From NCBI GenBank assembly GCA_016218785.1, contig JACRCY010000058.1, forward strand, positions 1-37,699: a DNA stretch of 37,699 bases, in the 5' to 3' direction. Below, in pieces: positions 1 through 37,699 of the stretch. Origin of the DNA: Deltaproteobacteria bacterium. Its GTDB lineage: Bacteria > Myxococcota_A > Polyangia > JACRCY01. The notes below the pieces were generated by a model. The model had not been told where the DNA came from, did no database searches, and worked only from the letters and a program-made list of their open reading frames with translations. The translations under genes were made by a program, and so were the position numbers. Every line of letters starts with the position of its first letter. Position 1 is the stretch's first letter.

Positions 1-1092
1 CCACGGCCAGTAGCCCGAGACGTGCGCGTAGTGGAACGGCCGGCGCGCGGCCTGCAGCAGGGCCGCGACGAGGTCGCGGCGGCTCTCGCCGGGCAGCCCG
101 ATCATGAAGTAGCCGGTCACCACCAGGCCGCGGCGCTTGGCGGCTGCGATCACGCCCCGCAGGCGCGCGGTCTCGATCGGGCGGCCGAGCTCCTGCCGCA
201 CTCGCTCGCTGCCGCTCTCGACCCCGAGGGCCAGGCGCTGTACCCCCGAGGCGGCCATGTCGTCGAGCAAGTCCTCGTCGAGCAGGTCGGCGCGGACCCC
301 GTTGGGCAGCTCGAGGATCGCGCCCGGGAGCCGGTGCCGAACGCCCTCCAGCAGCGCCGCGAACCAGGCGCGGTCGGCGAGCGGCTGCTCGTCCTCGAGG
401 AAGAAGCCGGTCACGTCCGCGTCGGCGGCCAGCGCGGTCATCTCGTCGAGGACGGCCGCGACGGGCCGGGCCCGGTGGCCGCCGGGCCGCCGGGGGACCG
501 GGCAGAAGGTGCAGGCGAACGGGCAGCCGCGCGATCCCTCGATCGCCGCGTAGCGCCGGCCCGCGCGGAGGGCGTGCCCCGAGTAGGCGGCGAGCGGGAA
601 GACCTCGCGATCGGCCGCGGGGATCCGCCCGGGCCGGAGCACGCCGCCCGGGGCGGTCTGCACGCGGCCGGCCTCTTCTCGGACCCACGCCCCGGCCACG
701 GGGCGCGACGCGCGCTCACCGGCGGCGAGCAGCGCTGGGACCACGGCCTCCGCATCACCCGTGACCGCGGCGTCGGCCCCGCCGGGTCCCACGAACCTGG
801 CCGGCGCGACCGCGGCCGCGGTCCCCACGACCGCCACGCGCCGGACCCCGCGCCGGCGCAGGTCGTCGACGAGGCGGAGGACCGTGCCGACGTTGCGGAT
901 GGAGCTGTCCACGACGGCGAAGCCCGGAGCGGGCCCGGCGAGGCACGCTAGGCCGCCCGGGGCGAGCCGCAGGTCGAGCCCGACGCAGTCGCTCCCGGCC
1001 GCGCGCAGCGCGGTGGCCAGCGACGCGAGGCCGAGCGGGTAGCAGGCCTCGAGCGCCACCTCCGGGGCTACGAGCAGGACGCGGTCGCTCAT
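1..1092 (-). CDS. B12-binding (class B) radical SAM enzyme, 3' end cut by window edge
   Basis: Not in the ORF track because its stop lies beyond position 1. Manual minus-strand translation from ATG 1092..1090 is open to position 1: MSDRVLLVAPEVALEACYPLGLASLATALRAAG... It has a Rossmann-like B12 region (VAVVGTAAAV..GDAEAVV), the rSAM motif IEGSRGCPFACTFC, GVESGSERV and IGLPGES. The start overlaps the upstream stop as ATGA (1089..1092). Confidence 0.85.
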   Translation of the reverse strand, partial: MSDRVLLVAPEVALEACYPLGLASLATALRAAGSDCVGLDLRLAPGGLACLAGPAPGFAVVDSSIRNVGTVLRLVDDLRRRGVRRVAVVGTAAAVAPARFVGPGGADAAVTGDAEAVVPALLAAGERASRPVAGAWVREEAGRVQTAPGGVLRPGRIPAADREVFPLAAYSGHALRAGRRYAAIEGSRGCPFACTFCPVPRRPGGHRARPVAAVLDEMTALAADADVTGFFLEDEQPLADRAWFAALLEGVRHRLPGAILELPNGVRADLLDEDLLDDMAASGVQRLALGVESGSERVRQELGRPIETARLRGVIAAAKRRGLVVTGYFMIGLPGESRRDLVAALLQAARRPFHYAHVSGYWPW

Positions 1093-2558
1093 CGCCGCAC
1101 GAACAGGGTCTTCAGCGCCTGCGCCACCAGGTAGCGCTCGGTCTCGAAGTTGAAGAGGAGGTTGACGTGCTTCAGCCGGGCGTAGCGCAGGAGGTAGCCC
1201 GGCCGCAGCACGAAGGCCCGGTAGAGCCGGCGCTGCCACGTCGCCATCTCGGCATCGCTCTCGGCGGAGAGGTTGCTCGACTTCTCGTAGTGCTGGAATT
1301 CGTCCCAGCGGGCCTCCCGGTCCGCGAAGTAGTGCTCGTAGGCGGTCGAGCCCGGGTAGCAGGTGAAGTTCGCCACCTGCACGATGTCGGGGACGAGCCG
1401 GTGCATCAGGGCCACGGTGCGCTCGAAGTCCACGATGGTCTCGCTCGGGGAGCCGACCAGGAAGAAGGCGACCCGCAGCAGGCCGGCCTCGCGCGCCAGC
1501 CGGAAGGCCGCCTCGATCTCCGGCACGGTCATGCGCTTCTCGAGCGTCTCCAGGATGGGCGGCGAGCCGCTCTCGACCCCGAAGCTGATCGTCGAGCAGC
1601 CGGCCGCGCGCATGGCGCGGAACATCTCCAGGTCGCCGGGGGTGGCGCGTCCCTGCGCCTTCCAAGAGAGGCGCACGCCGCTCGAGCGGATCGCCTCGCA
1701 CAGCTCCATGACGCGGTCGCGACGCAGGTTGAACACGTCGTCGGTGAAGACCAGCACGTTGACGCCGCGCCGCTCGAGGTAGCGCATCTCCTCGACGACG
1801 TTCGCGGCCGCGCGCGCGCGCAGGGGCGTGCCGAAGGAGGTGCGGAGCGTCTTGGAGCAGTAGATGCACGGGAACGGACACCCGCGGCTGCTCTGGATGA
1901 AGCCCCAGCGGTACCGCCCCACGTGGCGCATGGGGTGCAGGTGGCGGTAGAGCCGGCTCCGGAAGAAGTCGTGGCTCGGGTAGGGCAGGGCGTCGAGGTC
2001 GGTGATGAGCGGGCGCTCGCCATGCGAGACCGGCTTGCCGTCCTGGAGGGTGATGGTCCCGCGCACCCGCAGGTCGCCGCCGGAGCGCGCCGCGCCGAGC
2101 ACCTCGGCCACGGTCTCCTCGAACTCCCCGGCGACCCCGACGTCGACGGGCGAGCCCGGGAAGAGCAGCGACTCGGGGACCGCGTCCACGTGCTGCCCGC
2201 AGGCGACGGTGAGCGTCTGCGGACGCGCCTCCTTGGCCGCGCGGGCGAGCCAGAGGAGGTGGTCGGCCGCCGGGGTGATGCCCGAGAGCACGACGACTTC
2301 GGGGCGCGCGCTGCGCAGCGCCTCGGCCACCGCGTCGAGCGTGAAGGCGCCGGTCTCGAGGTCGAGGATGGCGGCGCGGTAGCCCTGGCGACGCGCCAGC
2401 GCGGCCGCGTAGCCGAGGTCCAAGGGGGCCTCGCAGTTCTCGGGGTGCCGCAGGTCGTTGCCCAGCCACGACGGGACTCGCAGCAGCAGCGCGAGCGGCG
2501 CGGCGCCGGAGAGGTCGACGGTGATCCCGAGCGCCCGGTGCAGCAGCTCCTCGAGCAT
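1089..2558 (-). CDS. B12-binding (class B) radical SAM enzyme (BchE/P-methylase-like family)
   Basis: ORF 1089..2756 trimmed to ATG 2558 (MLEELLHRALGITV). The Arg/Pro-rich 66-aa extension lies inside the upstream gene. Motifs: VVVLSGITPAADHLL, LDALPYPSHD, SSRGCPFPCIYC (CX3CX2C), FGVESGSPPILE, FLVGSPSET, C-terminal YRAFVLRPGYLLRY. TGATG 1-nt overlap with the upstream stop. Confidence 0.9.
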   Translation of the reverse strand: MLEELLHRALGITVDLSGAAPLALLLRVPSWLGNDLRHPENCEAPLDLGYAAALARRQGYRAAILDLETGAFTLDAVAEALRSARPEVVVLSGITPAADHLLWLARAAKEARPQTLTVACGQHVDAVPESLLFPGSPVDVGVAGEFEETVAEVLGAARSGGDLRVRGTITLQDGKPVSHGERPLITDLDALPYPSHDFFRSRLYRHLHPMRHVGRYRWGFIQSSRGCPFPCIYCSKTLRTSFGTPLRARAAANVVEEMRYLERRGVNVLVFTDDVFNLRRDRVMELCEAIRSSGVRLSWKAQGRATPGDLEMFRAMRAAGCSTISFGVESGSPPILETLEKRMTVPEIEAAFRLAREAGLLRVAFFLVGSPSETIVDFERTVALMHRLVPDIVQVANFTCYPGSTAYEHYFADREARWDEFQHYEKSSNLSAESDAEMATWQRRLYRAFVLRPGYLLRYARLKHVNLLFNFETERYLVAQALKTLFVRR

Positions 2559-4012
2559 CAGCCAGTCCTCCGCCGCCCGGGCAGCACGCGGCGCAGCTCC
2601 TGGAGCGCGTAGCGCGCCATGGTCAGGTTCGCGGTCGAGACGACGAGCTTGCCGTACTCCCATAGGTAGTGAGGCCGCAGGTAGAGCCGCCGCACCACCC
2701 GGTCGCGCGCGGCGACGAGGTCGTCGTGGGTGCGCGTCCAGGGGAGCCGCACCCACGGCACCGGGCCGCCCGCCACGGACCAGTCCCCCACCAGGGTGCC
2801 CGCGGCGCGCGCCGCGTCGTAGACCGCCGTCCCCGGGTAGGGCGTCAGGATCGAGAAGCCGGCCGTGGTCGGCCGCATGCGCCGCACGACGTCGAAGGTC
2901 TCGCGGATGGTGTCGTCGGTCTCCCCGGGGTAGCCGATGATCCAGCTGGTGTGGCAGTTGATGCCGTGCCGCATGATCGCGGCGGCGCCCGCGAGGAGCT
3001 GGTCGACGGACTCACGCTTGTTCATGGCCTTGAGGATACGCGGCGAGCCCGACTCGGCCCCGACGCTCATCTGGTAGACGTTGGCGGCCAGGGCGGCCCG
3101 GAGCAGCCGGTCGGTGACGACGTCGGCGCGCGACTTGATGCGGAGCGAGATGCCGAGCCGCTCGCGCTCCAGGCGCGCGAAGAAGGTGAGGGCGCGCTCC
3201 TCGCTGGCGGTGAAGTTGGCGTCGAGGATCTCGACGTTGCGGACGCCCAGGTCGCGGAGGCGCTGGAGCTCGTCGAGGCAGCCGTCGATCGAGCGGTAGC
3301 GCATCTGGCGCGCGGGGTTGCAGCAGAAGTGGCAGTCGAACGGGCAGCCCCGGCTCGTGATGAGGCAGTCGATGTGGCGGTGCGGTACCAGCACCGCGTA
3401 GTAGCGCCGCCGCGCGTAGACCTCGGCGACCAGGTCGCGCGCCGGGAGCGGCACCGCGTCGAGGTCGCGGATGGTCTGGTAGCTGCGGTCAGCCGGCTGC
3501 CCCCGTGAGACGAGGCCCGGTACGGGGCCAGGGGGCTCGTCCCCCGCTCCGACGGTGCGGGCGAGCGCGACCAGGCTGTCCTCGGCCTCGCCCACGAGCA
3601 CGTGGTCGATCTCGGGCAGCTCGGCCAGGATCCGCTCGGGCACGGCCGAGGCGTGCGGCCCGCCCGCGACCAGGGTGGCGTCGGGCAGGGCGCGGCGCAG
3701 CGCCCGCACCAGGCGGGCCGTCGCCACCAGGGTCTCGGCGCAGAAGGGGACGCCCACCAGGAACGGGCGTGACCACGCCACCTCGCGAACCACGGCCTCG
3801 TCGTCGAGCCGGAGCGCGTTGGCATCGACCACGCGCGCGTCGAAGCCGGCGCGCTGCAGGCTCGCGCCGAGATAGAGTAGGCCGAGGGGCGGGAAGCACT
3901 TCTGGCCGATCTCGTCGGCGTAGGTCGCCTTGGGGTTGATGAGCGCGACCGCGCCGGCCCTGGTCCCGGTGGCCTTGAGCGTCAGCGTCCTCGCCGCGCC
4001 GGGCGTGGTCAT
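2558..4012 (-). CDS. B12-binding (class B) radical SAM enzyme
   Basis: ORF 2558..4150 trimmed to ATG 4012 (MTTPGAARTLTLK). Motifs: PPLGLLYLGASLQRAGF, LVAGGPHASA, LDAVPLPARD, TSRGCPFDCHFC, VGAESGSPRIL, IIGYPGETDDT, RRLYLRPHYLWEY. ATGA overlap with the upstream DUF362 gene stop (4009..4012). Confidence 0.9.
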   Translation of the reverse strand: MTTPGAARTLTLKATGTRAGAVALINPKATYADEIGQKCFPPLGLLYLGASLQRAGFDARVVDANALRLDDEAVVREVAWSRPFLVGVPFCAETLVATARLVRALRRALPDATLVAGGPHASAVPERILAELPEIDHVLVGEAEDSLVALARTVGAGDEPPGPVPGLVSRGQPADRSYQTIRDLDAVPLPARDLVAEVYARRRYYAVLVPHRHIDCLITSRGCPFDCHFCCNPARQMRYRSIDGCLDELQRLRDLGVRNVEILDANFTASEERALTFFARLERERLGISLRIKSRADVVTDRLLRAALAANVYQMSVGAESGSPRILKAMNKRESVDQLLAGAAAIMRHGINCHTSWIIGYPGETDDTIRETFDVVRRMRPTTAGFSILTPYPGTAVYDAARAAGTLVGDWSVAGGPVPWVRLPWTRTHDDLVAARDRVVRRLYLRPHYLWEYGKLVVSTANLTMARYALQELRRVLPGRRRTG

Positions 4013-5592
4013 GCCCCGCTCCCCCCGGCCACCTTGCTGACGTCGAGGCCCTCGGCGCGCTGCCGGAGGACGCCCCGCAGCGGCCACGGCGTCCGCAGCC
4101 GCATGGCGCCGGTGGGGCACTGCTCGTGGCAGGCGTAGCAGTCGATGCACTTCTCGCTGATGACCGCGCGGCGGCCCTCGAACCGGATGGCGTCAACCGG
4201 GCACACCTCCACGCAGCGGTGCTGTCCCGTGCACCGCGACGGATCGTGCTCCGGGAGCACGATCCGACCCCGCATCCAGTAGTGCGCCCGGGCCGCTAGG
4301 AGGGAGCGCTCCTTCAGGCCCGGCGGGCAGCCTGGCGCGGGCTCGGCGCAGCGCGGGAGCGGGTCGCCCTGCAGCACGGCGCCGTCGAGCGTCGCCGGCC
4401 CGACGCGGCGCTGGGCCGCAGCGCGGATGGTGGGCACGCTGCCCGGGTCGAGTCCGAGCACGCGGGCGCAGGCGACGTCCACGGCGGTCAGGTCGCCCCC
4501 GGCCACCACGAGGCCGGGGCGACGGACGACGGGCTGGTCGCGGCCGTCGCGGCCGGCGAGCGCCCACACGGCGTCCACGACGGCCCCCTCCAGGTGGGCG
4601 CCGCCCGCGTCGAGGGCCAGGAACAGATCGATGATGCCATGCGCGAAGTCGCGGGGCGCGGGCGCCGTCACGTGCAGCGCGCACTTGGTCGCGCCCGGCA
4701 TGACGCCGACCAGGTTCTTCATCGCCGCGGAGATCACGGTGAGCGAGTGCGCCTTGAGCTTGGGCACCTGGACCACGGCGTCCACCTCGAAGAGCACCCG
4801 CGGGAGCACGAACGACCGCCGGATCATGCCGGTCACGGGGACCGTCGCGAAGGGCCCGGCGTCGAGGTTGACCACCGTGCCGCCGGCCGCGCGCACGGCG
4901 GCCGCTACTCCCGACGCCTCGAAGACCTCGTCGGTGAAGCCGAGCAGCCCCGAGGAGTCGCCCACCAGCACCTCGGATCCCGCGGCCACGAGCGCGCCGG
5001 TGAGCGCCCCCACGAAGTCGGGGTGCGTGTTGGTGCACCGCTCGGGCGCGGCCCCCTTCATCAGGTTGGGCTTGAGCAGGACCCGCTTGCCCCGGAGCCG
5101 GTCGCCGAGCCCGGACGAGGCGAGCGCCCGCTCGATGGCGGCGCGACTCTCCGCGTACGTCGCGCAGCCATGCACAGAAACGGTCGGCCCCATCGCGTCG
5201 GGTGCGCGCAGCCGCGCGACCCTCGTCACTCGATACCACGCGCCCCACCCCCGCGCAACTCGGCGGCGCCTCGTCGTCAGTCGGCGCCCCCGCCGGCGCG
5301 GGCCCTCGGCCCAGGTTGCACCCAGCGGGCAGCTGGCGCTAAGGCGCCCGGCCTGAATAGTCTTGCCCACTCGCGCCTGCGCCACGTCGGCGCCGCGCAC
5401 GCGGATAGGACCGTCAGTGCTGCGGATCGTGAGGCGCCCGTCGCTCGCCAGATCGACGAAGCGCTCGGTGACGACGGCGCGGTGGCTCTGCTTCTCCGCG
5501 GGCGGGCGCCGGCGGCCGCAGGAGCAACCGGCGCCGCTGGCGGCGATGACGGCCAGGAGGGCGGTCAGCAGGAAGGACGTCGGACGGCGCAC
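4009..5592 (-). CDS. DUF362-domain protein with C-terminal 4Fe-4S ferredoxin domain; possible Tat/lipoprotein-type N-terminal extension (start uncertain: 5592 or 5193)
   Basis: ORF 4009..5685. The DUF362-like core starts at ATG 5193 (MGPTVSVHGCATYAESRAAIERAL, LLKPNLM, VPKLKAHSLT). Ferredoxin motifs: CVEVCPVDAI and CIDCYACHEQCP. The in-frame upstream segment is coding-like by my hand count of third-position G/C (19/20 at 5521-5580, 16/20 at 5401-5460). After GTG 5592 (AGGA 8 nt upstream) it encodes VRRPTSFLLTALLAVIAASGAGC. Confidence 0.65.
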   Translation of the reverse strand: MRRPTSFLLTALLAVIAASGAGCSCGRRRPPAEKQSHRAVVTERFVDLASDGRLTIRSTDGPIRVRGADVAQARVGKTIQAGRLSASCPLGATWAEGPRRRGRRLTTRRRRVARGWGAWYRVTRVARLRAPDAMGPTVSVHGCATYAESRAAIERALASSGLGDRLRGKRVLLKPNLMKGAAPERCTNTHPDFVGALTGALVAAGSEVLVGDSSGLLGFTDEVFEASGVAAAVRAAGGTVVNLDAGPFATVPVTGMIRRSFVLPRVLFEVDAVVQVPKLKAHSLTVISAAMKNLVGVMPGATKCALHVTAPAPRDFAHGIIDLFLALDAGGAHLEGAVVDAVWALAGRDGRDQPVVRRPGLVVAGGDLTAVDVACARVLGLDPGSVPTIRAAAQRRVGPATLDGAVLQGDPLPRCAEPAPGCPPGLKERSLLAARAHYWMRGRIVLPEHDPSRCTGQHRCVEVCPVDAIRFEGRRAVISEKCIDCYACHEQCPTGAMRLRTPWPLRGVLRQRAEGLDVSKVAGGSGA

Positions 5593-5786
5593 GGTCGGGA
5601 TCCTGGCAGGACACCGTAGCGGCCACGGCTGGTCGGCGGACCCGTGGGAATCGGTGTTACCATGTGCCGATGGTCGGCCGCGCATCCGGGAGGCTCGCGC
5701 CTACGGGGAGCCTCGTGCGGCGGCCCCGCGCGCGCGCACGCACTTGGCATCCACCCTGGCGTCCCCGCCCGACGCTCGCCGTGATC

Positions 5787-7799
5787 ATGGCCCTGATCGC
5801 CGGCGCCGCCGTGCTGCAGGCCACCGTCGCCCGGGCGCAGTCCTACGTCATCCCACCCGGCCAGGAGGCGCTGCTGGCGGAGATGCTCGGGCGCGAGGCG
5901 GCGCTTCCCGACGGCTGCCGGTGGGCGCGGGCGTCCATCGACCTGTCGGTGGCCACGTCACACTACCTGTGCGGGTCGCCCGCGCGCGCCGTCTCCCTCA
6001 TACTGCGGCACCAGCAGGCCCCGGTTGCGGCGGGCGTGGCGACGCGCCATTTCGTCATCGGCCGCGGCGAGGGATCGCCCCCCGACGCGCTGCTCGCCGC
6101 CGTGGCGGAGCGCGTGCGCGCGAATGAGGGCCGGTGGCGCTGGGCCAAGGTCACCGAGCCGCCCCCGGTGCGGCTGCGTCCGGGGCAGTCGGTCCTCGCC
6201 TGGTTCGCCCGCTGGGACGTCGCCGTGCCCGCGCTCGCGTGGCTCGTTCTGCTGGCGTGGCTCGCGGCGAATGCCCGTCGACTGGTGGCGGCGCGACGCG
6301 ATGCGCTCGTCGCCGCGGCGTGCTTCGTCGTGGCCGCCGCAGTGGGGCTCGCGGTGCCATGGGGGCCGCTCGATTTCGCGGAACCCGAGCGACTGCAGGC
6401 GCTCTGGTCGACCTCGCCCGACCTCCAGGAGGACTTCGTCGCCATCACGCTCCCGCTCCAGCTCTTGCAGGCTGCCGGTGTCCCGGGAGGGGCGCTTGTG
6501 CGGGTCATCGGTCCTTTGTGGGGCGCGCTGTCCGTGACCGTCACCTACCTACTCGCGCGGAGCCTGGGCGCCGGCCGTCTGCCGTCGCTGGTCGCCGCGG
6601 CGGCGGTCTGTCTCCTGCCGGCGCACCTGCGGTACTCCGGGACAGTGCCCTTCACCATCGCCGGGGGGGCGCTCCTGGCCGGGGCCTGCGCGGTGGCCTG
6701 CAGCCGCTTCTCGCCCTGGCGCAAGCTGCCGTTCGTCGCGGCGGCGACGGTTCTGGCCGGGTACGCGCGTCCGGAGCTCGTCCTCACCGCCGCACCGCTG
6801 TCGCTCCTGGTGCTGGCGGACGGGCCGTGGGCGGTGCGGGCCGCGTGGGTGGCGCTGCTGCTCGTGGCGCTCGGCCCCCACGCATGGGACGTCGGCTTCC
6901 ATCGCACCCGGCCCGAGTTCACCGGGGGCTGGGGTGAGTTCGCGGTCGCTTCGCTGTGGGGCGCGCGCCTGGGAGCGGGCGCGCTCCTCGCCGTGGGCGC
7001 GGTCGGTCTGCTGGCGGGGCGTGCCCGATGGCTGCACCGCGCGGCACTGGCGTCGGCCGTGGCGGTGCTCGCCTGGGCCTACGCGCGGACGATCATGGAG
7101 GAGAACCCCCTTTGGGGACACTGGCGCTACGTCCTGTCCGGCGTGCCCCTGCTTGCGGTGGGCTTGGCCCTCCTGCTCGAGCGCGTGACGAACGCCAGGG
7201 CGAAACGGATCGCTGCGGCAACCGCGGCCGCCGTGCTGGTCGGGGCGCTATGGCTCGCACGCGAGGCGGTGACTCGTCCCATCGACATTCAGGTGGATTT
7301 TCAGTACGCGCGCGCCAGCGTCGGGAACGTCGTGTCGCGCTACCGGCACGTCGCGGTCGTGACGAGCGACGACCTGACCGGCTCGGCGCGCCGGAGCATG
7401 ATGGACGCGACGTCGTTGATGGCGTTTGGCCTCCGCCTGGGCCCCCTGGCGCGACCGGTCGAATGCCGAGCACAGCCGCTCCAGGCCGGGGTTCAGGTCT
7501 GGTCGCTCCGCGCGCTCCTCACGCGCTGTCCGGAGGCGCCGTCGCTCGCCGCCGCCGCCGTCTACCTGGGCGCCTACCGACCCGAGGCGGAGTTGGCCGC
7601 GCTCCGGGGCCGCTTCACGCTCGTGCCCATCGAAGAGCGCATGGTGTCGGCCGCCCCCGTCGCCCAGCGCTTCGACACCCAGTGTCCGCGGCTGCCCTTC
7701 CGCTTCGTGGGCGGCCGGCTACAGGACTGCCCGCTGCGGCTCGGGTGGTACCGGCTGGCTCCAGCGCCGCTGCCCTCCTCGGCTCCTGCCCGCGAGTAG
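5787..7799 (+). CDS. Polytopic membrane protein, possible GT-C-type glycosyltransferase, with N-terminal soluble module
   Basis: ORF 5664..7799. Start set at ATG 5787 (MALIAGAAVLQATVARAQS, signal/anchor-like); GTG 5781 or 5664 are possible. A ~110-aa soluble segment is followed by many hydrophobic helices (VPALAWLVLLAWLAA, ALVAAACFVVAAAVGLAV, LWGALSVTVTYLLA, AAWVALLLVALGP, LLAVGLALLL) and a ~190-aa C-terminal soluble domain. Function is inferred from topology and neighbours only. Confidence 0.55.
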   Translation: MALIAGAAVLQATVARAQSYVIPPGQEALLAEMLGREAALPDGCRWARASIDLSVATSHYLCGSPARAVSLILRHQQAPVAAGVATRHFVIGRGEGSPPDALLAAVAERVRANEGRWRWAKVTEPPPVRLRPGQSVLAWFARWDVAVPALAWLVLLAWLAANARRLVAARRDALVAAACFVVAAAVGLAVPWGPLDFAEPERLQALWSTSPDLQEDFVAITLPLQLLQAAGVPGGALVRVIGPLWGALSVTVTYLLARSLGAGRLPSLVAAAAVCLLPAHLRYSGTVPFTIAGGALLAGACAVACSRFSPWRKLPFVAAATVLAGYARPELVLTAAPLSLLVLADGPWAVRAAWVALLLVALGPHAWDVGFHRTRPEFTGGWGEFAVASLWGARLGAGALLAVGAVGLLAGRARWLHRAALASAVAVLAWAYARTIMEENPLWGHWRYVLSGVPLLAVGLALLLERVTNARAKRIAAATAAAVLVGALWLAREAVTRPIDIQVDFQYARASVGNVVSRYRHVAVVTSDDLTGSARRSMMDATSLMAFGLRLGPLARPVECRAQPLQAGVQVWSLRALLTRCPEAPSLAAAAVYLGAYRPEAELAALRGRFTLVPIEERMVSAAPVAQRFDTQCPRLPFRFVGGRLQDCPLRLGWYRLAPAPLPSSAPARE

Positions 7800-7901
7800 C
7801 GGCGCCGGGGCGGCTCCCCCGACAGCCAGGACGGCGAGCGCGCCCGGGGTCGTCAGGACCAGCGAGGTAGTCGTCACCGTCGGACGTTAGCGCACGCGGA
7901 T

Positions 7902-9458
7902 CTACAGCAGCTCGACGCGGACGTCCAGGCGACGGCAGCGTGCCGCGACGAGCTGGCGCAAGAGCTCGACCGGGGAGGAGGTGTCACCATGCGGCGCGGC
8001 CCGGGGGGAATCGCCGCCGAGGCACTTCCAGCACTGCTCGTCGTCGAGGGCGCGGTCCATGAGGCAGCGCCGTTCCGGGCCGGGGATGAAGTTCGAGGGC
8101 ACCGCGGCCTGCCGGCGCCAGAGCGCTAGGTGCTCGGCGATCACCGTGCGGGGCACGGACCAGGTCGGGGTCGGTTGCGCGCAGACTTCGACGGGGAGGC
8201 GCGCGGCGGCGGCCGCCGCGGCCGGCGGCACGGCACAGTCCCGCCGCGTCGCAGGCCCGCCACCCCACAGCACGGCGAGAAGGACGAGCCACAGGTAGCT
8301 CGGCCACCGGAGCCACGTGGTGCACATCGAGGGTAGGCCCAGCGCCAAGGCGATCGTGAACGCCGACCACAGGTGGTACCCGTACACCCCGTCGAAGCGC
8401 TTTCCGAGCACGGCCACCGGCGCCGCGACGACAAGCGCGAACAAGAGCAGGAAGCGCAGGGGTGGTCCGCCCCGGCGCAGGCGAAAGAAGAGTAGCAGCG
8501 GAACGACCAGACCTCCCCACGGCATCGACGCGGAGCCGCCGCGATCGCGAAGCCACGGCGTCACCATCTCCGTGCTCGACCGCGCGAGCTGCCGCAGCAT
8601 CGAGCCGGGAGAGAAATCGAGGTTGAAGGGGTGGGCCTCGCGGCTGCAGACCATCGGCAGGAGGGCGTAGACGGTCCACGTCCACAGGAGCGCGTGCGGC
8701 AGCAGTCGCAGGGCCACCGCGCGTGCGTGCGAGCGCCACGAGGGGGCCCGCTCGGCGATCCCGATGGTCAGCTCGTAGGCCACCAGCAGCGCGGGGTAGA
8801 CGATGAACGACTCCTTGTTGCCGACGCCGACCACCACCCCGAGGACCTCGATCACGAGCCACGGCCAGGCACCGGCGCGGGTCAACGCCCGGGCCCGCCG
8901 GAGGTAGCCGAGCGTCACGAGCAGGAACGCCGTCTGCACGAGGAGCTCGGTGAGATTGGACGGGTTGAAGGCGTTGTCGGCGAGGCCCGGAACCGCAACA
9001 AACACGAGCGCGGCGACGCCGGCCCACCGGCGCTCCACGCTCAGGGCCCGGGCGAGCGCGAAGACCAGGCCCGCGTTGAGGAGGTGCACCGCCAGGATGA
9101 CCAGGCCCCAGCGCGCGGCGGAGAGACCGGCGAGGGGCAGGAACGCGGCGATCTCGGGTCCCAGGCCGCCGCGCTGTACCGGCGCGGAGATCCCGAACGC
9201 CCACCCCGGCCGGAGGCCGCGGACGAGGTAGGCCATGTCGATGGTCGCGAAGCACACCTCGGCGACCGCTGCGGCGAGCTGTACGGCGAATGACACGACC
9301 AGGCCGGCGGCGATGCCGGTGAAGATATCCGCCTGGTCGAGTCGTCTCGGTTCGAGGCCCCTGGCGCGGCGGTAGACGAGCAGCGCGGCAGGGGTGAACA
9401 CCATCACCCCGACGACCGCGGCGACCAGCGCGGGTGCGTTGAGAACTACCCGGGGCAT
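7902..9458 (-). CDS. Polytopic membrane protein, likely GT-C (ArnT/PMT-like) glycosyltransferase
   Basis: ORF 7902..9614 trimmed to ATG 9458 (MPRVVLNAPALVAAVVGVMVF). 13-nt overlap with the upstream GT2 gene. At least 10 hydrophobic helices and a Cys-containing C-terminal soluble tail (CAVPP..CAQPT..RRCLMD..EQCWKC). The call rests on the classic pairing of a polyprenyl-phosphate-sugar synthase with a GT-C transferase. Confidence 0.55.
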   Translation of the reverse strand: MPRVVLNAPALVAAVVGVMVFTPAALLVYRRARGLEPRRLDQADIFTGIAAGLVVSFAVQLAAAVAEVCFATIDMAYLVRGLRPGWAFGISAPVQRGGLGPEIAAFLPLAGLSAARWGLVILAVHLLNAGLVFALARALSVERRWAGVAALVFVAVPGLADNAFNPSNLTELLVQTAFLLVTLGYLRRARALTRAGAWPWLVIEVLGVVVGVGNKESFIVYPALLVAYELTIGIAERAPSWRSHARAVALRLLPHALLWTWTVYALLPMVCSREAHPFNLDFSPGSMLRQLARSSTEMVTPWLRDRGGSASMPWGGLVVPLLLFFRLRRGGPPLRFLLLFALVVAAPVAVLGKRFDGVYGYHLWSAFTIALALGLPSMCTTWLRWPSYLWLVLLAVLWGGGPATRRDCAVPPAAAAAAARLPVEVCAQPTPTWSVPRTVIAEHLALWRRQAAVPSNFIPGPERRCLMDRALDDEQCWKCLGGDSPRAAPHGDTSSPVELLRQLVAARCRRLDVRVELL

Positions 9459-10216
9459 CGCCGTCGAAGGTGGGTGAGTCGGAAGGCCGCGGCGACCCGC
9501 ACCGCGCCCCAGAACCCTGCGACCAGGTCGCCCGCTCCTACCTTGGAGTCGCCCCCGAGCCGAGGCCCGTAGCGCGTCGGCACCTCGACGATCGCCAGGC
9601 CGCCGTCCACCCAATGGAGGAGCATCTCCAGCATGTAGAGGGGGCCCGTGTGCAGCGGAGCGAAGGAGAGGGCGAGCTCCGCCGCTCGCCGGTTGTAGAA
9701 GCGGTACGTGTTGCTGTGGTCACGAAGGCTCGTGCCCGCGATGGCGCGCACGAGCGCGTTGTACACGAAGCTTGCGAAGCGCCTCACGAGGGGCCGTCCC
9801 GGCGCCACGGCACCCGCGACGTACTTGGACGCCACGACGACGTCGCACCGCTGCGACGCCACCAGGTCCACGCCGTGGCTCAGCTCGCCCGGCGGCTGCG
9901 ACCCGTCGCCGTCCAGGTCGACGAACACCGTGGCGTCCGTGTTGGCGACCAGCCATTCGAGCCCGGCGCGTGAGGCGTCACCCCGATGGCAGCCGGGACC
10001 CGGCTTCGGTCTCTCGAGGAGCACGATCGACGCGCCGGCCTGCGCGAGCCGCCGCACGTAGTCCTGGGTGCCATCGGAGCTGCCGCCGTCCACGACGCAG
10101 ATGGTATGGCGCCGGCCGCGCAGCTCTCCGAGGAGGGTGGGGATCACCTGCTCGAGTGCCTGGCGTTCATTGTAGAGCGGCAGGTTGACCGCCACCGCTG
10201 CCTTGCGCGAGTCCAC
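9446..10216 (-). CDS. GT2-family polyprenyl-phosphate sugar synthase (DPM1/Ppm1/ArnC-like)
   Basis: 256-aa ORF with GTG start. Motifs: VNLPLYNERQALEQ, ICVVDGGSSDGT, VFVDLDGDGSQPP (DxD region), VVVASKY, RRFASFVYNALVR, YRFYNR, MLEMLLH, VEVPTRYGPRLGGDSKV. These fit the dolichyl/polyprenyl-phosphate mannose synthase layout. Confidence 0.85.
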   Translation of the reverse strand: MDSRKAAVAVNLPLYNERQALEQVIPTLLGELRGRRHTICVVDGGSSDGTQDYVRRLAQAGASIVLLERPKPGPGCHRGDASRAGLEWLVANTDATVFVDLDGDGSQPPGELSHGVDLVASQRCDVVVASKYVAGAVAPGRPLVRRFASFVYNALVRAIAGTSLRDHSNTYRFYNRRAAELALSFAPLHTGPLYMLEMLLHWVDGGLAIVEVPTRYGPRLGGDSKVGAGDLVAGFWGAVRVAAAFRLTHLRRRCPG

Positions 10217-10228
10217 GGCTCGGGCTGC

Positions 10229-11494
10229 CTACTTGGCCGCCGCTCCGCCGAGCGGCGGCCCCACGCCGATGCGGATGAGCTCCACGCCCGGACGCGGCAA
10301 CACGTAGCGCCACGGATCGAGCACGACGGACCCCTCGACGAAGGGGAACGAGCGGAACTCCGCGTGGCGCGTCCCGACGAAGTAGCAGAGAGGCCTGCCG
10401 CCGGGCGGCGGCCGGTCGTCACCGACGTGCGGGTCCCACATCGAGACCTCGCGTCCACGCTGGCGCAACAGGTTGCGCAGGAGAAGCGCCGGGCTGCCGA
10501 GGGTGAGATTCGAGCCTTCCTTGAACGCGATGCCGAGAATCCAGATGTCGCGGCCCGCGGCATGTCTCTCGATGAGCGTCGCGAGCCACTCGGTCTGCCG
10601 CTCGCGCTGGCCCATCACGGCCGCGAACCAGTCGTAGGAGGCGCCCACCTCTCGTGACAGGTGGCGCATCGCGATGTTGTCACGCGGGTGGCACCCACCG
10701 CCGTCGCCCATGCCCCCCTGCATGTAGCGCGCGGAGATGACGCGCTGGTTTCCCATGCAGAGCCCCCCGATGACCTCGTCCACGTCGGCCCCCGGGATCC
10801 CGTGGCACAGCTCCATCGCGGTGTTGGCGAAAGCGATCTTGGTCGAGATGAAGGTGTTGTAGAGGACCTTGATGAGCTCGGCGTTCTCGATGCCGGTCAG
10901 GTAGATGGGCGCGGCGTGGATCGACGCGTAGAAGCCCTGCACCATGCCCGCTGCCGCCCGGTCCTCCGCGCCGAGCAGAACGAACTCCGGACTGAGGAAG
11001 TCGCGCATGGTGGTGCCCATCGCGATGAAGGACGGGTTGTAGCAGACGCGCGCGTGCTCCCCGACGAGCGGTAGCACCAGGCGCCGTATGGTCCCGGGCA
11101 ACACCGTTGAGACGATGGCCAGGACCCGCTGGCGGCCCAGCCGTTCGATCTCCGCGGCGAGGCGGCTGACCCCGCGGGTCACGAACGAGTAGTCGAAATC
11201 CGCGGGCTCGGCCGGCATCCTGGTCGTGCCCTCGTATTCGGGCGCATGGGGTGTCTGGACGGCGACGAAGAGCAGCTCGCTCTGTCGCACCAGCTCGGCC
11301 TCGGAGACGAGCTCGAGGCGCGTGTGCGCGAGGGCCAGCTCGACGCCTTCTTCCTGGTAGGGCACGCGGCGTGACCGCAGGATGTCGGCCACCTCGGGCG
11401 CCGGGTCGCAGCCGAGCACGCGGTGGCCCCGCGACTCGATCGCGAGCGCCGTGGCCAGGCCGAGCTTGCCGAGTCCGAGAAAACCGATGTCCAT
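10229..11494 (-). CDS. Nucleotide-sugar (UDP-glucose/GDP-mannose) dehydrogenase family protein
   Basis: ORF 10229..11572 trimmed to ATG 11494 (MDIGFLGLGKLGLATALAIESRGHRVLGCD, a Rossmann GxGxxG). Other motifs: NPSFIAMGT, ENAELIKVLYNTFISTKIAFAN, catalytic-Cys region GDGGGCHPRDN, ILGIAFKEGSN. Confidence 0.85.
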   Translation of the reverse strand: MDIGFLGLGKLGLATALAIESRGHRVLGCDPAPEVADILRSRRVPYQEEGVELALAHTRLELVSEAELVRQSELLFVAVQTPHAPEYEGTTRMPAEPADFDYSFVTRGVSRLAAEIERLGRQRVLAIVSTVLPGTIRRLVLPLVGEHARVCYNPSFIAMGTTMRDFLSPEFVLLGAEDRAAAGMVQGFYASIHAAPIYLTGIENAELIKVLYNTFISTKIAFANTAMELCHGIPGADVDEVIGGLCMGNQRVISARYMQGGMGDGGGCHPRDNIAMRHLSREVGASYDWFAAVMGQRERQTEWLATLIERHAAGRDIWILGIAFKEGSNLTLGSPALLLRNLLRQRGREVSMWDPHVGDDRPPPGGRPLCYFVGTRHAEFRSFPFVEGSVVLDPWRYVLPRPGVELIRIGVGPPLGGAAAK

Positions 11495-11679
11495 CTCGCC
11501 CCAGGTGGAGGGCGCCCGTTCACCACCGCGCCCCGCACGCGCCACGACTCTAGCACGAACGCGCGAGGGCAAATAGGCACACTGTCATCGGCGGGTGTAC
11601 GGCTCAGGGCACACGGACTGGCTGGATCCACGCGCGGCGCCCGGCGGCGTTGGTGACCACGGCGCGCTCCAATCCGGGG

Positions 11680-12152
11680 TCACCGCCAGGTGCAGCAGCA
11701 GCGGAACGCGAGCGCCGTGGACGAGGCCGACGACGAGTACGCGTCGCAGCTACCGTTGCCGTCGGCGCGGTAGGAGCCCGCCCCGGAGGGGGACGAAGTC
11801 CATTCCCAGTTGTCCGTCATGTTGAAGAGCAGCATCGGCATCCCGTAGCAGGCGTCGTACCACTCCCCGTCGGCACAAAGACGCTTGCCGGCGGCGTCGT
11901 GCTCCACGCTTCGATCATCGACGGCCAGGCACCCACGGGCGGCATGTCGGAGCCGAAGGGCGCGGTCCACGCCGAGGGGATCGGCAGCCGGTCCACCGTC
12001 CTCTCGGGCTTCACCGTGCTCGGGTACGACGTCTCCTCGGCCACGGCCGACAACCAGGACGGCACGAACGGCGTCGACGGGTCGAACGGCGGCGGCGGCG
12101 GCTCGAGGGGCCCGGCGGAAATGCAGTTCAAAGCGCCCACGCACCTGGGCAC
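11680..12152 (-). pseudogene. FGE-sulfatase / C-type-lectin-fold-like domain protein, apparently frameshifted near 11900-11915
   Basis: The C-terminal part (frame of ORF 11680..12183) reads GKRLCADGEWYDACYGMPMLLFNMTDNWEWTSSPSGAGSYRADGNGSC..STALAFRCC. This resembles the GNVWEWT...GFRC end of FGE/SUMF1-type domains; third-position G/C is 18/20 at 11821-11880. Upstream, the coding signal switches to the frame of ORF 11817..12152 (20/20 at 12001-12060; ..DRLPIPSAWTAPFGSDMPPVGAWPS). No single intact frame spans both parts. Confidence 0.3.
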
Positions 12153-12167
12153 GAGTGACGCCGCCCG

Positions 12168-15100
12168 TCAGCGCTCGATGCAACGCAGGAGCAGCTCGAT
12201 GGCGCGCCGCCTGGGTTCCGTGTCGGGCGGCGTCGCCGGCCGGTAGGACACGGCGAACCTGGTCCCGGCAAGGAAGCAGCGCTGCGCTCGCGCCCGTGGC
12301 TCGATGAAGAGGGCCATGGAATCACTCGACGCCTGCAAGTGCACGGAGACCGCGTACTCCTCGAACGCGAGGTTGGAGATCGCGAAACCGGCGAGGCGAC
12401 GACTCGCCGGCGCATGCGTCGAGTACGGGCGCAGGCGCTGCGCGATGTGCCTCTGCCACGGCTCCGGCGCGGGGCTGGCGGCCAGCCAGGGCGAGCGCTC
12501 GATGGGAGGTGGGGCCATGATCTGCTCGTCGGTGAGGACGAGAGGGGTGGGCCCGGCCAGCGCCAGGTAGTCGGGGTGGAGGCCGCGGCACTCGTGTGTC
12601 AGGTCGCAGCCGCCGCAGAGTTCCGGTGGCTGCGCGCCCCTCGACGCGGGGCCCCGTGCGTGGTCACCAGCGGCGACGAACTCGAGTCCCGGGATCATCC
12701 GCAGCGCACACAGCGGAACGTCGGCCGCACGGAGCCTGAAGTCCGGCACCCGGCGTCTGATCTCGCGCATGGCCCAGGCGACCTCGCCCAGTCGCGGCCA
12801 GAGCAGGTCGACGCGCTTGCGGTCCATTCCGGCGACGAAGTGCATCAGGCAGCCGTGCGTGACCGCGGGGTGCGGGCCATCCGCCCCGAGCCCGGCGATC
12901 CGTCCGCAGTCCGCCACGATGCTCGCCATGGCCGGCCGCAGGAACATGGTCGCGAGCCGCACCCGCAGCCCAAGCCGGCGGCAGTTCTCGAGCGCGGCGA
13001 GCTTGGCCTCGGTCGCGCCGGCCAGGCCGAAGAGGAGGTCCGACAGCTCGCGATCGAAGCTGATGAAGGTCAAGAAGACGTCGGTGAGACCACGCCGCGC
13101 GAGGTCCGCCGCGAAGCCGGCCTCCGCCAGGCGCATGCCCGTCGTCGACAGGTGGATGCGCGAGAAGCCACGTTGGCGGGCGAGATCGATGAGTTCGGGC
13201 AGCGCGGGATGCGTGGCCGGCTCCAGGTGGGAGCCGAAGCCGATGCTCGAGGCGCCTCGCTCGTGGAGTAGCTCGATCTGGCGCCGCACGTCGTCGTGTC
13301 GGTCGTGCTCCCCGGCGGCCTGCTCGGTGTGGTCGCTGCACCAGGCGCACTGGAGGTCGCAGGGGCCGCGCACGGCCAGGAATCCCGCCGTCGTCACCGG
13401 GTCCGCCTGGTACGGCCGCGGCAAGGACGCGACCCACCGCCGCTCCTCGCCCTCGGCCGTGGGCCGGCGGGCGCAGAACCGCAGGTCCGCCAGCCGCCGC
13501 CAGAGCTCGGGCTGGACGGCCGCCTCGTGCCACCACAAGAAGACCCGGCCGCCCACCGCCGCGTGCAGTCTGCCCCGGCGAAGCACCAGCAGGTTCTGCT
13601 CCTCGACGACCATCTCGTCGCCCTCGGCGACGAGGCGGAGGAGATACCCTCCCCCGCTGACCCTCCCCGGTCGATAGCGGAAACGCGCGCGCGGATCGTC
13701 GTCCGTCACCAGCTCGAGCGCTCCCTCTCGCTCGCCGACCAGCATCGCCCAGGGGTTGCGCAGGCTGCGCAGCGACTCCTCGACCGCCGCCGCGCCCCAG
13801 CGCTCACGGGCGGCAGCGACCAGCGCCTCGGCCCCCGCGAGCGTCTCGCCACAGGTGAGCGAACAGGGGAGGTGCGAGATCCAGGCGCCGCTGGCCGGGT
13901 TGGGCAGCCACGGGACCGCGCCGGGCTGGGCCAGACGCAACCGGATCGAGTGCCAAGTGTAGCTCCTTCGCTCGCGATTCGGAGTGCTCGCGAACTTCCG
14001 GGTACAGCACCGTGGATAGCCGAGCAGCCTCCCGAGCTCCTCGGCGGTCGCGAGCGAGGCGGTCTCGTCGGCGCACTCCTCCTCCGCCGTGGTCAGGCGC
14101 ACGGCTACCTCCACCTGTCGTCTGTCGCGGCCGATGAATAGTTCACGGGCCGTCGTGCCTGGCAGGCGGCGGTACTCGACGACTGGCGCGAATCGCTGCA
14201 GCCACGCCGCGTCAGGCGTCTCGCCGGGCTCGAGCCGGATCACGGGCTTGGCCCCGATCTCGAACGCCAGGTAGTGCGAGCACGATGGTCCGAGGGCATC
14301 GCCGGCCGGCGCGGCGGGCCCTGAGCGCTCCGCTACGGCCGCCGGGGGGACCTCCACCCGTGAGTCGTCCGTCGCGAGCCAGGTACGGGCCCTACCGAGG
14401 AGTTCCCGGGGCTCGACGCGATCAGGGGCCTCGATCACCGCGTCGACCAGGGCTCCCGCGAGCGCCAGGCGATCTCGAGCGGCCGGTACCTCCCGCCGGA
14501 GCGCCTCGACGTCGGCGGCCAGCGCGTCCCCCTGACCGCCGACGCCTTCGTCGATGCGTAGGAACAAGCTGGCCACGGCGTCGAGCGCGGCGCAGGCGCT
14601 CCGCCAGGGCGTCTCGTCGGCATAGAACTCGCGCCCCGCGGTGTCGAGCAGTCGGTCGGGGTAGGCGGGGACGAGGAGCCCGTCGCGCTTGGCCAGCGCG
14701 AAGAGCGGCAAGCCGGGGTACAGTCGCAGCCGCGACGTGAGCAGCTTGCCGCAGACGCCCTCGAGCCCCCCCGACCCGCTCATCGCCAGGTTGAGCGCCA
14801 GGTGCTCCGGCTTGGTCCACGGCGTGAGCAGGATCAGGCTCAAGCCGCCGTGCGCGTGGAAGCCGAACTCGCGCGGGTAGAGCGCCTCGAGCTCGAAGAG
14901 GGTCTGAGCCGCCAGCAGGTTCTCGCCCCACCCGATGCCCTTGTTGAACAGGTCGAGCTCTTCTCCGACGAAGCTCTCGATCCCGACCAGACACACGTGC
15001 AGCTTGTGCGAGCTGCCGGCCAGCGAGCGCAGCGCCCGCTCCAGCGCCGGGCGGCACGCGAGCAGGCGGTCGGCACGCGCGTCGAGCAGGAAGTCGGCAC

Positions 15101-15932
15101 CCGGCATGCTCAGCGACCGGGCGAGCTGCGCCAGTTGCTCGACCTCATCGAGTAGTCGCTCGCCGACCATGCGGATCGCGAGCCGGGGGTAGGGCGGGTG
15201 AGTCTCGACCAGGGCCTCGAGCTGGAGCCGCATGGACGCGACCGTGTCGGGGCGCCACGTCGGGTCGGGGCTCTTCCTGGTGCAGAAGGAGCAGCCGCCG
15301 CTGCGCAGGCAGCCCGAGTGATCGAGACCGGCGAGCCGAGGATTGTCGGCGAAGGCTCGCGCGTACGTGCACTCCTGCCCGCACACCACGAACGGCAGGG
15401 GCTGCGTCCTCGCCGTTGCGACATTGCCGGCCCTCCACCCGTAGTCGGGTCGCACGGCAATGAGGCGCCCGGGGTCCGCCGCGTGCGGCTCGAGACCGAG
15501 GAACCGGCACAGCGCCGGGGCCGTCGCGTCCACCGCCTCGAAGCACTCGTCGCCCGCCCCGAGTTGCCAGTGGCCGGCCTCCAGCATCCCGTAGCGCGGC
15601 CGCTCCCCCAGGACGGCGAGCAGGCGCGCCAGCTCGCCGCCCGGCGGGTGGCTGAACAGCACGTGCGTGGGGCGCGTGGACGTCAGGATCTCCACGAGGC
15701 GACGGCGATCCTCGACGCTGAAGTCCACCCCCGGCCCGGCAGCGTCGAGCCGGCAGCTCGCGGGGACCCCGAAGCGCACCCAGTCGGTGCCGACCATCCG
15801 GCCGCGCACGAAGCCTTGGACGTACGGCAGGAGCCATGCCCGGTGGAAACGATTGGTGACGATGACCTCGACGAGCAGGAGCGACACGGCCGTCACAGGT
15901 CGCAGTCTACATCGTCCATGCGGCGGTCGCAT
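12168..15932 (-). CDS. Giant multidomain fusion: N-terminal rSAM-like domain (CX5CX2C), central Cys-motif domain (GYPRCC..HLPCSLTC), C-terminal canonical rSAM with CxxCx5CxG motif, terminal shared module
   Basis: ORF 12168..16205. Start placed at ATG 15932 (GTG 15896 is an alternative). N-domain: HSGCLRSGGCSFCTRK (15282..15311) and VGIESFVGEELDLFNKG. Centre: LLGYPRCCTRKF..ISHLPCSLTCGET (13836..14033). C-domain: LAVRGPCDLQCAWC (13338..13361), then LCGGCDLTHECRGLHPDY. The last 77 aa form the shared module. Confidence 0.8.
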   Translation of the reverse strand: MRPPHGRCRLRPVTAVSLLLVEVIVTNRFHRAWLLPYVQGFVRGRMVGTDWVRFGVPASCRLDAAGPGVDFSVEDRRRLVEILTSTRPTHVLFSHPPGGELARLLAVLGERPRYGMLEAGHWQLGAGDECFEAVDATAPALCRFLGLEPHAADPGRLIAVRPDYGWRAGNVATARTQPLPFVVCGQECTYARAFADNPRLAGLDHSGCLRSGGCSFCTRKSPDPTWRPDTVASMRLQLEALVETHPPYPRLAIRMVGERLLDEVEQLAQLARSLSMPGADFLLDARADRLLACRPALERALRSLAGSSHKLHVCLVGIESFVGEELDLFNKGIGWGENLLAAQTLFELEALYPREFGFHAHGGLSLILLTPWTKPEHLALNLAMSGSGGLEGVCGKLLTSRLRLYPGLPLFALAKRDGLLVPAYPDRLLDTAGREFYADETPWRSACAALDAVASLFLRIDEGVGGQGDALAADVEALRREVPAARDRLALAGALVDAVIEAPDRVEPRELLGRARTWLATDDSRVEVPPAAVAERSGPAAPAGDALGPSCSHYLAFEIGAKPVIRLEPGETPDAAWLQRFAPVVEYRRLPGTTARELFIGRDRRQVEVAVRLTTAEEECADETASLATAEELGRLLGYPRCCTRKFASTPNRERRSYTWHSIRLRLAQPGAVPWLPNPASGAWISHLPCSLTCGETLAGAEALVAAARERWGAAAVEESLRSLRNPWAMLVGEREGALELVTDDDPRARFRYRPGRVSGGGYLLRLVAEGDEMVVEEQNLLVLRRGRLHAAVGGRVFLWWHEAAVQPELWRRLADLRFCARRPTAEGEERRWVASLPRPYQADPVTTAGFLAVRGPCDLQCAWCSDHTEQAAGEHDRHDDVRRQIELLHERGASSIGFGSHLEPATHPALPELIDLARQRGFSRIHLSTTGMRLAEAGFAADLARRGLTDVFLTFISFDRELSDLLFGLAGATEAKLAALENCRRLGLRVRLATMFLRPAMASIVADCGRIAGLGADGPHPAVTHGCLMHFVAGMDRKRVDLLWPRLGEVAWAMREIRRRVPDFRLRAADVPLCALRMIPGLEFVAAGDHARGPASRGAQPPELCGGCDLTHECRGLHPDYLALAGPTPLVLTDEQIMAPPPIERSPWLAASPAPEPWQRHIAQRLRPYSTHAPASRRLAGFAISNLAFEEYAVSVHLQASSDSMALFIEPRARAQRCFLAGTRFAVSYRPATPPDTEPRRRAIELLLRCIER

Positions 15933-16012
15933 GGGTCTCGTGGCCGTCGTCCTCGACCCGGAAGTGGCCGAGAAGATCGTGCGCCACCTGTTATGCCGAG
16001 TCGTCGGTTGTC

Positions 16013-16026
16013 CGGAGTCGACTCCG
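16013..16026. promoter_or_regulatory. Perfect 14-bp palindrome (candidate operator) in the divergent intergenic region
   Basis: CGGAGTCGACTCCG is its own reverse complement. It lies ~85 bp upstream of ATG 15932, next to three CACCGG motifs at 16047-16089. Confidence 0.3.
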
Positions 16027-16392
16027 TCGGGAGACGTGTGTGTCGCCACCGGTGACGCCGGGTACCAGTTCCACCGGAAACACCGGTGTCCAGGGACCCA
16101 CCCGGTAGCGGCGAGCCCGTGTGCCCCGGGAGCGGCCGCGAGCGTGTAACGCGTGATGGCGGTGCCGCCCGCGGCGCGCGGGGCCGCCGGCGGGGGGAGG
16201 GCCACCGCCGCGCCCAGGGAGTGGTGTGCATGGCTGGGGCTGATCGGGGCGGCGCCAGCGTAGGCCGCCAGCTCGCGGCGGCGACGGGCGAACCGTCAAT
16301 GATCTCGGGAACTACGAGTTCTGGCGAGGCACAGGCACCGGGCGTCCGTCCATAAGCGCAACTGGTCAACCCGCGCCGCGGATGCTACCTAT

Positions 16393-17838
16393 GTGCCGTG
16401 GTGCGATAGGCCAGTGAAGAGCCCGGCGTCGGCATTGATGCTGCATCCCCCGCGCCTCCTCCGGCAGCAGGCCGAGATCATGGCCATGCCGATGGGGTTG
16501 CTCTCCATCGCCGACCTCCTGGCGGCCAGCGGCGTGCCCACGGAGGTCGTTCACCTCGGCCTGGAGCGCGACACGAGCCCCGGCTTCGACCCGGCGGCCG
16601 ACGTCCTCGCGACCGGGGCCGGCATCGTCTTCATCACGCTCCACTGGCACGCGCAGGTGAGGCCGGCGCTGCTCCTGGCCGAGACCCTCCGGCGCCGGGC
16701 CCCCGGCGTGGTGATCGCGGTGGGCGGCTACACGGCCTCGTACTTCGCCCGCGAGCTGCTCGAGCACTTCGCGGCCGTCGACTACGTGATCCGCGGTGAC
16801 GGCGAGCTGCCCGCGGTGCGGCTCTGCGCCGCCGTCGCCGGTGGCCCCGACGACCTGGGCACGGTGCCCAACCTCGCCTGGCGCGAGCGGGGCGAGGTCC
16901 GGCTCAACCCGCTCAGCTGGCAGGTCGACGAGCACAACGCCGCGGGCCTGCGCCACGCGGCCTTCGAGCATCTGCGCCACAGCGCCGCCTACCTCGAGCG
17001 CCATCTCTACTCGGACTTCTCCGAGGGCCGCGCCTCGCCGACGCCCTCCCACACCTTCTTCTACAATCCCGGGCGGGGCTGCCCCGTGCGCTGCACCTGC
17101 TGCGGCGGCGGGGCCGGGGCGCAGCAGACCATCAGCGGACGATGCGGGTTCTTCTTCTACCCGGACGACAAGGTGCGGCGCGATCTGGCGGAGGCCTGGG
17201 CCGCCGGCGCCCGCACCTGGCGGGTCTCGTTCGACCCGACGGCCAGCCGGACCGCGTACACCGCCATCTTGAGCGCCGAGCAGGCGGCCGGCCGGTGCTG
17301 GCACTTGGTGTTCGACTGCTGGTCGCTCCCCACGGCAGAGCTCCTCCAGGGCCTGACTCGTACCTGCGAGCCGGGTTCCATGCTGGTGATCTCGCCCGAG
17401 TGCGGCGACGAGGACCTGCGTCGCCGGCACCGCGGCTACCACTTCACCAACGCGGCGCTCCTCGAGGCCGTGCGCGGGGCCGGCGCCGCCGGATTCGAGA
17501 CCCACGCGTTCTTCACGGTCGGGCTGCCGGGCGAGACCACGGGCATGATCGAACGCACGACCAGTCTGGCCAAGGATCTGGTCGACGCCGGTGCCGGTGT
17601 CTCGGTGTGCCCCATGGTGCTCGACCCGGGGTCGCCGCTCTTCGAGTCTCCGCACGAGTTCGGGGTCACCCTGAGGGTGCGCAACCTGCGGGACTACTTC
17701 AACCTCAGTCCGAACGACCCGGGGCCGTTCTACCGCACCGAGCATCTCTCGGAGCTCGACATCCGCGCGGCGGCGAAGCGCCTCGCCTGGTTGTCGGCGC
17801 ACACGGCCGACGCGCGGCGCCATGGGGCGGACTCGTGA
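16393..17838 (+). CDS. B12-binding (class B) radical SAM enzyme
   Basis: 481-aa ORF with GTG 16393; GTG 16414 or ATG 16438 are alternative starts. Motifs: MLHPPRLL..MPMGLLSIADLLAASG, VIAVGGYTASYF, YVIRGDGELP, NPGRGCPVRCTCC (CX3CX2C), FTVGLPGETT. The stop overlaps the next start (GTGA). Confidence 0.85.
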   Translation: MPWCDRPVKSPASALMLHPPRLLRQQAEIMAMPMGLLSIADLLAASGVPTEVVHLGLERDTSPGFDPAADVLATGAGIVFITLHWHAQVRPALLLAETLRRRAPGVVIAVGGYTASYFARELLEHFAAVDYVIRGDGELPAVRLCAAVAGGPDDLGTVPNLAWRERGEVRLNPLSWQVDEHNAAGLRHAAFEHLRHSAAYLERHLYSDFSEGRASPTPSHTFFYNPGRGCPVRCTCCGGGAGAQQTISGRCGFFFYPDDKVRRDLAEAWAAGARTWRVSFDPTASRTAYTAILSAEQAAGRCWHLVFDCWSLPTAELLQGLTRTCEPGSMLVISPECGDEDLRRRHRGYHFTNAALLEAVRGAGAAGFETHAFFTVGLPGETTGMIERTTSLAKDLVDAGAGVSVCPMVLDPGSPLFESPHEFGVTLRVRNLRDYFNLSPNDPGPFYRTEHLSELDIRAAAKRLAWLSAHTADARRHGADS

Positions 17839-19547
17839 GGGTCGTCCTCTGCGCCGGCACTCCGGCCGAGCATGCCATCGGCAGCCTCGATGCCACGGGG
17901 TCGAGAGACTTCGCCGCCGACAGCTACAGCTACGCTATCGGGCTCCTCAAGGCCTGCGCGCTCGCGGATCCCGACGTGGCGGCCGGGCTGGAGATCGGCC
18001 TCAAGGAATTCCCTGTCGGCCGCTCCCAGCTCTCGCTCATCGAGGAGCAGTTGCAAGAGATCCTGGCCGAGCGACCGGACGTGGTCGGCTTCTCCACCTA
18101 CTGCTGGAGCCTCGACCTCTTCCTCGACGCGGCCGCCCGGCTCAGACGCGAGCTCCCCGAGTTGCTGATCGTCATGGGTGGCCCCTCCGTCTCGCATGAG
18201 GCGCGCGCCCTGCTCGAGGCCCACCCGCAGGTGGACATCATCGTGCGCGGCGAGGGCGAGCTCGCGTTCGCCGCGCTGTGCCGGCAGCGCTTCCGCGCGC
18301 CCGCGGAGGTCCCGAACGTAGCCTGCCGTGGAGCCGACGGGCGAGTCTCCGAGCACCCGGCAGAGGATGCGCCGGAGGATCTCTCCGCGCTGCCCTCCCC
18401 GTACCTTACAAGGACGCTGCGGCCGAGGGCACGGAGCCTGCTCATCGAGCCGTCCCGTGGCTGCCGTTTCCGTTGCGGCTTCTGCTCCTGGTCGACGCGC
18501 GCGGGCCAGCTTCGCTACCAGCAGCCCGCGCGCATTGCGCAAGAGATCCGCTGGGCGCGCGAGCACGGCTACCGGGGGGTCAACTTCTGCGACACGGCCG
18601 TCAACCACGACACCGGGCAGCTGCGCAGCCTCTGCGACACCATCCGTGCCGAGGATCCGGAGGGGCGCCTGTCCCTGTCGCTATTCCTGCGGCACGAGGA
18701 GCTCGACGCGGAGCAGCTGGAGATCCTCGCGCGCATCCGTTGCGACGAGATCATCATGGGGCTCGAGTCGACCAACGCCGCCGCGCTCCGCGCCTGCGGC
18801 AAGCCGCCCCTCGACCCGTCCACCTTCGAGGAGAAGCTCGCGGGACTGCGCGCCGCCGGACACCGGGTCACCCTGAGCATCATGTCGGGGCTGCCAGACG
18901 ACTCGCTGGCGGGCTTCGCGTCGACCCTCGAGTACCTCGAGGGGCTGCTGCAGCGGCAGCCCGACGCCGTGAACTTCGTGTGCTGCTTCTGGCTCGCCGT
19001 CTTGCCCGGCACTCGCTTCGCCGAGCTCAGGGAGCGCTACGGTTTCCGCATCGAGCCTCGCGGAACGCCCTACCTCCTGGAGAGCCGTGATTGGTCGCCC
19101 GAGGAGCTCGAGGCGGCGGCCCGCCTCCTCGTCGAGAAGGCGCAGCGCGACCCGCGATTCCGGTGCGAGGAGATCCACCGCGCAGTCGTCGCCATGGCGC
19201 TGGGAGAGACCGCGGTGGCGCACGCGGCCGGGGAGCTGGCGCCGCAGGAAGCGCTGCTGCGGCCGTGGCGGGTCGGCGAGACCCGTGGGGGTTGGGTCCT
19301 GGTGGAGATGCGCGCCGCGCCACCCTCCGAGGGTCTGGCGACGGCTTGCTTCGAGCCGGCCCCTGGCACGCCTGGCACCGCCATCCACGTCACCATCGCG
19401 GCGCGCGATGACCGCCGGCCGGCCTTCGCCCAGACCCGGTCCCACAGCGTCTACTACCGCGGCCGTCCCCGCAGCCATGCCGCCCTCGAGGCCCTCGGGC
19501 ACCTCCTGGAGCAGGTCGTGGAGCTCATCGGCGCGAACGAGACGTGA
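17835..19547 (+). CDS. B12-binding radical SAM enzyme (LPSPYL paralog family) with C-terminal shared module
   Basis: Frame of ORF 17142..19547 trimmed to GTG 17835 (VRVVLCAGTPAEH). Motifs: VVGFSTYCWSL, IVMGGPSVSHEA, IIVRGEGELAF, LSALPSPYL, EPSRGCRFRCGFCSW, MGLESTNAAAL, IMSGLPDDSLAGFASTLEYL. The C-terminal 86 aa (19287..19544) form the shared module. Confidence 0.9.
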   Translation: MRVVLCAGTPAEHAIGSLDATGSRDFAADSYSYAIGLLKACALADPDVAAGLEIGLKEFPVGRSQLSLIEEQLQEILAERPDVVGFSTYCWSLDLFLDAAARLRRELPELLIVMGGPSVSHEARALLEAHPQVDIIVRGEGELAFAALCRQRFRAPAEVPNVACRGADGRVSEHPAEDAPEDLSALPSPYLTRTLRPRARSLLIEPSRGCRFRCGFCSWSTRAGQLRYQQPARIAQEIRWAREHGYRGVNFCDTAVNHDTGQLRSLCDTIRAEDPEGRLSLSLFLRHEELDAEQLEILARIRCDEIIMGLESTNAAALRACGKPPLDPSTFEEKLAGLRAAGHRVTLSIMSGLPDDSLAGFASTLEYLEGLLQRQPDAVNFVCCFWLAVLPGTRFAELRERYGFRIEPRGTPYLLESRDWSPEELEAAARLLVEKAQRDPRFRCEEIHRAVVAMALGETAVAHAAGELAPQEALLRPWRVGETRGGWVLVEMRAAPPSEGLATACFEPAPGTPGTAIHVTIAARDDRRPAFAQTRSHSVYYRGRPRSHAALEALGHLLEQVVELIGANET

Positions 19548-19655
19548 CCACGCGCGCGGCGGGGTTCCGCTCGCGGGCGCGGAGGGGGGCGGTCGGTGCA
19601 CATCTCGAAACCCGCCGGCGGTGGGGTCCGGGGCGGCAGCCCCGAAGTGAGCGTA

Positions 19656-19674
19656 GGGCGGGCTGTGCCCGCCC
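19656..19674 (+). terminator. GC hairpin downstream of the rSAM gene pair (no U-tract)
   Basis: GGGCGGGC-TGT-GCCCGCCC, a perfect 8-bp stem, lies 109 nt after the stop at 19547. It is followed by GGAGCGGATCG, so it is not a canonical intrinsic terminator. Confidence 0.25.
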
Positions 19675-19719
19675 GGAGCGGATCGTTGGGTCTCGCGATG
19701 TGGTCTGGCAGCGCGCCGT

Positions 19720-19748
19720 TTGACAAGCCCGCGCTCTCGGATCACGAT
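19720..19748 (+). promoter_or_regulatory. Weak promoter candidate upstream of the YVTN gene
   Basis: TTGACA (19720..19725), 17 nt, CACGAT (19743..19748; keeps A2 and T6 only). If real, the transcript would start near GTG 19757 rather than TTG 19748. Confidence 0.2.
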
Positions 19749-20644
19749 TGGTCCCCGTGACCGAGACGCTCGCCTGTGCGGTGTCCACCGGTAGCGACCG
19801 CATCGACGTGCTGCGATTCCCCACGCTCGAGCGCGTGCGCCTCTGCGCCACCGGCGAGACGCCGATGACCGCGGTGGCCGTGGCGGCGGACCTCTTCGCC
19901 GTGGGCTGCAGCGACGGCGCCGAGGTGAGGCTGCACCACGCCCCCAGCGGAGCGACGGTGGGGATCCTCCCGGCCGAGCGCGGCGCCGCGGGGCTGGCCT
20001 GTGCTCCGTCACGCGGCCTGCTCTTCGTCGCCAACGAGTTCGCCAACTCGGTCACGGTCTACGAGACCAGCACGTGGTCCCGGCGAGATCGGTTGGAGGC
20101 GGGCCGTGGTCCTTGCGAGGTCCTCGTCACGCCCGACGAGCGGCTGCTCCTGGTGTCGAACGAGGAGAGCAACGACCTGAGCGTCTACGACCTGCAGCAG
20201 CCGCAGCCCCTCGGCGCGGTCCGCATCCCGGACGGCCCGCTGGGGCTCGCCAGCAGCGCGGACTCACGCTGGGCGCTCGTCGGCAGCTTCCTCGCGCCGA
20301 CCGTCACCCTCGTCGATCTCGAGCGGCTATCGGTCGCGGCCGAAAGGACGATCGGGTCGCTGCACATGGGCGTGCGTTTCCTGCCGGACGGCGAACGCGC
20401 CCTCGTGACCGACTCCGAGTGGAACACCCTCACGGTGGTGCGACTTCCCGACCTCAAGCCGCTCTCGCGCATCACGGTCGGGGCTGGGCCCGCCATGGTG
20501 GCCATCACCCCGGACGGGTGCAGCGCGCTCGTGACGAACCGGTGCGACGACTCCCTGTCGCTGGTGGATCTCGACAGGTCCAAGGAGGTCCACCGAGTAC
20601 CGGTCGGGCTCAGCCCGACCGGGATCGTGCTCCTCACGAGCTGA
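19748..20644 (+). CDS. YVTN-family beta-propeller repeat protein, no signal peptide seen
   Basis: 298-aa ORF with TTG 19748; GTG 19757 is possible. Repeated ~40-aa blades: LLFVANEFANSVTVYE, LLLVSNEESNDLSVYD, WALVGSFLAPTVTLVD, RALVTDSEWNTLTVV, ALVTNRCDDSLSLVDL. Confidence 0.8.
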   Translation: MVPVTETLACAVSTGSDRIDVLRFPTLERVRLCATGETPMTAVAVAADLFAVGCSDGAEVRLHHAPSGATVGILPAERGAAGLACAPSRGLLFVANEFANSVTVYETSTWSRRDRLEAGRGPCEVLVTPDERLLLVSNEESNDLSVYDLQQPQPLGAVRIPDGPLGLASSADSRWALVGSFLAPTVTLVDLERLSVAAERTIGSLHMGVRFLPDGERALVTDSEWNTLTVVRLPDLKPLSRITVGAGPAMVAITPDGCSALVTNRCDDSLSLVDLDRSKEVHRVPVGLSPTGIVLLTS

Positions 20645-20665
20645 AGCGCGGAGTGGCGCCTCCCT

Positions 20666-22213
20666 TCAGCGGGTCGTCCCGGTGGGCCCGCCGCGTCGGC
20701 CGGGACGCGGGCCTCCGGTAGGGCGCTGCTTCTGGCCCAGGTACAGGTAGTCGATCCCGCGCTGCTTCAGGACCGCGCCCAGGTCGTCCATGCGCTGGCG
20801 CACGGTATCGGGACCGATCCCGTAGGCGAAGCCGATGGGGAAGTGGCCCGAGGCCCGCACGAGGTCGCCGAGCGTCGCCGGGAGCGTCTCCGGGTCGAAG
20901 TGCTCCACGCGGATCCCGAAGCGATCCGGATGCATCTCTGTCTCGGAGCCGATGGAGAGGTAGAAGGGGTTGGGCGAGAAGTGGACCTCGGCCGTCTGGG
21001 CGTAGATCTCCTTGAGGACCTGGAGGTTGAGGCGGTGATCCTCGTCGGTCTCTCCGGGGAAGCAGGTCAGCATGTCGAAGCGCATCGACACGCCGATCCG
21101 CGCGCCGTGGAGGATCGTCTCCTTGATCGCCGTGGGGTCCGGCCGCCGCCGCATGAGCTGGAGCACCCGGTCCGAGAAGCTCTGCACGCCGAGCTTGAGC
21201 AGCACGCAGCCGGAGCGGCGCATGGCGTCGAGCCGCGCGGGCGTGAGCCCCTCCGGCCCGCAGAAGCTCTCCCAGGTGAAGCGGTGGCGCCGCTCCACGA
21301 GGAGCTCGCAGAACTCGTCCGTCCAGGCGGCTGACCCGTTGATTTGATCGTCGTGGAAATGGAAGTTCTGGTTGTGGTAGCTGGCGGCCGCCCACTCCAT
21401 CTCCGCGACCACCGCCGCCGCGGTCCGCTGGCGGAACCGCGCCTTGCTCGTCTCGGAGCAGAAGGCGCAGCGCCGCGCGCAGCCGCGGCTCGCCAGGATC
21501 GGCACGAAGTTGTTGAGGGTCATCCCGGCGAGGGACGGGCGGGGCAGGGAGTCCACGGGCAGCGGCGCGGCCGGGGGGCTGCCCGTCACCGCTCCGTCCG
21601 TCGTGAGCCGGTAGACACCCGGCAGCGGGACCGGCTCCGCCCGGCTCTCGAGTTGCTCCACGAGCGGTGCCACGACCCCCTCGCCATCGCCGACCACGAC
21701 TGCGTCGAAGACGCCGGCCCGGAGGAGGAGGTTGCGGAGCGGCTCGCAGCCGAGGTTCGGCCCCCCGGCGGCCGTCCGCTTGCCGAGCTTCCGCAGCCGA
21801 CTGGCGAGGGCGGCGGCAAAGTACTGCGTGAGGACGTTGAGCGAGAAGAGAAAGACCTCACCGCCGTCGCGGATGCGGAGCAGGTGCTGGTCCGCCTTCC
21901 GCACGATCGTCTCGGCGAGAGGCGGGAGTCGATCAAATGCCTCGGGGTGGACCACCTCCAGGAGCAAGCGCGGGTCGACGCCGTCCCCCACGCCCCCGCC
22001 GATCCGCCGCGACAGCTCGAGGATGTAGTCGTCGTAGAAGTCGGTCCCCGCGTGGTGCTCCGCGAAGGAGATGTCGTGGCAGAGCGTCTGGTGGCCGGCC
22101 TGCTGGAGGACCGCCTGGAGGTAGGCGAGGCCGATGTTGAGGAACTCGACCTCGCCGTGCGGGGGGCAGTGGACGAGGACGACCTGCCTGCCGGCGGGAG
22201 GCGTCGGGCTCAC
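20666..22213 (-). CDS. B12-binding (class B) radical SAM enzyme
   Basis: ORF 20666..22243 trimmed to GTG 22213 (VSPTPPAGRQVVLVHCPP), which forms a GTGA overlap with the upstream stop. Motifs: NIGLAYLQAVLQQAGH, AAGGPNLG, VVVGDGEGV, ILASRGCARRCAFCSE, LKLGVQSFSDRVL, LTCFPGETDED. Confidence 0.9.
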   Translation of the reverse strand: MSPTPPAGRQVVLVHCPPHGEVEFLNIGLAYLQAVLQQAGHQTLCHDISFAEHHAGTDFYDDYILELSRRIGGGVGDGVDPRLLLEVVHPEAFDRLPPLAETIVRKADQHLLRIRDGGEVFLFSLNVLTQYFAAALASRLRKLGKRTAAGGPNLGCEPLRNLLLRAGVFDAVVVGDGEGVVAPLVEQLESRAEPVPLPGVYRLTTDGAVTGSPPAAPLPVDSLPRPSLAGMTLNNFVPILASRGCARRCAFCSETSKARFRQRTAAAVVAEMEWAAASYHNQNFHFHDDQINGSAAWTDEFCELLVERRHRFTWESFCGPEGLTPARLDAMRRSGCVLLKLGVQSFSDRVLQLMRRRPDPTAIKETILHGARIGVSMRFDMLTCFPGETDEDHRLNLQVLKEIYAQTAEVHFSPNPFYLSIGSETEMHPDRFGIRVEHFDPETLPATLGDLVRASGHFPIGFAYGIGPDTVRQRMDDLGAVLKQRGIDYLYLGQKQRPTGGPRPGRRGGPTGTTR

Positions 22214-23910
22214 TCGTGCCTCTCGATCGCGGCGGCGATCCACTTCAGCAAACGACCGACCGATGGATCGCTACCCAGGGAGCCATCGTCCGGATCGCCT
22301 CGCGGCGCCAGCCACAGGAGATCATGCCGCGGCGTCCGGAGGAAGCACGGGCGCGCCTCGTCCCGTCGCCGGACCTGGACCTCGAGTTGCCGGCCCTGCT
22401 TCTCGAGGCGCAGCACCGGCCACCCCGCCATCGAGGCTCTCCCCCGCAGGACCCACCCTTCGGCCACCTCGGCTCCCGGCGCGAGATCGGGCAACAGGGT
22501 GCCGAGGTCGAGCGCCCCATCGCCTTCGAGGCCGAGGCGGGCCGCCGGGGCCGAAGGCGGCGTCAGATCCTCGAGGCCCGCCAGGTGCCGACCGGGCCAA
22601 GGATCCTCCCACAGGAAGAGGTCTCGCGCCTCGTGCTCCATCATGAAGCGCACCGCTCGCGCCAGATCCCGCTCCGGGAAGCTCGTGCTGGCGCGAAGGT
22701 AGGGAGCGCCTGGGCGCACCGTCTCGATCCCGAGTTGGCCGCGCTGTGCGTCGAAGGCCGACCCGGGCGTCACGATCATCCAGAACACGCGGACCGCCTT
22801 GATCCGGTCGCGCCGCCCGCGCACGCGCAGCCGCGCGAGGTAGTCGAGGGTCCGGCGGAACCCGTCGAGGCTGTCCGCCGGGATGCCTAGGATCACCGAG
22901 ATCGTCACCGGCCCGAGGACGCTCAGCGACTCGATCGCGCCTTCGAACCGGCTCTCGTCGAGAGGGCTGCGTCCGATGGAGCGGAGCACGGCGGGGTCCA
23001 CGCTCTCGAGCCCCACGTTGAGCTCGTGCGGTCGGATGCCGGAGAGGATCTCGACCTGCTCCTGGCGGAAGTGCTGGTGGCTGATGAAGAAGCTGAAGGC
23101 GACGCGCTGGCCCGGGACCTCGGCGCGGATGGCCTCCGCCAGCGCGCCCATGCGGGCCTCGTCGAAGTTCAGCGCCGAGTCGAGGATGAACACGTGGTCG
23201 CAGCGCCGCTCGACGGCGAAACGGACCTGATCGCGCATCACGGCGGGCGCGAAATACCGCACCTTTCCCATGAAGTTCTTCCAGGCGCAGTACTTGCATC
23301 GGAAGACGCAGCCGCGGGAGTACTCGAGCATGAGGTTGCTGCGCGGGGGATCGATGAGGCCGCCGAGGTACGGGGAGGGGAGCGTGCCGAGGTCGGCGAT
23401 CGGTGGTCGGGGCGCCGATTCGCGGAGGCTGCCGTCGGCCTCGCGCCACGCGAGGCCCGGGATCGCGCCCGCGTCCCCGAGGCCGCGCTCCAGCACCTCG
23501 GCGAGCGTCTCCTCGCCCTCGCCCAGCACGACGGCGTCGAGGGCCGCGAATCGCTCCAGGGTGGCCCGCGGCGCGAAGGTGACCGACGGGCCGCCGGCGA
23601 GGATGCGCACCCGCGGCGACAGTTGCTTCACTCGACGAACCACGGGCTCGAAGGCGTCCAGATCCCAGCAGAAGAGCGAGATGCCCACGACCTCGGGATC
23701 CGAGGCCAGGATCTCCTCGGCGGCCCGCGTGGGGAGGACGGGGTCGGCGAGGTCGAGCGGGAACTCCCGAATCGCCACCTCCACGTCGGGACGCCGGCCC
23801 GCGGCGTAGGCGGCGAGCGCCGGGAGAGCCAGGTTGTACCGCCGCGCCTCGGGGCCGGTGCCCGGGTGCTGCACCGCCGTGCCGGCAAGCGCGAGGCGTT
23901 TCGGCATCAT
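22210..23910 (-). CDS. B12-binding radical SAM enzyme (LPSPYL paralog family) with C-terminal shared module
   Basis: ORF 22210..24951 trimmed to ATG 23910 (MMPKRLALAGTAV). The upstream 347 aa of the ORF are Arg/Pro-rich read-through across the neighbouring gene. Motifs: VVGISLFCWDL, ILAGGPSVTF, VVLGEGEETL, LGTLPSPYL, EYSRGCVFRCKYCAW, VGLESVDPAVL, ILGIPADSLDGFRRTLDYL. The C-terminal 83 aa (22213..22461) form the shared module. Confidence 0.9.
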   Translation of the reverse strand: MMPKRLALAGTAVQHPGTGPEARRYNLALPALAAYAAGRRPDVEVAIREFPLDLADPVLPTRAAEEILASDPEVVGISLFCWDLDAFEPVVRRVKQLSPRVRILAGGPSVTFAPRATLERFAALDAVVLGEGEETLAEVLERGLGDAGAIPGLAWREADGSLRESAPRPPIADLGTLPSPYLGGLIDPPRSNLMLEYSRGCVFRCKYCAWKNFMGKVRYFAPAVMRDQVRFAVERRCDHVFILDSALNFDEARMGALAEAIRAEVPGQRVAFSFFISHQHFRQEQVEILSGIRPHELNVGLESVDPAVLRSIGRSPLDESRFEGAIESLSVLGPVTISVILGIPADSLDGFRRTLDYLARLRVRGRRDRIKAVRVFWMIVTPGSAFDAQRGQLGIETVRPGAPYLRASTSFPERDLARAVRFMMEHEARDLFLWEDPWPGRHLAGLEDLTPPSAPAARLGLEGDGALDLGTLLPDLAPGAEVAEGWVLRGRASMAGWPVLRLEKQGRQLEVQVRRRDEARPCFLRTPRHDLLWLAPRGDPDDGSLGSDPSVGRLLKWIAAAIERHE

Positions 23911-23993
23911 GACTCGTTCATTCTCCGCGATCTCCCGCGGGTTGTCGAAGGCGCACCGAGCAACCACGGCGTCGGTCCGCAGGTGCCCGGCGG

Positions 23994-25343
23994 CTATGCA
24001 ATGGGCTCGACTTCGGCGAGGCCGAAGCGCAGCACGTAGGCGCGCGGCAGGCCGAGGCACCACCGCGTCTGCGAGCACTGAGCGCAGCGCTTCGCCTTCA
24101 CCCAGGGCTTGCGCGTGTCCTCGATGCCGATCTCGGCGTCCCGCTGGACCGGTACGGCGCCGCCCGCGGCCTCGTTGCCGCCGCCCCGGCGCCGCAGGCT
24201 GGCGTCGACGAGGCAGGCGGGAATCGACGCGTGCGACGAGCTGAGCAGCGGCTCGCACACGACGCCGATCGCGGAGGCGCGGCGCGCCGCCGCCTGGAGC
24301 TTGGGTGCGAGCTCCGTGTAGGCCACGAGCACGGCCGGGGCAGCGGGCCGGTGGTCCGGGCACATCGTGATCGAGAAATGGATGCGCGGGGGCCGGGGAC
24401 CGAAGAGCTGCGGCACGGCGCCGACCCACTCGTCGAGGTGGTCGACGTTGTGGCGGTTCACGACCAGGTTCAGCACCACGTCGTGCTGGGCGGCGAGGAG
24501 GTTGCGGATGCCGGCGACCGCGCGGTCGAACTGGCCGCTCGAGCCAACGCACAGGTCGTAGACGTCCGGCCGCGCACCGTGGAAGGAGACGAAGAAGGCC
24601 AGGCGACGCGAGGGCGGCCACGGTGGGAGCGCGGCGGCGTCGGCGAATCCTACGGCGTTGGTCTGGATCTTGACCTGCAGCAGCTCGGGCCGGGCGAGGA
24701 GTCGGTCGACGACCTCGGCGAGCCCTGGCCACAGGGTGGGCTCGCCGCCCGTGAGCGTCGCGATCATCCGCGGGAACTGCGTGACGGCTGCGTCGAGCCA
24801 CGCGAGCACCGCCTCGATGGTCGGCTCCGCGTGGGGCGGGGGGGCCGAGCAGAACGGGCACGCCTGGTTGCAGCGCGAGGTGAGGCGGAGGAGGACCTCC
24901 GTGGACACGGCCTCGCCGGTCGGGCTCACCAGCCGCTCGATGCCGCACCACGAGAAGCCGGCAGGGCCGGAGGCGCCGGTGGTCGCCGCGAGGGCGTCCA
25001 CCCCGACCTTCGCCTCGAGCACTCGCGGGAAGCCGGCCTCGAGGGCGCGCAGCACGCCCACGAGGTCGTGCAGCTGGCCGAGCTGGTTCGGGGACAGACG
25101 GGCGGATCCGCGGTAGCAGAGGCCGTAGCGCGCGGTGCGCAGGATGTACCTCCCCGCGGGATCCAGCGGCTTGACCTCGACCTCGAGCGGCCGGCTGCTG
25201 GTGCCGCGCAAGGTGAGCGTGAGCACCCCGTTGAGGGCTGAGGCAGACACGACCGCGACCCCGGCCCGCTCGGCCGCGGCCACCAGGGTCCGGAGCCAGG
25301 GCGGCCCCGCCGGCCGGGGCTCGCCAGCGTCCGCGGGGGTCAT
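23994..25343 (-). CDS. Radical SAM enzyme (CxxCx5CxG paralog family) with N-terminal shared module
   Basis: ORF 23994..26351 trimmed to ATG 25343 (MTPADAGEPRPAG), an ATGA overlap with the upstream stop. The shared module covers residues ~27-103 (25035..25265). Motifs: LRLTSRCNQACPFCS (CX3CX2C), TLTGGEPTLWPG, QTNAVG, C-terminal KRCAQCSQTRWCLGLP. Confidence 0.85.
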   Translation of the reverse strand: MTPADAGEPRPAGPPWLRTLVAAAERAGVAVVSASALNGVLTLTLRGTSSRPLEVEVKPLDPAGRYILRTARYGLCYRGSARLSPNQLGQLHDLVGVLRALEAGFPRVLEAKVGVDALAATTGASGPAGFSWCGIERLVSPTGEAVSTEVLLRLTSRCNQACPFCSAPPPHAEPTIEAVLAWLDAAVTQFPRMIATLTGGEPTLWPGLAEVVDRLLARPELLQVKIQTNAVGFADAAALPPWPPSRRLAFFVSFHGARPDVYDLCVGSSGQFDRAVAGIRNLLAAQHDVVLNLVVNRHNVDHLDEWVGAVPQLFGPRPPRIHFSITMCPDHRPAAPAVLVAYTELAPKLQAAARRASAIGVVCEPLLSSSHASIPACLVDASLRRRGGGNEAAGGAVPVQRDAEIGIEDTRKPWVKAKRCAQCSQTRWCLGLPRAYVLRFGLAEVEPIA

Positions 25344-27646
25344 GCGACCTCCGGGGACCATCTCGCGAGGGCCTCCGACTGGCGGTAGAGAGCTTCGAAC
25401 TCCTCGCGCCACAGACCGAGACAGAGCACGAGCTCGGTGCAAGCGCGGCAACGATCCACGTGCTTCGCCTTCAGTCGGCGCAGCTCGGGGAAGCTGAAGA
25501 ACGGGAGCGGCGCCGCGCGCTCGCGGAGCTCGGGCGGCAGGAGGCAGAACGGCACGCCCTGGATGGAGAGGTCCAGGCGCGGGAAGTCGCGCAGGACGGA
25601 CACGATCGTGGGCATTGCCGCCGGGAACGGGAGGATGTCGTCGCGGTTCTCCAGCACGTTCCCGCGCGGCGCGGGGTAGCGCAGGTGCACGGTGCGGATG
25701 CCGCGAGCCGCGAGCAGGTCGACGGTCTCCCCGACGACCGCCAAGCCGGCGCGAGTCAGGCGCACCGTGACCTCCACCGTGATCCCCTGCTGCGAGGCGT
25801 TGCGGATGCCGGCGAGGGTCTGGTGCCATGCCCCGGTGACGCCGGCCATGCGGTCGTGCTCGGCGGCCCCCGGCGCGTGCACCGACGTGACGACGCGGTC
25901 GATGCCCGCCTCGGCGAGGCCTTGCGCCAGGCGCAAGTAGCCGAGCATGCGACCGTTCGTGGCGAGCGTGACGTGCCGGTAGCCCACCGCGCGCGCCTCG
26001 CGCGCGAGGCACAGGAGGGTCTCGGGTCGCAGCGTCGGCTCGCCGCCCTTGACGAGGAGCTCCACGGCGCCCCGGCCATGTCGCTCGCGCATCAGGGCGA
26101 GCAGCTCCTCGTCCGACGGCGGGGTGGCGGCGGGGGCGGTGCGCTCGCAATGGAGGCAACGGCTGTTGCACGGGGCGCCGAGGTCGACGACCGCGAGTGT
26201 CTCGCGGGCGTCTATGAGGAACCGGGCGTTGCGCTTGAAGCGCAGCACCTCGGCGGGGGTGAAGTCCGGCGTGCGGATGACCGGACGCGTCTCGAGCTCG
26301 CAGAGGGGGATCGTGTCGGGGTGGGGATCGAACCACGACCGCGCCTCGCACTCCCGGTAGAGCGCCGTGCCGCGGAACGGGATGGCGTGCTGGATGAGGG
26401 GGAGCGCGCCGAGCTCCTCGTGGAGCATGGTGGCGAACTCGAGGGTGTTGTTGATCTGGGGCTTGGTCTCGCCCGGCAGGCCGATGACGTAGTGAACCTG
26501 GCTGGGGAGCCCGAGGTCACGGCACGTGCGCGCGACCCCGATGACCGCCTTGAGGTCGAGCCGCTTCTGCACGATGCTCCGCAGGACCTCGGGGTCGCCG
26601 GACTCGGCCGAGACCGTCACCTTGGCGTTGCCGGCCCGGCGCATGAGGGCGAGCGTCTCCGTCGTGAGGCCGTCGGCGCGGTAGCCGTTCACCGCGTCCC
26701 AGGCGATCCCCTCGGCGGCGAGGAGCTCCACGAGCTGCCGGAACCGCTCCGGATCCACGGAGATGTTGTTGTCGAGGAAGAAGACGCGGTCGGCCCGGTA
26801 CCGCGCCACCAGCTCGCGGATCATGGGGGCGAGGTACTCGACGGAGTGAGCGCGCCAGGGATGTCGCAGCACCTGCTGCGTGCAGAAGCTGCACGAGTAG
26901 ACGCAGCCGCGGCTCGTTAGCAGCGGGAGGAACCGTCCCGGGGCGTGGTACTCGTGCACGAGGTCCGTCCGTACCGCGTCGGCGATGCAGGAGAAGTACC
27001 GCTCCATGTCGAGCAGGTGGAAGGCCGGCGGGGGCAGCGCGTCGAGCGGGCGGGTCGGGGCCGCCGTGCCGGGGTTGAGCCGGGCCTGCCCGTCGGCCCG
27101 GAACGCGACCTCCGGGATCCCGTCGAGGGGAGCGCGCGCCGTCAGCCGGCGCAGCACCTCCACGAGCTTCGCGTCGCCCTCGCCGAGCACCACGGCGTCC
27201 AGCTCCGGGACCTGCTCGAGCAGCCGGACCGGGTCATACGGGAAGTAGTTCATGCCGCAGACGTGGCAGTCGGCCACCAGGAGCGCCGCCTGCGGGTGGC
27301 TGCGCCGGAGCGCGGTGGCCACTTCGCGTACGTAGGTCTCCCCGAGCCGGTGGAGGTCGGAGAACATCGTCGAGACGATGACCACCGCCTCGGCACCGTG
27401 CTCGGCCGTGGCTGCGGCGAGGTCGTCCAGCTCCACGCCGACGTGCATCACGTCGGTCTGGAGGGCGCGGCAGTTCAGCCGGTCGCGCAGGTAGTAGGCG
27501 TCGACCACGGCGCCGGCGAGTCCCGCCTGCTCCACGACGGCGGCGTTGTAGAGCATGCCGATGTTCGAGAAGGTCGGGTAGTGCGCGAAGACCCGCGGCA
27601 GCTTCACGGGCGGGTTCACGAACAGCACTCGCGGCGGGCTCGGCAT
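25340..27646 (-). CDS. Double radical SAM fusion: B12-binding rSAM plus second rSAM domain (CxxCx5CxG family)
   Basis: ORF 25340..27655; start taken at ATG 27646 (MPSPPRVLFVNPP), a TGATG overlap with the upstream stop. First motif: LLTSRGCVYSCSFC (26882..26905), with VSAESGDPEVL and VIGLPGETKPQ. Second motif: DLGAPCNSRCLHC (26147..26170), with LLVKGGEPTLRPE, TLATNG and C-terminal DRCRACTELVLCLGLW. Confidence 0.9.
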   Translation of the reverse strand: MPSPPRVLFVNPPVKLPRVFAHYPTFSNIGMLYNAAVVEQAGLAGAVVDAYYLRDRLNCRALQTDVMHVGVELDDLAAATAEHGAEAVVIVSTMFSDLHRLGETYVREVATALRRSHPQAALLVADCHVCGMNYFPYDPVRLLEQVPELDAVVLGEGDAKLVEVLRRLTARAPLDGIPEVAFRADGQARLNPGTAAPTRPLDALPPPAFHLLDMERYFSCIADAVRTDLVHEYHAPGRFLPLLTSRGCVYSCSFCTQQVLRHPWRAHSVEYLAPMIRELVARYRADRVFFLDNNISVDPERFRQLVELLAAEGIAWDAVNGYRADGLTTETLALMRRAGNAKVTVSAESGDPEVLRSIVQKRLDLKAVIGVARTCRDLGLPSQVHYVIGLPGETKPQINNTLEFATMLHEELGALPLIQHAIPFRGTALYRECEARSWFDPHPDTIPLCELETRPVIRTPDFTPAEVLRFKRNARFLIDARETLAVVDLGAPCNSRCLHCERTAPAATPPSDEELLALMRERHGRGAVELLVKGGEPTLRPETLLCLAREARAVGYRHVTLATNGRMLGYLRLAQGLAEAGIDRVVTSVHAPGAAEHDRMAGVTGAWHQTLAGIRNASQQGITVEVTVRLTRAGLAVVGETVDLLAARGIRTVHLRYPAPRGNVLENRDDILPFPAAMPTIVSVLRDFPRLDLSIQGVPFCLLPPELRERAAPLPFFSFPELRRLKAKHVDRCRACTELVLCLGLWREEFEALYRQSEALARWSPEVA

Positions 27647-29433
27647 CAACCCCACGTGCCCTCGTTGCGACGCAGGAGACCGACTACCTCCCGCATCAGA
27701 GCATCGAGCCCCGGGCCGCGCAGTGGCCTGGGCACGTCACCTTGGTAGTAGACGTTGAACCGCGAGGTGTGCGCGAAGCAGGGGCTCGCTGCGTTGCGGC
27801 GATCGAGGCGCACGCAGACGACCGCCTCTCCCGTGTGCCGCCCGAAGGTGAGCACGGCGACCCCGTCACCGTCGAGCAACGGCGTCAGCGCGCGGAGCAT
27901 CCACCCCGCCCGGAAGGCCCCCGGCACCCTCGGCGCGACGAGGCGGCGGAGATCGTCGGCCGGCCCGGGCGCTCTCGGGTCGTGGAGGGTGTAGGCCCCC
28001 TCGGGTCGCTTGACGAACAGCGGGCGGCACACGCGCAGCTTGTTGAGGTACGAGAGCGCGCGCTGCAGATCGATCCGCGGGAAGGTGCCGACCTCGAGGA
28101 CGTAGGGGATCCCGCGCCCGGGGACGCGGATGCCCAGCTCGGCGCGTCGTCGCCACAGCGTGGTGCCGGGGAAGACCTGGAGCAGCGACACCAGCACGGC
28201 CCCGATCGGCGACCCCGCAGGCTCCGCCGCCAGCTCCCCGAGGTAGTCCATGGTCCGCTGGAACCCGTCGAGCGTGTCACCCGGGAGCCCCAGCACCACG
28301 CCGACGACCGTCGGCGGCGACGCGGCCGGGTCCGGCGCCAGCCGCCGGAGCAGCCGCAGGGCCGCCTGGAAGCGGCCGCGGTCGAGGGGCTCCCGGTCGC
28401 TCTGCCGCATCGCGCCCTCGGACAGCGACTCCATCCCCAGGAGCACCTGCTGGGCCCGGAGCCGTCCCAGGAGCTCGACCTGCGCCGGCGTGAGCAGCTC
28501 GTGGCGGAGGTTGTACGTGTAGCGGAGCTCCCGCCCGGGGTCCGCGGCCTCGGCCGCGGCCACGAAGCGCTCGAGCGTGCTCTGCTCGTAGTTGATCGCC
28601 GAGTCGATCAGGGTGACGTGCCGCACCTCGTTCCTGAGCGCCCAGCGGAGCTCGTCGACGAGGCGTGCCTGCGAGAAGGCCCGGCGCGTCTTCGCCGAGT
28701 TCCAGGCGCAGTAGCCGCAGCGGTTGAGACACCCGCGCGACAGCTCCAGCATCATCCCCTCGGGCGCGGGTTGCACGATTCCGGCGAGGTAGGGCGACGG
28801 GATGGTATCGAGGTCCGCGACCAGCTCGGCCGGGGGGCCGCTGACCACGTCTCCCGACGGGCTGCGGCCGAAGACCCCCGGTGGCAGGTCGTGCGCGAGG
28901 GGGAGGCCGGTCGCGCGCCACCGGCCCAGCAGCTCGACGAAGGAGCGCTCGGCCTCCCCGCCGACGACGTGGTCCAGGGTCGCGTGATCGCGCAGAAGGG
29001 CCGGCGCCATGTCCTCGACGGCGCGGCCGCCGACGACGGTGAGCGTCTCGGGTCGCCGTTGCTTGAGCCGCGCACAGGCCTCGAGGATCGCGTCGACGTT
29101 CCAGCAGTAGGCCGAGAAGCAGACGGCGTCGGGATCGCCGGCGGCGAGTTGCTCCACGTGGCGCTCGCTGAGGCGGAACTCCTCGTGCGGTGCCTCGGTG
29201 TCGGCGGGCAACGAGTCGTCGACCAGATCGAAGATCTCGATGCGGCAGTCCCGCTGGATCTCCGGCGTGGCGTCGCCGGCGGCCTTCAGGTAGGCCGCGG
29301 CGAGGCTGTAGGGTGCCTGCGCGAGCGCATCCCCGTAGCCGCCGAGGCTTGGCGTCGGCCCGGCATCCGCGTCGACGAGGCGGCGATGCAGCCCCACGAT
29401 CCGCACGTGCGCCACCGGCCGGTCCGTGGTCAC
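27646..29433 (-). CDS. B12-binding radical SAM enzyme (LPSPYL paralog family) with C-terminal shared module
   Basis: ORF 27646..29676 trimmed to GTG 29433 (VTTDRPVAHVRIVG), a GTGA overlap with the upstream stop. Motifs: AVCFSAYCWNV, TVVGGRAVED, HVVGGEAERSF, LDTIPSPYL, ELSRGCLNRCGYCAW, LGMESLSEGAM, VLGLPGDTLDGFQRTMDYL. The C-terminal 87 aa (27649..27909) form the shared module. Confidence 0.9.
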   Translation of the reverse strand: MTTDRPVAHVRIVGLHRRLVDADAGPTPSLGGYGDALAQAPYSLAAAYLKAAGDATPEIQRDCRIEIFDLVDDSLPADTEAPHEEFRLSERHVEQLAAGDPDAVCFSAYCWNVDAILEACARLKQRRPETLTVVGGRAVEDMAPALLRDHATLDHVVGGEAERSFVELLGRWRATGLPLAHDLPPGVFGRSPSGDVVSGPPAELVADLDTIPSPYLAGIVQPAPEGMMLELSRGCLNRCGYCAWNSAKTRRAFSQARLVDELRWALRNEVRHVTLIDSAINYEQSTLERFVAAAEAADPGRELRYTYNLRHELLTPAQVELLGRLRAQQVLLGMESLSEGAMRQSDREPLDRGRFQAALRLLRRLAPDPAASPPTVVGVVLGLPGDTLDGFQRTMDYLGELAAEPAGSPIGAVLVSLLQVFPGTTLWRRRAELGIRVPGRGIPYVLEVGTFPRIDLQRALSYLNKLRVCRPLFVKRPEGAYTLHDPRAPGPADDLRRLVAPRVPGAFRAGWMLRALTPLLDGDGVAVLTFGRHTGEAVVCVRLDRRNAASPCFAHTSRFNVYYQGDVPRPLRGPGLDALMREVVGLLRRNEGTWG

Positions 29434-31280
29434 GTCGCCGTCTCGCGCTGGGGAACGTGGCGCCGCGGGGCACCTTCCCGCAGCAGGTGGAGCACCCACT
29501 GGTTGTTGGTCAGCGCCGACACGGGTCGATGGTAGATCGTGCGCAGCGAGTGGAGCCGGAGGAAGGGCGCCACCTCCCAGCTGTCCCAGTTGCGCAGGTG
29601 CTGGTGTCCGGCGCGCGGCTGCCGATCGGCGAAATCGACCTGCCCGGAATTCCGCAGCAGGGCGAACGGGACGCACTCGGCGATGAGGAGGGTCCCGAGC
29701 GGCCGGGTCAGGGCCACCATGCGGGAGAGAGCCTCGCGGACGTCGGTGACGTGGTTGAGGGCGCGCAGGCAGAGGACGTGGTCGAAGTAGCCCGCCGCGT
29801 GCTCGAACCGTTCGATCTCCCCGACGTGGTAGCGACCCTGGGGGATCGCGCGCCTGAGCTCACTCACGGCCGCCTCGTCCGGATCGAGGCCGTGGTACTC
29901 GACCAATCCGGCTTGCACGAGAGGGGCGAGCTGAGCACGGTACAGTTGCTCGCCGCAGCCGACGTCGAGGATGCGTCCGCGCAGCCGGTGTACCCAGCCG
30001 GCGATCCAGCGCTCCTCGCGGCGGAAAGGCGGCTCGTCGACCTCGCGGAACCGCCGCCCGCAGCGCTCCTTCCGATCGCATGGATCGCAGTACGGGTCCG
30101 GCGCCACGCGGCGGATCGAGTCGACGAAGTCGTCGAGAGCTGCCGTCGCCGAACGGTCGAGATAGAGGTGGCCGAAGTCGTGCTTCACCCGGCTCACCTC
30201 GCTCAGCGAGAAGTCTCCGGTGTCGGTCCGGTAGAGCGTCAGCTCGCCGTCGCCGGCGAGGAAGAGCGCGCGCGCCGGGTCGACTCCCGGAGCGCGATCG
30301 GCCGTACACGCCGCGGGGGTCGGGGCCAGGGGGAGGGTGACGTCCTGGCGCACGAAATTGAAGGAGTTGGCGATCACGCTTCGTGCCGGCACGTCCGCGG
30401 CTCGCGGCACGAACCCCTCGAAGGGAACGCCGCGGCAACGCCTCCGTGCCGGGCAGGCGTCGCAGTGGTCGGTCGGGTACGACGGCGGCCGCCCCCGGTC
30501 GCCGAGACACGTCGCGGAGGGAGCCGAGCGGACCCCTGACCAGGTGCGCCGCGAGGGCGGACGCGCCACGTGGCTGGGCGCGGTCACCAGGCAATCCGGC
30601 AGCCCCTCCCAGACGAGGAGCGGGCGGAACGATTGGTGGTTCCAGCGCGCGAGGGCGTCCACCGCGCGTTGCAGGGTCACGACGTGGTCGGCCCCGGAGC
30701 CGAGGCCGGCCACGCTCAGGAGGAGGTGGTGATCGGGCGTCGAGAGGAGCGCGGCGAGGTGATCGACCATCGCCGGTGCGTCGGCGAGCGTGTCGGGGGA
30801 GAGGGCCAGGGAGACATCGAGGCTGGCATCCGCCGCGGCGCCCTCGTCCTCCAGCGCGCGCAGCCCGTCGAGGGTCTGGCGAAAGGAGCCCGGGACGCGC
30901 GTCACCTGGTCGTGTGACTCCTCCCAGCCGAAGAGCTGGACGCGCAGGTAGGCGAGCCCGGCGTTGCCCAGGCGCCGCCGCGCCTCGGGGTAGCAGAGCG
31001 CCCGCCCGTTGGTCACCAGCCCCGGCAGGAGCCCGGCCTCCCGGATGCGTCGCAGCAGGCCGAACACGTCGTGGCGGACGAACGGCTCACCGCCCACGAG
31101 CACGGCGAGTTGCCCCGCGTCGCCCTCCCGCCGCGCCTCGGACCGCCGCTGCAAGGCGCGCGGGATCTGCCCCGCGACGAGGCCCGGCGGCGCCGTCGCC
31201 GCGTCCACGGGACAGATCGTGCAGCGGCAGTTGCAGGCCGGGCCCACCCACAGCCAGGCCGAATCGGCGTCGGGCCTCAC
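29430..31280 (-). CDS. Radical SAM (CxxCx5CxG family) fused to a class I SAM-dependent methyltransferase
   Basis: 616-aa ORF with GTG start at 31280. N-terminal part: WVGPACNCRCTICP (CX3CX2C), VLVGGEPFVRHD, VTNGRAL, DHCDACPARRRCRGVP. C-terminal part (about 29601..30008): GRILDVGCGEQ (motif I), YHGLDPD, FDHVLCLRALNHV, TRPLGTLLIAE. The linker between them may hold a divergent shared module (30102..30374). Confidence 0.85.
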   Translation of the reverse strand: MRPDADSAWLWVGPACNCRCTICPVDAATAPPGLVAGQIPRALQRRSEARREGDAGQLAVLVGGEPFVRHDVFGLLRRIREAGLLPGLVTNGRALCYPEARRRLGNAGLAYLRVQLFGWEESHDQVTRVPGSFRQTLDGLRALEDEGAAADASLDVSLALSPDTLADAPAMVDHLAALLSTPDHHLLLSVAGLGSGADHVVTLQRAVDALARWNHQSFRPLLVWEGLPDCLVTAPSHVARPPSRRTWSGVRSAPSATCLGDRGRPPSYPTDHCDACPARRRCRGVPFEGFVPRAADVPARSVIANSFNFVRQDVTLPLAPTPAACTADRAPGVDPARALFLAGDGELTLYRTDTGDFSLSEVSRVKHDFGHLYLDRSATAALDDFVDSIRRVAPDPYCDPCDRKERCGRRFREVDEPPFRREERWIAGWVHRLRGRILDVGCGEQLYRAQLAPLVQAGLVEYHGLDPDEAAVSELRRAIPQGRYHVGEIERFEHAAGYFDHVLCLRALNHVTDVREALSRMVALTRPLGTLLIAECVPFALLRNSGQVDFADRQPRAGHQHLRNWDSWEVAPFLRLHSLRTIYHRPVSALTNNQWVLHLLREGAPRRHVPQRETAT

Positions 31281-31405
31281 CTCGGCCTCGCCGCGCGGGG
31301 CGCGGGCCCGGCGCGCCGGAGGCGGTCGCTGGTGCTCCAGTCCGCACCGGAACCTTCGCTCACTGTTCGACGGGCGAGGAGCAACGCGTCACGCTCGACT
31401 GGCTC

Positions 31406-31433
31406 AGTATAGCAGCCGACCCGGAGGCGGCAA
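31406..31433 (-). promoter_or_regulatory. Sigma70-like promoter candidate for the six-gene rSAM operon (31280 to 20666)
   Basis: Minus strand reads TTGCCG (31433..31428), 16 nt, TATACT (31411..31406). This would give a ~120-nt leader before GTG 31280. Confidence 0.35.
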
Positions 31434-31458
31434 CGGAGCGTGCGCGCCGCTGCCTCGC

Positions 31459-31487
31459 TTGACCACCCTCGACACCGGAGGCATGCT
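31459..31487 (+). promoter_or_regulatory. Sigma70-like promoter candidate for the nitrogenase-like operon
   Basis: TTGACC (31459..31464), 17 nt, CATGCT (31482..31487). A CACCGGAG motif lies in the spacer. The strong SD GGAGGGGAG precedes GTG 31532. Confidence 0.3.
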
Positions 31488-31531
31488 GACTGCGTGACGG
31501 ACGAGCCCGCGACGTCCCCCTCGGAGGGGAG

Positions 31532-33538
31532 GTGAGCCGCCGCGACGCCAGCAGCCCGGGCGGGCGTGCCGTCCTGCAGGGCAAGACGCTGGTCGGCGGT
31601 CCCCGGAGTCGCGCGCACTTCGCGGCCCTGCTCGGCCTGGACCGGGTCGCCCCTCTCGGGCAGACCCGCGTCGTCGCCGTCGCCTGGGTCGGCGATCACG
31701 TCGAGATCGAAGTCGCCGGGGTGGACGACCAGAGCGTGGTCTTCTTCCTCGACCGGTTTCAGGCCGACAAGCCACGGCTCTTCGCCACCGAGCACCTGGT
31801 GCTCTACTACCGCGGCGTCGGCATGTGGCCGGAGCTCGAGGAGCGGCTGCGCGCCGTCGAGCTCGGGCGCCTCGGGGAGCGCACCATCGAGGACCTCGCC
31901 GAGTTGATCGCCGCGGACACGGACGTCGACCCGGCCCACGACCGCCCGCCGCGCGTCAGCGCCGAGGGGCAGGACGCCTTCGACCGCCAGTCGCACCTCA
32001 GCACCTGGGCCTCGCCCCACGTCTGGTACCAGTTCTTCGGCGTCGCCGAGATCTGGCGGCAGCGACTCGACTCGCTCGACATCTTCGAGCGGTGCACCTT
32101 CATCCAGCACTGTGACCGCGAGTGCGTGCAGGTCGCGCCGCGCACGTACGTGCCGATGGTCGACGGAGTGTTCTACCCCTGGCTCGAGCGGGTGCGGCGG
32201 ATCGGCCGCGCGCGTCGACGCCCCTCTCCCGCTGTGGGCTCGGCCGCGACCCGGCCGCGGGGAACCGGTGAGCCGTTCGTGGACGATCCGAAGCACTCGA
32301 TGTGCACGACGGACATCACCGAGGCGGACGTGATCCTCGGCTCGCAGGAGAAGCTCGTGCGCGTCCTCGACGACGTGCTGGAGCGCGGCGTGGATCGCAC
32401 GCTGTTCCTGAGCTGCACGTGCGTCCCGTTCGTGACGGGAGAGGACGTGGAGTCGATCGTCAAGCGCTACCGGGCGAAGACCGATCGGCCCTTCTTCTAC
32501 CTCACGACCACCCCGCAATCGAGCGTGGGGGTGTTCCGGGACGTGCTGGTGCACCGGCGCCGGGCGGCCGAGCAGGCGGTCCCGCCCGGCGAGGTGACGC
32601 CGCACGCCGTCAACCTCGTCGGCTTCGCGCGGGATCCGGGGCTCGAGGAGCTCCGGGGGCTGCTCGCCCAGCTGGGGGTCAGTGTCAACGCCGTGTTCGT
32701 CCCCGAGATGGACTCCGCGGTCGTCGACACCCTGCCCCGAGCGTCGCTCCACGTGCTGTACCCGAACGTCCTGTGGCAGAGCATCTACGACCAGCTCCTC
32801 TTCGACTCGCGCATCACCGCGGTCTCGCCGGCGGCGCCGTACGGCGTGGCGGGGACGCAACGATGGCTCGAGAACGTGGCCGCGGCCGTGGGCCTGACGG
32901 TGACGGCTGGCGACGTCGTCGCGCGGGGTCTGGAGCCGCTCCGAGGGGTGTGGGACCGACTGAGGGCCGAGGCCGCCGGCACGCGGCTGGCGTTCGTGGT
33001 GGGCGCGGACGAGGCCTACCGCCTGGGCGACGCCACCACGACCTGGGGCGTGCCGCTGATCCCGATGCTCGAGGAGATGGGCTTCGGGCTCGAGGTCCTC
33101 ATCGGCGTCGCCGATCGTACGGCCGCGCGCGACGTGGCGACGCAGATCAACGCGGTGTTCGCCCACCCGGAGCGCCACGGCATCAGGGCGTTCCGTGACC
33201 GCGCTCGGCTCGACTCGCTCCTCGAGTCGGGGACGTTCGCCGCGGTCTACTCCGATCACCTCTTCGACCGTCGCCTGACCGCGGCGGGCAAGGCGCAGTT
33301 CAGCCTCCAGGAGTTCGAGAAGGGGGTCGGGGGGGCGGTCCGGACCCTCCGCCGCCTGCTGGAGGTGTGCCGGCTGCCGCTGTACCGCCGGTACCGGCGC
33401 CACCTGCCGGCCGCGGCCCAGCCCTACGCCGCGCCCATAACGCGTGGCACGAGGCGAGGGGGCCGCGAGGGGCTCGCGGGGCCGGGCGGTCCCGACAAGC
33501 TCACGGGCCCAGGCGCCCTGGTGGATGGACGACGGTGA
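31532..33538 (+). CDS. Nitrogenase component-1-type oxidoreductase family protein (NifD/NifE/BchN-like) with N-terminal shared module
   Basis: 668-aa ORF; GTG 31532 directly follows GGAGGGGAG. The shared module covers residues ~45-127 (31664..31912). The core reads FIQHCDRECVQ, then SMCTTDITEADVILGSQEKLVRVLDDVLERGVDRTLFLSCTCVPFVTGEDVESIV. This matches the sT.l.E.d.vfGG..kL...i.v..tC....iGDD pattern, followed by Rossmann-like VNLVGF and LAFVVGAD segments. Confidence 0.75.
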   Translation: MSRRDASSPGGRAVLQGKTLVGGPRSRAHFAALLGLDRVAPLGQTRVVAVAWVGDHVEIEVAGVDDQSVVFFLDRFQADKPRLFATEHLVLYYRGVGMWPELEERLRAVELGRLGERTIEDLAELIAADTDVDPAHDRPPRVSAEGQDAFDRQSHLSTWASPHVWYQFFGVAEIWRQRLDSLDIFERCTFIQHCDRECVQVAPRTYVPMVDGVFYPWLERVRRIGRARRRPSPAVGSAATRPRGTGEPFVDDPKHSMCTTDITEADVILGSQEKLVRVLDDVLERGVDRTLFLSCTCVPFVTGEDVESIVKRYRAKTDRPFFYLTTTPQSSVGVFRDVLVHRRRAAEQAVPPGEVTPHAVNLVGFARDPGLEELRGLLAQLGVSVNAVFVPEMDSAVVDTLPRASLHVLYPNVLWQSIYDQLLFDSRITAVSPAAPYGVAGTQRWLENVAAAVGLTVTAGDVVARGLEPLRGVWDRLRAEAAGTRLAFVVGADEAYRLGDATTTWGVPLIPMLEEMGFGLEVLIGVADRTAARDVATQINAVFAHPERHGIRAFRDRARLDSLLESGTFAAVYSDHLFDRRLTAAGKAQFSLQEFEKGVGGAVRTLRRLLEVCRLPLYRRYRRHLPAAAQPYAAPITRGTRRGGREGLAGPGGPDKLTGPGALVDGRR

Positions 33539-34905
33539 GCGAGCCGACGCACGGGGCGGCAGGACCCGAGGGGGTGGCCCCGTCGAACGCGGCCGACTGG
33601 TCGGACCGCGTCTCGCTCACCTTCACCATCGGCGTCTACGTCGCGATCAACGCGCTGCGCGACGCGTACTGCATCGTGGACGGACCCGACTGCGCCCACC
33701 TGAAGACCCAGTTCCTGCAGGGCAACCACGACTGGCTCGCCGACCTGACGAGCGTCACCGGGGTCCACCGCATCGCCAACACCGACCTGCACCCCTGGAA
33801 GATGGTGCTGGGTCGCGACGAGGCGGTGGAGGGGTTCCTGCGCCAGATGGCGAGCTTCGACGGGGCCGCGGCGGTCCTCATCACGTCGCTGCCCATGGCG
33901 ACGATCACCGGGCTCGACTACGACCGCGTCACGCGCACGGTCGGCCTCGAGACCGGCACGGTGGTCGCGAGCGTGCCGAGCGCCTCGCTCGCCGGCGACT
34001 GGCTCGACGGCTACGCCGCGACGCTCAAGACGCTCGCGCGGGCCGTGGACCTGGACGGCGCGGCGCCGCAGCCGGGCAACGTCGCCGTGGTCGGATACCT
34101 GCTGGACCGGCACGAGGGGGACCACCGGGCGAACCTGGCCGAGATGCGTCGCCTCCTGGAGGGGCTCGGGCTGCGCCTGGGATCGGTGTGGCTGTCGGGG
34201 GGCAGCGTCGCCGAGTTGGGCGAGGTGCGGCACGCGAGCGCGATCGTCTCGCTGCCCTACGGCCGCGAGGCCGCGACGATCCTGGCCCGCCGGCTCGGGC
34301 TGCCGCTCATCGAGACGGGGCTGCCGCTCGGCCTCGACGGCACGGAGCGATGGCTGCGGCAGCTCGCGGAGCCACTCGGATGCGCCGACCGCGTCGACCA
34401 GGTCGTCGCGCCCGAGCTCGCGCGTGCCGTGCCCAGCATCGAGTGGGTGGTGCCGTACCACCTGTTGCACCGACGCGTGGTCTTCGTCGGGGACCCTCAC
34501 CTGGGTCTCGCCCTCGACGAGGCGGCGGGTGAGGTCGGGCTGACGGTCGAGCGCCATGTGATCCTCAACCGCCGGGGCCACGCCGAGGCGCTCCTCCGCC
34601 GCTGCGGCGAGGAGCGGGTCGTCCTCGACCCCAAACGGAACACGCTGCAGCAGGTCCTGGCGCCGCTGTTCCACGACGGTGGCTGCGACCTCCTGGTGAC
34701 GAGCAGCCTGGGGGTGACACCAGGCCTGGGAGGGGCCGCCATCGTCGAAGTCGGGTTCCCGTCCTTCTTCACGCACGCGCTCGAAGACCGGCCGTTCCTC
34801 TTCTTCCGCGGCTTCGTCGCGCTCGTCGAGCGGATGGTGAACGAGCTGCGCCGGGCGGAGCTGACCGCTTCGCTGCTCGGCGAGACTCCTGGCCCGGCTG
34901 ACTAG
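33535..34905 (+). CDS. Nitrogenase component-1-type oxidoreductase family protein (NifK/NifN/BchB-like), divergent
   Basis: Frame of ORF 33367..34905 trimmed to GTG 33535 (VSEPTHGAAG), a GTGA overlap with the upstream stop. Motifs: GVYVAINALRDAYCIVDGPDCAHLK (HGxxGC-like position), IANTDLHPWKMVLGRDEAVEGFL, AAVLITSLPMATITGLDYDRV (the usual Cys and GDD are replaced), NVAVVGYLL, RVVFVGDPHLGLAL. Confidence 0.7.
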   Translation: MSEPTHGAAGPEGVAPSNAADWSDRVSLTFTIGVYVAINALRDAYCIVDGPDCAHLKTQFLQGNHDWLADLTSVTGVHRIANTDLHPWKMVLGRDEAVEGFLRQMASFDGAAAVLITSLPMATITGLDYDRVTRTVGLETGTVVASVPSASLAGDWLDGYAATLKTLARAVDLDGAAPQPGNVAVVGYLLDRHEGDHRANLAEMRRLLEGLGLRLGSVWLSGGSVAELGEVRHASAIVSLPYGREAATILARRLGLPLIETGLPLGLDGTERWLRQLAEPLGCADRVDQVVAPELARAVPSIEWVVPYHLLHRRVVFVGDPHLGLALDEAAGEVGLTVERHVILNRRGHAEALLRRCGEERVVLDPKRNTLQQVLAPLFHDGGCDLLVTSSLGVTPGLGGAAIVEVGFPSFFTHALEDRPFLFFRGFVALVERMVNELRRAELTASLLGETPGPAD

Positions 34906-36422
34906 AAATCGTGGACGAAGTAGGGCCGGTCGCGGCTCTCGACCCAACGCGCGAAGACCTCCTCGCGGAGCCGCTCGTCCCCCGCGCCGAGCAACTGGAA
35001 GAGGTGGTCCATGAGGCCCATGTGGATCCGGCACTTCTGGTTGTCGGCCATCCGGCCGAAGATGTTCCCCTGCGTCGAGTAGTTGAAGACCGGGCAGGTG
35101 CCGCAGAAGGGCAGGTAGGCGCAGTCGGCGCAGCCGGGCAGCCCCTCGAGGCACGAGGCCAGCGCCACCGAACGGACGACCGGGCTCTCGATGAGATCGC
35201 CGTAGCCATCGTGTTCCAGGTTCCCGATCTGGAAGACCGAGTCGCCCATCTGGTGGAGCATGCGCGCCTCGTCGCAGCAGAAGACGGCGCCGTCGAAGCT
35301 GTAGGCGATCTGGCCGATCCCCGCCCCGCAGGGCGAGCGGATGTCGAGGTAGTTGGGGTCGTCGCCGGTGAGGATCTTCACCAGGAAGATGGTCGCCAGC
35401 CGCTCCAGGATCTCCTTGCCCTCGAGGTTGAGCGCGATGATGTAGTCGAGCGCCTCGCGGTGGAAGGCCAGGAACTCCTCGGCGCCGTAGCCGATGCGGC
35501 CCGCCGTCTTGCGCGCGAAGCCGAAGGGGTTCAGCGGCCGGAGGAAGACCGCCTTGAGCCCGCGCTTCACGTACTCGTCGACGATGTCGCGGGCGCGCCC
35601 CAGCGACTGGCGCGTGACCGTGAGCAACGCCTCGACGTGGTAGAGCGCCGGGTCGAGGCCGCGGTCCAGGTACCCCTGGTCGATGCGCTCCATCCAGCGC
35701 AGCGTCGCGGCGTGGGAGTTGCCGTGCGCCAGGGGGCGGTTGGCGTTGTGGAGATCCTCGGGGCCGTCGAGCGACGTGCAGACCTGGATGCCGTGATCCA
35801 GGATGAAGGCGAGCTTCTCGTCGTCCATCAGGCTCAGGTTGGAGACGAGCGAGAAGGCCAGGGTCTTGCGCACCGTGGCGTTGAGCTCGAGCGCCTTCTC
35901 TACGGTGTGGCGGACGACGGCGAAGTTCGCGAGCGGCTCGCCGCCCTGGAACTCGAGGGTGATGGAGGGGGCCGGGGTCTGCATGGCCACCTGCACCGCC
36001 CGCTCGGCGACCTCGGGGGACATGTCGAACTCGGTCGCGTCCATCGGCCGGCGGCTGGCGTGGCAGTAGACGCAGGCCTGGTTGCAGCGGAGCGAGGTGA
36101 TGAGCACGTGGAGGTAGGGGCCCAGGCCGAGGAACGCCTTGCGCTGGGCGAGCTGCGCGGTCCGTTCCTCCTCCCCCTGTCCTCCCTGGAGGAACCCGGC
36201 CTCGAGGAGGCGCGTGCGGAGGTTCCCGTCCGGCGCGAAGTTGCCGGAGACCAGCTGCTCGAACTCCGCCTCGCTCAGGAGCTGGTAGGAGCCGCCGTCG
36301 TTCGTCAGCAGCACCTGGCCGCCGAGGTGGCGGAAGCGGAAGTGGTTGCTGCGCTGGAGGCCGGGGTACCCGGAGGCGGGTGGCGCCACGCCGAGCGGGG
36401 CCGGGCGGTCGGGCGCGGTCAT
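34902..36422 (-). CDS. Radical SAM / SPASM-domain maturase, AnSME family, HxsB-like N-terminus
   Basis: ORF 34902..36938 trimmed to ATG 36422 (MTAPDRPAPLG), an ATGA overlap with the upstream stop. N-terminal region: NHFRFRHLGGQVLLTNDGGSYQLLSEAEFEQLVSGN. rSAM motif: ITSLRCNQACVYCHAS, with LEFQGGEPLAN. SPASM cysteines: SPCGAG..DGAVFCCDE and LPGCADCAYLPFCGTCPV. Confidence 0.88.
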   Translation of the reverse strand: MTAPDRPAPLGVAPPASGYPGLQRSNHFRFRHLGGQVLLTNDGGSYQLLSEAEFEQLVSGNFAPDGNLRTRLLEAGFLQGGQGEEERTAQLAQRKAFLGLGPYLHVLITSLRCNQACVYCHASRRPMDATEFDMSPEVAERAVQVAMQTPAPSITLEFQGGEPLANFAVVRHTVEKALELNATVRKTLAFSLVSNLSLMDDEKLAFILDHGIQVCTSLDGPEDLHNANRPLAHGNSHAATLRWMERIDQGYLDRGLDPALYHVEALLTVTRQSLGRARDIVDEYVKRGLKAVFLRPLNPFGFARKTAGRIGYGAEEFLAFHREALDYIIALNLEGKEILERLATIFLVKILTGDDPNYLDIRSPCGAGIGQIAYSFDGAVFCCDEARMLHQMGDSVFQIGNLEHDGYGDLIESPVVRSVALASCLEGLPGCADCAYLPFCGTCPVFNYSTQGNIFGRMADNQKCRIHMGLMDHLFQLLGAGDERLREEVFARWVESRDRPYFVHDF

Positions 36423-37039
36423 GGCGCCTCGCCTCCGGTTCCCTTCTTGGCGTCGTCGGTGGCGGTCGCGGCGGCCGGCGCCGCGGCGTGATCGGTCGCG
36501 GGGGCGCTCGGCGCCTCGGCTGGCGGGGTCGCGGCCGGATCGGCCTTGCCGGCGAAGCGCTGCTCCCACGGCACGCCGATACCGAGCGGATCGGCGAAGA
36601 AGTCGTCCTCCTCCCCGGGTACGTCGGGCGAGCCGGCGAGCTCCTTGTCGAGGTGCTCGACCTCGTCGGCGCCCACCCCTTCGTCTGCGGCGGCGTCGCG
36701 GCCCTCGGGGACGGCGCCGAAGAGCGCCCGCGCCATGATGCTCTCTCGCGCCTTCTCGTGCTGCTGGTCGACGTAGTGCCTCAACGCCTGGCTCAGGAGC
36801 TCGTTCTGGAAATCGGCGGCCACGGTCGTCGGCTCGGCGACCGCACCCCCGGCCTTCGGCGACAGCGAGACCCTGACCTTGCCCTCGACCGGCTTGTCGA
36901 GGAACACGTACCAGCGGTCGACGAAGACGTAGCCGCAACCGAAGATCGCGGCGAGCGGGTAGACGGAGAGATCAACGGTGAAATCGACGCTCCCGTTCGG
37001 CGCAGCCGACACCGAAACGCCGTCAGTCAGTTCCAGCAT
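36419..37039 (-). CDS. HxsD-like small protein with ~100-aa acidic, Pro/Ala-rich C-terminal tail
   Basis: 206-aa ORF with ATG 37039. The N-terminal ~105 aa (VDLSVYPLAAIFGCGYVFVDRWYVFLDKP..VRVSLSPK..FQNELLSQALRHYVDQQHEKARESIMARALFG) fit my recollection of the HxsD family pattern (Y..a...aaY.f.d..y..l; F.nellDq.lR). The tail reads DEGVGADEVEHLDKELAGSPDVPGEEDDFFADPLGIGVPWEQRF..PPAEAPSAPATDHAAAPAAATATDDAKKGTGGEAP. Confidence 0.6.
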   Translation of the reverse strand: MLELTDGVSVSAAPNGSVDFTVDLSVYPLAAIFGCGYVFVDRWYVFLDKPVEGKVRVSLSPKAGGAVAEPTTVAADFQNELLSQALRHYVDQQHEKARESIMARALFGAVPEGRDAAADEGVGADEVEHLDKELAGSPDVPGEEDDFFADPLGIGVPWEQRFAGKADPAATPPAEAPSAPATDHAAAPAAATATDDAKKGTGGEAP

Positions 37040-37045
37040 GCTCAG

Positions 37046-37074
37046 ACTATGGGTTGGCGTCTTTTCTCTGTCAA
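37046..37074 (-). promoter_or_regulatory. Sigma70-like promoter candidate for the HxsD-like/SPASM operon, possibly giving a leaderless mRNA
   Basis: Minus strand reads TTGACA (37074..37069), 17 nt, CATAGT (37051..37046), then 6 nt (CTGAGC) and ATG (37039). It sits in a locally AT-richer patch. Confidence 0.35.
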
Positions 37075-37252
37075 GGAAGCCACGGTCGAACCCGCGACGC
37101 TGCCGCCCGGTCGCGGGCCGCCTTGTGCCGCTCGGGGACGTGGGCTAGCCTTGGGACGTGGCCGCACACGCGCAGCGGTGCTTTGGTGACCACCACCGCC
37201 CGCTGCGCCCCCCGGCGCCCGCCGTGGCGGCGGCACGAGGCCCGCGGCCGGG

Positions 37253-37699
37253 ATGAGCCAGCCCGCCGTCGTCCAGGTCGTCCTCCAGATCGCCTGGCTC
37301 GTGTGGACACCGGCGGTGGTGGTGTTGGCAGTCCGAGCGCTGCGACCAGCGTGGCCGACCGAGCGGCGCGCGCTCGCCGTCCTGCTGGCGGCCGTGGTAG
37401 TGGCCATCGCCGCGGTCTTCGCCCTGCCGTTTCAGGTCGATGCCAGCGGCGTGATGGGGCTGTTCGCGACCCCCCCCACCGGTCACTGGAAGGGCATCGC
37501 GGGCAGGGCCCTGGTCGGCTTGTGGACGCGCGCCGGGCTCGGGCACTTCGGCGTCGTCATCGTGGCCCGCCTCTACCTGCTCTTGGCGGCGGCGCTGGCG
37601 GCGGCACTGCTCCTCCGGAGCCGCACGGGGGAGGAGGCCGGCGAATCGCGCGCCCTGCTGGGCGGCGCCTTGGTCCTGCTCGGCCTGCCCTCCTTCACC
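37253..37699 (+). CDS. Integral membrane protein, 3' end cut by window edge
   Basis: Not in the ORF track (no stop in the window). ATG 37253 opens a frame running to the last base (149 codons) with G/C at almost every third position. Translation: MSQPAVVQVVLQIAWLVWTPAVVVLAVRAL..LAVLLAAVVVAIAAVFALPF..GVVIVARLYLLLAAALAAALLL. It has several hydrophobic helices. Confidence 0.55.
   Translation, partial: MSQPAVVQVVLQIAWLVWTPAVVVLAVRALRPAWPTERRALAVLLAAVVVAIAAVFALPFQVDASGVMGLFATPPTGHWKGIAGRALVGLWTRAGLGHFGVVIVARLYLLLAAALAAALLLRSRTGEEAGESRALLGGALVLLGLPSFT

Follow-up and report, generated by a model that had tools for sequence, protein, structure and literature searches.

A dense radical SAM gene cluster around a Group-VI-like nitrogenase pair in an uncultured myxobacterium, possibly for Hxs-type peptide maturation

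The DNA analyzed here (the window) is an entire contig of 37,699 bp from the metagenome-assembled genome (MAG) of an uncultured myxobacterium, with locus tags of the form HY906_*. GC3 frame analysis of the window called 23 genes, numbered here g1 to g23, which bears out the coordinates given in a preliminary description of this DNA. They encode 13 radical SAM (rSAM) proteins, a nitrogenase-like D/K pair, a DUF362 ferredoxin, a YVTN propeller, HxsB, HxsD, a family-2 glycosyltransferase (GT2), and a sugar dehydrogenase. Genes for rSAM enzymes make up about 1% of a genome, a rate at which roughly 0.2 would be expected by chance among 23 genes, versus the 13 seen. Starts and stops of neighboring genes overlap (for example, the g1 start and g2 stop by 4 nt, and the g4 stop with the g3 start), coupling the genes into operons.

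The dense rSAM supercluster first noticed from the sequence alone was confirmed with Pfam and NCBIfam profiles, motifs, and synteny. PF04055 matches g1, g2, g3, g9, g10, g11, g13 to g18, and g21, with two domains in g16, and a motif scan finds CX3CX2C in all 13; counting an extra N-terminal CX5CX2C domain in g9, there are 15 rSAM domains, in agreement with the earlier count of 13 proteins and about 15 domains. The nine class-B (B12-type) enzymes proposed earlier were likewise upheld. Six of them (g2, g3, g10, g11, g14, and g17) pass the PF02310 cut-off and g1 falls short of it; neither g13 nor the N-terminal half of g16 has a Pfam B12 match, and the N-terminal regions of both align to B12-rSAM NCBIfam models. 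The N-terminal domain of g9 makes a tenth, class-B-like member. The first of these enzymes, g1 (1..1092, minus strand; PF04055 78.7 bits, PF02310 25.4 bits), has a CPFACTFC motif and has lost its C-terminus at the contig end. Its neighbor g2 (1089..2558, minus; PF04055 84 bits, PF02310 57.3 bits) is distantly HpnJ/BchE-like, the matches to HpnJ (145 bits) and BchE (141 bits) being far under the cut-offs of 578 and 481, and g3 (2558..4012, minus; PF04055 82.6 bits, PF02310 76.4 bits) is a paralogue, 27% identical to g2 over its full length. TIGR04190 is the model that g10 (16393..17838, plus; PF02310 50.2 bits, PF04055 38.5 bits) resembles, at 151 bits and below cut-off. Three paralogues comprise g11 (17835..19547, plus), of the KedN5-like C-methyltransferase type, g14 (22210..23967, minus, with its start at 23967 or 23910; PF02310 62 bits, PF04055 49.7 bits; 35% identity to g11), and the KedN5-like g17 (27646..29433, minus; PF02310 46.5 bits, PF04055 39.6 bits; 32–33% identity to g11 and g14). 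Lastly, g13 (20666..22213, minus; PF04055 66.8 bits) belongs to the class-B lineage and its B12 domain is degenerate, the B12-rSAM models aligning from aa 118.

Four further rSAM domains match the NCBIfam HxsC and HxsC4 models and were described earlier as a CxxCx5CxG family; the motif scan found all four tails, in g15, g18, and the C-terminal parts of g9 and g16. The simplest of these proteins is g15 (23994..25343, minus), with 70.6 bits to TIGR03977 (HxsC) versus a cut-off of 268. A class-B N-half, covered by NF038361 over aa 3–408, is fused in g16 (25340..27646, minus) to an HxsC/HxsC4-like C-half (HxsC 70.7 bits, HxsC4 67 bits), PF04055 matching in two stretches, while g18 (29430..31280, minus) joins an HxsC-like rSAM domain to a class I SAM methyltransferase (PF04055 plus Methyltransf_11/23/25 matches). 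The giant protein g9 (12168..15932, minus; 1242–1254 aa), to which the database protein P0001 is 100% identical, has three regions: a class-B-like rSAM domain with CX5CX2C (aa ~1–510), a Cys-rich DUF483-like domain plus a beta domain (aa ~540–810), and a fused HxsC-like rSAM domain (aa ~850–1254; PF04055 at aa 858–996). Its family has invariant C176, C202, and C205 and a GYPxCC motif. The best Foldseek match of its AF2 model (pLDDT 86) was CysS, at the N-terminal domain (E=1e-5), so this half is predicted to fold like that iterative cobalamin methylase; by sequence the same domain matched OxsB (E=1.4e-6). The noncanonical CX5CX2C domain reported in the giant is present, and these two matches mark it as class-B-like.

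Among the remaining genes, two earlier assignments were confirmed by profiles. The DUF362 protein g4 (4009..5193, minus; PF04015 145.7 bits) has a C-terminal 2x[4Fe-4S] ferredoxin domain matching Fer4 families and is a likely electron donor; its start is probably at 5193 or 5229, as the ORF is open to 5685 and the coding signal in the frame plot stops near 5221. The YVTN-repeat beta-propeller is g12 (19748..20644, plus; TIGR02276 72.5 bits, above cut-off, with a PF21783 match). The proposed glycosylation module was verified only for g7 (9446..10216, minus; PF00535 48 bits), a GT2 of the polyprenyl-phosphate-sugar synthase type with weak PpgS, AglJ, and ArnC-type matches, and g8 (10229..11572, minus), a nucleotide-sugar dehydrogenase (TIGR03026 200.7 bits, above the cut-off of 189.8), because the polytopic membrane proteins g5, g6, and g23 match no family, including no glycosyltransferase family (for g5, in Pfam and NCBIfam). 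By TM scan, g5 (5664..7799, plus) has about 7 TM segments and a signal-like N-terminus, g6 (7902..9458, minus) has about 8, and g23 (37190..37699, plus) is a partial protein truncated by the contig end. Weak matches link g5 to a 437-aa neighbor in the related locus L001 (E=1e-4) and g23 to a 550-aa membrane protein in L030 (E=1e-6). The sugar and membrane genes, together with a PMT_2 protein in L028, would suit a lipid or envelope-glycan pathway in which class-B enzymes methylate or cyclize a polyprenyl, hopanoid-like, or ladderane-like lipid that is then glycosylated, as would weak matches to HpnJ, HpnR, a "lipid biosynthesis B12-binding/radical SAM protein", and the tetraether synthase Tes. 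However, these scores are far below cut-offs and no better than those for class-B enzymes modifying peptides or small molecules, genes for a squalene-hopene cyclase, a prenyltransferase, or fatty-acid or polyketide synthesis are lacking, and HxsB is a member of a peptide-maturase clade. Since g4 to g8 are also without orthologues in related loci, unlike the conserved rSAM and D/K core, a lipid pathway seems very unlikely.

The nitrogenase-like pair was confirmed as two PF00148 proteins, the NflD-like component-1-like subunit g19 (31532..33538, plus; 87.9 bits) and the NflK-like subunit g20 (33535..34905, plus; 152.1 bits). At its N-terminus g19 has a conserved 250-aa extension with an HxDxxC motif. 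H193, D195, C198, C297, and C613 of g19 are invariant, and in an alignment with a solved nitrogenase-like chain C297 falls on the conserved TSCPxxxIGDD motif; its relatives fall into 298 representative clusters at E<=1e-30. Homologues of g20 in Elusimicrobia MAGs are 39–43% identical, and its best relatives among solved structures reach only 71 bits. No NifH-like Fe protein was found in the window, so the pair here possibly does not work as a reductase. No peptide-acting nitrogenase-like enzyme is known. The characterized relatives in Group V and Group IV-B all have tetrapyrroles as substrates, a point in favor of a tetrapyrrole substrate. The name Group VI has been given to nitrogenase paralogs whose loci contain as many as 13 neighboring rSAM genes, some of them with fused B12 domains; these loci were reported from Elusimicrobia, Gracilibacteria, and 14 genomes of Myxococcales (Meheust et al., 2020; bioRxiv 10.1101/765248). 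The locus type is thus not an undescribed system, as had been proposed, although a 2026 review lists Group VI as still uncharacterized (PMC13474568). No paper was found tying Group VI to Hxs peptides.

A tetrapyrrole substrate was guessed for Group VI from phylogeny and gene context (bioRxiv 10.1101/765248), and the guess was repeated in the 2026 review (PMC13474568). Under such a scheme for tetrapyrrole or novel-cofactor synthesis, the D/K pair would reduce a porphyrin-type C=C bond, in the manner of DPOR, COR, and CfbCD, and the class-B enzymes would methylate or cyclize the macrocycle, in the manner of BchE, BchQ, and BchR. The best matches of g2 and g3, though weak, are indeed BchE and HpnJ, and a HemN/ChuW-like rSAM gene after the D/K pair of L030 fits better with a tetrapyrrole. 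Yet the BchE matches are about 140 bits versus a cut-off of 481, Pfam and NCBIfam profiles find no chelatase, uroporphyrinogen or sirohydrochlorin enzyme, or HemN_C in the window, and a B12-binding domain marks an enzyme cofactor and is no sign of a tetrapyrrole substrate. Such a scheme also does not account for HxsB or HxsD, for the HxsC-like enzymes, or for the HxS-repeat precursors encoded in cis in L030, L052, L073, and L101. We therefore regard a tetrapyrrole substrate as unlikely.

The clustering of these genes is not chance. Blocks of them recur in dozens of loci from uncultured Myxococcota, Elusimicrobia, and Oligoflexales. Independent assemblies, which come from different sites, contain the blocks g9-g15-g16-g19-g20, g10-g11-g14-g15-g17 (L003), and g11-g12-g13-g14-g17-g18-g19-g20 (L031). 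The preliminary description had allowed that the rSAM genes might lack co-conservation; the synteny shows the blocks in independent MAGs. Orthologues in L031 include those of g11 (56% identity), g12 (34%, 96% coverage), g13 (57%), and g18 (36%, 98% coverage), and L003 has those of g10 (38%, 94% coverage) and g11 (47%). Full-length g16 orthologues are found in L001, L005, L033, L052, and L073 (30–32%), and in many loci g15 orthologues (36–58%) have a giant or the D/K pair next to them. An assembly chimera or chance juxtaposition of unrelated rSAM genes might be argued from the single MAG contig, the lack of counterparts of g4 to g8, and the presence of g21 and g22 counterparts in only a few related loci; the recurring blocks already contradict it, and GC (0.70–0.75) and GC3 are even along the contig, whose genes are linked by overlaps, making this explanation extremely improbable.

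The SPASM maturase noted earlier is HxsB (g21; 34902..36422, minus), a peptide-modifying rSAM enzyme scoring 527.7 bits with the NCBIfam equivalog TIGR03978 versus a cut-off of 370, and the NCBI name agrees. The small HxsD-like protein g22 (36419..37039, minus) is borderline for TIGR03976 (49.8 bits versus 50) and is 46% identical to the PF27806 HxsD of L033 and 40% to HxsD of L073; in the canonical system HxsD partners with enzymes of the HxsC type. None of the window's frames contains an ORF with His-Xaa-Ser or other tripeptide repeats, and HxsB and g20 end against each other (stops at 34902 and 34905), leaving no room for a precursor after HxsB. In L033, L052, and L073, by comparison, g21 orthologues (64%, 52%, and 49% identity) each lie near a His-Xaa-Ser repeat precursor. 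These NCBIfam HxsA4-type precursors of about 130 aa consist of a leader, 10–30 Ser-His-Gly/Ala repeats, and a terminal Trp, and in Myxococcota the leader has a Tat-like (twin-arginine RRDF) export signal. L033 contains HxsD, HxsB, a g16-like fusion, and two tandem precursors, as well as an HxsD_rel protein, an HxsC4-like rSAM, a GT2, and sugar enzymes. The order in L073 is g16-like, giant paralogue, NifH, g19, g20, HxsD, HxsB, precursor; L052 and L101 likewise have the precursor immediately behind HxsB, at most 10 kb from NifH-g19-g20; and in L014 (Elusimicrobia) it lies beside HxsC-like rSAMs and a giant. L030, on the contig with a g20 orthologue at 66% identity, reads precursor, HxsD_rel (47.5 versus cut-off 41), giant, g19-like, g20-like. 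Its precursor (NF038313 HxsA4 83.5 bits versus 55) has as its best database match P0117 (E=2e-25), which is HY906_08990 of the window's own MAG (HxsA4 42.8 bits, below the cut-off of 55), encoded on another contig and linked to the window through metagenomic binning. No other tripeptide-periodic ORF occurred in more than 100 related loci, and neither a leader peptidase nor a RiPP recognition element was identified. The earlier statement that no substrate gene is recognizable thus holds within the window, but not beside the HxsB/HxsD orthologues or elsewhere in the MAG, and the dismissal of a RiPP fails, as orthologues of HxsB (49–64%) and HxsD (40–46%) sit in loci with a nearby repeat precursor. 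These precursors, with HY906_08990, make it most likely that the scaffold is a ribosomal peptide supplied in trans.

Canonical HxsB, HxsC, and HxsD mature a His-x-Ser protein destined for the periplasm, and the system is one of defense with an exported effector (PMC13128918). The window could accordingly hold a variant HXS anti-phage system, with a matured periplasmic effector blocking phage DNA entry and the extra enzymes decorating it; this concerns biological role and is compatible with Hxs-type maturation. HxsB and HxsD belong to the families concerned and the Myxococcota precursors have their Tat-like signals, but the window is without HxsA in cis or a canonical HxsC (70 bits versus 268), the precursors are short multi-repeat peptides, and some ten extra class-B rSAMs and a nitrogenase-like pair are present. 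PADLOC, in a 2023 release older than HXS, yields only generic rSAM matches. A defense role of this kind is rather improbable.

We favor, with a probability of about 0.55, the reading that the window holds the enzyme set of an expanded Hxs-type peptide-maturation pathway around a Group-VI-like nitrogenase paralogue, with its precursor in trans. What we observed directly is which genes are present, that they are co-conserved, and where precursors occur in relatives and in the same MAG; we infer every chemical step. The substrate would be the short HxsA4-type precursor HY906_08990. Known rSAM enzymes form His-C2-to-C-beta links on three-residue motifs (PMC11499958), and by analogy with these cyclophane synthases HxsB, assisted by HxsD, may introduce a radical cross-link within each His-x-Ser triad, the HxsC-like domains (g9C, g15, g16C, and g18N) carrying out further radical steps. 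The nine to ten class-B enzymes might add repeated C-methyl groups or C-C bonds on the many equivalent triads, and the repeat number would account for the retention of so many paralogues; many such reactions on one scaffold, as first suggested, remain the most sensible chemistry. The DUF362 ferredoxin could supply electrons to the clusters, the D/K pair could perform a difficult low-potential reduction of a modified His-derived unit, with its Fe protein elsewhere or absent, and after Tat export the GT2, sugar dehydrogenase, and membrane proteins may attach sugar. No characterized pathway has a matching gene set, as the preliminary description held; its enzyme density, co-conservation, and chemistry stand, and its claims of novelty, a missing substrate gene, and a non-RiPP product do not. 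If the reading is true, the Group VI branch gains its first candidate substrate.

Among 44 metagenome loci that span 10 kb or more around g20 homologues, only three have an HxS-repeat ORF within 10 kb and only four have HxsB, so many Group-VI-like loci may have another substrate or a distant precursor. The rSAM gene most common beside the nitrogenase-like pair is g15, in 20 of the 44. L030 is one further precursor locus, from a separate search beyond these 44.

The window, a complete contig of a MAG with locus tags HY906_*, has a G+C content of 72%, and third-position GC analysis resolved 23 genes, two of which are cut by the contig ends. The gene inventory of the preliminary description was borne out when all 23 products were scanned against Pfam and NCBIfam. 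The radical SAM (rSAM) domain PF04055 was found in 13 proteins, twice in g16, and all 13 carry CX3CX2C (Pfam); the giant protein g9 (12168–15932, minus strand), which is 100% identical to MBI5477769.1 (NCBI), has an additional N-terminal CX5CX2C domain. A Pfam B12-binding match is present in seven proteins, including g1, where it is below the cut-off; in g2, g3, g10, g11, g14, and g17 both the B12-binding and PF04055 domains score above the Pfam cut-offs. Only through NCBIfam alignments could g13 and the N-terminal half of g16 be placed in the class-B (B12-type) lineage. The class-B arrangement, a B12-binding Rossmann domain followed by a CX3CX2C core, is thus present and cobalamin binding is predicted, with the subfamilies among the window's class-B enzymes being g11/g14/g17, g2/g3, g10, g13, g16N, g1, and g9N. 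A CxxCx5CxG tail is common to g9C, g15, g16C, and g18N, all four of which match HxsC/HxsC4 models weakly; in g18 this HxsC-like domain is followed by a class I methyltransferase. The remaining products include a DUF362 plus ferredoxin protein (g4), a YVTN propeller (g12), a GT2 glycosyltransferase (g7), a nucleotide-sugar dehydrogenase (g8), and three polytopic membrane proteins with no family assigned (g5, g6, and g23), for which a GT-C glycosyltransferase label was dropped when relaxed-threshold Pfam searches gave no match. Start and stop codons overlap in g4-g3-g2-g1, g18-g17-g16-g15, g14-g13, g22-g21, g10-g11, and g19-g20, as expected for operons. No riboswitch or other RNA family reached its Rfam gathering threshold in the window, a tRNA scan was negative, and PADLOC returned only generic viperin-level rSAM matches.

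The clustering of these genes is meaningful. When synteny was scored by tblastn, independently of gene calls, blocks of window genes recurred in independent loci and in metagenomes, the co-conservation that the preliminary description had put forward as a check. The Polyangiales MAG locus L003 has orthologues of g10, g11, g14, g15, and g17 around its giant, and L031 (MAG HY898) has orthologues of g11 (56% identity), g12 (34%), g13 (57%), g14, g17, g18 (36%, full length), g19, and g20. Chance juxtaposition or a chimeric assembly is contradicted by this synteny and is hardly credible as an explanation. A metagenome scan with a g20 profile gave 78 loci, 44 of them at least 10 kb long; among these 44, a g19 partner was found in 42, a NifH-like Fe protein in 31, and a g15-like rSAM in 20, with class-B paralogues in fewer. 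Genes g4–g8 were not kept in these loci. A lipid or glycan pathway would have only sub-threshold matches and such non-conserved sugar genes to recommend it, and is very unlikely. The g19 family is rare but real: at E ≤ 1e-30 it comprises 298 clusters in a set of 1.84 billion representatives.

The products of g19 and g20 both contain PF00148 and are nitrogenase component-1 homologues (a D/K pair). Their best NCBIfam scores are no higher than 49 bits against cut-offs above 320, and their best solved relatives score 71–75 bits. The cluster-ligand region examined contains one conserved cysteine per subunit, C297 in g19 and C53 in g20; most P-cluster cysteines and all FeMo-co ligands are lost. Residues 1–250 of g19 (31532–32280) form a conserved N-terminal extension that stands where NifD holds two of its P-cluster cysteines, and in which H193, D195, and C198 are invariant (IQHCDxEC). 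An Elusimicrobia protein in L029 has a NifH domain fused N-terminal to a D-like part; a NifH-like origin of the g19 extension was rejected, as the extension lacks a P-loop and shows no alignment to the NifH portion of that fusion.

This type of locus, which had been put forward as an undescribed system, has already been published: Group VI nitrogenase paralogues are described from groundwater Elusimicrobia, and also from two Gracilibacteria and 14 Myxococcales genomes, with very divergent NifD/K-like genes that have lost P-cluster cysteines and as many as 13 neighboring rSAM genes, several with fused B12 domains (Meheust et al., bioRxiv 10.1101/765248; 2020, ISME J). In its taxonomy, gene context, and divergence, the window agrees with the published picture. 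It comes from an uncultured Myxococcota-type MAG, contains 13 rSAM genes, and has homologues in Elusimicrobia; no match to NifB, NifE, or NifN in the window reaches its NCBIfam cut-off, and Group VI loci likewise have no NifB. Group VI occurs in several copies per genome, and the window's MAG has at least three paralogous D/K loci (63–65% identity to g20), two further g20 paralogues being P0057 (HY906_04875) and P0065 (HY906_02605). These D/K loci and one His-x-Ser precursor all lie on separate contigs, so this contig contains only part of the full system. Membership in Group VI is suggested by taxonomy, gene context, and the 33–43% identity of g19 and g20 to their Elusimicrobia homologues. 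In contrast, the group was defined on the phylogeny of its NifH-like Fe protein, whereas tblastn found no NifH-like gene in the window. Where such a gene accompanies the pair in related loci (the 31 of 44), it is a true Fe-protein homologue immediately upstream (for example, L001:4781–5593 and L073:4361–5170). The nearest relative, L028 (66% identity to g20), also has no NifH-like gene beside the pair; in the clade of the window and L028, the Fe protein may be borrowed from another locus, or the D/K pair may be used differently.

The role proposed for Group VI is tetrapyrrole reduction yielding a new cofactor (bioRxiv 10.1101/765248), an idea repeated in a 2026 Chemical Reviews article; that review states that Group VI lacks a characterized member, finds gene context of little help, and names the Group VI substrate as a main open problem (PMC13474568). 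Group VI is the only such branch of the nitrogenase superfamily. A tetrapyrrole substrate would agree with the behavior of Groups IV-B and V, with weak BchE-like scores, and with a HemN/ChuW-like rSAM that follows the D/K pair at L030:11472–12977, the only neighbor seen to favor such a substrate. It is nevertheless unlikely for the present system, since no tetrapyrrole gene is present and since the Hxs components found in the same loci, together with the His-Xaa-Ser (HxS) repeat precursors that relatives of the window carry there, would be left unexplained. No mention of Hxs components was found in the available portions of the two Group VI papers (bioRxiv 10.1101/765248; PMC13474568).

[quoted passage not shown] In the window, g21 is an HxsB by both its NCBI name and its TIGR03978 score of 527.7 bits against a cut-off of 370, covering residues 26–494 of 506; it also weakly matches the cyclophane synthases AmcB, GrrM/OscB, YhhB, FxsB, and XyeB. 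The neighboring g22 scores 49.8 bits against the HxsD model TIGR03976 (cut-off 50), is 46% identical to the PF27806 gene of L033, and carries a long acidic, Pro/Ala-rich tail that is missing from the 90-residue HxsD model. No canonical HxsC (TIGR03977) is present, the best scores being 70.7 bits for g16C and 70.6 bits for g15 against a cut-off of 267.9, and neither g15 nor g16 adjoins HxsB. Scores against HxsC4 (NF038332) are 67 bits for g16C and 35 bits for g9C, with a cut-off of 500; a 321-residue rSAM of L001 aligns with this model end to end.

The HxsA/B/C/D set was reportedly defined bioinformatically by Haft and Basu. With HXS the window's system shares an HxsB above the equivalog cut-off and the order HxsD-HxsB, its HxsD being borderline; HxsC-type rSAMs that would pair with HxsD, and a putative substrate of tandem His-x-Ser triads that would be exported to the periplasm, are further parallels. 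The operon order D-B-C-A is not found in the window, which differs in having neither HxsA in cis nor a canonical HxsC; it has instead four divergent domains of HxsC/HxsC4-like type, of which three occur in fusions, and adds 9–10 class-B rSAMs and the nitrogenase-like pair. The hosts of HXS are Gammaproteobacteria rather than Myxococcota, and its substrate is a peptidoglycan-binding protein with five repeats, whereas here it would be a peptide of about 130 residues with 10–30 SHG/SHA repeats and a terminal Trp. An anti-phage variant of HXS, which would be a biological role compatible with the peptide model, is therefore rather improbable: of its four defining features HxsB is found, HxsC and HxsA are not, and HxsD falls just short of the cut-off. 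Another related system is the rare Hxs variant curated in NCBIfam as HxsA4, HxsC4, and HxsD-like (NF038313, NF038332, and NF038315); a literature search for these names found no publication. The precursor and HxsD-like protein of L030 score above the cut-offs of this variant, and g16C and g9C match HxsC4, but these two domains fall far under the HxsC4 cut-off and the MAG's own precursor falls under that of HxsA4.

No H-x-S repeat occurs in any frame of the window, so the earlier statement that it holds no precursor stands; the conclusion that a RiPP was thereby ruled out does not, as precursors with leader and core lie beside maturases in related loci and one is encoded in trans in the same MAG. 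In L030, on the same metagenome contig as L028, a 156-residue precursor (L030:4309–4779) with a twin-arginine-type signal (RRDFVMRSPIAALVVAAGG) and the C-terminus HCSHASHASHGSHGSH...GSW is followed by an 87-residue HxsD-like protein, a 963-residue giant, and the D/K pair. This precursor is an HxsA4 (NF038313, 83.5 bits against a cut-off of 55), and its neighbor matches HxsD_rel (NF038315, 47.5 bits against 41). The best match of the L030 precursor among 5.8 billion proteins is P0117 (HY906_08990), encoded on another contig of the window's own MAG; it has 131 residues, an RRDF signal, and SHCSHASHGSHGSHGSHASHGSHGSHGSW at its end, and scores 42.8 bits against HxsA4 (cut-off 55). In L073, which adds sequence for the organism behind L001, the genes run g16-like gene, giant paralogue, NifH, g19, g20, HxsD, HxsB, and precursor, the last a 106-residue ORF (L073:11689–12009) ending in (HGS)n-W. 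Precursors at L052:17365–18162 and L101:336–746 likewise adjoin HxsB, with NifH-g19-g20 lying no more than 10 kb away. The slot that the precursor takes in L052 and L073 is closed in the window, where the stop codons of HxsB and g20 abut. Two tandem precursor copies are found at L033:8916–9829, a locus with HxsD (46% identical to g22), HxsB (64% to g21), a full-length g16-like fusion, an HxsD-like protein, an HxsC4-like rSAM, a GT2, and a sugar epimerase/aminotransferase, and an Elusimicrobia precursor of about 30 repeats (L014:3–446) lies beside HxsC-like rSAMs and a giant. No other tripeptide-periodic ORF was found in any of 111 loci.

These precursors (P0117–P0119 and those of L030, L033, L052, L073, L101, and L014) end in Gly-Ser/Gln-Trp-stop, the exceptions being P0121 and the truncated P0173. 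Their leaders differ: the RRDF forms of Myxococcota are Tat-like, those of Elusimicrobia and Omnitrophota have a hydrophobic anchor, and those of L052 and L073 are short, hydrophilic, and signal-less. P0121, which ends in SHAR, was not counted as a member of the system because its neighborhood (L032) is unrelated. Around the D/K pair in the 44 metagenome loci, a precursor lies within 10 kb in only three, in addition to L030, and HxsB is present in only four; the peptide link is proven in this subset, and for the other loci it is an extrapolation. The assignment of HY906_08990 as the trans precursor for the window's cluster would depend on correct binning.

The first 510 residues of the giant fold as a class-B enzyme (AF2 model, pLDDT 86); the best Foldseek match of this part is the iterative cobalamin methylase CysS (E = 1e-5), and a sequence search with it finds OxsB. 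The next region (13383–14279, residues ~540–838) contains a DUF483-like domain (pLDDT 89) with invariant residues in GYPxCC...C...C, followed by a beta domain with FxWWH. Foldseek found no significant solved relative of the DUF483-like domain, the best matches being 2guk (E = 0.03) and the Cys-methyltransferase NleE (E = 0.1). Homologues of the first 800 residues come from uncultured genomes only, in Polyangiaceae, other Myxococcales, Bradymonadales, Anaeromyxobacteraceae, Oligoflexales, and Elusimicrobia. In eight loci giant homologues occur alongside g19-like and g20-like genes, usually with a g15-like rSAM directly downstream of the giant and a g16-like fusion nearby.

The conserved set thus consists of HxsB, HxsD, and HxsC-like maturases, class-B rSAMs, and the nitrogenase-like pair; His-x-Ser repeat peptides go with this set, in cis in certain genomes and in trans in the present one. 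We put the probability that a His-x-Ser peptide is the substrate of the window's system at about 55%; the individual chemical steps are much less certain. Proteusin pathways (polytheonamide, PoyB/PoyC) and CysS offer a parallel, as their class-B rSAMs add many C-methyl groups to one peptide or carrier-bound substrate. CysS is also the best structural match of the N-terminal half of g9, but those pathways use one to three class-B enzymes in the context of a nitrile-hydratase-like leader or an NRPS, neither of which is found here. We know of no HxsB for which a cross-link has been demonstrated. HxsB-related SPASM rSAMs make cyclophanes on three-residue motifs, including His-C2-to-C-beta links; among them, the triceptide maturases HaaB and HtkB act on a His-first motif repeated in the core, although their identity to HxsB is low and their clusters have a single rSAM and no class-B or nitrogenase-like enzymes (PMC11499958). 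From this chemistry and from canonical HxsB/C/D maturation, it is proposed that every H-x-S triad would be cross-linked by HxsB and HxsD. Additional radical steps would fall to the four HxsC-like domains, repeated C-methyl groups or C-C bonds would come from the nine to ten class-B enzymes, and the class I methyltransferase of g18 would methylate heteroatoms. Electrons would be supplied by g4, and the modified imidazole-derived unit would be reduced at low potential by the D/K pair, acting with an Fe protein that comes from outside the window. The Tat-type signal would direct export after maturation in the cytoplasm, and g7, g8, and the membrane proteins may add sugars thereafter.

The system would thus bring together Hxs-type peptide maturation, a Group-VI-like nitrogenase paralogue, and class-B rSAMs in unprecedented number; each part is of a known kind (class-B rSAMs, Hxs components, Group VI NFL proteins), and the combination would be new. 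A broader proposal, which we hold only tentatively, is that Group VI proteins are not tetrapyrrole reductases but an ATP-driven nitrogenase-type reductase in a ribosomal-peptide pathway that, with about 15 rSAM domains, would make from poly(Ser-His-Gly) a His-derived product that is repetitive, cross-linked, reduced, and heavily C-methylated; after export by Tat, this product could act as a cofactor, a metal binder, an envelope polymer, or a defense effector. If true, this would be the first nitrogenase homologue to act on a peptide, in the most rSAM-rich RiPP-like pathway known. A His-Xaa-Ser repeat peptide of about 130 residues with a defined enzyme set gives Group VI a concrete candidate substrate, and the question is thereby opened to heterologous co-expression and mass spectrometry, the host being uncultured. 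Confirmation would extend nitrogenase-type ATP-driven reduction to peptide chemistry, reveal the role of nine to ten class-B rSAMs on one repetitive scaffold, and tie HXS, as an anti-phage system, to a peptide-maturation family of far greater size and age; refutation would strengthen the tetrapyrrole idea and leave the Hxs genes as a separate neighboring system.

Several further observations concern individual genes. The family defined by the N-terminal part of g9 (CX5CX2C class-B-like rSAM plus DUF483-like Cys domain, ~940 residues) is multi-copy, with two to three members each in L001, L005, and L023. It also occurs in L009, L016, L017, L018, and L024, in neighborhoods with no detectable homologue of other window genes, and is therefore not exclusive to the nitrogenase-like pair. 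The gap of about 600 nt between g8 and g9 (11573–12167) has no coding signal. A minus-strand ORF at 11680–12183, whose end (...NWEWTSSPSG...ALAFRCCCTWR) resembles the end of an FGE-sulfatase domain, was the only intergenic candidate for a small precursor and was rejected, having no Pfam match, coding signal, or conservation in related loci; the gap, with this ORF, may represent the remains of a gene or have a regulatory function. The g4 ORF is open for 150 codons upstream of the DUF362 domain (5194–5685), where the coding signal is poor. Translation probably starts at 5193 or 5229, and g4 and g5 would then share a divergent intergenic region of about 470 nt.

Follow-up and report, generated by a model that had tools for sequence, protein, structure and literature searches.

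The window, that is, the whole 37.7-kb contig that was analysed, encodes 13 radical-SAM proteins together with an NflD/NflK-like pair, both members of which carry the Pfam domain Oxidored_nitro. Also present are HxsB, which at 527.6 bits passes the TIGR03978 cut-off of 370, and HxsD, which at 49.8 bits stays just under its cut-off of 50 but has a precomputed PF27806 HxsD match. Two HxsC-like radical-SAM domains reach at most 70.6 bits for HxsC, where the cut-off is 267.9. No run of at least three H-x-S motifs was found in any frame of the window, which encodes no HxsA or other HxS-repeat protein. A tblastn search of the window with the NflH of a sister locus gave no match, and NflH may lie off the contig. 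Several of these proteins share a small module, whose copies are lettered a–h as in the original prediction. The accepted copies and two further features are as follows:

12171..12437, minus strand: module a, C-terminus of a 1242-aa 'giant' protein (gene 12168-15896); the span takes in the upstream RLRPY pre-motif
19254..19544, plus strand: module b, C-terminus of a B12-binding radical-SAM enzyme (gene from about 17835 to 19547); the LLRPW pre-motif is in the span
22213..22497, minus strand: module c, C-terminus of a B12-binding radical-SAM enzyme (gene 22210-23907, 565 aa, identical to P0001)
27649..27942, minus strand: module d, C-terminus of a B12-binding radical-SAM enzyme (gene from 27646 to about 29450)
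25032..25310, minus strand: module e, N-terminus of an HxsC-like radical-SAM enzyme (gene 23994-25343, 449 aa, identical to P0069)
31658..31888, plus strand: module f, N-terminus of a nitrogenase-like alpha subunit (NflD-like; gene 31532-33538)
5910..6131, plus strand: module g, divergent, directly after the signal-peptide-like N-terminus of a polytopic membrane protein (gene 5664-7799)
11683-11841, minus strand: candidate small ORF (putative precursor), the sole candidate in the window
4009-5685: DUF362 protein with a 2x[4Fe-4S] ferredoxin

All eight segments are in frame with translations matching those first listed, and their genes are backed by third-position GC. Pairwise identity among copies a–f is weak (20–37%, with very low pairwise scores), and the best non-self matches of each are other module positions. 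In a within-window leave-one-out HMM analysis with 943 composition-matched decoys, copies a, b, c, d, and e scored 10.7, 19.0, 18.6, 27.7, and 10.0 bits, respectively, which none of the decoys reached, while copy f scored 4.1 bits, equalled or exceeded by three of them. The profile was then enlarged to 86 instances and host architectures were omitted one by one. Copy a (HMM envelope 12171-12392) obtained 32.7 bits with its own architecture omitted (top decoy 6.8), copy e 34.8 bits with every HxsC-like host omitted, and copy f 18.0 bits with every nitrogenase-like host omitted, a range of 18–35 bits compared with about 8 bits for the best of the 943 decoys. By this measure, the C-terminal copies have genuine counterparts in the N-terminal and nitrogenase-like ones, as had been predicted. 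Against the family HMM, copies b and c score 68 and 74 bits, and orthologues of copy f reach 27–29 bits in loci L024, L027, and L028. The absence of DNA-level repeats among the copies in the window excludes both an assembly artefact and a recent duplication. The similarity among copies a–f is mutually significant, the profile comparisons falling well under E 0.01, and the repeated module is genuine.

Hosts b, c, and d are paralogous along their whole length (32–35% identity over approximately 545–573 residues, module included), and the window therefore holds five independent architectures rather than the seven or eight unrelated hosts originally counted. The giant has an N-terminal half of unknown function and a radical-SAM domain; homologues of this half likewise have a module at their C-terminus, both in L024 and, in three instances, in L026. 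The C-terminal copies reach about 13 residues further upstream than first drawn, across a conserved LLRPW-x2-G motif, and the span of copy e includes an additional N-terminal helix in a region conserved in 37 homologues. Judging from the gene map, there is roughly one copy per enzyme or adjoining enzyme pair.

With regard to the two weaker candidates, copy g is borderline by HMM (6.4–11.3 bits). BLAST identifies the N-terminus of P0048 as a homologue of this region (E 3.5e-9), which the membrane-protein homologue of L027 also possesses. A two-sequence profile of g and P0048 aligned to the module profile over 72 columns (hhalign Prob 92.3%, E 5.4e-7), and because of this comparison copy g is accepted as a divergent, putatively exported member. 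Copy h (30102..30374) is not a member (hhalign Prob 0.5%, E 0.13, nine columns). The predicted set of eight is thus reduced to a–f, established by HMM, and g, added by profile–profile alignment.

The module of about 85–95 residues is predicted to fold as an antiparallel sheet of four strands, against which a single amphipathic helix at the C-terminus packs. Two independent AlphaFold2 runs agree on this topology. For module d (pLDDT 84.3, pTM 0.73), strands were placed at residues 3–10, 16–24, 30–37, and 51–56 and the helix at 66–82. In the full-length model of host e (38-sequence alignment; pLDDT 87, pTM 0.83), a helix at 15–26 precedes strands at 31–37, 40–45, 53–59, and 73–78 and a helix at 85–104, followed by a disordered linker at 118–129; linkers beside the module are Pro/Ala/Gly-rich or disordered. 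The signature reads [LLRPW-x2-G]-x4-GW-x-L ... R-x-D-x3-P-x-F-x-R-T-x-x-F-[ND]-V-x-Y ... followed by a helix ending in NE, and its invariant polar/aromatic motif is located in the loop that joins strand 3 to strand 4. The alignment suggests that conserved hydrophobic positions of the strands are confined to one face.

No relatives of the module were found in Pfam, NCBIfam, or PDB sequences, or by Foldseek. The window copies match no Pfam family at E<=10, no family recurs among 70 module members at E<=1, and the isolated module finds nothing in the PDB at E<=1e-3 by Foldseek. With the full-length model of host e, only the radical-SAM core (approximately 235 columns) aligns, to SuiB, CteB, and SkfB. 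Pfam coverage of hosts b, c, and d is limited to the B12-binding and Radical_SAM regions (for the exact protein of host c also in the newer precomputed annotation). No host matches DUF4080, and the same domain lies on NflD, HxsC-like, giant, and membrane hosts; the proposal that the segments are the usual C-terminal region of class B radical-SAM enzymes, or one restricted to B12-binding ones, is rejected. The module is a previously undescribed small domain.

The suggestion that the module is cluster-specific proved wrong, as a profile search of 1.84 billion proteins (E<=1e-3) recovered 56 carriers. These comprise B12-binding, HxsC-like, and SPASM radical-SAM enzymes, nitrogenase-like alpha subunits, secreted membrane/TPR proteins, stand-alone proteins, and tandem arrays; among 53 representatives, Radical_SAM is found on 20 and Oxidored_nitro on four. 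P0012 is a fused double B12-binding radical-SAM enzyme with a single copy, and P0007 has three copies. Stand-alone copies and proteins made up solely of five to seven tandem copies occur in unrelated Myxococcota contexts, the array genes lying outside radical-SAM/Nfl clusters. Signal-peptide-like N-termini, recognized by eye, precede the exported copies in memb_5664, P0014, P0051, and P0048. Orthologues keep their copy almost as conserved as the catalytic domain (identity 0.74 vs. 0.76, 0.45 vs. 0.50, and 0.42 vs. 0.46); module d, for example, is 74% identical to that of its orthologue P0006 and the remaining protein 76%. Occurrence at either terminus of differing enzymes and as a stand-alone protein supports the earlier view of a mobile, probably non-catalytic accessory domain.

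It might still be argued that there is no shared module, and that the segments reflect chance or composition in a 72% GC genome, or just what class B radical-SAM enzymes commonly have at their C-terminal end. The very low pairwise scores and the paralogy of b, c, and d, whose tails were inherited with the entire protein, would fit this account. However, composition-matched decoys never reach the scores observed with the enlarged profile, the HxsC-like, NflD, and giant copies are recovered by profiles lacking their own architecture, and there are 56 database matches and no match to DUF4080 or any other Pfam family. The HMM tests, the database search, and both hhalign comparisons have already refuted this scarcely credible account.

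The second hhalign comparison concerns Group VI nitrogenase-like (NFL) systems, which occur with suites of radical-SAM enzymes according to the literature passages retrieved (Meheust et al. 2020; reviewed in Chem Rev 2026, PMC13474568). The window resembles them in that its NflD/NflK-like pair, lying amid radical-SAM genes, is homologous to 11 Elusimicrobia Group VI loci (tblastn, 29–34% identity, E 1e-36 to 7e-69), with synteny with NflK kept. The N-termini of Elusimicrobia Group VI NflD proteins match a module profile that contained no nitrogenase-like host (Prob 94.7%, E 6.2e-8). The analysis shows that Group VI nitrogenase-like alpha subunits had the module ancestrally as their N-terminal domain and that, in the deltaproteobacterial/myxobacterial lineage, it was shuffled onto co-clustered radical-SAM enzymes and a secreted membrane protein. 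The passages of these papers found by keyword search are silent on an N-terminal domain of NflD or its radical-SAM copies. The contig further differs in having HxsB and HxsD in addition and in lacking NflH, which adjoins NflD in sister loci L025, L027, and L028. In the Elusimicrobia loci, NflD is the sole module carrier, and therefore module function needs no second module-bearing protein.

Among known systems, the closest parallel in behaviour is the RiPP recognition element (RRE; PqqD-like, PF05402), which is likewise small, non-catalytic, N- or C-terminal on several differing tailoring enzymes of one cluster, also stand-alone, and present at about one copy per enzyme unit. The original prediction had remarked that the motif is not the PqqD pattern, which holds: the module has no match to PqqD/RRE profiles or to any Pfam family at E<=10, a Foldseek search with it retrieves no RRE structure, and its predicted four strands and one helix differ from the RRE winged helix of three strands and three helices. 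Secreted copies and tandem arrays are also untypical of RREs, and identity with this family is rejected. Cohesin/dockerin pairs and NRPS/PKS docking domains similarly place a small module on many enzymes of one system, with tandem arrays elsewhere; in the present case, however, 'scaffold-like' arrays and enzymes carry the same module type, the arrays are encoded outside these clusters, and a relationship in sequence or fold is absent. The NifX/NafY/NifB-C-terminal cofactor carrier (PF02579) is also small and either stand-alone or fused to a radical-SAM enzyme serving a nitrogenase-like scaffold, but the module lacks a Pfam match to it, differs in predicted fold, and has no cysteine or histidine ligand conserved across the family.

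By analogy with RREs, it is tentatively proposed that the module may be a non-catalytic recognition handle for one common cluster-specific partner, for which the substrate as it matures, or the carrier of that substrate, is the most plausible candidate. Each module-bearing enzyme, or pair sharing one copy, would gain affinity for this partner, so that a single molecule would be handled successively by the many tailoring enzymes and the nitrogenase-like reductase, with the membrane protein of the periplasm coming last, the logic of an RRE being executed by an unrelated fold. The RRE-like distribution (either terminus, about one copy per enzyme or pair, stand-alone forms) and the near-catalytic-domain conservation among orthologues are in favour of this proposal, and the solved structure closest to the HxsC-like host is a peptide maturase, SkfB (Foldseek E 4e-10). 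On the other hand, 20–37% identity among paralogous copies is low for one identical ligand, the tandem and stand-alone copies in unrelated contexts fit a general protein–protein interaction module at least equally well, and the module is borne by only five of the window's 13 radical-SAM proteins. A comparison of five sister loci revealed no conserved small or unknown gene.

The main rival, a rather unlikely one, is enzyme–enzyme docking, whereby modules would bind each other homo- or heterotypically and hold NflDK and the radical-SAM enzymes as one complex that channels intermediates. A domain common to several enzymes of one pathway could be so explained, as could the sister loci in which a module-bearing HxsC-like radical-SAM enzyme adjoins a module-bearing, divergently transcribed NflD operon, the scaffold-like arrays of five to seven modules, and the three copies of P0007. 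The idea of complex assembly, raised in the original prediction, was nevertheless not borne out, since copies after signal-peptide-like N-termini, g included, lie across the membrane and are unable to dock cytoplasmic enzymes, although they could meet an exported product. The sole-carrier NflD of Elusimicrobia and the position of the array genes outside the clusters speak against it as well, and the one-faced hydrophobicity of the strands would leave no obvious second hydrophobic face for dimerisation. It is improbable that the module instead recruits a shared electron donor or cluster-delivery protein, such as the DUF362-ferredoxin or NflH. Every cytoplasmic host in the window is an Fe-S enzyme (radical SAM or nitrogenase-like), in line with the Radical_SAM and Oxidored_nitro counts among the representatives, and related ferredoxin-type segments occur in several loci; yet the secreted and tandem-array carriers are not Fe-S proteins, NflK and HxsB lack the module, and so do most radical-SAM proteins of the window, though all need reduction.

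Recruitment of the enzymes to HxsD or its tail, also envisaged originally, was not borne out, and it is improbable that the modules bind the acidic tail motif of a long HxsD (DDFFADPLGIGVPWEQRF) as a common adaptor or carrier. The HxsD proteins of the window and of L025 share this conserved motif, which canonical HxsD lacks. In the HXS system, HxsC is an enzyme with an N-terminal region of approximately 100 residues that works with a small partner protein, and canonical HxsC binds HxsD in pull-downs (PMC13128918); the window resembles this system in encoding HxsB, an HxsD just short of its cut-off, and two HxsC-like domains, and in its HxsC-like enzyme the module occupies the position that the N-domain has in canonical HxsC. 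However, the HxsC scores fall far short of the cut-off, an HxS-repeat substrate is missing from the window, and the module HMM scores below 0 with HxsD and with Aeromonas and Sphingobium HxsC, which rules out identity with the canonical N-terminal region (residues 1 to about 100). Moreover, HxsD lies within +-10 kb at one of five sister loci and at none of L006–L008, and the exported and Elusimicrobia NflD copies have no HxsD nearby.

Whatever its partner, the module physically links Group VI nitrogenase-like enzymes to their radical-SAM partners and offers a bait for finding their unknown substrate.

The repeated module of the window is a real, mobile domain that has not been described before. 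All eight segments originally proposed as copies translate as predicted and lie in frame with real genes, which were told apart from many spurious ORFs by third-position GC (the GC content of the window is 72-74%). Pairwise similarity among the copies is weak, and the best non-self matches of each copy are other module positions. Leave-one-out HMMs were built from the window copies alone and compared with 943 decoys (shuffled or reversed versions of the same proteins), with the following scores:

Copy a, on a giant protein: 10.7 bits, reached by no decoy
Copy b, on a B12-type radical-SAM (rSAM) protein: 19.0 bits, no decoy
Copy c, on a second B12-rSAM: 18.6 bits, no decoy
Copy d (27649-27942), on a third B12-rSAM: 27.7 bits, no decoy
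Copy e (25032-25310), on an HxsC-like rSAM of 449 aa (23994-25343): 10.0 bits, no decoy
Copy f, on a nitrogenase-like alpha subunit (NflD): 4.1 bits, reached by three decoys
Segments g (on a membrane protein) and h: noise

The profile was also iterated on database matches, which yielded 86 domain instances, and each host architecture was excluded in turn before its members were scored. With the best decoy at about 8 bits, copy a was recovered at 32.7 bits without the giant architecture, copy e at 34.8 bits without the HxsC-like rSAMs, and copy f at 18.0 bits without the nitrogenase-like alpha subunits; the tandem-array and membrane groups were likewise recovered. Copy g is borderline in HMM scoring. 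Its region is homologous to the N-terminus of the database protein P0048 (BLAST E 3.5e-9), and a two-sequence profile of g and P0048 matches the whole module profile (hhalign probability 92.3%, E 5.4e-7). Segment h (30102-30374, minus strand) was ruled out by HMM and hhalign (probability 0.5%, 9 columns). It corresponds to a conserved stretch inside a 616-aa rSAM-methyltransferase fusion, after the Cys-rich end of the radical-SAM part and before the methyltransferase domain; a homologue of this fusion, 632 aa long, is encoded in the sister locus L027 (28% identity over nearly the full length). Thus, from the seven or eight copies first counted, a-f and the divergent g stand and h does not. The hosts had been called otherwise unrelated; those of b, c, and d proved to be end-to-end paralogues, which leaves five independent architectures in the window (the B12-rSAM trio, the giant, the HxsC-like rSAM, NflD, and the membrane protein). 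Comparison of the module DNA segments revealed no meaningful nucleotide similarity, so the copies are old, neither duplicated nor misassembled.

Two independent AlphaFold2 runs gave the same fold. Copy d, modeled with an alignment of the six window copies only, folds into four strands and then a single long helix (pLDDT 84.3, pTM 0.73). The full-length HxsC-like protein, modeled with 38 homologues (pLDDT 87, pTM 0.83), contains this four-strand/one-helix unit at residues 31-104, with a helix before it and a disordered linker (118-129) after it. The family-wide conserved core is GW-x-L ... P-R-x-x-x-x-P-x-F-x-R-T-x-R-F-x-V-x-Y ... L. C-terminal copies additionally have a conserved LLRPW-x2-G about 13 residues ahead of the GW that opens strand 1, and a conserved (R)NE at the end of the helix. 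No conserved cysteine/histidine ligand or catalytic signature was found in the family.

No known family could be assigned to the module. None of the copies matches Pfam at E<=10, which agrees with the initial impression that the motif is not the PqqD pattern, and no Pfam family recurs among 70 module members. NCBIfam matches on the hosts are to catalytic-domain families in every case, and precomputed annotations of a newer Pfam release (the one with PF27806 HxsD) give module-bearing proteins catalytic domains or nothing. A profile search of PDB sequences returned nothing under E 0.05. With the isolated module model, Foldseek gave no match at E<=1e-3, only non-significant kinase N-lobe look-alikes; with the full-length HxsC-like model, the rSAM core alone aligns (~235-245 columns), to SkfB, viperin, anSME, CteB, and SuiB. 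Being without a relative in these sequence and structure tests, the module is neither a PqqD-like RiPP recognition element (RRE) nor DUF4080. The possibility that the segments are just the ordinary DUF4080 C-terminal region also fails because the N-terminal copies e and f are recovered with their own architecture excluded. A further candidate, the canonical N-domain of HxsC (possibly an HxsD-docking part), was rejected, as HxsC proteins from Aeromonas and Sphingobium plasmids score negative.

Pfam and NCBIfam assign 13 rSAM proteins to the window, including eight with B12-binding or B12-like N-domains, one double rSAM, and one rSAM-methyltransferase fusion. Other genes encode HxsB (527.6 bits against a cut-off of 370), a DUF362-ferredoxin, a beta-propeller, a GT2 glycosyltransferase, a UDP-glucose dehydrogenase, and two polytopic membrane proteins. 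An assignment of the latter as GT-C glycosyltransferases was dropped for want of Pfam support; the PMT_2 cut-off is met only by the membrane protein of a sister locus. The features discussed below are:

1-~1050, minus strand: incomplete B12-like rSAM containing GSRGCPFACTFCPV; the contig end removes its C-terminus
about 11683-11841, minus strand: candidate small ORF of 53 aa, MPMLLFNMTDNWEWTSSPSGAGSYRADGNGSCDAYSSSASSTALAFRCCCTWR; Ser/Gly-rich, with a C-terminal CCC
12168-15896, minus strand: giant protein, a fusion of 1242 aa
20666-22243, minus strand: rSAM without module, with a Gly/Pro/Arg-rich C-terminal tail
25340-27655, minus strand: double rSAM polypeptide, two radical-SAM domains, neither with a module
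31532-33538 and 33367-34905: nitrogenase-like pair, Oxidored_nitro domains in both
36419-37039, minus strand: HxsD, 49.8 bits against a cut-off of 50

The N-terminal domain of the double rSAM resembles a B12-type P-methyltransferase, and its C-terminal domain is HxsC-like (TIGR03977, 70.6 bits). The rSAM at 20666-22243 appears to have lost its module, since its homologues P0030, P0019, and P0033 each have one at the C-terminus; a genome scan with this rSAM as query found no relatives. The largest intergenic gap of the window (11573-12167, 595 bp) lies immediately downstream of the giant gene. The candidate 53-aa ORF within this gap, for which no homologue was seen, may be a precursor peptide or spurious.

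Five sister loci (L024-L028) were recovered via homologues of the HxsC-like enzyme, and their modules occupy the same positions as in the window:

NflD N-terminus: L024, L027, L028
HxsC-like N-terminus: L024, L025, L027, L028
C-terminal, on homologues of the N-terminal half of the giant: L024 (one), L026 (three)
SPASM rSAM: L028
Stand-alone module gene, together with a homologue of the membrane host of g: L027

Orthologous modules are conserved nearly as well as the catalytic domains. The first ~800 residues of the giant are homologous to separate proteins of 640-1014 aa (L024 10081-12153; L026 2926-5970, 7903-9816, and 14059-17079), in which the module is the direct C-terminal end; in the giant, a radical-SAM domain is inserted between this region and the module. 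No NifH-like ATPase gene (NflH) was found on the contig. NflH lies directly upstream of NflD in sister loci (L025 9025-9846, L027 8883-9698, L028 8893-9702), and the window NflD stands divergent from the rSAM-methyltransferase fusion, where the sister loci have NflH. No small partner gene is conserved across the five loci.

The module had been thought cluster-specific, which does not hold. A word-indexed homologue search found nothing with the six window copies and only 13 short stand-alone proteins with 70 copies, so that an exhaustive HMMER search was needed; the six-copy profile matched 56 of 1.84 billion representative proteins at E<=1e-3, two of them encoded in the window. A Pfam census of 53 non-window representatives gave Radical_SAM in 20, B12-binding in nine, Oxidored_nitro in four, and TPR in two, the remainder having no Pfam domain. 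The architectures are:

B12-rSAM with C-terminal module
Module on a homologue of the module-less rSAM 20666-22243 (P0030)
Nitrogenase-like alpha subunits with one or two modules at the N-terminus
HxsC-like rSAMs with one or two modules at the N-terminus
Module on rSAMs of further classes
Two modules behind a signal peptide, then a polytopic membrane domain and TPR (P0014, P0051)
Stand-alone module, 86-145 aa
Four to seven tandem modules and nothing else (P0003, P0005, P0011, P0015, P0055)

The tandem-array proteins are Myxococcota-type, with modules joined through ~50-residue helical linkers. Two of their genes (L022 10001-11974; L023 9971-11962) neighbor FG-GAP/ASPIC, ParA-like, aldo-keto reductase, and DnaB genes; the idea that they form a scaffold co-encoded with the enzymes was ruled out, as these loci lack Nfl/rSAM clusters. 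Stand-alone P0042 and P0062 adjoin AAA+/LTD genes. In P0012 (1048 aa, from a low-GC organism), a c-like and a b-like B12-rSAM are joined in one polypeptide that carries just one module, at its C-terminus, which shows that the module is not confined to high-GC lineages and that two catalytic units can share one copy.

The module also ties Group VI nitrogenase-like enzymes to rSAM partners. Scanning genomes with the NflD-like protein as query gave 14 loci, one each from a Guaymas deltaproteobacterium, a Polyangiaceae MAG, and a Bradymonadales MAG, and 11 from Elusimicrobia MAGs, among them groundwater MAGs of Meheust et al. 2020. An alignment of five NflD sequences showed too much divergence to design a pattern from it. 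The Elusimicrobia NflD N-termini form a clear family (...GW-x-L-x-S-L-C...V-R-[VL]-G-L...L-A-F-x-L-L-P-K-G...), which matches the module profile built without nitrogenase-like hosts (probability 94.7%, E 6.2e-8, 71 columns), and NflD is the only module carrier in these loci. On the simplest reading, the module would be ancestral to Group VI NflD and would have spread to rSAM partners in the deltaproteobacterial/myxobacterial lineage. According to a 2026 review (PMC13474568), no member of Group VI has been characterized and gene context has been of little help for their substrates; the module is not mentioned in the passages of this review and of the 2020 paper that a keyword search retrieved.

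With regard to function, we infer by analogy that the module may be a recognition element for one common ligand, shared by its enzymes, a reading that is quite possible but tentative. As with the RRE, the module lacks a catalytic signature, is set off from the enzymes by flexible linkers, is present about once for each enzyme or pair of adjacent enzymes, and also stands alone. Docking of module to module, and thereby of enzyme to enzyme, appears rather unlikely: copies g, P0014, P0051, and P0048 follow signal-peptide-like N-termini (read by eye) and should therefore be periplasmic, and Elusimicrobia NflD retains its module with no module-bearing neighbor, both of which favor common-ligand recognition over docking. 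Against recognition, neither a ligand nor a conserved small gene was found, paralogous copies are only 20-37% identical, and the tandem and stand-alone copies in unrelated Myxococcota contexts suit a general protein-interaction module. That the module recruits a redox or Fe-S partner is improbable.

It was also considered that the modules bind the tail of HxsD. The window HxsD has 206 aa, twice the canonical length (~100 aa), and its tail is acidic and Ala/Pro-rich. A motif therein, DDFFADPLGIGVPWEQRF (36563-36592, minus strand), is conserved in the L025 HxsD as DDYLEDPLGIAVPWEEKY, is absent from canonical HxsD (Aeromonas, Sphingobium), and, judged from sequence, looks like a candidate docking peptide. 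However, HxsD was found near module-bearing genes in only one of the five sister loci, and loci L006-L008 all lacked it there, making it an unlikely universal partner; binding to its tail is given little credence.

The module shared by NflD and its rSAM neighbors is the first molecular tie between them beyond adjacency. It yields a specific profile for finding Group VI/rSAM clusters and a small, soluble-looking bait for substrate or partner pull-down. If it is a recognition element, a new fold would join the short list of domains directing tailoring enzymes to substrates, and RRE-dependent genome-mining tools would miss such clusters. The current proposal for Group VI reductases is a free tetrapyrrole substrate. 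A more speculative and somewhat doubtful alternative takes the module as a second kind of substrate-recognition element, unrelated in structure. Its presence on NflD, up to a dozen rSAMs, and a periplasmic membrane protein would then mean that these reductases use one tethered macromolecular substrate instead. This substrate would be a peptide, a protein, or an intermediate bound to a carrier, passed between enzymes and then exported.

Follow-up and report, generated by a model that had tools for sequence, protein, structure and literature searches.

Does a reading frame of about 1,250 codons in a Deltaproteobacteria bacterium encode a single enzyme that combines two different radical SAM (rSAM) domains, and if so, what kind of enzyme would it be? 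The frame lies in a 37,699-nucleotide stretch of contig JACRCY010000058.1 (the window). The original prediction was that one reading frame joins an N-terminal rSAM barrel, a DUF483-like centre, a canonical rSAM domain, and a module that is shared with neighboring proteins. All four parts were found as described, which supports that interpretation, and every motif coordinate was exact when we rechecked it. The protein has five structural units, versus the three or four that were originally described. Throughout, residues are numbered as in the original 1254-aa frame, in which the ATG at 15932 is residue 1.

One continuous gene

On the minus strand, the open frame extends across 12168..16295. 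Within the ORF, there is no in-frame stop and no stretch that is read outside its selected frame. A coding signal (GC3 of 0.8-1.0) continues in one unchanging frame from near 15910 down to the stop. At the junctions on either side of the inserted domain, GC3 is 0.97 and 0.94, versus 0.56-0.76 in the other frames. So, the parts are joined in a single coding frame, as had been claimed, and this is confirmed as one real, continuous gene.

The claim of a long ORF held up, but its start did not. Because the coding signal begins near 15910, the 12 codons following the ATG (15932 to 15897) mostly end in A or T (that is, they have low GC3), and the N-terminus of the family aligns at the GTG at 15896, this GTG is most likely the true start, and the ATG probably lies upstream of it. 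The product has 1242 amino acids and is identical to MBI5477769.1, which is annotated by NCBI as "radical SAM protein." Directly downstream is a small gene (11680..12152) with an apparent frameshift.

Table 1. Coordinates of the gene, its predicted parts, and other copies of the shared module.
Feature	Position	Strand	Description
Whole gene	12168..15896	-	1242 codons plus stop; GTG start
N-terminal Rossmann-like subdomain, aa 13-~165	15438..15896	-	Counterpart of the class B cobalamin-binding domain
First rSAM barrel, aa ~175-460	14553..15410	-	VGE, VGIESF, and NKG motifs
Expanded cluster loop, C188-X25-C214-X2-C217, includes C208	15282..15371	-	From conservation and hhalign
Low-confidence linker from first rSAM unit to central domain, aa ~524-546	14295..14363	-	AF2 pLDDT <50 (model residues 512-534)
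Central DUF483-like domain, aa ~549-822	13467..14288	-	Alpha/beta N-part, helical Cys4 region, beta-rich C-part ending in WWH
Four-Cys signature, GYPxC642C643 ... PC690xxxC694	13851..14021	-	Putative Fe-S or Zn site
Second rSAM domain, aa ~847-1125	12558..13394	-	Canonical; between central domain and tail
Putative auxiliary-cluster motif, C1075 ... C1106-X2-C1109-X5-C1115-x-G-L	12588..12710	-	Partial SPASM or twitch-like
C-terminal shared module, ~90 aa	12171..12455	-	Helix, five strands, helix; the copy in the target
Second module copy	25050..25301	-	N-terminus of a module + HxsC-like rSAM protein (23994..25328); HMM E 4e-7 to 3e-9
Third module copy	27673..27960	-	C-terminus of a B12-rSAM protein (Pfam B12-binding + Radical_SAM); HMM E 9e-6 to 1e-8
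Fourth module copy (partial match)	22288..22515	-	C-terminus of a B12-rSAM protein ending at 22210; E 1.7e-4 to 9e-8 after iteration
Fifth module copy	19245..19514	+	C-terminus of a B12-rSAM protein (17835..19547); E 2e-7, detected only upon HMM iteration

The N-terminal unit resembles cobalamin-type rSAM enzymes

Three methods agree that the N-terminal part contains an rSAM-type barrel. A profile of the family, compared to PDB sequences, matched OxsB (E = 7.9e-7) over GGCxFC..GIES..NKG. For an 828-residue AF2 model (pLDDT 88, pTM 0.90), Foldseek returned OxsB (3.4e-9), TokK (1.7e-5), and CysS (4.8e-5), followed by MiaB and LipA; the alignments to the first three cover about 600-630 columns. 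And hhalign against the window's own B12-rSAM proteins gave a probability of 95.8% over 334 columns, starting in the Rossmann-like subdomain, where strands and helices alternate with high confidence in the AF2 model. An early doubt was whether the N-terminal region might lack an rSAM-fold prediction; the prediction was run, and an rSAM fold was predicted. From sequence and model, the N-terminal part appears to have a cobalamin-rSAM-like (class B-type) fold, with a Rossmann subdomain and a barrel. A resemblance to YhcC/TIGR01212 had been proposed instead. We rejected a YhcC-like identity because NCBIfam gave no match at E ≤ 1 and the structural matches are OxsB, TokK, and CysS; the relatives are cobalamin-type class B rSAMs.

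Like OxsB (5UL2), TokK (7KDX), and CysS (9N1B), the first ~500 residues of the target have a Rossmann-type subdomain plus a partial TIM barrel, in which the cluster loop follows strand 1; they also share GIES/NKG-type motifs and end in a helical bundle. The similarity is structural (Foldseek E of 3.4e-9 to 6e-5), with a sequence identity of only 12-14%. There are also differences. In the target, a DUF483 domain and a new module come after the class B-like unit. The three enzymes are cobalamin-dependent, whereas Pfam's B12-binding model has no match in the target or among 28 family members, and cobalamin binding by the target is putative. (Both this model and Pfam's Radical_SAM were below threshold on the target's first domain, and Radical_SAM was detected at E ≤ 0.01 in just 2 of the 28 members.) Finally, the enzymes have CX3CX2C, while the target's family has C-X25-C-X2-C and the canonical first cysteine is dispensable.

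This last difference alters the cluster motif, which had been given as CX5CX2C (CLRSGGCSFC, aa 208-217, 15282..15311). The motif does have positional homology to the canonical one: when aligned by hhalign to the window's B12-rSAMs, C208 falls on the first cysteine of CX3CX2C. However, C208 is not conserved, as it is present in 76 of 174 copies (44%) and lost in 56% of relatives. The invariant triad is C188 (179/179 copies), C214 (181/181), and C217 (181/181), and its first spacing is X24-26 in 169 of 179 copies (94%). Both C188 and C208 are candidates for the third cluster ligand. Across 184 relatives, C188, C214, C217, E319, and K331 vary little or not at all; other invariant residues in the barrel are R254, G257, G317, and F321.

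The central domain is related to DUF483

The link between the four-Cys centre and DUF483 had been offered as an unverified association, and it was correct. Pfam's DUF483 (PF04467) matches 24 of 28 family members at E ≤ 0.01 (best 1.3e-8); the match to the target itself has E = 0.003 and 18-18.7 bits, versus a gathering cut-off of 25 bits. The signature, LLGYPRCC...HLPCSLTCGET, is at aa 634-699 (13836..14033). Each of its four cysteines (CC...CX3C) is kept in at least 165 of 166 aligned copies, usually with 43-48 residues between the CC pair and the next cysteine, and Y639, P640, R666, and P689 are near-invariant. The family shares the GYPxCC ... PCxxxC region with DUF483, but the Pfam model has 122 positions, while the domain in the target is twice that (~270 aa), with an extra beta-rich part that ends in WWH.

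The AF2 model of the central domain has a pLDDT of about 85-97. No fold match for this domain was found in PDB or BFVD at E < 1e-3; the best was the Cys methyltransferase NleE (E = 0.07). The pTM of 0.90 for the 828-residue model suggests that the DUF483 domain is packed against the barrel in a fixed arrangement. A DUF483-rSAM fusion as such is already known: bioRxiv 10.1101/2024.08.14.607894 reports genetic linkage between DUF483 and rSAM genes in cyanobacteria and Thermus phages and, from InterPro records, fusions of DUF483 to rSAM or methyltransferase domains.

An inserted second rSAM domain

The second rSAM domain had been predicted to be canonical, and Pfam's Radical_SAM matches aa 858-996 above its cut-off (E = 8.8e-11; 42.7 bits versus 29.5). 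The match begins with CDLQCAWC (aa 858-865, 13338..13361), or C858-X3-C862-X2-C865. The best matches in NCBIfam were TrsS, PqqE, Tes, HxsC4, and MoaA, all far under the family cut-offs (for example, 61 bits versus 490 for TrsS and 35 versus 500 for HxsC4). The best match in PDB was GDGT-MAS (7TOL, E = 1e-9). Judging from these matches, the domain is probably a canonical rSAM of the MoaA/PqqE/HxsC/Tes type. It shares the CX3CX2C, GxGxEP-like, and TTG motifs of SPASM/twitch rSAMs (GDGT-MAS/Tes 7TOL, TrsS, PqqE, MoaA, and HxsC), along with a downstream group of cysteines (CX2CX5C plus one upstream). However, SPASM/twitch rSAMs have seven downstream cysteines, whereas the target's domain has four and is embedded inside another enzyme. 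Pfam's SPASM model did not match the target. The downstream group includes CGGCDLTHEC (aa 1106-1115), and the pattern P-x-C ... CX2CX5C-x-G-(L/V) is also found in the window's module-rSAM protein, in the downstream rSAMs of two homologue loci (L001 and L002), and in the family member P0068. The columns of the second rSAM domain are missing from all 26 aligned relatives, and no other retrieved sequence has such a domain between centre and tail. Overall, the expectation of three or four Fe-S or metal sites seems reasonable: four Cys-based metal sites in one chain are plausible from the sequence.

A shared C-terminal module

The tail of ~90 amino acids is a previously undescribed module for which no homologue was detected, including in Pfam and in PDB sequences. 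An HMM built from the tails of the family matched the target with E = 2e-27, and the homologous tail of P0006 has a confident AF2 model. Of its 162 copies in the retrieved family proteins, 151 sit at the C-terminus. As predicted, the module is shared with neighbors: according to the HMM, four other rSAM proteins in the window carry copies (Table 1). It is also found on partner proteins at L001, once at the C-terminus and once at the N-terminus.

A large family with natural fusions

By sequence similarity, the target's first ~830 residues can be assigned to a large unnamed family whose core (rSAM + DUF483 + module) is ~930 aa long. At E ≤ 1e-30, we found 646 clusters at 50% identity, so far only in metagenomes and MAGs. 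Since the core belongs to a large family, the target, an unusual member of this uncharacterised group, is peculiar only in its inserted second rSAM domain. PDB sequences, NCBIfam, Pfam, and the literature searched contained no characterised enzyme that is built this way, in agreement with the original statement.

The exact architecture is found on one contig only (a single sequence from a MAG), and a scan of JGI metagenomes gave no second example. This raises the issue of whether the ORF might be an artefact of sequencing or assembly, or a pseudo-fusion that arose very recently. If so, a tail-less core gene would be followed by a separate "rSAM + module" gene that starts at the in-frame GTG of V847. 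The junction has CCGGTGACG, in which this GTG follows a weak AGGCGG and is overlapped by a +1-frame TGA; such a GTGA is the classic arrangement of coupled genes, and MTTAGFLAVRGPCDLQCAWC would suit as a normal rSAM N-terminus. Tail-less core proteins do exist (such as P0095 and P0122), as do rSAM proteins in the window with a C-terminal module. Also, indels or pseudogenes do occur on the contig, as the apparent frameshift in the downstream gene (11680..12152) shows. Nevertheless, the reading frame has no stop, and a fusion artefact would need one substitution that erased a stop. Over aa 812-850, GC3 is 0.97 in frame 0 versus 0.76 and 0.66 in the alternative frames, and nothing is read out of the selected frame. 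Furthermore, it is common in the family for the core to be fused, independently and at this position, to rSAM domains of other types (P0068, P0062, P0090, P0147, and P0150). A fusion artefact is unlikely. In L001 and L002, a module-rSAM gene is directly 3' of the core gene. We count these natural fusions and adjoining genes in favor of the best explanation, as evidence that the core is functionally coupled with partner rSAMs.

Alternatively, the first rSAM-like domain could be a catalytically inactive scaffold, with the N-terminal ~830 residues acting as an Fe-S- or Zn-bearing adaptor and the inserted rSAM alone doing radical chemistry. The loss of C208 in 56% of relatives, the rarity of Radical_SAM hits (2/28 at E ≤ 0.01), and the failure to ever detect B12-binding would fit with this. 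However, three cysteines are strictly invariant in 179-181 copies, with tightly kept spacing, and the GE, GIES, and NKG motifs of active class B/Elp3-type rSAMs are invariant as well. Most members of the family have no second rSAM domain, so if the first domain were inactive, their conserved machinery would have no catalytic centre. We consider an inactive first domain quite unlikely.

The nitrogenase-like setting

The window encodes 15 rSAM domains in 13 proteins, many with B12-binding domains, and two Oxidored_nitro genes; it has no NflH gene. Homologue loci include a NifH-like gene and two Oxidored_nitro (NflD/K-like) genes, and their hosts are Myxococcota-type, "Deltaproteobacteria," and Elusimicrobia MAGs. 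The searched text of bioRxiv 10.1101/765248 describes uncharacterised "group VI nitrogenase-paralog + rSAM suite" loci that have Oxidored_nitro genes, an rSAM suite, and Elusimicrobia/Myxococcales-type hosts in common with the window and the homologue loci. By gene neighborhood and host range, the window matches these loci, and its NflD/K-like genes are putative members of group VI. That searched text does not describe the target's family, the DUF483 fusion, or the shared module. It has been proposed in the literature that the rSAM suite beside NflD/K makes a novel, possibly tetrapyrrole-derived, cofactor. Group VI-type loci were still listed as of unknown function in 2026 (Chem Rev, PMC13474568).

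Alternatively, the gene might belong to an enlarged antiphage system of the HXS type, and its radical chemistry would then mature a protein effector instead of building a cofactor or metabolite. HXS is a proven means of defence, with HxsA being matured by HxsB and HxsC (PMC13128918). The window does have HxsB (526 bits versus a cut-off of 370) and a near-threshold HxsD (49.4 bits versus 50), at L001, HxsD adjoins a small rSAM gene and shares an operon with Nfl-like genes, and the target's second rSAM domain and two other rSAM domains in the window have weak matches to HxsC or HxsC4. This scenario is improbable, as the window lacks HxsA, any His-x-Ser repeat ORF, and a canonical HxsC, the canonical D-B-C-A order of genes is not kept, HxsB is found in 0 of 17 homologue loci and HxsD in 1 of 17, and HXS systems have four genes, are 99.7% from Pseudomonadota (PMC13128918), and lack features such as fifteen rSAM domains and nitrogenase-like genes.

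A proposed role

The joint best explanation, which we favor with modest confidence, is a multi-centre rSAM enzyme with two radical steps and a docking module in an Nfl-associated pathway. Each rSAM domain would bind a [4Fe-4S] cluster and cleave SAM to a 5'-deoxyadenosyl radical. An auxiliary Fe-S cluster or a Zn ion would sit close to each of the two active sites, bound by the Cys4 site of the central domain in one case and by the C-terminal Cys motif of the second rSAM domain in the other, although the Cys4 site could be structural Zn instead. Given two rSAM domains and putative auxiliary metal sites, we propose that two different radical reactions on one substrate are carried out by a single polypeptide. 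The distribution of the module suggests that it docks the target and four other rSAMs of the cluster onto a common substrate, carrier, or scaffold. The pathway would be that of the rSAM suite that accompanies the nitrogenase-like NflD/K proteins.

Two rSAM domains in one polypeptide are also found in FbiC, which is a fusion of CofG and CofH, and in a neighboring protein in the window (25340..27655) with a B12-type and an HxsC-like rSAM domain. Like the target, these have two SAM-cleaving domains per chain that presumably act sequentially on one substrate. The target differs in having DUF483 between the rSAM domains, a non-canonical first cluster loop, and the terminal shared module. At another homologue locus (L005), a 952-aa protein that is similar to this neighbor adjoins the core gene.

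A single gene starting at GTG 15896

The minus-strand frame that encodes the target protein is open from 16295 to a stop at 12168. The window has a G+C content of ~72%, and GC3 in this frame is 0.8-1.0 from ~15910 to the end of the gene, without a switch to another frame. The original prediction of one uninterrupted ORF is thus upheld, and only its start, at ATG 15932, needs to be moved. The twelve codons after ATG 15932 end mostly in A or T (CGA, CAT, GGA, TGT, AGA and so on), and the N-termini of related proteins align at GTG 15896, where the target reads 'MTAVSLLLVEV'. From these two observations, we place the gene at 12168..15896 (1242 aa); judging by codon usage and alignment, GTG 15896 is the most likely start. 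The 1242-aa product is identical to NCBI MBI5477769.1, 'MAG: radical SAM protein [Deltaproteobacteria bacterium]'. We number residues in the 1254-aa frame that was originally proposed, with residue 1 at ATG 15932, so that residue n occupies nucleotides 15932-3n+1 to 15932-3(n-1). All of the motif coordinates originally given were exact.

Features of the target protein (residues, in the 1254-aa numbering) and of the surrounding window (nucleotides)
Feature	Location	Strand	Basis or remark
Target gene	12168..15896	-	1242 aa
Cobalamin-rSAM-like unit	residues 13-~520	-	profile versus PDB, AF2 + Foldseek, hhalign
First rSAM barrel	residues ~175-460	-	partial TIM-barrel rSAM fold
DUF483 relative	residues ~549-822	-	Pfam PF04467, conserved Cys
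Canonical rSAM domain	residues ~847-1125	-	C858-X3-C862-X2-C865
Shared module, target tail	residues ~1160-1254	-	HMM of family tails
B12-binding + rSAM gene	1..1086	-	runs off the window start; included in the count of 15 rSAM domains in 13 proteins
Large ORF (749 aa)	5550..7799	+	good codon bias; no Pfam or NCBIfam match
Large ORF (605 aa)	7902..9719	-	good codon bias; no Pfam or NCBIfam match
Module copies, C-termini of three B12-rSAMs	ending at 27646, 22210, 19547		HMM
Module copy, N-terminus of module + HxsC-like rSAM protein	23994..25328	-	HMM
Protein with two rSAM domains	25340..27655	-	N-half B12-rSAM-like, C-half HxsC/MoaA-like
rSAM-methyltransferase fusion	29430..31388	-	rSAM SPASM-family-like by NCBIfam; class I SAM-dependent methyltransferase
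Two nitrogenase component-1-type (NflD/K-like) genes	31490..34905	+	Oxidored_nitro; 15.6-19 kb from target
HxsB + HxsD	34902..37144	-	HxsB 526 bits, above cut-off; HxsD 49.4 bits versus cut-off of 50

The target is an elaborate member of a widespread family

Relatives at 30-44% identity are ~900-950 aa long and cover residues 13-~820 of the target, followed by a tail. None of the 26 aligned relatives has residues in the columns of the second rSAM domain, which implies that the standard architecture (the core) is rSAM + DUF483 + module; by this alignment, the second rSAM domain of the target is placed between DUF483 and the module. An HMMER scan of 1.84 billion representative sequences found 646 clusters (at 50% identity) with E <= 1e-30, and most of these are full-length proteins of ~930 aa. 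No Pfam or NCBIfam model covers the core family.

Other members of the family carry fusions as well. P0068 joins the core to a module-rSAM protein, P0062 and P0090 are core + module + B12-rSAM, P0147 and P0150 combine the core with a different rSAM and modules, and P0050, P0142 and P0155 are tandem cores. At one of the 17 loci that encode homologues (L005), a 952-aa protein encoded immediately upstream of the core gene has a domain resembling the second rSAM as its C-terminus. That the core is repeatedly fused to varied rSAM partners argues that it works together with them.

The original prediction is essentially right, and the finding is real: the target is an elaborate variant of an uncharacterised but widespread rSAM family, in a type of cluster that the literature has already flagged, and it is not categorically new. 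As far as we could search, the family, its cysteine motif, its partnership with DUF483 and the shared module have not been described. Within the window, tblastn found no paralogue of the target at E < 0.01, and a more permissive search returned only noise.

Could the fusion be an artefact of assembly or sequencing? The architecture of the target is known from one sequence on one contig, and a metagenome scan with peptide patterns from the second rSAM and the tail found no relative and hence no second example; relatives of the inserted rSAM are poorly sampled. An in-frame GTG (V847, 13386..13394) lies within CCGGTGACG, where GTGA forms a start/stop overlap motif with TGA in the +1 frame. Also, the small gene downstream changes coding frame at ~11900, which means that the contig contains at least one indel or pseudogene. 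On the other hand, the frame of the target contains no stop, and GC3 is 0.97 over residues 812-850 and 0.94 over residues 1120-1170, as compared to 0.56-0.76 in the other frames. No segment is read outside its selected frame, and analogous fusions are common in the core family. We consider an artefact to be quite unlikely and the 1242-aa fusion to be probably genuine. The GTGA at V847 may be left over from an ancestral junction between two genes, or it may be an internal start site.

The small gene directly downstream (11680..12152, minus strand) has an apparent frameshift near 11900. Down to ~11900, the high GC3 (0.93-1.0) belongs to the frame of ORF 11817..12152; beyond that point, the frame of ORF 11680..12183 takes over, at 0.90-0.97. 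Joining the two frames would give a product of ~155 aa without a Pfam match; a lipobox-like 'GALNC' lies near its N-terminus, and its end is Cys-rich ('...AFRCCCTWR'). The gene could be a pseudogene; alternatively, the shift could be programmed or could stem from an indel in the assembly. A suggested likeness of this ORF to the C-terminus of an FGE-sulfatase domain had no support from Pfam.

The first rSAM unit has an unusual cysteine motif

An rSAM-like barrel had been proposed for the N-terminus, and several comparisons bear this out. A profile of 28 family members matched OxsB (E = 7.9e-7) over GGCxFC...GIES...NKG. The AF2 model of residues 13-840 (pLDDT 88, pTM 0.90) had rSAM enzymes as all of its best PDB matches by Foldseek: OxsB (3.4e-9), TokK and CysS, then MiaB and LipA. 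Against the window's six B12-rSAMs, hhalign gave a probability of 95.8% (E = 6.6e-9) across 334 columns that take in the Rossmann part as well as the barrel. Together, the OxsB match, the model and the alignment to the B12-rSAMs identify the predicted fold of the first unit as cobalamin-rSAM-like. AF2, Foldseek and hhalign put a Rossmann-like fold that aligns with B12-rSAMs at the N-terminus; the Pfam B12-binding model (PF02310) matched neither the target nor any of the 28 relatives.

Standard models largely miss this unit. PF04055 had no match on residues 1-560 of the target at E <= 1 and reached E <= 0.01 in only 2 of the 28 relatives, and no NCBIfam model matched the first unit of the target. 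The suggested likeness to YhcC/TIGR01212 found no support: 14 NCBIfam families matched the target at E <= 1, all of them on residues 850-1008, and TIGR01212 was not among them.

The proposed cluster motif, CLRSGGCSFC, is present, and hhalign places its first cysteine (C208) opposite the canonical first cysteine (CX5CX2C versus CX3CX2C). However, C208 is not conserved in the family. Among 184 relatives, it is kept in just 76 of 174 copies, while C188, C214 and C217 are invariant (179-181 copies), with a spacing from C188 to C214 of 24-26 residues in 94% of copies. This pattern of conservation defines C-X25-C-X2-C as the putative cluster signature of the family. In the target, the third ligand of the predicted first SAM cluster, beside C214 and C217, would be either C188 or C208.

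Locus L001 also encodes two paralogues of the first rSAM domain that lack DUF483: a 658-aa protein with the module at its C-terminus (5625..7601, minus strand) and a 697-aa protein (17180..19273, minus strand). Thus, the atypical rSAM unit also occurs alone in the same type of cluster.

The central domain is related to DUF483

The central four-Cys region had been compared to DUF483, and the family agrees with this. The target itself scores 18.0-18.7 bits against PF04467 (E = 0.002-0.003), below the gathering cut-off of 25 bits, but 24 of the 28 relatives match at E <= 0.01 (best 1.3e-8). By these scores, we regard the center of the target as a relative of DUF483 and not as a scored member. The GYPxCC...PCxxxC signature falls within the matched region (PF04467 model positions 36-97), and its cysteines (C642, C643, C690, C694) are near-invariant, each of them kept in at least 165 of 166 copies.

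A model of the central domain and tail, built from the homologue P0006, had a pLDDT of 89. Foldseek found no match to it at E < 1e-3 in PDB or BFVD; the best fold match was NleE (E = 0.07, probability 0.94), which is a lead only. A tblastn search of phage genomes with the central domain found no match. Literature searches returned nothing for PF04467 and mostly unrelated DUF483x families for DUF483. A study of Thermus phages does describe rSAM-DUF483 gene modules, along with fusions in InterPro of DUF483 to rSAM or methyltransferase domains (bioRxiv 10.1101/2024.08.14.607894). The core family supplies a first strong functional context for DUF483.

The second rSAM domain is canonical

The second domain, with its CDLQCAWC motif, is a canonical rSAM domain as expected: PF04055 scores 42.7 bits (cut-off 29.5, E = 8.8e-11), and the best PDB sequence match is GDGT-MAS (7TOL, E = 1e-9). 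The nearest NCBIfam models are TrsS, PqqE, Tes, HxsC4 and MoaA, and all of these score far below their cut-offs. Following this domain is a C1075...C1106-X2-C1109-X5-C1115 motif that recurs in the cluster's module-rSAM proteins. SPASM domains have seven cysteines (CX9-15GX4C...CX2CX5CX3C...C), whereas the target has only C1075 and CX2CX5C, with His1119 at the fourth position, and Pfam SPASM (PF13186) has no match in the target. From this arrangement, a single twitch-like cluster at C1075/CX2CX5C is possible.

We rejected the idea that the target is an HxsC or HxsC4. It scores 34.6 bits against HxsC4 (NF038332), which has a cut-off of 500; the NCBIfam model for HxsC (TIGR03977) has no match in the target; and the gene is ~19 kb from hxsB and hxsD, with no hxsA.

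A module shared by enzymes of the cluster

The C-terminal module had been predicted to recur in other proteins of the window. Using an HMM of the family tails, iterated on the sequences it retrieved, we found five copies in the window: that of the target and four more. Only profile HMMs detected these copies; tblastn missed them. At L001, the rSAM protein encoded downstream of the core has an N-terminal module. AF2 predicts a helix, five strands and a helix for the ~90-aa module, and its profile has no match in Pfam or in PDB sequences. We also considered that the module might be a relative of HxsD, and this was rejected (hhalign probability of 0.3%).

One copy lies in a 444-aa gene beneath longer overlapping open frames (23994..25328, minus strand), which encodes the module, an HxsC-like rSAM domain and a CX2CX5C tail. 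A frameshift that had been suspected near 25300 is accounted for by this separate gene. Its orthologues are directly downstream of the core gene at both L001 and L002, and it is the partner that is fused to the core in P0068.

The cluster is a candidate group VI nitrogenase-like locus

In its 37.7 kb, the window has genes for 13 proteins with 15 rSAM domains among them, and 9 of the 13 proteins have B12-binding domains or are B12-rSAM-like. Homologues of the protein with two rSAM domains adjoin the core gene at L001 (761 aa) and L005 (952 aa). Also present are a DUF362-ferredoxin, a GT2 glycosyltransferase, a UDP-glucose-dehydrogenase-like gene and a beta-propeller protein. The 749-aa ORF has a short stretch in common with a 437-aa unannotated protein from L001. 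Rfam and promoter/terminator scans found nothing.

In the first NflD/K-like gene, ~260 aa are added at the N-terminus, and this extension matches nothing in Pfam. Unlike L001 and L002, which have a NifH-like gene, two Oxidored_nitro genes and many rSAMs around the core gene, the window contains no NflH/NifH-like gene. Of the 17 homologue loci, 7 have an NflD/K pair no more than 10 kb from the core gene. All 15 of the 15 genome matches are MAGs, and they are labeled as Polyangiaceae, Polyangiales, Myxococcales, Anaeromyxobacteraceae, 'Deltaproteobacteria', Elusimicrobia or 'Pseudomonadota'.

Méheust et al. 2020 described a novel nitrogenase-paralogue group that comes with as many as 13 rSAM genes, several of which are fused to B12-binding domains, from Elusimicrobia, Gracilibacteria and 14 Myxococcales genomes, and predicted that they reduce a tetrapyrrole to give a novel cofactor (bioRxiv 10.1101/765248). 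In gene context and host taxa, the locus in the window matches those described, which makes it a candidate group VI nitrogenase-like rSAM-suite locus. A 2026 review still lists group VI as 'unknown cofactor synthesis' (PMC13474568).

HXS defends against phage, with HxsB and HxsC as the maturation enzymes of HxsA (PMC13128918). Its gene order is D-B-C-A, and the canonical operon is absent from the window: there is no canonical HxsC and no HxsA, and a six-frame search found no ORF with His-x-Ser repeats. At L001, HxsD shares an operon with the Nfl-like genes.

A possible mechanism

Given the domain identities, the conserved cysteine sets, the shared module and the cluster context, we can outline how the target might work. 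It would have two SAM-cleaving [4Fe-4S] sites, one at C214/C217 with C188 or C208 and the other at C858/C862/C865, and two auxiliary sites, formed by the four cysteines of DUF483 and by C1075/C1106/C1109/C1115. A single enzyme could then carry out, on one substrate, two radical steps in succession. The module would recruit the enzymes that bear it to a common substrate, carrier or scaffold. The substrate might be a small molecule (a tetrapyrrole, for example), or it might be a peptide or a protein.

Tentatively, and with more doubt than confidence, we propose that the core is a new class of rSAM enzyme, in which the C-X25-C-X2-C barrel and the DUF483 cysteines form a composite active site; that the module is a previously unrecognised docking or recognition element, comparable in role to the RiPP recognition element but different in predicted fold, that joins more than 10 rSAMs and a group VI nitrogenase-like reductase into an assembly line for a cofactor or natural product; and that the fusion in the target marks adjacent steps.

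Since 2020, the group VI nitrogenase-like systems, with the rSAM genes that accompany them, have posed an open problem, to which the family, its motif, the DUF483 partnership and the module are direct experimental entry points. The core is a widespread, unnamed enzyme, and its unusual, strictly conserved cluster motif is open to mutagenesis. The module marks which enzymes of a cluster belong together and, if it is a docking element, could help to find such clusters and set their boundaries. The natural fusions, with the target as the most elaborate, indicate rSAM steps that are physically coupled.

One MAG (JBDRIT01, 'Pseudomonadota bacterium') has three separate core-gene loci (L008, L011 and L017), which suggests a paralogous expansion of the system within one genome.

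Follow-up and report, generated by a model that had tools for sequence, protein, structure and literature searches.

This locus raises the question of what a nitrogenase-like alpha/beta pair does within a cluster of radical-SAM (rSAM) enzymes in which no NifH-type ATPase gene is found. The window, that is, the whole stretch of DNA analysed, is an entire contig of 37.7 kb from a genome of the Polyangia (Myxococcota), whose right end lies 2.8 kb past the beta gene. An initial annotation had described two GTGA-coupled nitrogenase-like genes within an rSAM cluster, and both the genes and their setting were confirmed. The alpha-like (NflD-like) subunit of 668 aa is encoded at 31532..33538 and the beta-like (NflK-like) subunit of 456 aa at 33535..34905, both on the forward strand. 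The start codon of alpha is a GTG preceded by a strong ribosome-binding site, GGAGGGGAGG, and that of beta is the GTG of the GTGA overlap at 33535, which overlaps the alpha stop. The GC3 signature of real genes was present in both frames (the DNA is 72% GC), all of the peptide strings quoted in the annotation were found in the translations, and the PF00148 search that it had proposed as a check gave significant matches for both proteins, with 87.9 bits (E = 8e-25) for alpha and 151.5 bits (E = 4e-44, over the full length) for beta against a Pfam cutoff of 28.6 bits. Furthermore, both frames are full length, the family-invariant residues are all kept in alpha and beta, and an orthologue with an identical layout is present in another contig (P0002), which is 80% identical to the window.

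Every NCBIfam score was far under its cutoff, which places the pair outside the characterised clades, as had been supposed: nifE, the best, reached 49.4 bits against 505, nifN 15.7 against 327, BchN 31-43 against 324-420, BchB 33-39 against 490, BchZ 35 against 529, and CfbD 25.5 against 268. Membership in DPOR/COR (BchNB, BchYZ) or CfbD was rejected because all of these equivalog cutoffs were missed; that in NifEN was rejected on the nifE and nifN scores, a proline at the cofactor-ligand position and the lack of NifB, and that in MarDK (Group IV-C) on matches of only E ~1e-8 to 9fmg and 9d9u and the same proline in place of the putative cofactor cysteine. A sequence search of the PDB gave MarD/MarK (9fmg, 9d9u) and NifE as the best matches, at only E ~1e-8, and the AF2 model of alpha matched NifE, NifD and MarD in Foldseek with E values of 1e-15 to 1e-12 at 14-17% identity. 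Both proteins have the fold and the sequence signature of nitrogenase component 1. The family comprises 298 representative clusters at E <= 1e-30. Alpha shares 33% identity across 492 aa (E = 1e-72) with P0333, a NifH-alpha fusion from Elusimicrobia in which the HxDxEC and TCVP motifs also occur. Group VI nitrogenase paralogs are known from Elusimicrobia and aquatic Myxococcales, as Meheust et al. (2020, doi 10.1101/765248) reported, with Gracilibacteria also among the hosts of Group VI Nfl (Meheust et al. 2020; review PMC13474568); they are described as very divergent NifD/K-like proteins with reduced P-cluster cysteines and without FeMo-co ligands, from genomes that hold up to 13 rSAM genes, B12 types included (doi 10.1101/765248; PMC13474568), and that lack NifB according to the review (PMC13474568). 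Homology to the Elusimicrobia fusion and the matching descriptors indirectly assign the pair as a putative Group VI NFL member; the arrangement is not a novel one and belongs to a described but uncharacterised kind.

The PF00148 match on alpha is confined to aa 254-505. The N-terminal part of its NifD-like fold lies at aa ~150-225 and holds an invariant H-x-D-x-E-C, and the Pfam-detectable domain begins only at aa 254 because a low-confidence insert of ~55 aa splits this part off. In the family alignment, the invariant residues of alpha include H193, D195, C198 and T296-C297-V298-P299, and its invariant cysteines are only two, C198 (H-x-D-x-E-C) and C297 (TCVP); the cysteine of SMCTTD, which had been singled out earlier, is not conserved across the family. 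Judged by motif spacing, C198 would be the equivalent of the cluster cysteine of the HGPxGC motif. The cysteine of the GFCYT motif of MarD, which we take to be the equivalent of NifD Cys275, a ligand of the M/L-cluster cofactor, aligns to a nearly invariant proline in the alpha family (P411), so that at the FeMo-co ligand position the cysteine is replaced by proline. On the beta side, the sole cysteine conserved in the family sits in VDGPDC, and the third cysteine motif is replaced by TSMPMAxITGxDYD. This replacement occurs throughout the family; thus, the loss of the Cys/GDD segment in beta was correctly recognised earlier, but it is not peculiar to this gene. The pair keeps no more than four of the six P-cluster cysteines, including alpha C198 (by spacing) and C297 and one in beta (GPDC).

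The alpha protein carries an N-terminal module at aa ~11-134 (31562..31933, forward strand; family profile E = 9e-54), which is also found in five rSAM enzymes of the window. The initial annotation had noted that such a module is shared with other proteins of the window, which holds; it had called the module specific to this cluster, whereas it is family-wide, being present in 73 of the 152 family representatives, some with two copies. The alpha module was related to the tails of the rSAM enzymes by hhalign with a probability of 92.7%, and its profile matched one of them (g16) directly at E = 0.002. The module search gave 108 real matches at E <= 1e-3, whereas the best match to reversed-sequence decoys had an E of 0.54. 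The AF2 model of the alpha module alone had a pLDDT of 88.9 and matched no solved structure in the PDB (best E, 0.46). The ~95-aa module is unmentioned in Meheust et al. 2020 (doi 10.1101/765248) and in the review (PMC13474568).

The window holds 13 rSAM-domain genes, six to seven of which have B12-binding domains, and the types represented are B12-binding, SPASM/HxsB-like and HxsC-like; no NifB- or NifX-type gene was found in it by Pfam and NCBIfam scans. Four of the module-bearing enzymes are encoded on the reverse strand. The first, g08 (12168..16205; Pfam, NCBIfam), is a giant protein of 1345 aa with an N-terminal domain of ~900 aa, then the rSAM domain and then the module (12171-12455, E = 1e-14), and its N-terminal domain occurs as a separate protein of 941-952 aa adjoining the pair in two related loci (L002 and L005). 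The B12-binding enzymes g13 (22210..23950, start approximate) and g16 (27646..29676, the 5' limit being that of the longest ORF), both identified by Pfam, have the module at their C termini (22213-22518, E = 7e-13, and 27658-27963, E = 6e-16, respectively), and g14 (23994..25322, ~442 aa) has it at the N terminus (25035-25319, E = 1e-21). The fifth, g10 (17851..19547, start approximate; Pfam), is a B12-binding enzyme on the forward strand with a C-terminal module (19236-19544, E = 4e-11). Among the neighbours of the pair, only beta and NifH are more conserved than g14, which occurs in 16 of the 33 loci of at least 12 kb. An rSAM-SAM-methyltransferase fusion, g17 (29430..31280, reverse strand; Pfam), is divergent from alpha, and a neighbour of this type is also present in the P0002 contig and in L007. 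The window also encodes, at 4009-5685, a fusion of DUF362 with a 2x[4Fe-4S] ferredoxin (Pfam), for which tblastn at a threshold of 120 bits gave no match in any of the 33 related loci that span 12 kb or more.

The initial annotation had reported that no NifH-type ATPase gene is present in the 37.7 kb, and this was borne out in three ways: tblastn with two family NifH-like proteins gave a best E of 0.24 in the window, a NifH profile gave a best E of 1.3 against its six-frame translation, and PF00142 was absent from all Pfam-scanned window genes. The divergent intergenic region of ~250 bp between the start of the rSAM-methyltransferase gene and that of alpha (31281..31531) is the site of the NifH-like gene in relatives, and no NifH remnant was detected there by tblastn or the NifH profile. 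A survey of about 60 related loci indicated that alpha is immediately preceded by a NifH-like gene in 22 of the 31 module-bearing loci with enough upstream sequence and that such a gene lies elsewhere in cis in two to three more, and NifH-alpha fusions account for 16 of the 152 family representatives. In relatives as near as 59-64% identity, alpha is directly preceded by, and coupled to, a canonical NifH-like gene, and the NifH-like protein of L002 has a canonical P-loop and both cluster cysteines (Cys97 and Cys132). In L025 and L046, the NifH gene follows beta at a distance of ~3.5 kb, and L005 has two alpha/beta pairs and one NifH; therefore, use in trans already exists in the family. The tips that lack NifH (the window with P0002, and P0004) nest among NifH-bearing relatives in a simple tree, and the absence of NifH from the window, P0002 and one other relative apparently goes back to recent losses or relocations that took place separately. 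In six relatives that are more distant, NifH is likewise absent within about +/-5-10 kb, and none of the top 120 NifH-like database matches was attributable to this MAG.

Downstream of the pair, a gene for HxsB, the His-Xaa-Ser rSAM maturase, is convergent with beta with overlapping stops (34902..36401, reverse strand; TIGR03978, 527.8 bits against a cutoff of 370), and next to it lies a gene for an HxsD-like protein (36419..37039, reverse strand), which is borderline at 49.8 bits against the TIGR03976 cutoff of 50 and is homologous to the PF27806 HxsD gene of L002. No equivalog-level HxsC was found in the window, the best HxsC-like protein being g14 with a weak similarity of 70.7 bits against a cutoff of 267.9, and no HxsA-type precursor was found there. 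Among the relatives, HxsA precursors of the (HGS)n-W type occur in five loci (L002, L014, L032, L052 and L054) and HxsB/HxsD in three (L008, L027 and L033), Hxs genes accompanying only about 9 of the 34 loci. HXS (HxsABCD) is known as an rSAM maturation system with an antiphage role in E. coli (PMC13128918), and the association of His-Xaa-Ser genes with Group VI is unmentioned in Meheust et al. 2020 (doi 10.1101/765248) and the review (PMC13474568). Because the family recurs beside His-Xaa-Ser genes and (HGS)n-W precursors, its substrate would more likely be peptide-derived than the tetrapyrrole that has been proposed in print.

Taken together, we consider it probable that the pair is the catalytic component of a Group VI system, namely, an ATP-driven reductase that works with a trans-encoded NifH-like partner on a peptide-derived substrate. 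Alpha and beta are predicted to assemble into a heterotetramer of the DPOR, COR and NifEN kind, with one [4Fe-4S] cluster between the subunits. It would receive low-potential electrons from a NifH-like ATPase that, in this lineage, would be encoded outside the operon, at another site in the genome or past the contig end. The reaction may be the ATP-driven reduction of an unsaturated intermediate made by the rSAM and B12-rSAM enzymes of the cluster. Since the module is common to the reductase and the surrounding rSAM enzymes, it can be argued that all of them act on one substrate or carrier, for which the module of ~95-120 aa on alpha and the five rSAM enzymes could serve as a common recruitment or docking domain. 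The initial annotation had given a scaffold and an ATP-driven reductase equal weight; because NifH is kept adjacent or fused in relatives and the NifH-less tips are scattered, a reductase with its NifH-like partner encoded elsewhere is more likely. A bolder and tentative extension, which we regard as somewhat unlikely in its entirety, is that Group VI enzymes in general are reductases that mature rSAM-modified (HGS)n-W peptides or proteins, not tetrapyrroles, that the module is a new kind of common domain for substrate recruitment, with a part to play like that of RRE domains in RiPP pathways, and that the lineage of the window has no dedicated NifH gene in the cluster.

It may also be possible, although we think it rather unlikely, that the pair is independent of NifH, either as an enzyme with another electron donor, such as the DUF362 protein at 4009-5685, or as a holder or chaperone, without catalytic activity, for an intermediate that an rSAM enzyme makes, which corresponds to the scaffold idea of the initial annotation. 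The lack of NifH in the 37.7 kb, the repetition of this layout in the independent, 80%-identical contig and in L001, the six further loci without NifH in their visible flanks, and the DUF362-ferredoxin fusion without matches in the related loci would all fit such a role. However, there is no sign of a change in function, because the closest NifH-bearing relatives (59-64% identical) keep the same motifs, and the loss of NifH is scattered over the tree, as gene relocation predicts. In addition, only 2.8 kb is visible past beta, a span shorter than the ~3.5 kb that separates NifH from beta in L025 and L046, and, to our knowledge, all characterised members of the superfamily depend on a NifH-type partner.

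The published inference for Group VI is a tetrapyrrole role, based on the phylogeny of NifH (sister to Group V) and on neighbouring B12-binding and HemN_C domains (doi 10.1101/765248), and the pair would then reduce a porphyrinoid C=C bond towards a new cofactor in the manner of DPOR, COR and CfbCD. The [4Fe-4S]-only ligand pattern, which resembles those of DPOR and COR, is consistent with this role; nevertheless, it appears unlikely here, given that the Pfam-scanned window genes revealed neither a HemN_C domain nor one of tetrapyrrole biosynthesis, that the BchN, BchB, BchZ and CfbD models score far under their cutoffs, and that the neighbours are of peptide-maturase types (HxsB above its cutoff, HxsD and HxsC-like), with (HGS)n-W precursors in relatives. 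The B12-binding domains are explained by the cofactor that class B rSAM enzymes use and not by the substrate. That the pair became a decaying, non-functional remnant once NifH was lost would account for the absence of the usual alpha-coupled partner gene, but it is very unlikely in view of the full-length, translationally coupled frames with a strong ribosome-binding site and gene-like GC3, the retention of every family-invariant residue, and the same layout in the 80%-identical orthologue. Finally, a NifEN-like scaffold for a complex metallocluster built by one rSAM enzyme, towards which the NifE sequence and fold matches and the position amid rSAM enzymes might point, is hardly credible with 49 bits against 505 for nifE, proline at the GFCYT position of MarD, rSAM genes of other types with no NifB-type or NifX-domain gene among them, and Group VI genomes that lack NifB (PMC13474568).

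Group VI is the sole nitrogenase-like group without a characterised member according to the 2026 review, and genomic context has so far been of little help toward its function (PMC13474568). This locus and its ~60 relatives provide three handles, namely, a canonical NifH partner, in most cases coupled with alpha or fused to it but able to be encoded apart, a previously unremarked domain common to the reductase and the surrounding rSAM enzymes, and the repeated association with His-Xaa-Ser genes, with (HGS)n-W precursors of an unusual type. With these, "unknown cofactor synthesis" becomes the testable proposal of ATP-driven reduction in a peptide-derived pathway, which, if true, would add a new type of chemistry both to the nitrogenase superfamily and to RiPP-like biosynthesis.

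In comparison with known systems, the locus resembles the HXS system in that HxsB, above its cutoff, and an HxsD-like gene adjoin beta and that HxS-repeat precursors occur in relatives; however, the described system has no nitrogenase-like component, and its precursor is a peptidoglycan-binding protein with five repeats (PMC13128918), whereas those of the myxobacterial relatives are short peptides of 14-25 HGS repeats ending in W. NifEN, which gave the top Foldseek match (9ian, E = 2.5e-15), holds a [4Fe-4S] cluster through 3+1 cysteines and needs an upstream rSAM enzyme, whereas the pair has no L-cluster ligand, NifB or NifX. MarDK (Group IV-C; 9fmg, 9d9u) is the best solved-structure sequence match for both subunits and has the same fold, but the structural-alignment identity is only 14-17%, and the window has no NifB/MarB homologue. 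With Group VI, the locus has in common the very divergent NifD/K-like pair in which no more than four of six P-cluster cysteines remain, the absence of the FeMo-co cysteine and of NifB, the many rSAM genes, several of them B12-binding, and the Myxococcales host, and it differs in that the group-defining NifH-like gene is missing from the contig. The component-1 proteins of Group V, DPOR (BchNB/ChlNB) and COR (BchYZ), are heterotetramers that lack an M-cluster and have one [4Fe-4S] cluster between the subunits, with asymmetric ligands, as would be expected for the pair. DPOR and COR are ATP-driven reductases of a biosynthetic intermediate, which is the role that we propose for this pair; tetrapyrrole genes are absent nearby in the window, and alpha has an extra N-terminal module.

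The alpha gene of the nitrogenase-like pair (668 aa; 31532-33538, + strand; MBI5477779.1, locus tag HY906_02920) lies on a contig of a MAG labelled Deltaproteobacteria bacterium, which the window covers completely (37,699 bp, 72% GC), and has a GTG start preceded by a GGAGGGGAGG ribosome-binding site; the beta gene (456 aa; 33535-34905, + strand) has a GTG start within a GTGA overlap with alpha. PF00148 matched alpha at aa 254-505 (8e-25) and beta over its full length (4e-44), which, together with the overlap at 33535, agrees with the initial annotation of two GTGA-coupled genes with the Oxidored_nitro pattern, and all of the peptide strings quoted there from the two proteins were found. The pair scored far under the cutoffs of all NCBIfam equivalog models, including those of the characterised clades with which it was compared: nifE (49 bits vs 505), BchN (43 vs 324), BchB (39 vs 490), BchZ (35 vs 529), and CfbD (25 vs 268). 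Sequence comparison with solved structures ranked methylthio-alkane reductase subunits (9fmg and 9d9u) and NifE highest, although with E values of only ~1e-8, and the AlphaFold model of alpha (mean pLDDT 72; core mostly >80) best matched NifE, NifD, and MarD by Foldseek (E 1e-15 to 1e-12; 14-17% identity). An indexed search returned only 30 homologues, all metagenomic, and an exhaustive HMMER search of 1.84 billion representatives gave 298 clusters at E<=1e-30, a number that rose to 782 with the cutoff at E<=1e-3. We fetched 74 related loci, with a distinct alpha gene in 63; where the genome was named, it was nearly always a Myxococcota or Polyangia MAG. Across the 33 distinct loci that span 12 kb or more, alpha was accompanied by beta in 32, NifH in 23, and an rSAM enzyme like that of window gene g14 in 16. 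One family representative (P0021; 826 aa, on a 41.5-kb ENA contig) was apparently an alpha-beta single chain, the beta portion of which loses frame midway; a frameshift or an error in assembly seems a better explanation than a genuine fusion.

No NifH-type gene was found on the contig by tblastn (best E 0.24), NifH profile (best E 1.3), or Pfam (no PF00142), as had been stated for the 37.7 kb, and the 250-bp gap 5′ of alpha contained no NifH remnant. The top 120 NifH-like matches included two named Deltaproteobacteria bacterium, with accessions far from MBI5477779. The relatives, however, mostly have a NifH-like protein, which is canonical (270-275 aa, retaining the P-loop as well as both cluster cysteines; 268-273 bits against the CfbC and NifH models). 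In the set of 31 module-bearing loci for which 1 kb or more of upstream sequence was available, the NifH-like gene was directly 5′ of alpha, usually coupled, in 22 and elsewhere in the same locus in two or three more, and it was not visible in seven, the window included. Close relatives with adjacent NifH were L008 (64% identity), L023 (61%), L007 and L021 (59%), and L022 (58%), and NifH was fused to the alpha N-terminus in 16 of 152 family representatives, some being NifH-module-alpha. Thus, the pair is an orphan in cis, as initially described, but its group is overwhelmingly NifH-linked. In loci L025 and L046, NifH comes after the gene of the g14-like rSAM enzyme and lies ~3.5 kb past beta; the window sequence downstream of beta is only 2.8 kb.

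The contig of representative P0002, which is 80% identical and comes from an unrelated JGI sample, has the same layout as the window, with alpha and beta pointing away from an rSAM-methyltransferase gene and with NifH missing, indicating that the window arrangement is genuine. A true independence from NifH would be in line with its absence from these two contigs, and yet we regard it as rather improbable, because in a simple neighbour-joining tree, built without support values, the absence is scattered as relocation would give. The window and P0002 formed the sister of a NifH-adjacent pair, and the NifH-less P0004 (locus L001) fell within a clade with NifH on the same contig. Since the NifH-less tips sit among NifH-bearing relatives, the absence looks recent and repeated. 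Locus L005 has two divergent alpha/beta pairs (4210-7442, - strand, and 9177-13806, + strand) and a single NifH-like gene; therefore, the use of NifH in trans exists in the family.

Two cysteines are invariant in alpha across the family, C198 (H-x-D-x-E-C) and C297 (T-C-V-P), H193...C198 having been mapped onto the HGPxGC motif by spacing only. Beta has one conserved cysteine, within VDGPDC (six of seven aligned sequences), and the SMCTTD cysteine is limited to the closest relatives. The loss of the Cys/GDD segment from beta, pointed out in the initial annotation, was found, but a degenerate TSMPMAxITGxDYD segment occurs across the whole family. In the alignment with MarD, the cysteine of the conserved GFCYT motif, which we take to be a cofactor ligand equivalent to NifD Cys275, is opposite alpha P411, which is nearly invariant in the family. 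From these cysteine and proline patterns, we infer that alpha and beta would hold one [4Fe-4S] cluster between the subunits and would be devoid of a complex cofactor. A NifEN-like cofactor scaffold is unlikely in view of the proline at the presumed ligand position and the score far under the nifE cutoff, and a scaffold or holder role, initially rated as plausible as an ATP-driven reductase, is the less likely of the two given the NifH-linked relatives. The pair would most likely reduce an rSAM-built intermediate in an ATP-driven, [4Fe-4S]-based reaction, with its ATPase partner encoded elsewhere than in the alpha/beta operon.

The N-terminal extension of alpha contains a confidently predicted domain at aa ~11-134 (module-only model, pLDDT 88.9), the module, with a predicted beta-alpha-beta4-alpha3 topology and no match among solved structures by Foldseek (best E 0.46). 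It was present in 73 of the 152 family representatives, in some as two copies and in some between NifH and alpha. Plain BLAST for relatives in the window gave nothing at E<1e-3; the alpha-module profile matched the C-terminal tail of the rSAM protein g16 (E 0.002), and when the module was aligned by hhalign with the g10, g13, and g16 tails, the probability was 92.7%. An iterative profile seeded with these three tails converged on a ~95-aa domain in six window proteins, located at the N-termini of g14 (25035-25319) and alpha (31604-31882) and at the C-termini of g16 (27658-27963), g08 (12171-12455), g13 (22213-22518), and g10 (19236-19544), and also found in their orthologues and in stand-alone small proteins of other loci. 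The profile search covered 9,277 six-frame pieces and gave 108 matches at E<=1e-3, and the best reversed-sequence decoy was at E 0.54. The earlier suggestion that the alpha extension carries a cluster-shared module was thus confirmed by matches on five other window proteins. As one small domain occurs at either end of six different cluster enzymes, it may serve as a common recruitment or docking domain. A relation to HxsD was rejected (hhalign probability 1.5%), and so was a degenerate NifH within the extension, for which the NifH profile and tblastn gave noise only and the fusion proteins carry NifH besides the module. Stand-alone module proteins were observed in L002 (18728-19357), L007 (13002-13520), and L054 (adjoining HxsD); one alpha of L005 has two tandem copies, and L016 (8262-10354) has a separate module-only ORF between the NifH-like gene and a module-bearing alpha.

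The window genes were called by GC3 and then scanned with Pfam/NCBIfam, by which radical-SAM domains were found in 13, including one SAM methyltransferase fusion and one with two rSAM domains. The thirteenth (1-~1080, - strand; motif GCPFACTFCP) is incomplete at the left contig end, and the cluster therefore probably extends past the window. In the two-domain fusion g15 (25340-27655, - strand), of which orthologues are present in L002 and L041, the N-terminal half belongs to the B12-binding rSAM proteins of P-methyltransferase or HpnJ type, and the C-terminal half spans the entire HxsC profile at 70.6 bits, under the cutoff of 268. In g08 (1345 aa; 12168-16205, - strand), the rSAM domain follows a ~900-aa N-terminal part with no family match in Pfam/NCBIfam; this part occurs as a separate 941-952-aa protein adjoining the nitrogenase-like genes in L002 (1953-4778) and L005 (15952-18810), where it also has the module at its end, whereas the window version is fused to rSAM. 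A DUF362 domain fused to a 2x[4Fe-4S] ferredoxin domain (4009-5685, - strand; Pfam/NCBIfam scans) is a candidate alternative electron carrier of the window cluster; none of the 33 related loci that span 12 kb or more gave a counterpart scoring 120 bits or higher. The other genes encode a beta-propeller protein and several large proteins without a family match, two of which (5664-7799, + strand, and 7902-9614, - strand) lie with a GT2 glycosyltransferase and a UDP-glucose/GDP-mannose dehydrogenase-like gene at 5664-11572, in the middle of the rSAM cluster.

Regarding the substrate, g20 is HxsB (527.8 bits vs a cutoff of 370), and g21 is HxsD-like (49.8 bits vs a cutoff of 50). HxsA-type precursors, with a leader, 14-25 perfect HGS repeats, and a terminal W, were found in five related loci (ORFs at L002, 16694; L014, 17376, - strand; L032, 19832; L052, 14469, - strand; L054, 2110, - strand), adjoining HxsB/HxsD and the nitrogenase-like genes; E. 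coli HxsA, in contrast, has five repeats and is peptidoglycan-binding. HxsB was present in three further loci, two of them with HxsD. Overall, only about one locus in four has Hxs genes, and a repeat regex, a tandem-repeat search, and a small-ORF listing found no HxsA precursor in the window. A conserved 72-86-aa ORF adjoining HxsB in L008 (8671-8931) and L002 (14802-15020), with no window counterpart by tblastn, has a C-terminal E-L-x-N-Y-A-L-A motif reminiscent of the 'LLNDYxLRE' in the HxsD model name. In E. coli, HXS is an rSAM-dependent protein-maturation system for phage defence, described without mention of a nitrogenase-like component (PMC13128918). Because of the Hxs link, and with nothing among the window genes pointing to tetrapyrroles, we rate a substrate derived from a peptide no less likely than the reduced tetrapyrrole guessed for Group VI (Meheust et al, 2020, doi 10.1101/765248) and repeated in a 2026 Chem Rev review (PMC13474568).

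The pair probably belongs to Group VI, a described set of nitrogenase paralogs without a characterised member. Group VI was reported from groundwater Elusimicrobia, two Gracilibacteria, and fourteen aquatic Myxococcales genomes, with NifD/K-like proteins ~23-25% identical to the true ones and missing some P-cluster cysteines (Meheust et al, 2020, doi 10.1101/765248), and it has no NifB, no Cys275/His442, at most four of six P-cluster cysteines, and no characterised member (PMC13474568). Enhygromyxa salina SWB007, which is in culture, is among the organisms listed with a Group VI nifH. With L020, a distant member with a NifH-alpha fusion, as the query, NifH-alpha fusions annotated as Elusimicrobia were retrieved; one of them shares both motifs and 33% identity with window alpha across 492 aa (E 1e-72), and another bears the module. 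Since alpha is homologous to these fusions, we file the pair as a putative Myxococcota member of Group VI. A literature search found nothing joining nitrogenase-like proteins, radical SAM, and a biosynthetic gene cluster, and neither Group VI paper (doi 10.1101/765248; PMC13474568) mentions the shared module or the Hxs association; this fold-orphan module and this association are the parts worth pursuing. Group VI has a NifH-like protein (Meheust et al, 2020, doi 10.1101/765248), whereas the window contig is without a NifH-type gene; as in Group VI, where as many as 13 radical-SAM genes adjoin and several of them encode a B12-binding domain (doi 10.1101/765248), the window has a large rSAM set, six or seven of its 13 genes being B12-binding.

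What the first reader, a model, noticed from the sequence alone, without database searches (positions are those of the whole stretch)
34902..37039. HxsD-like/HxsB-like pair without an HxsA peptide; long acidic tail as candidate substrate or docking arm
An ATGA-coupled pair resembles the HxsD plus rSAM/SPASM maturase core of His-Xaa-Ser systems. However, I find no ORF with His-Xaa-Ser repeats anywhere in the window, and the operon ends head-on against the nitrogenase-like genes. The HxsD-like protein is roughly double the expected size. Residues ~105-206 are low-complexity and acidic, contain one conserved-looking island (EEDDFFADPLGIGVPWEQRF), and end in an Ala/Pro/Thr-rich stretch (PPAEAPSAPATDHAAAPAAATATDD). 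The tail could be the modified substrate, like a leader-domain-fused core peptide. It could also be a flexible arm recognised by the shared modules.
Basis: partly seen in the sequence, partly recalled or inferred. Interest (0 to 1): 0.66.

Follow-up and report, generated by a model that had tools for sequence, protein, structure and literature searches.

The report
Long-tailed HxsD with HxsB maturase
This gene pair is the core of a widespread but unstudied myxobacterial version of the His-Xaa-Ser peptide-maturation system; its HxsD helper protein carries a floppy acidic arm with a near-invariant short motif, and the "missing" His-Xaa-Ser target protein is encoded on another contig of the same genome bin.

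Summary
hxsD-like (36419-37039, minus strand, 206 aa) and hxsB (34902-36422, minus strand, 506 aa) overlap in ATGA. No His-Xaa-Ser repeat occurs in any frame of the window.

The tail is not peculiar to an orphan pair. It defines a large clade of tailed HxsD: 147 of the top 150 profile hits and every complete gene in 80 genomic loci, mostly Myxococcota. Its island, DPxGIxVPWE(E/D)K(Y/F), is better conserved than the HxsD core.

32 of 81 related loci carry an (HGS)n HxsA4 gene. So the tail does not replace HxsA. NCBIfam already models this system's other parts (HxsA4, HxsD-like).

The same MAG encodes an 11-repeat HxS protein with a Tat-like signal (HY906_08990) on a 20.4-kb contig. Close relatives show the same split layout. 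The pair is therefore orphan only at contig level.

Best reading: HxsB modifies HxsA4 supplied in trans. The HxsD core is a non-catalytic adaptor. The arm is a tethered docking motif whose partner is unknown, with HxsB or the small HxsD-like paralog as candidates. Tail-as-substrate is not excluded but is less likely.

Novelty: a new variant of a known kind. Interest: moderate.

The parts
36419..37039 (-). hxsD-like gene, 206 aa: a tailed HxsD
   Evidence: TIGR03976 49.8 bits (cut-off 50), E 3e-13. hhalign to canonical HxsD gives 91.7% probability. The ATG at 37039 matches the N-termini of homologues P0002-P0005.
36707..36976 (-). HxsD core, residues 22-111: a small alpha/beta fold (strand-strand-helix-strand-strand-helix-helix)
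   Evidence: AlphaFold2 pLDDT 96-98. Best Foldseek PDB matches are RNA polymerase subunit Rpb11/L (E 4e-4, TM about 0.5), then ACT-like and YbjN/ExsC chaperone-like folds. Y27, N79, E80, L81 and R87 are nearly invariant.
36614..36706 (-). Variable acidic linker, residues 112-142
   Evidence: 10 Asp+Glu against 2 Lys+Arg. Conservation 0.19. pLDDT 56-78 with one predicted helix at 124-136.
36554..36613 (-). Conserved island, residues 143-162 (EEDDFFADPLGIGVPWEQRF); family consensus D(Y/F)LDDPLGIAVPWE(E/D)K(Y/F)
   Evidence: D150, P151, L152, G153 and I154 are invariant in A1. The island is present in every complete gene of the 80 genomic loci and in 147 of 150 top profile hits, six of them with two copies. 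Selection acts on the protein, not the DNA. It is found only in HxsD-like ORFs.
36422..36553 (-). Variable Ala/Pro/Thr-rich C-terminal tail, residues 163-206
   Evidence: 75% Ala/Pro/Thr/Gly. Conservation 0.14; 7-118 residues long in relatives and Lys-rich in low-GC members. pLDDT 50-68.
34902..36422 (-). hxsB, a radical SAM/SPASM maturase of 506 aa
   Evidence: TIGR03978 527.7 bits (cut-off 370). 40% identical to HxsB of an Aeromonas salmonicida plasmid. CX3CX2C at residues 113-120 and nine C-terminal Cys for auxiliary clusters.
36419..36422 (-). ATGA overlap of the hxsD stop and the hxsB start (translational coupling)
   Evidence: Read directly from the sequence. The same 4-nt overlap occurs in relative L085.
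37046..37074 (-). Sigma-70-like promoter TTGACA-17-CATAGT. The -10 element ends 7 nt before the ATG, so the mRNA is probably leaderless.
   Evidence: This is the only promoter-like site in 34700-37699; 0.0 are expected from shuffles. The leaderless start is an inference.
34902..34905 (.). Overlapping stop codons (CTAG) of hxsB and the convergent nifN-like gene; no intergenic terminator
   Evidence: Read directly from the sequence. No terminator-like site was found.
25340..27655 (-). Probable accessory maturase: a 771-aa fusion of a B12-binding radical SAM domain and an HxsC-like radical SAM domain
   Evidence: The C-terminal half covers HxsC model positions 15-289 of 292, but at only 70.6 bits (cut-off 267.9); HxsC4 scores 67 bits against a cut-off of 500. 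All six related loci with a homologue scoring at least 100 bits carry HxsA4. In L085 a 770-aa homologue directly follows hxsB.
29430..31280 (-). Probable accessory maturase: a 616-aa radical SAM plus class I methyltransferase fusion
   Evidence: Domains. Homologues scoring at least 100 bits occur in 10 related loci, 9 of which carry HxsA4.

Best explanation
The pair is the hxsD-hxsB core of the Myxococcota-type His-Xaa-Ser system. NCBI calls this variant "type 4"; its target is HxsA4, a protein with a Tat-like signal that ends in 10-25 His-Gly-Ser repeats.

**Shown**
- HxsB is an intact equivalog-level radical SAM/SPASM enzyme.
- The HxsD core is a small, non-enzymatic alpha/beta interaction fold.
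- The tail belongs to the whole clade.
- The same MAG encodes an 11-repeat HxS protein on another contig.

**Inferred**
- HxsB, with other radical SAM enzymes of the cluster, modifies that HxsA4-like protein supplied in trans.
- HxsD acts as an adaptor or chaperone, as E. coli HxsD does. There it is required for HxsA processing and binds HxsC.
- The acidic disordered arm carries a short linear motif, DPxGIxVPWE(E/D)K(Y/F). The motif folds on binding and tethers HxsD to a conserved partner.
- The most likely partners are HxsB, or the small HxsD-like paralog that lies between the two genes in most relatives. In this way the arm would keep adaptor, enzyme and substrate together.
For: **Identity of the pair.** Family scores, hhalign to canonical HxsD, 40% identity to canonical HxsB and intact Fe-S cysteine motifs.

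**The clade.**
- 126 relatives were found among GTDB species genomes. In the 80 loci kept, hxsB lies next to hxsD on the same strand in 79 of 83.
- The profile search found 944 clusters at E <= 1e-10.

**The tail is a family feature.**
- The island is present whether or not HxsA4 is nearby.
- Canonical HxsD ends exactly where the tail begins.

**Known parts of the system.**
- The (HGS)n proteins score 97-106 bits on NF038313 HxsA4 (cut-off 55).
- The small ORFs score 42-73 bits on NF038315 HxsD-like (cut-off 41).
- A separate small HxsD-like ORF is present in 74 of 80 loci, and in 68 of these it lies between hxsD and hxsB.

**Substrate in trans.**
- HY906_08990 carries the same locus-tag prefix as the window's HY906_02935. 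It is 131 aa, has an RRDF signal and contains 11 HxS repeats.
- L085 to L087 show the same split layout: an ATGA-coupled D-B pair on one strand, and two HxsA4 genes, an HxsD-like gene and a radical SAM gene on the other.
- Homologues of the window's 771-aa and 616-aa radical SAM proteins occur almost only in loci that carry HxsA4.

**Docking rather than chemistry.**
- The island sits between unconserved, length-variable, disordered stretches.
- Its pLDDT of 73-80 is typical of a segment that folds on binding.
- Six homologues carry two copies.
- The core fold resembles dimerisation and chaperone modules.
- HxsD is an interaction partner in E. coli (PMC13128918).
Against: - No binding partner was tested. 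A complex prediction could not be run here, and coordinates of the monomer model are not available.
- Residues conserved only in type-4 HxsB lie in the catalytic core. They do not form an obvious basic patch that could receive an acidic motif.
- HY906_08990 scores only 42.8 bits on the HxsA4 model (cut-off 55), and only over the repeat part. Its contig could not be retrieved. Binning errors are possible.
- 49 of 81 related loci have no HxS gene within about 10 kb. A role independent of HxsA therefore cannot be excluded.
- Multi-copy islands and strict conservation would also fit a cofactor-like substrate.
Confidence: 0.55

Rival explanations
1. The tail is itself the substrate. The HxsD core would act as a large leader domain, and HxsB would install a cross-link in the island, for example Trp-Lys or Tyr/Phe-Lys within PWEEKY. 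The product would be a conserved protein-borne or released cofactor-like molecule.
For: - The island is as invariant as the cores of cofactor-type RiPPs, and it holds Trp, Lys and Tyr/Phe at fixed spacing.
- Six homologues have two islands, like multi-core precursors.
- Many loci have the pair with no HxS gene within 10 kb.
- hxsD and hxsB are translationally coupled.
Against: - The island is equally present in every locus that has a bona fide HxsA4 substrate.
- HxsB is an equivalog of canonical HxsB, whose partner HxsD has no tail.
- The island has no His/Ser motif like the modified SHRSS (PMC13128918) and no Cys.
- It is internal, not C-terminal, and is followed by 7-118 variable residues.
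- No protease or exporter is conserved nearby.
Confidence: 0.12
2. In this subclade the pair has been recruited by the large radical SAM and nitrogenase-like cluster. It would act on a non-HxsA target, such as another protein or peptide of that pathway or a step in metallocluster maturation. The HxS protein elsewhere in the MAG would be unrelated to it.
For: - The window holds about 13 radical SAM genes and a NifE/N-like pair, and hxsB abuts the latter.
- The closest relative, L002/L004, also has NifH-like and NifE/N-like genes next to the pair.
- Modules of the 1242-aa radical SAM protein also recur beside the pair in L001 and L002.
- The window, L001 and L004 have no HxS gene and form one clade in the HxsB tree.
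Against: - The nitrogenase-like association is limited to two species out of more than 80.
- The sister lineages L006, L007 and L085 keep HxsA4.
- The accessory radical SAM types in the window are the ones that travel with HxsA4 elsewhere.
- The MAG does encode an HxS-repeat protein.
- The contig is cut inside a gene at its left end, so the cluster is incomplete.
Confidence: 0.15
3. The arm does not recruit an enzyme. Either it is an intramolecular lid that occupies the peptide-binding surface of the HxsD core until substrate arrives, or it is an acidic shield. As a shield it would keep the His-rich HxsA4 soluble and export-competent, and away from nucleic acid, before Tat export.
For: - The tail has a net charge of about -16.
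- HxsA4 proteins carry RR signals.
- The island's pLDDT of 73-80 in a monomer model could reflect packing on the core.
- The fold resembles secretion-chaperone-like YbjN/ExsC.
Against: - Sequence-specific invariance of a 12-residue motif is more than charge shielding would need.
- The charge of the flanking tail is not conserved; it is Lys-rich in low-GC members.
- No contact information was available to test packing on the core.
Confidence: 0.15

Closest known systems
Canonical HXS antiphage system of Pseudomonadota (hxsD-hxsB-hxsC-hxsA; TIGR03976-03979; Li et al., Nat Commun 2026, PMC13128918)
   Same: - HxsB is an equivalog (527.7 bits; 40% identity).
- The HxsD core is homologous (hhalign 91.7%), and the Arg of the LLNDYxLRE motif (R87) and the Tyr of the LYW motif (Y27) are conserved.
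- hxsD comes directly before hxsB.
- The target is a protein with tandem His-Xaa-Ser repeats that is exported after radical SAM-dependent maturation.
   Different: - HxsD here carries a 95-residue arm with an invariant motif; the canonical protein is 96 aa with no tail.
- There is no true HxsC (70.6 bits against a cut-off of 267.9).
- The target is of the HxsA4 kind: no peptidoglycan-binding domain, 10-25 HGS repeats at the C-terminus and a Tat-like signal.
- Here the target is encoded on another contig.
- The system sits among many extra radical SAM genes.
- An antiphage role is untested for this variant.
NCBIfam "type 4" His-Xaa-Ser parts: HxsA4 (NF038313), HxsD-like protein (NF038315), HxsC4 (NF038332)
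   Same: Related loci contain proteins that pass the HxsA4 and HxsD-like cut-offs. These lie next to tailed hxsD and hxsB. The window's pair belongs to that clade.
   Different: - The window has none of the three.
- The MAG's HxS protein falls below the HxsA4 cut-off (42.8 against 55).
- No paper in the searched library mentions these models.
- The one HxsD model that matches the protein here, TIGR03976 (90 positions), aligns only to the core (residues 22-106), so it does not capture the tail or its motif.
Small peptide-presenting partners of radical SAM/SPASM enzymes (PqqD with PqqE, MftB with MftC)
   Same: A small non-catalytic protein is encoded next to, and works with, a SPASM maturase acting on a ribosomal peptide or protein. 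This comparison rests on general knowledge, not on a test made here.
   Different: The HxsD fold matches Rpb11-like and chaperone-like alpha/beta folds, not the winged-helix RRE. None of those partners is known to carry a tethered conserved motif on a disordered arm.
Disordered tails with a terminal docking motif, such as the acidic C-terminal tip of bacterial SSB
   Same: An acidic, low-complexity, length-variable linker carries a short, strongly conserved acidic and hydrophobic motif. This is an analogy from general knowledge.
   Different: The motif here is internal, unrelated in sequence, and has no known partner. No PDB chain matches it.
Leader-domain-fused RiPP precursors (NHLP and Nif11-type)
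   Same: A folded N-terminal domain of about 90-100 residues is followed by a C-terminal extension and is encoded next to a radical SAM maturase.
   Different: - Those cores are C-terminal, hypervariable and preceded by a Gly-Gly cleavage site, with a cognate peptidase-exporter.
- Here the conserved element is invariant and internal.
- No peptidase or exporter is conserved nearby.

Membership tests
Canonical His-Xaa-Ser (HXS) system | HxsB radical SAM/SPASM maturase (TIGR03978) | tested here: met
   527.7 bits against a cut-off of 370, over the full model. CX3CX2C and SPASM cysteines are present.
Canonical His-Xaa-Ser (HXS) system | HxsD small protein (TIGR03976) with LYW and LLNDYxLRE motifs | tested here: inconclusive
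   49.8 bits against a cut-off of 50 (E 3e-13). hhalign gives 91.7%. The Tyr (Y27) and Arg (R87) equivalents are conserved, but the Asp position is Ser here. The protein is twice the canonical length.
Canonical His-Xaa-Ser (HXS) system | HxsC second radical SAM maturase (TIGR03977) next to HxsB | tested here: not met
   The best scores in the window are 70.6 bits (cut-off 267.9), in genes 7-11 kb away. phmmer with canonical HxsC gives at most 27 bits.
Canonical His-Xaa-Ser (HXS) system | HxsA with tandem His-Xaa-Ser repeats in the same locus (order D-B-C-A) | tested here: not met
   No H-x-S tandem of two or more occurs in any frame of the window. An (HxS)11 protein exists on another contig of the same MAG.
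Canonical His-Xaa-Ser (HXS) system | Antiphage defence phenotype | not testable with these tools
   PADLOC 2023 gives only generic radical SAM similarity. No defence-island or mobile-element context is seen in the window.
Type-4 His-Xaa-Ser variant (NCBIfam HxsA4, HxsD-like, HxsC4) | Clade membership of the hxsD-hxsB pair | tested here: met
   The pair groups inside the clade of 80 loci, of which 32 carry HxsA4-type genes and 74 carry HxsD-like genes.
Type-4 His-Xaa-Ser variant (NCBIfam HxsA4, HxsD-like, HxsC4) | HxsA4 repeat protein (NF038313) | tested here: inconclusive
   Absent from the window. The MAG's HY906_08990 scores 42.8 bits against a cut-off of 55, over the repeat region only. By eye it has the RR signal, the HCSHxSHGS repeats and the terminal HGSW of the L007/L085 type.
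Type-4 His-Xaa-Ser variant (NCBIfam HxsA4, HxsD-like, HxsC4) | Small HxsD-like protein (NF038315), usually between hxsD and hxsB | tested here: not met
   A local profile finds it in 74 of 80 loci but finds nothing in the window's six frames (best E 3.7). It is also missing at that position in the window's nearest relatives L001, L005, L007 and L010.
Type-4 His-Xaa-Ser variant (NCBIfam HxsA4, HxsD-like, HxsC4) | HxsC4 radical SAM protein (NF038332) | tested here: not met
   The best score in the window is 67 bits against a cut-off of 500. Relatives also reach only 86-126 bits.
Leader-domain-fused RiPP precursor | C-terminal variable core after a cleavage motif, with a cognate peptidase or exporter | tested here: not met
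   The island is invariant and internal. No peptidase or transporter is found in the window or conserved in the loci.

The most novel reading that the evidence does not exclude
The invariant island is not a passive tether. One possibility is that it is a self-contained radical SAM substrate, making tailed HxsD a protein-borne or released cross-linked cofactor precursor. The other is that it is a hub motif through which one adaptor hands a His-Gly-Ser repeat protein in turn to many radical SAM enzymes. In this 13-enzyme cluster with a nitrogenase-like scaffold, that would produce a heavily tailored, metal-binding, Tat-exported product unrelated to phage defence.
Probability: 0.12. Interest if true: 0.8.

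Novelty: new variant of a known kind. Interest (0 to 1): 0.5.

Why it matters
The HXS system was shown only in 2026 to be an antiphage barrier. That survey searched by HxsA and placed 99.7% of systems in Pseudomonadota.

The clade found here is large and essentially unstudied:
- 126 GTDB species genomes hold a relative, and the profile search finds 944 protein clusters at E <= 1e-10.
- HxsC is absent.
- A second small HxsD paralog is present.
- The targets are (HGS)n proteins with a Tat-like signal.
- HxsD carries a near-invariant motif on a disordered arm.

That motif is a ready-made handle for asking how HxsD-type adaptors organise radical SAM maturases, which the E. coli work could not resolve in vitro.

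The result also shows that "orphan" maturase pairs in MAG contigs should be checked against the rest of the bin before being called substrate-less.

Tried and rejected
- **Complex prediction.** No multimer or fusion trick, and no HxsB model, could be made.
- **Contig of the HxS protein.** The 20.4-kb contig of HY906_08990 is not on record in the look-up of encoding contigs.
- **Island fused to other domains.** The protein search needs at least 40 aa. A 55-aa double-island query collected only 25 candidates, all short fragments from contig ends.
- **Island against PDB sequences.** No match at E <= 10.
- **HxsB against PDB sequences.** Only the radical SAM core aligned, to CteB and anSME. The N-terminal roughly 105 residues stay unassigned.
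- **Residues specific to type-4 HxsB.** The 14 positions found lie in the catalytic and SPASM parts, and none suggests a docking site.
- **Small precursor-like ORFs.** A search of the window's intergenic gaps found nothing convincing.
- **Open ORF at the right end.** The ORF at 37253-37699 is a polytopic membrane protein, not HxsA.
- **PADLOC.** Only generic viperin-like radical SAM similarity.
- **Literature on the nitrogenase-like and radical SAM association in Myxococcota.** Nothing relevant.
- **Correction to an early count.** First-pass clustering found the small HxsD-like ORF in only about 23 loci. A dedicated profile corrected this to 74 of 80.

Full report
**1. What is in the window**

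The window is 72% GC and is an entire 37,699-nt contig of a MAG labelled "Deltaproteobacteria bacterium". The HxsD-like protein is NCBI MBI5477782.1, locus tag HY906_02935. Third-position GC analysis gives 23 genes.

The two genes of the finding lie on the minus strand:
- hxsD-like: 36419-37039, 206 aa.
- hxsB: 34902-36422, 506 aa.

The hxsD stop and the hxsB start share ATGA, with a GGAGG upstream. The only promoter-like site in 34700-37699 is TTGACA-17-CATAGT at 37074-37046. Its -10 element ends 7 nt before the ATG at 37039, so the mRNA is probably leaderless (the leaderless start is an inference). At the other end, the hxsB stop overlaps the stop of the convergent nifN-like gene in CTAG at 34902-34905, with no terminator-like site.

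**2. Checking the observation**

- HxsB scores 527.7 bits on TIGR03978 (cut-off 370).
- The HxsD-like protein scores 49.8 bits on TIGR03976 (cut-off 50, E 3e-13) over residues 22-106. This 0.2-bit shortfall explains why NCBI names it "hypothetical protein".
- A profile of 126 relatives aligns to a canonical 96-aa HxsD from an Aeromonas salmonicida plasmid with 91.7% probability. Window residues 25-113 match canonical residues 7-92, so the canonical protein ends where the tail begins.
- HxsB has CX3CX2C at residues 113-120 and nine C-terminal cysteines. It is 40% identical to the canonical enzyme.
- The tail (residues 112-206) has 22 acidic and 6 basic residues and no Cys. Its last 44 residues are 75% Ala/Pro/Thr/Gly.
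- No tandem of two or more H-x-S occurs in any frame.

**3. The tail is a family feature, not a peculiarity of an orphan pair**

The first protein search found 14 relatives at 34-76% identity. All carry the island.

A scan of one genome per GTDB species found 126 relatives, of which 80 loci were kept. Nearly all are uncultured Myxococcota; a few are Omnitrophota, Spirochaetes or Bradymonadales. Every complete HxsD-like gene in these loci carries D(Y/F)L(D/E)DPLGIA(V/I)PWE(E/D)K(Y/F). One of the two scan patterns was the island itself, so that count is biased towards it. An independent full HMMER search of 1.84 billion representatives removes much of this concern:
- It gave 2104 hits at E <= 1e-3 and 944 at E <= 1e-10.
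- 147 of the top 150 carry the island or an obvious variant.
- Six carry two copies.

Conservation, measured as the mean frequency of the commonest residue, varies along the protein:

| Region | Conservation |
|---|---|
| Island | 0.68 |
| HxsD core | 0.52 |
| Linker | 0.19 |
| C-terminal tail | 0.14 |

Across genomes of 34-75% GC, the island's codons are 95% identical at positions 1+2 and 45% at position 3. Selection therefore acts on the peptide, not on an RNA or DNA element. The motif occurs in no other ORF of the 83 loci or of the window.

**4. The system these genes belong to**

hxsB lies next to the tailed hxsD on the same strand in 79 of 83 loci. 32 of 81 loci carry an H-x-S repeat gene, usually about 200 nt after hxsB. 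These proteins have an N-terminal Lys-rich or RR (Tat-like) leader, then HCSHGS(HGS)n, and end in HGSW.

NCBIfam already has models for parts of this system:
- The repeat proteins score 97-106 bits on NF038313 "HxsA4" (cut-off 55).
- A small ORF scores 42-73 bits on NF038315 "HxsD-like protein" (cut-off 41).

A local profile finds the small paralog in 74 of 80 loci, and in 68 of these it lies exactly between the tailed hxsD and hxsB. The usual core is therefore tailed hxsD, then hxsD-like, then hxsB, with HxsA4 often following.

True HxsC is absent throughout; the best phmmer score against canonical HxsC is 57 bits. The radical SAM genes nearby resemble the "rare" HxsC4 model only weakly, at 86-126 bits against a cut-off of 500.

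No paper in the library mentions HxsA4, HxsC4 or the HxsD-like model. The 2026 Nat Commun study surveyed by HxsA and reported 99.7% of systems in Pseudomonadota, with the order D-B-C-A.

**5. Is the pair really orphan?**

In a neighbour-joining tree of HxsB, the presence of HxsA4 follows clades, and the basal clades have it. The window groups with L004 and L001, which have no HxS gene. The sister lineages L006 and L007 do have one.

I searched the protein database with L007's HxsA4. The fourth hit is "HY906_08990 [Deltaproteobacteria bacterium]", MBI5478978.1, 131 aa, on a 20,416-nt contig. It carries the same MAG locus-tag prefix as the window. Its sequence has an RRDF signal region and 11 HxS repeats ending in HGSW. 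On the HxsA4 model it scores 42.8 bits (cut-off 55), matching only the repeat part. I could not retrieve its contig.

Relatives of that protein clarify the layout (L085-L087):
- An ATGA-coupled tailed hxsD-hxsB is followed by a 770-aa radical SAM gene on one strand.
- A few kb away on the other strand lie two HxsA4 genes, an HxsD-like gene and a 314-aa radical SAM gene.
- Glycosyltransferase and sugar-modifying genes are nearby.

The window has the same half-architecture. It also holds homologues of the accessory radical SAM proteins that elsewhere travel almost only with HxsA4:
- For the 771-aa protein, all 6 loci with a homologue scoring at least 100 bits carry HxsA4.
- For the 616-aa protein, 9 of 10 such loci do.

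The contig is also cut inside a gene at its left end. The pair is therefore orphan at contig level only.

**6. What the HxsD protein looks like**

AlphaFold2 on the 126-sequence alignment gives these regions:

| Region | Residues | pLDDT | Predicted structure |
|---|---|---|---|
| Core | 8-108 | 96-98 | strand-strand-helix-strand-strand-helix-helix |
| Linker | 112-142 | 56-78 | one helix at 124-136 |
| Island | 143-162 | 73-80 | short helical turns |
| C-terminal tail | 163-206 | 50-68 | none predicted |

Foldseek against the PDB finds RNA polymerase subunit Rpb11/L first (E 4e-4, TM about 0.5). ACT-like domains and YbjN/ExsC chaperone-like proteins follow. These are small interaction or dimerisation modules, not enzymes. 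This fits the E. coli data, where HxsD is required for HxsA processing and pulls down with HxsC.

**7. How it most likely works**

Shown: the identities, the intact catalytic motifs, the clade-wide arm and motif, and an HxS-repeat protein in the same MAG.

Inferred: HxsB, helped by the cluster's HxsC-like radical SAM enzymes, modifies the HxS repeats of the protein supplied in trans before Tat export. HxsD is the adaptor. Its arm is a tethered short linear motif that folds on binding.

The arguments for docking rather than chemistry are:
- The island is present with or without a local HxsA4.
- It is absent from canonical HxsD, although HxsB is equivalent.
- It lies between unconserved, length-variable segments.
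- It occurs twice in some proteins.
- It has an intermediate pLDDT.
- It has none of the His, Ser or Cys chemistry seen in the studied system.
- No peptidase or exporter accompanies it.

The partner is unknown. HxsB and the small HxsD-like paralog are the only near-universal neighbours. An Rpb11-like fold also suggests that the two HxsD paralogs might form a heterodimer; that is speculation. I could not test any interface, and residues specific to type-4 HxsB gave no hint.

**8. Rivals**

- (a) **The tail as substrate.** This is not excluded: the island is invariant and has a W-x-x-K-Y/F pattern, some proteins carry two islands, and many loci have no local HxS gene. It is disfavoured for the reasons above.
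- (b) **Recruitment by the nitrogenase-like and radical SAM cluster to a non-HxsA target.** The NifE/N-like pair recurs next to the pair in L002/L004, there with a NifH fragment. But this is only two species out of more than 80.
- (c) **The arm as an intramolecular lid or acidic shield for the His-rich target.** This would fit the chaperone idea of the E. coli authors, but it does not explain the sequence-specific invariance.

**9. Verdict**

This is a member of a known kind of system, His-Xaa-Ser maturation. The variant has database models for some of its parts but no literature. One feature appears undescribed: the disordered arm with the DPxGIxVPWE(E/D)K(Y/F) motif on HxsD.

I rate it a new variant of a known kind, with interest about 0.5.

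Noticed in passing
window 1-31280: The window holds about 13 radical SAM genes, at least 9 of them with B12-binding domains and several as fusions. Examples are a 771-aa B12-radical SAM plus HxsC-like fusion, a 616-aa radical SAM plus methyltransferase fusion, and a 1242-aa multidomain protein. A DUF362-ferredoxin protein and a beta-propeller protein are also present. The gene at 1-1092 is cut by the contig end, so the cluster is incomplete.
   Followed up: partly
window 31532-34905; L002 1-3611: A NifE/N-like pair (Oxidored_nitro) converges on hxsB, and the first gene has a 250-residue N-terminal extension. The window has no NifH, but the closest relative L002 has a NifH fragment directly upstream of the orthologous pair. 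The association with hxsD-hxsB was seen in only two species.
   Followed up: partly
window 37046-37074: A sigma-70-like promoter lies so close to the hxsD ATG that the transcript would be leaderless. It is the only promoter-like hit in 3 kb, where shuffles give 0.0.
   Followed up: no
window 34902-34905: The stop codons of the convergent hxsB and nifN-like genes overlap in the palindrome CTAG. There is no intergenic space and no terminator-like hairpin.
   Followed up: no
L009 10429-10644, L022 10424-10651, L060 10502-10726 and 65 other loci: A second, 70-85-aa HxsD paralog (NF038315 "HxsD-like protein") sits exactly between the tailed hxsD and hxsB in 68 of 80 related loci. It is missing from the window and its nearest relatives, lies after hxsB in L004, and lies next to HxsA4 in L006, L085 and L087.
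   Followed up: yes
P0063, P0109, P0112, P0116, P0138, P0147; P0079, P0088, P0122: Some tailed HxsD homologues carry two copies of the island. Others have a 70-150-residue N-terminal Lys/Ala/Pro-rich, histone H1-like extension.
   Followed up: partly
L019 12054-12473, L068 12283-12708, L085 8916-9829, P0167: HxsA4-type proteins have 10-25 His-Gly-Ser repeats at the very C-terminus and always end in HGSW (or HGQW/HGSY). They start with either a Lys-rich LPKLKKK leader or an RRDF(L/I) Tat-like signal. L085 and L009 carry two tandem copies.
   Followed up: partly
window 5781-11494; L085 2285-6808: Two polytopic membrane proteins with no family match, a family-2 glycosyltransferase and an NDP-sugar dehydrogenase lie inside the cluster. 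Relative L085 also has GT2 and sugar epimerase/aminotransferase genes beside its Hxs genes. This hints that glycosylation is part of the pathway.
   Followed up: no
window 12168-15896; L001 8582-19586; L002 9999-12972: The N-terminal domain and the radical SAM domain of the 1242-aa protein occur as separate genes right next to hxsD-hxsB in L001 and L002. These modules therefore travel with the pair in this subclade.
   Followed up: partly
window 11683-12240 (minus strand): An unassigned ORF just downstream of the 1242-aa gene ends in a Cys- and Trp-rich stretch (…CADGEWYDACYG…FRCCCTWR). Its coding signal is weak (GC3 0.75), and it was not examined further.
   Followed up: no
L019 12554-14353: A 599-aa HxsC4-like radical SAM protein that follows HxsA4 carries an internal (NGARNGS)n low-complexity repeat.
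   Followed up: no
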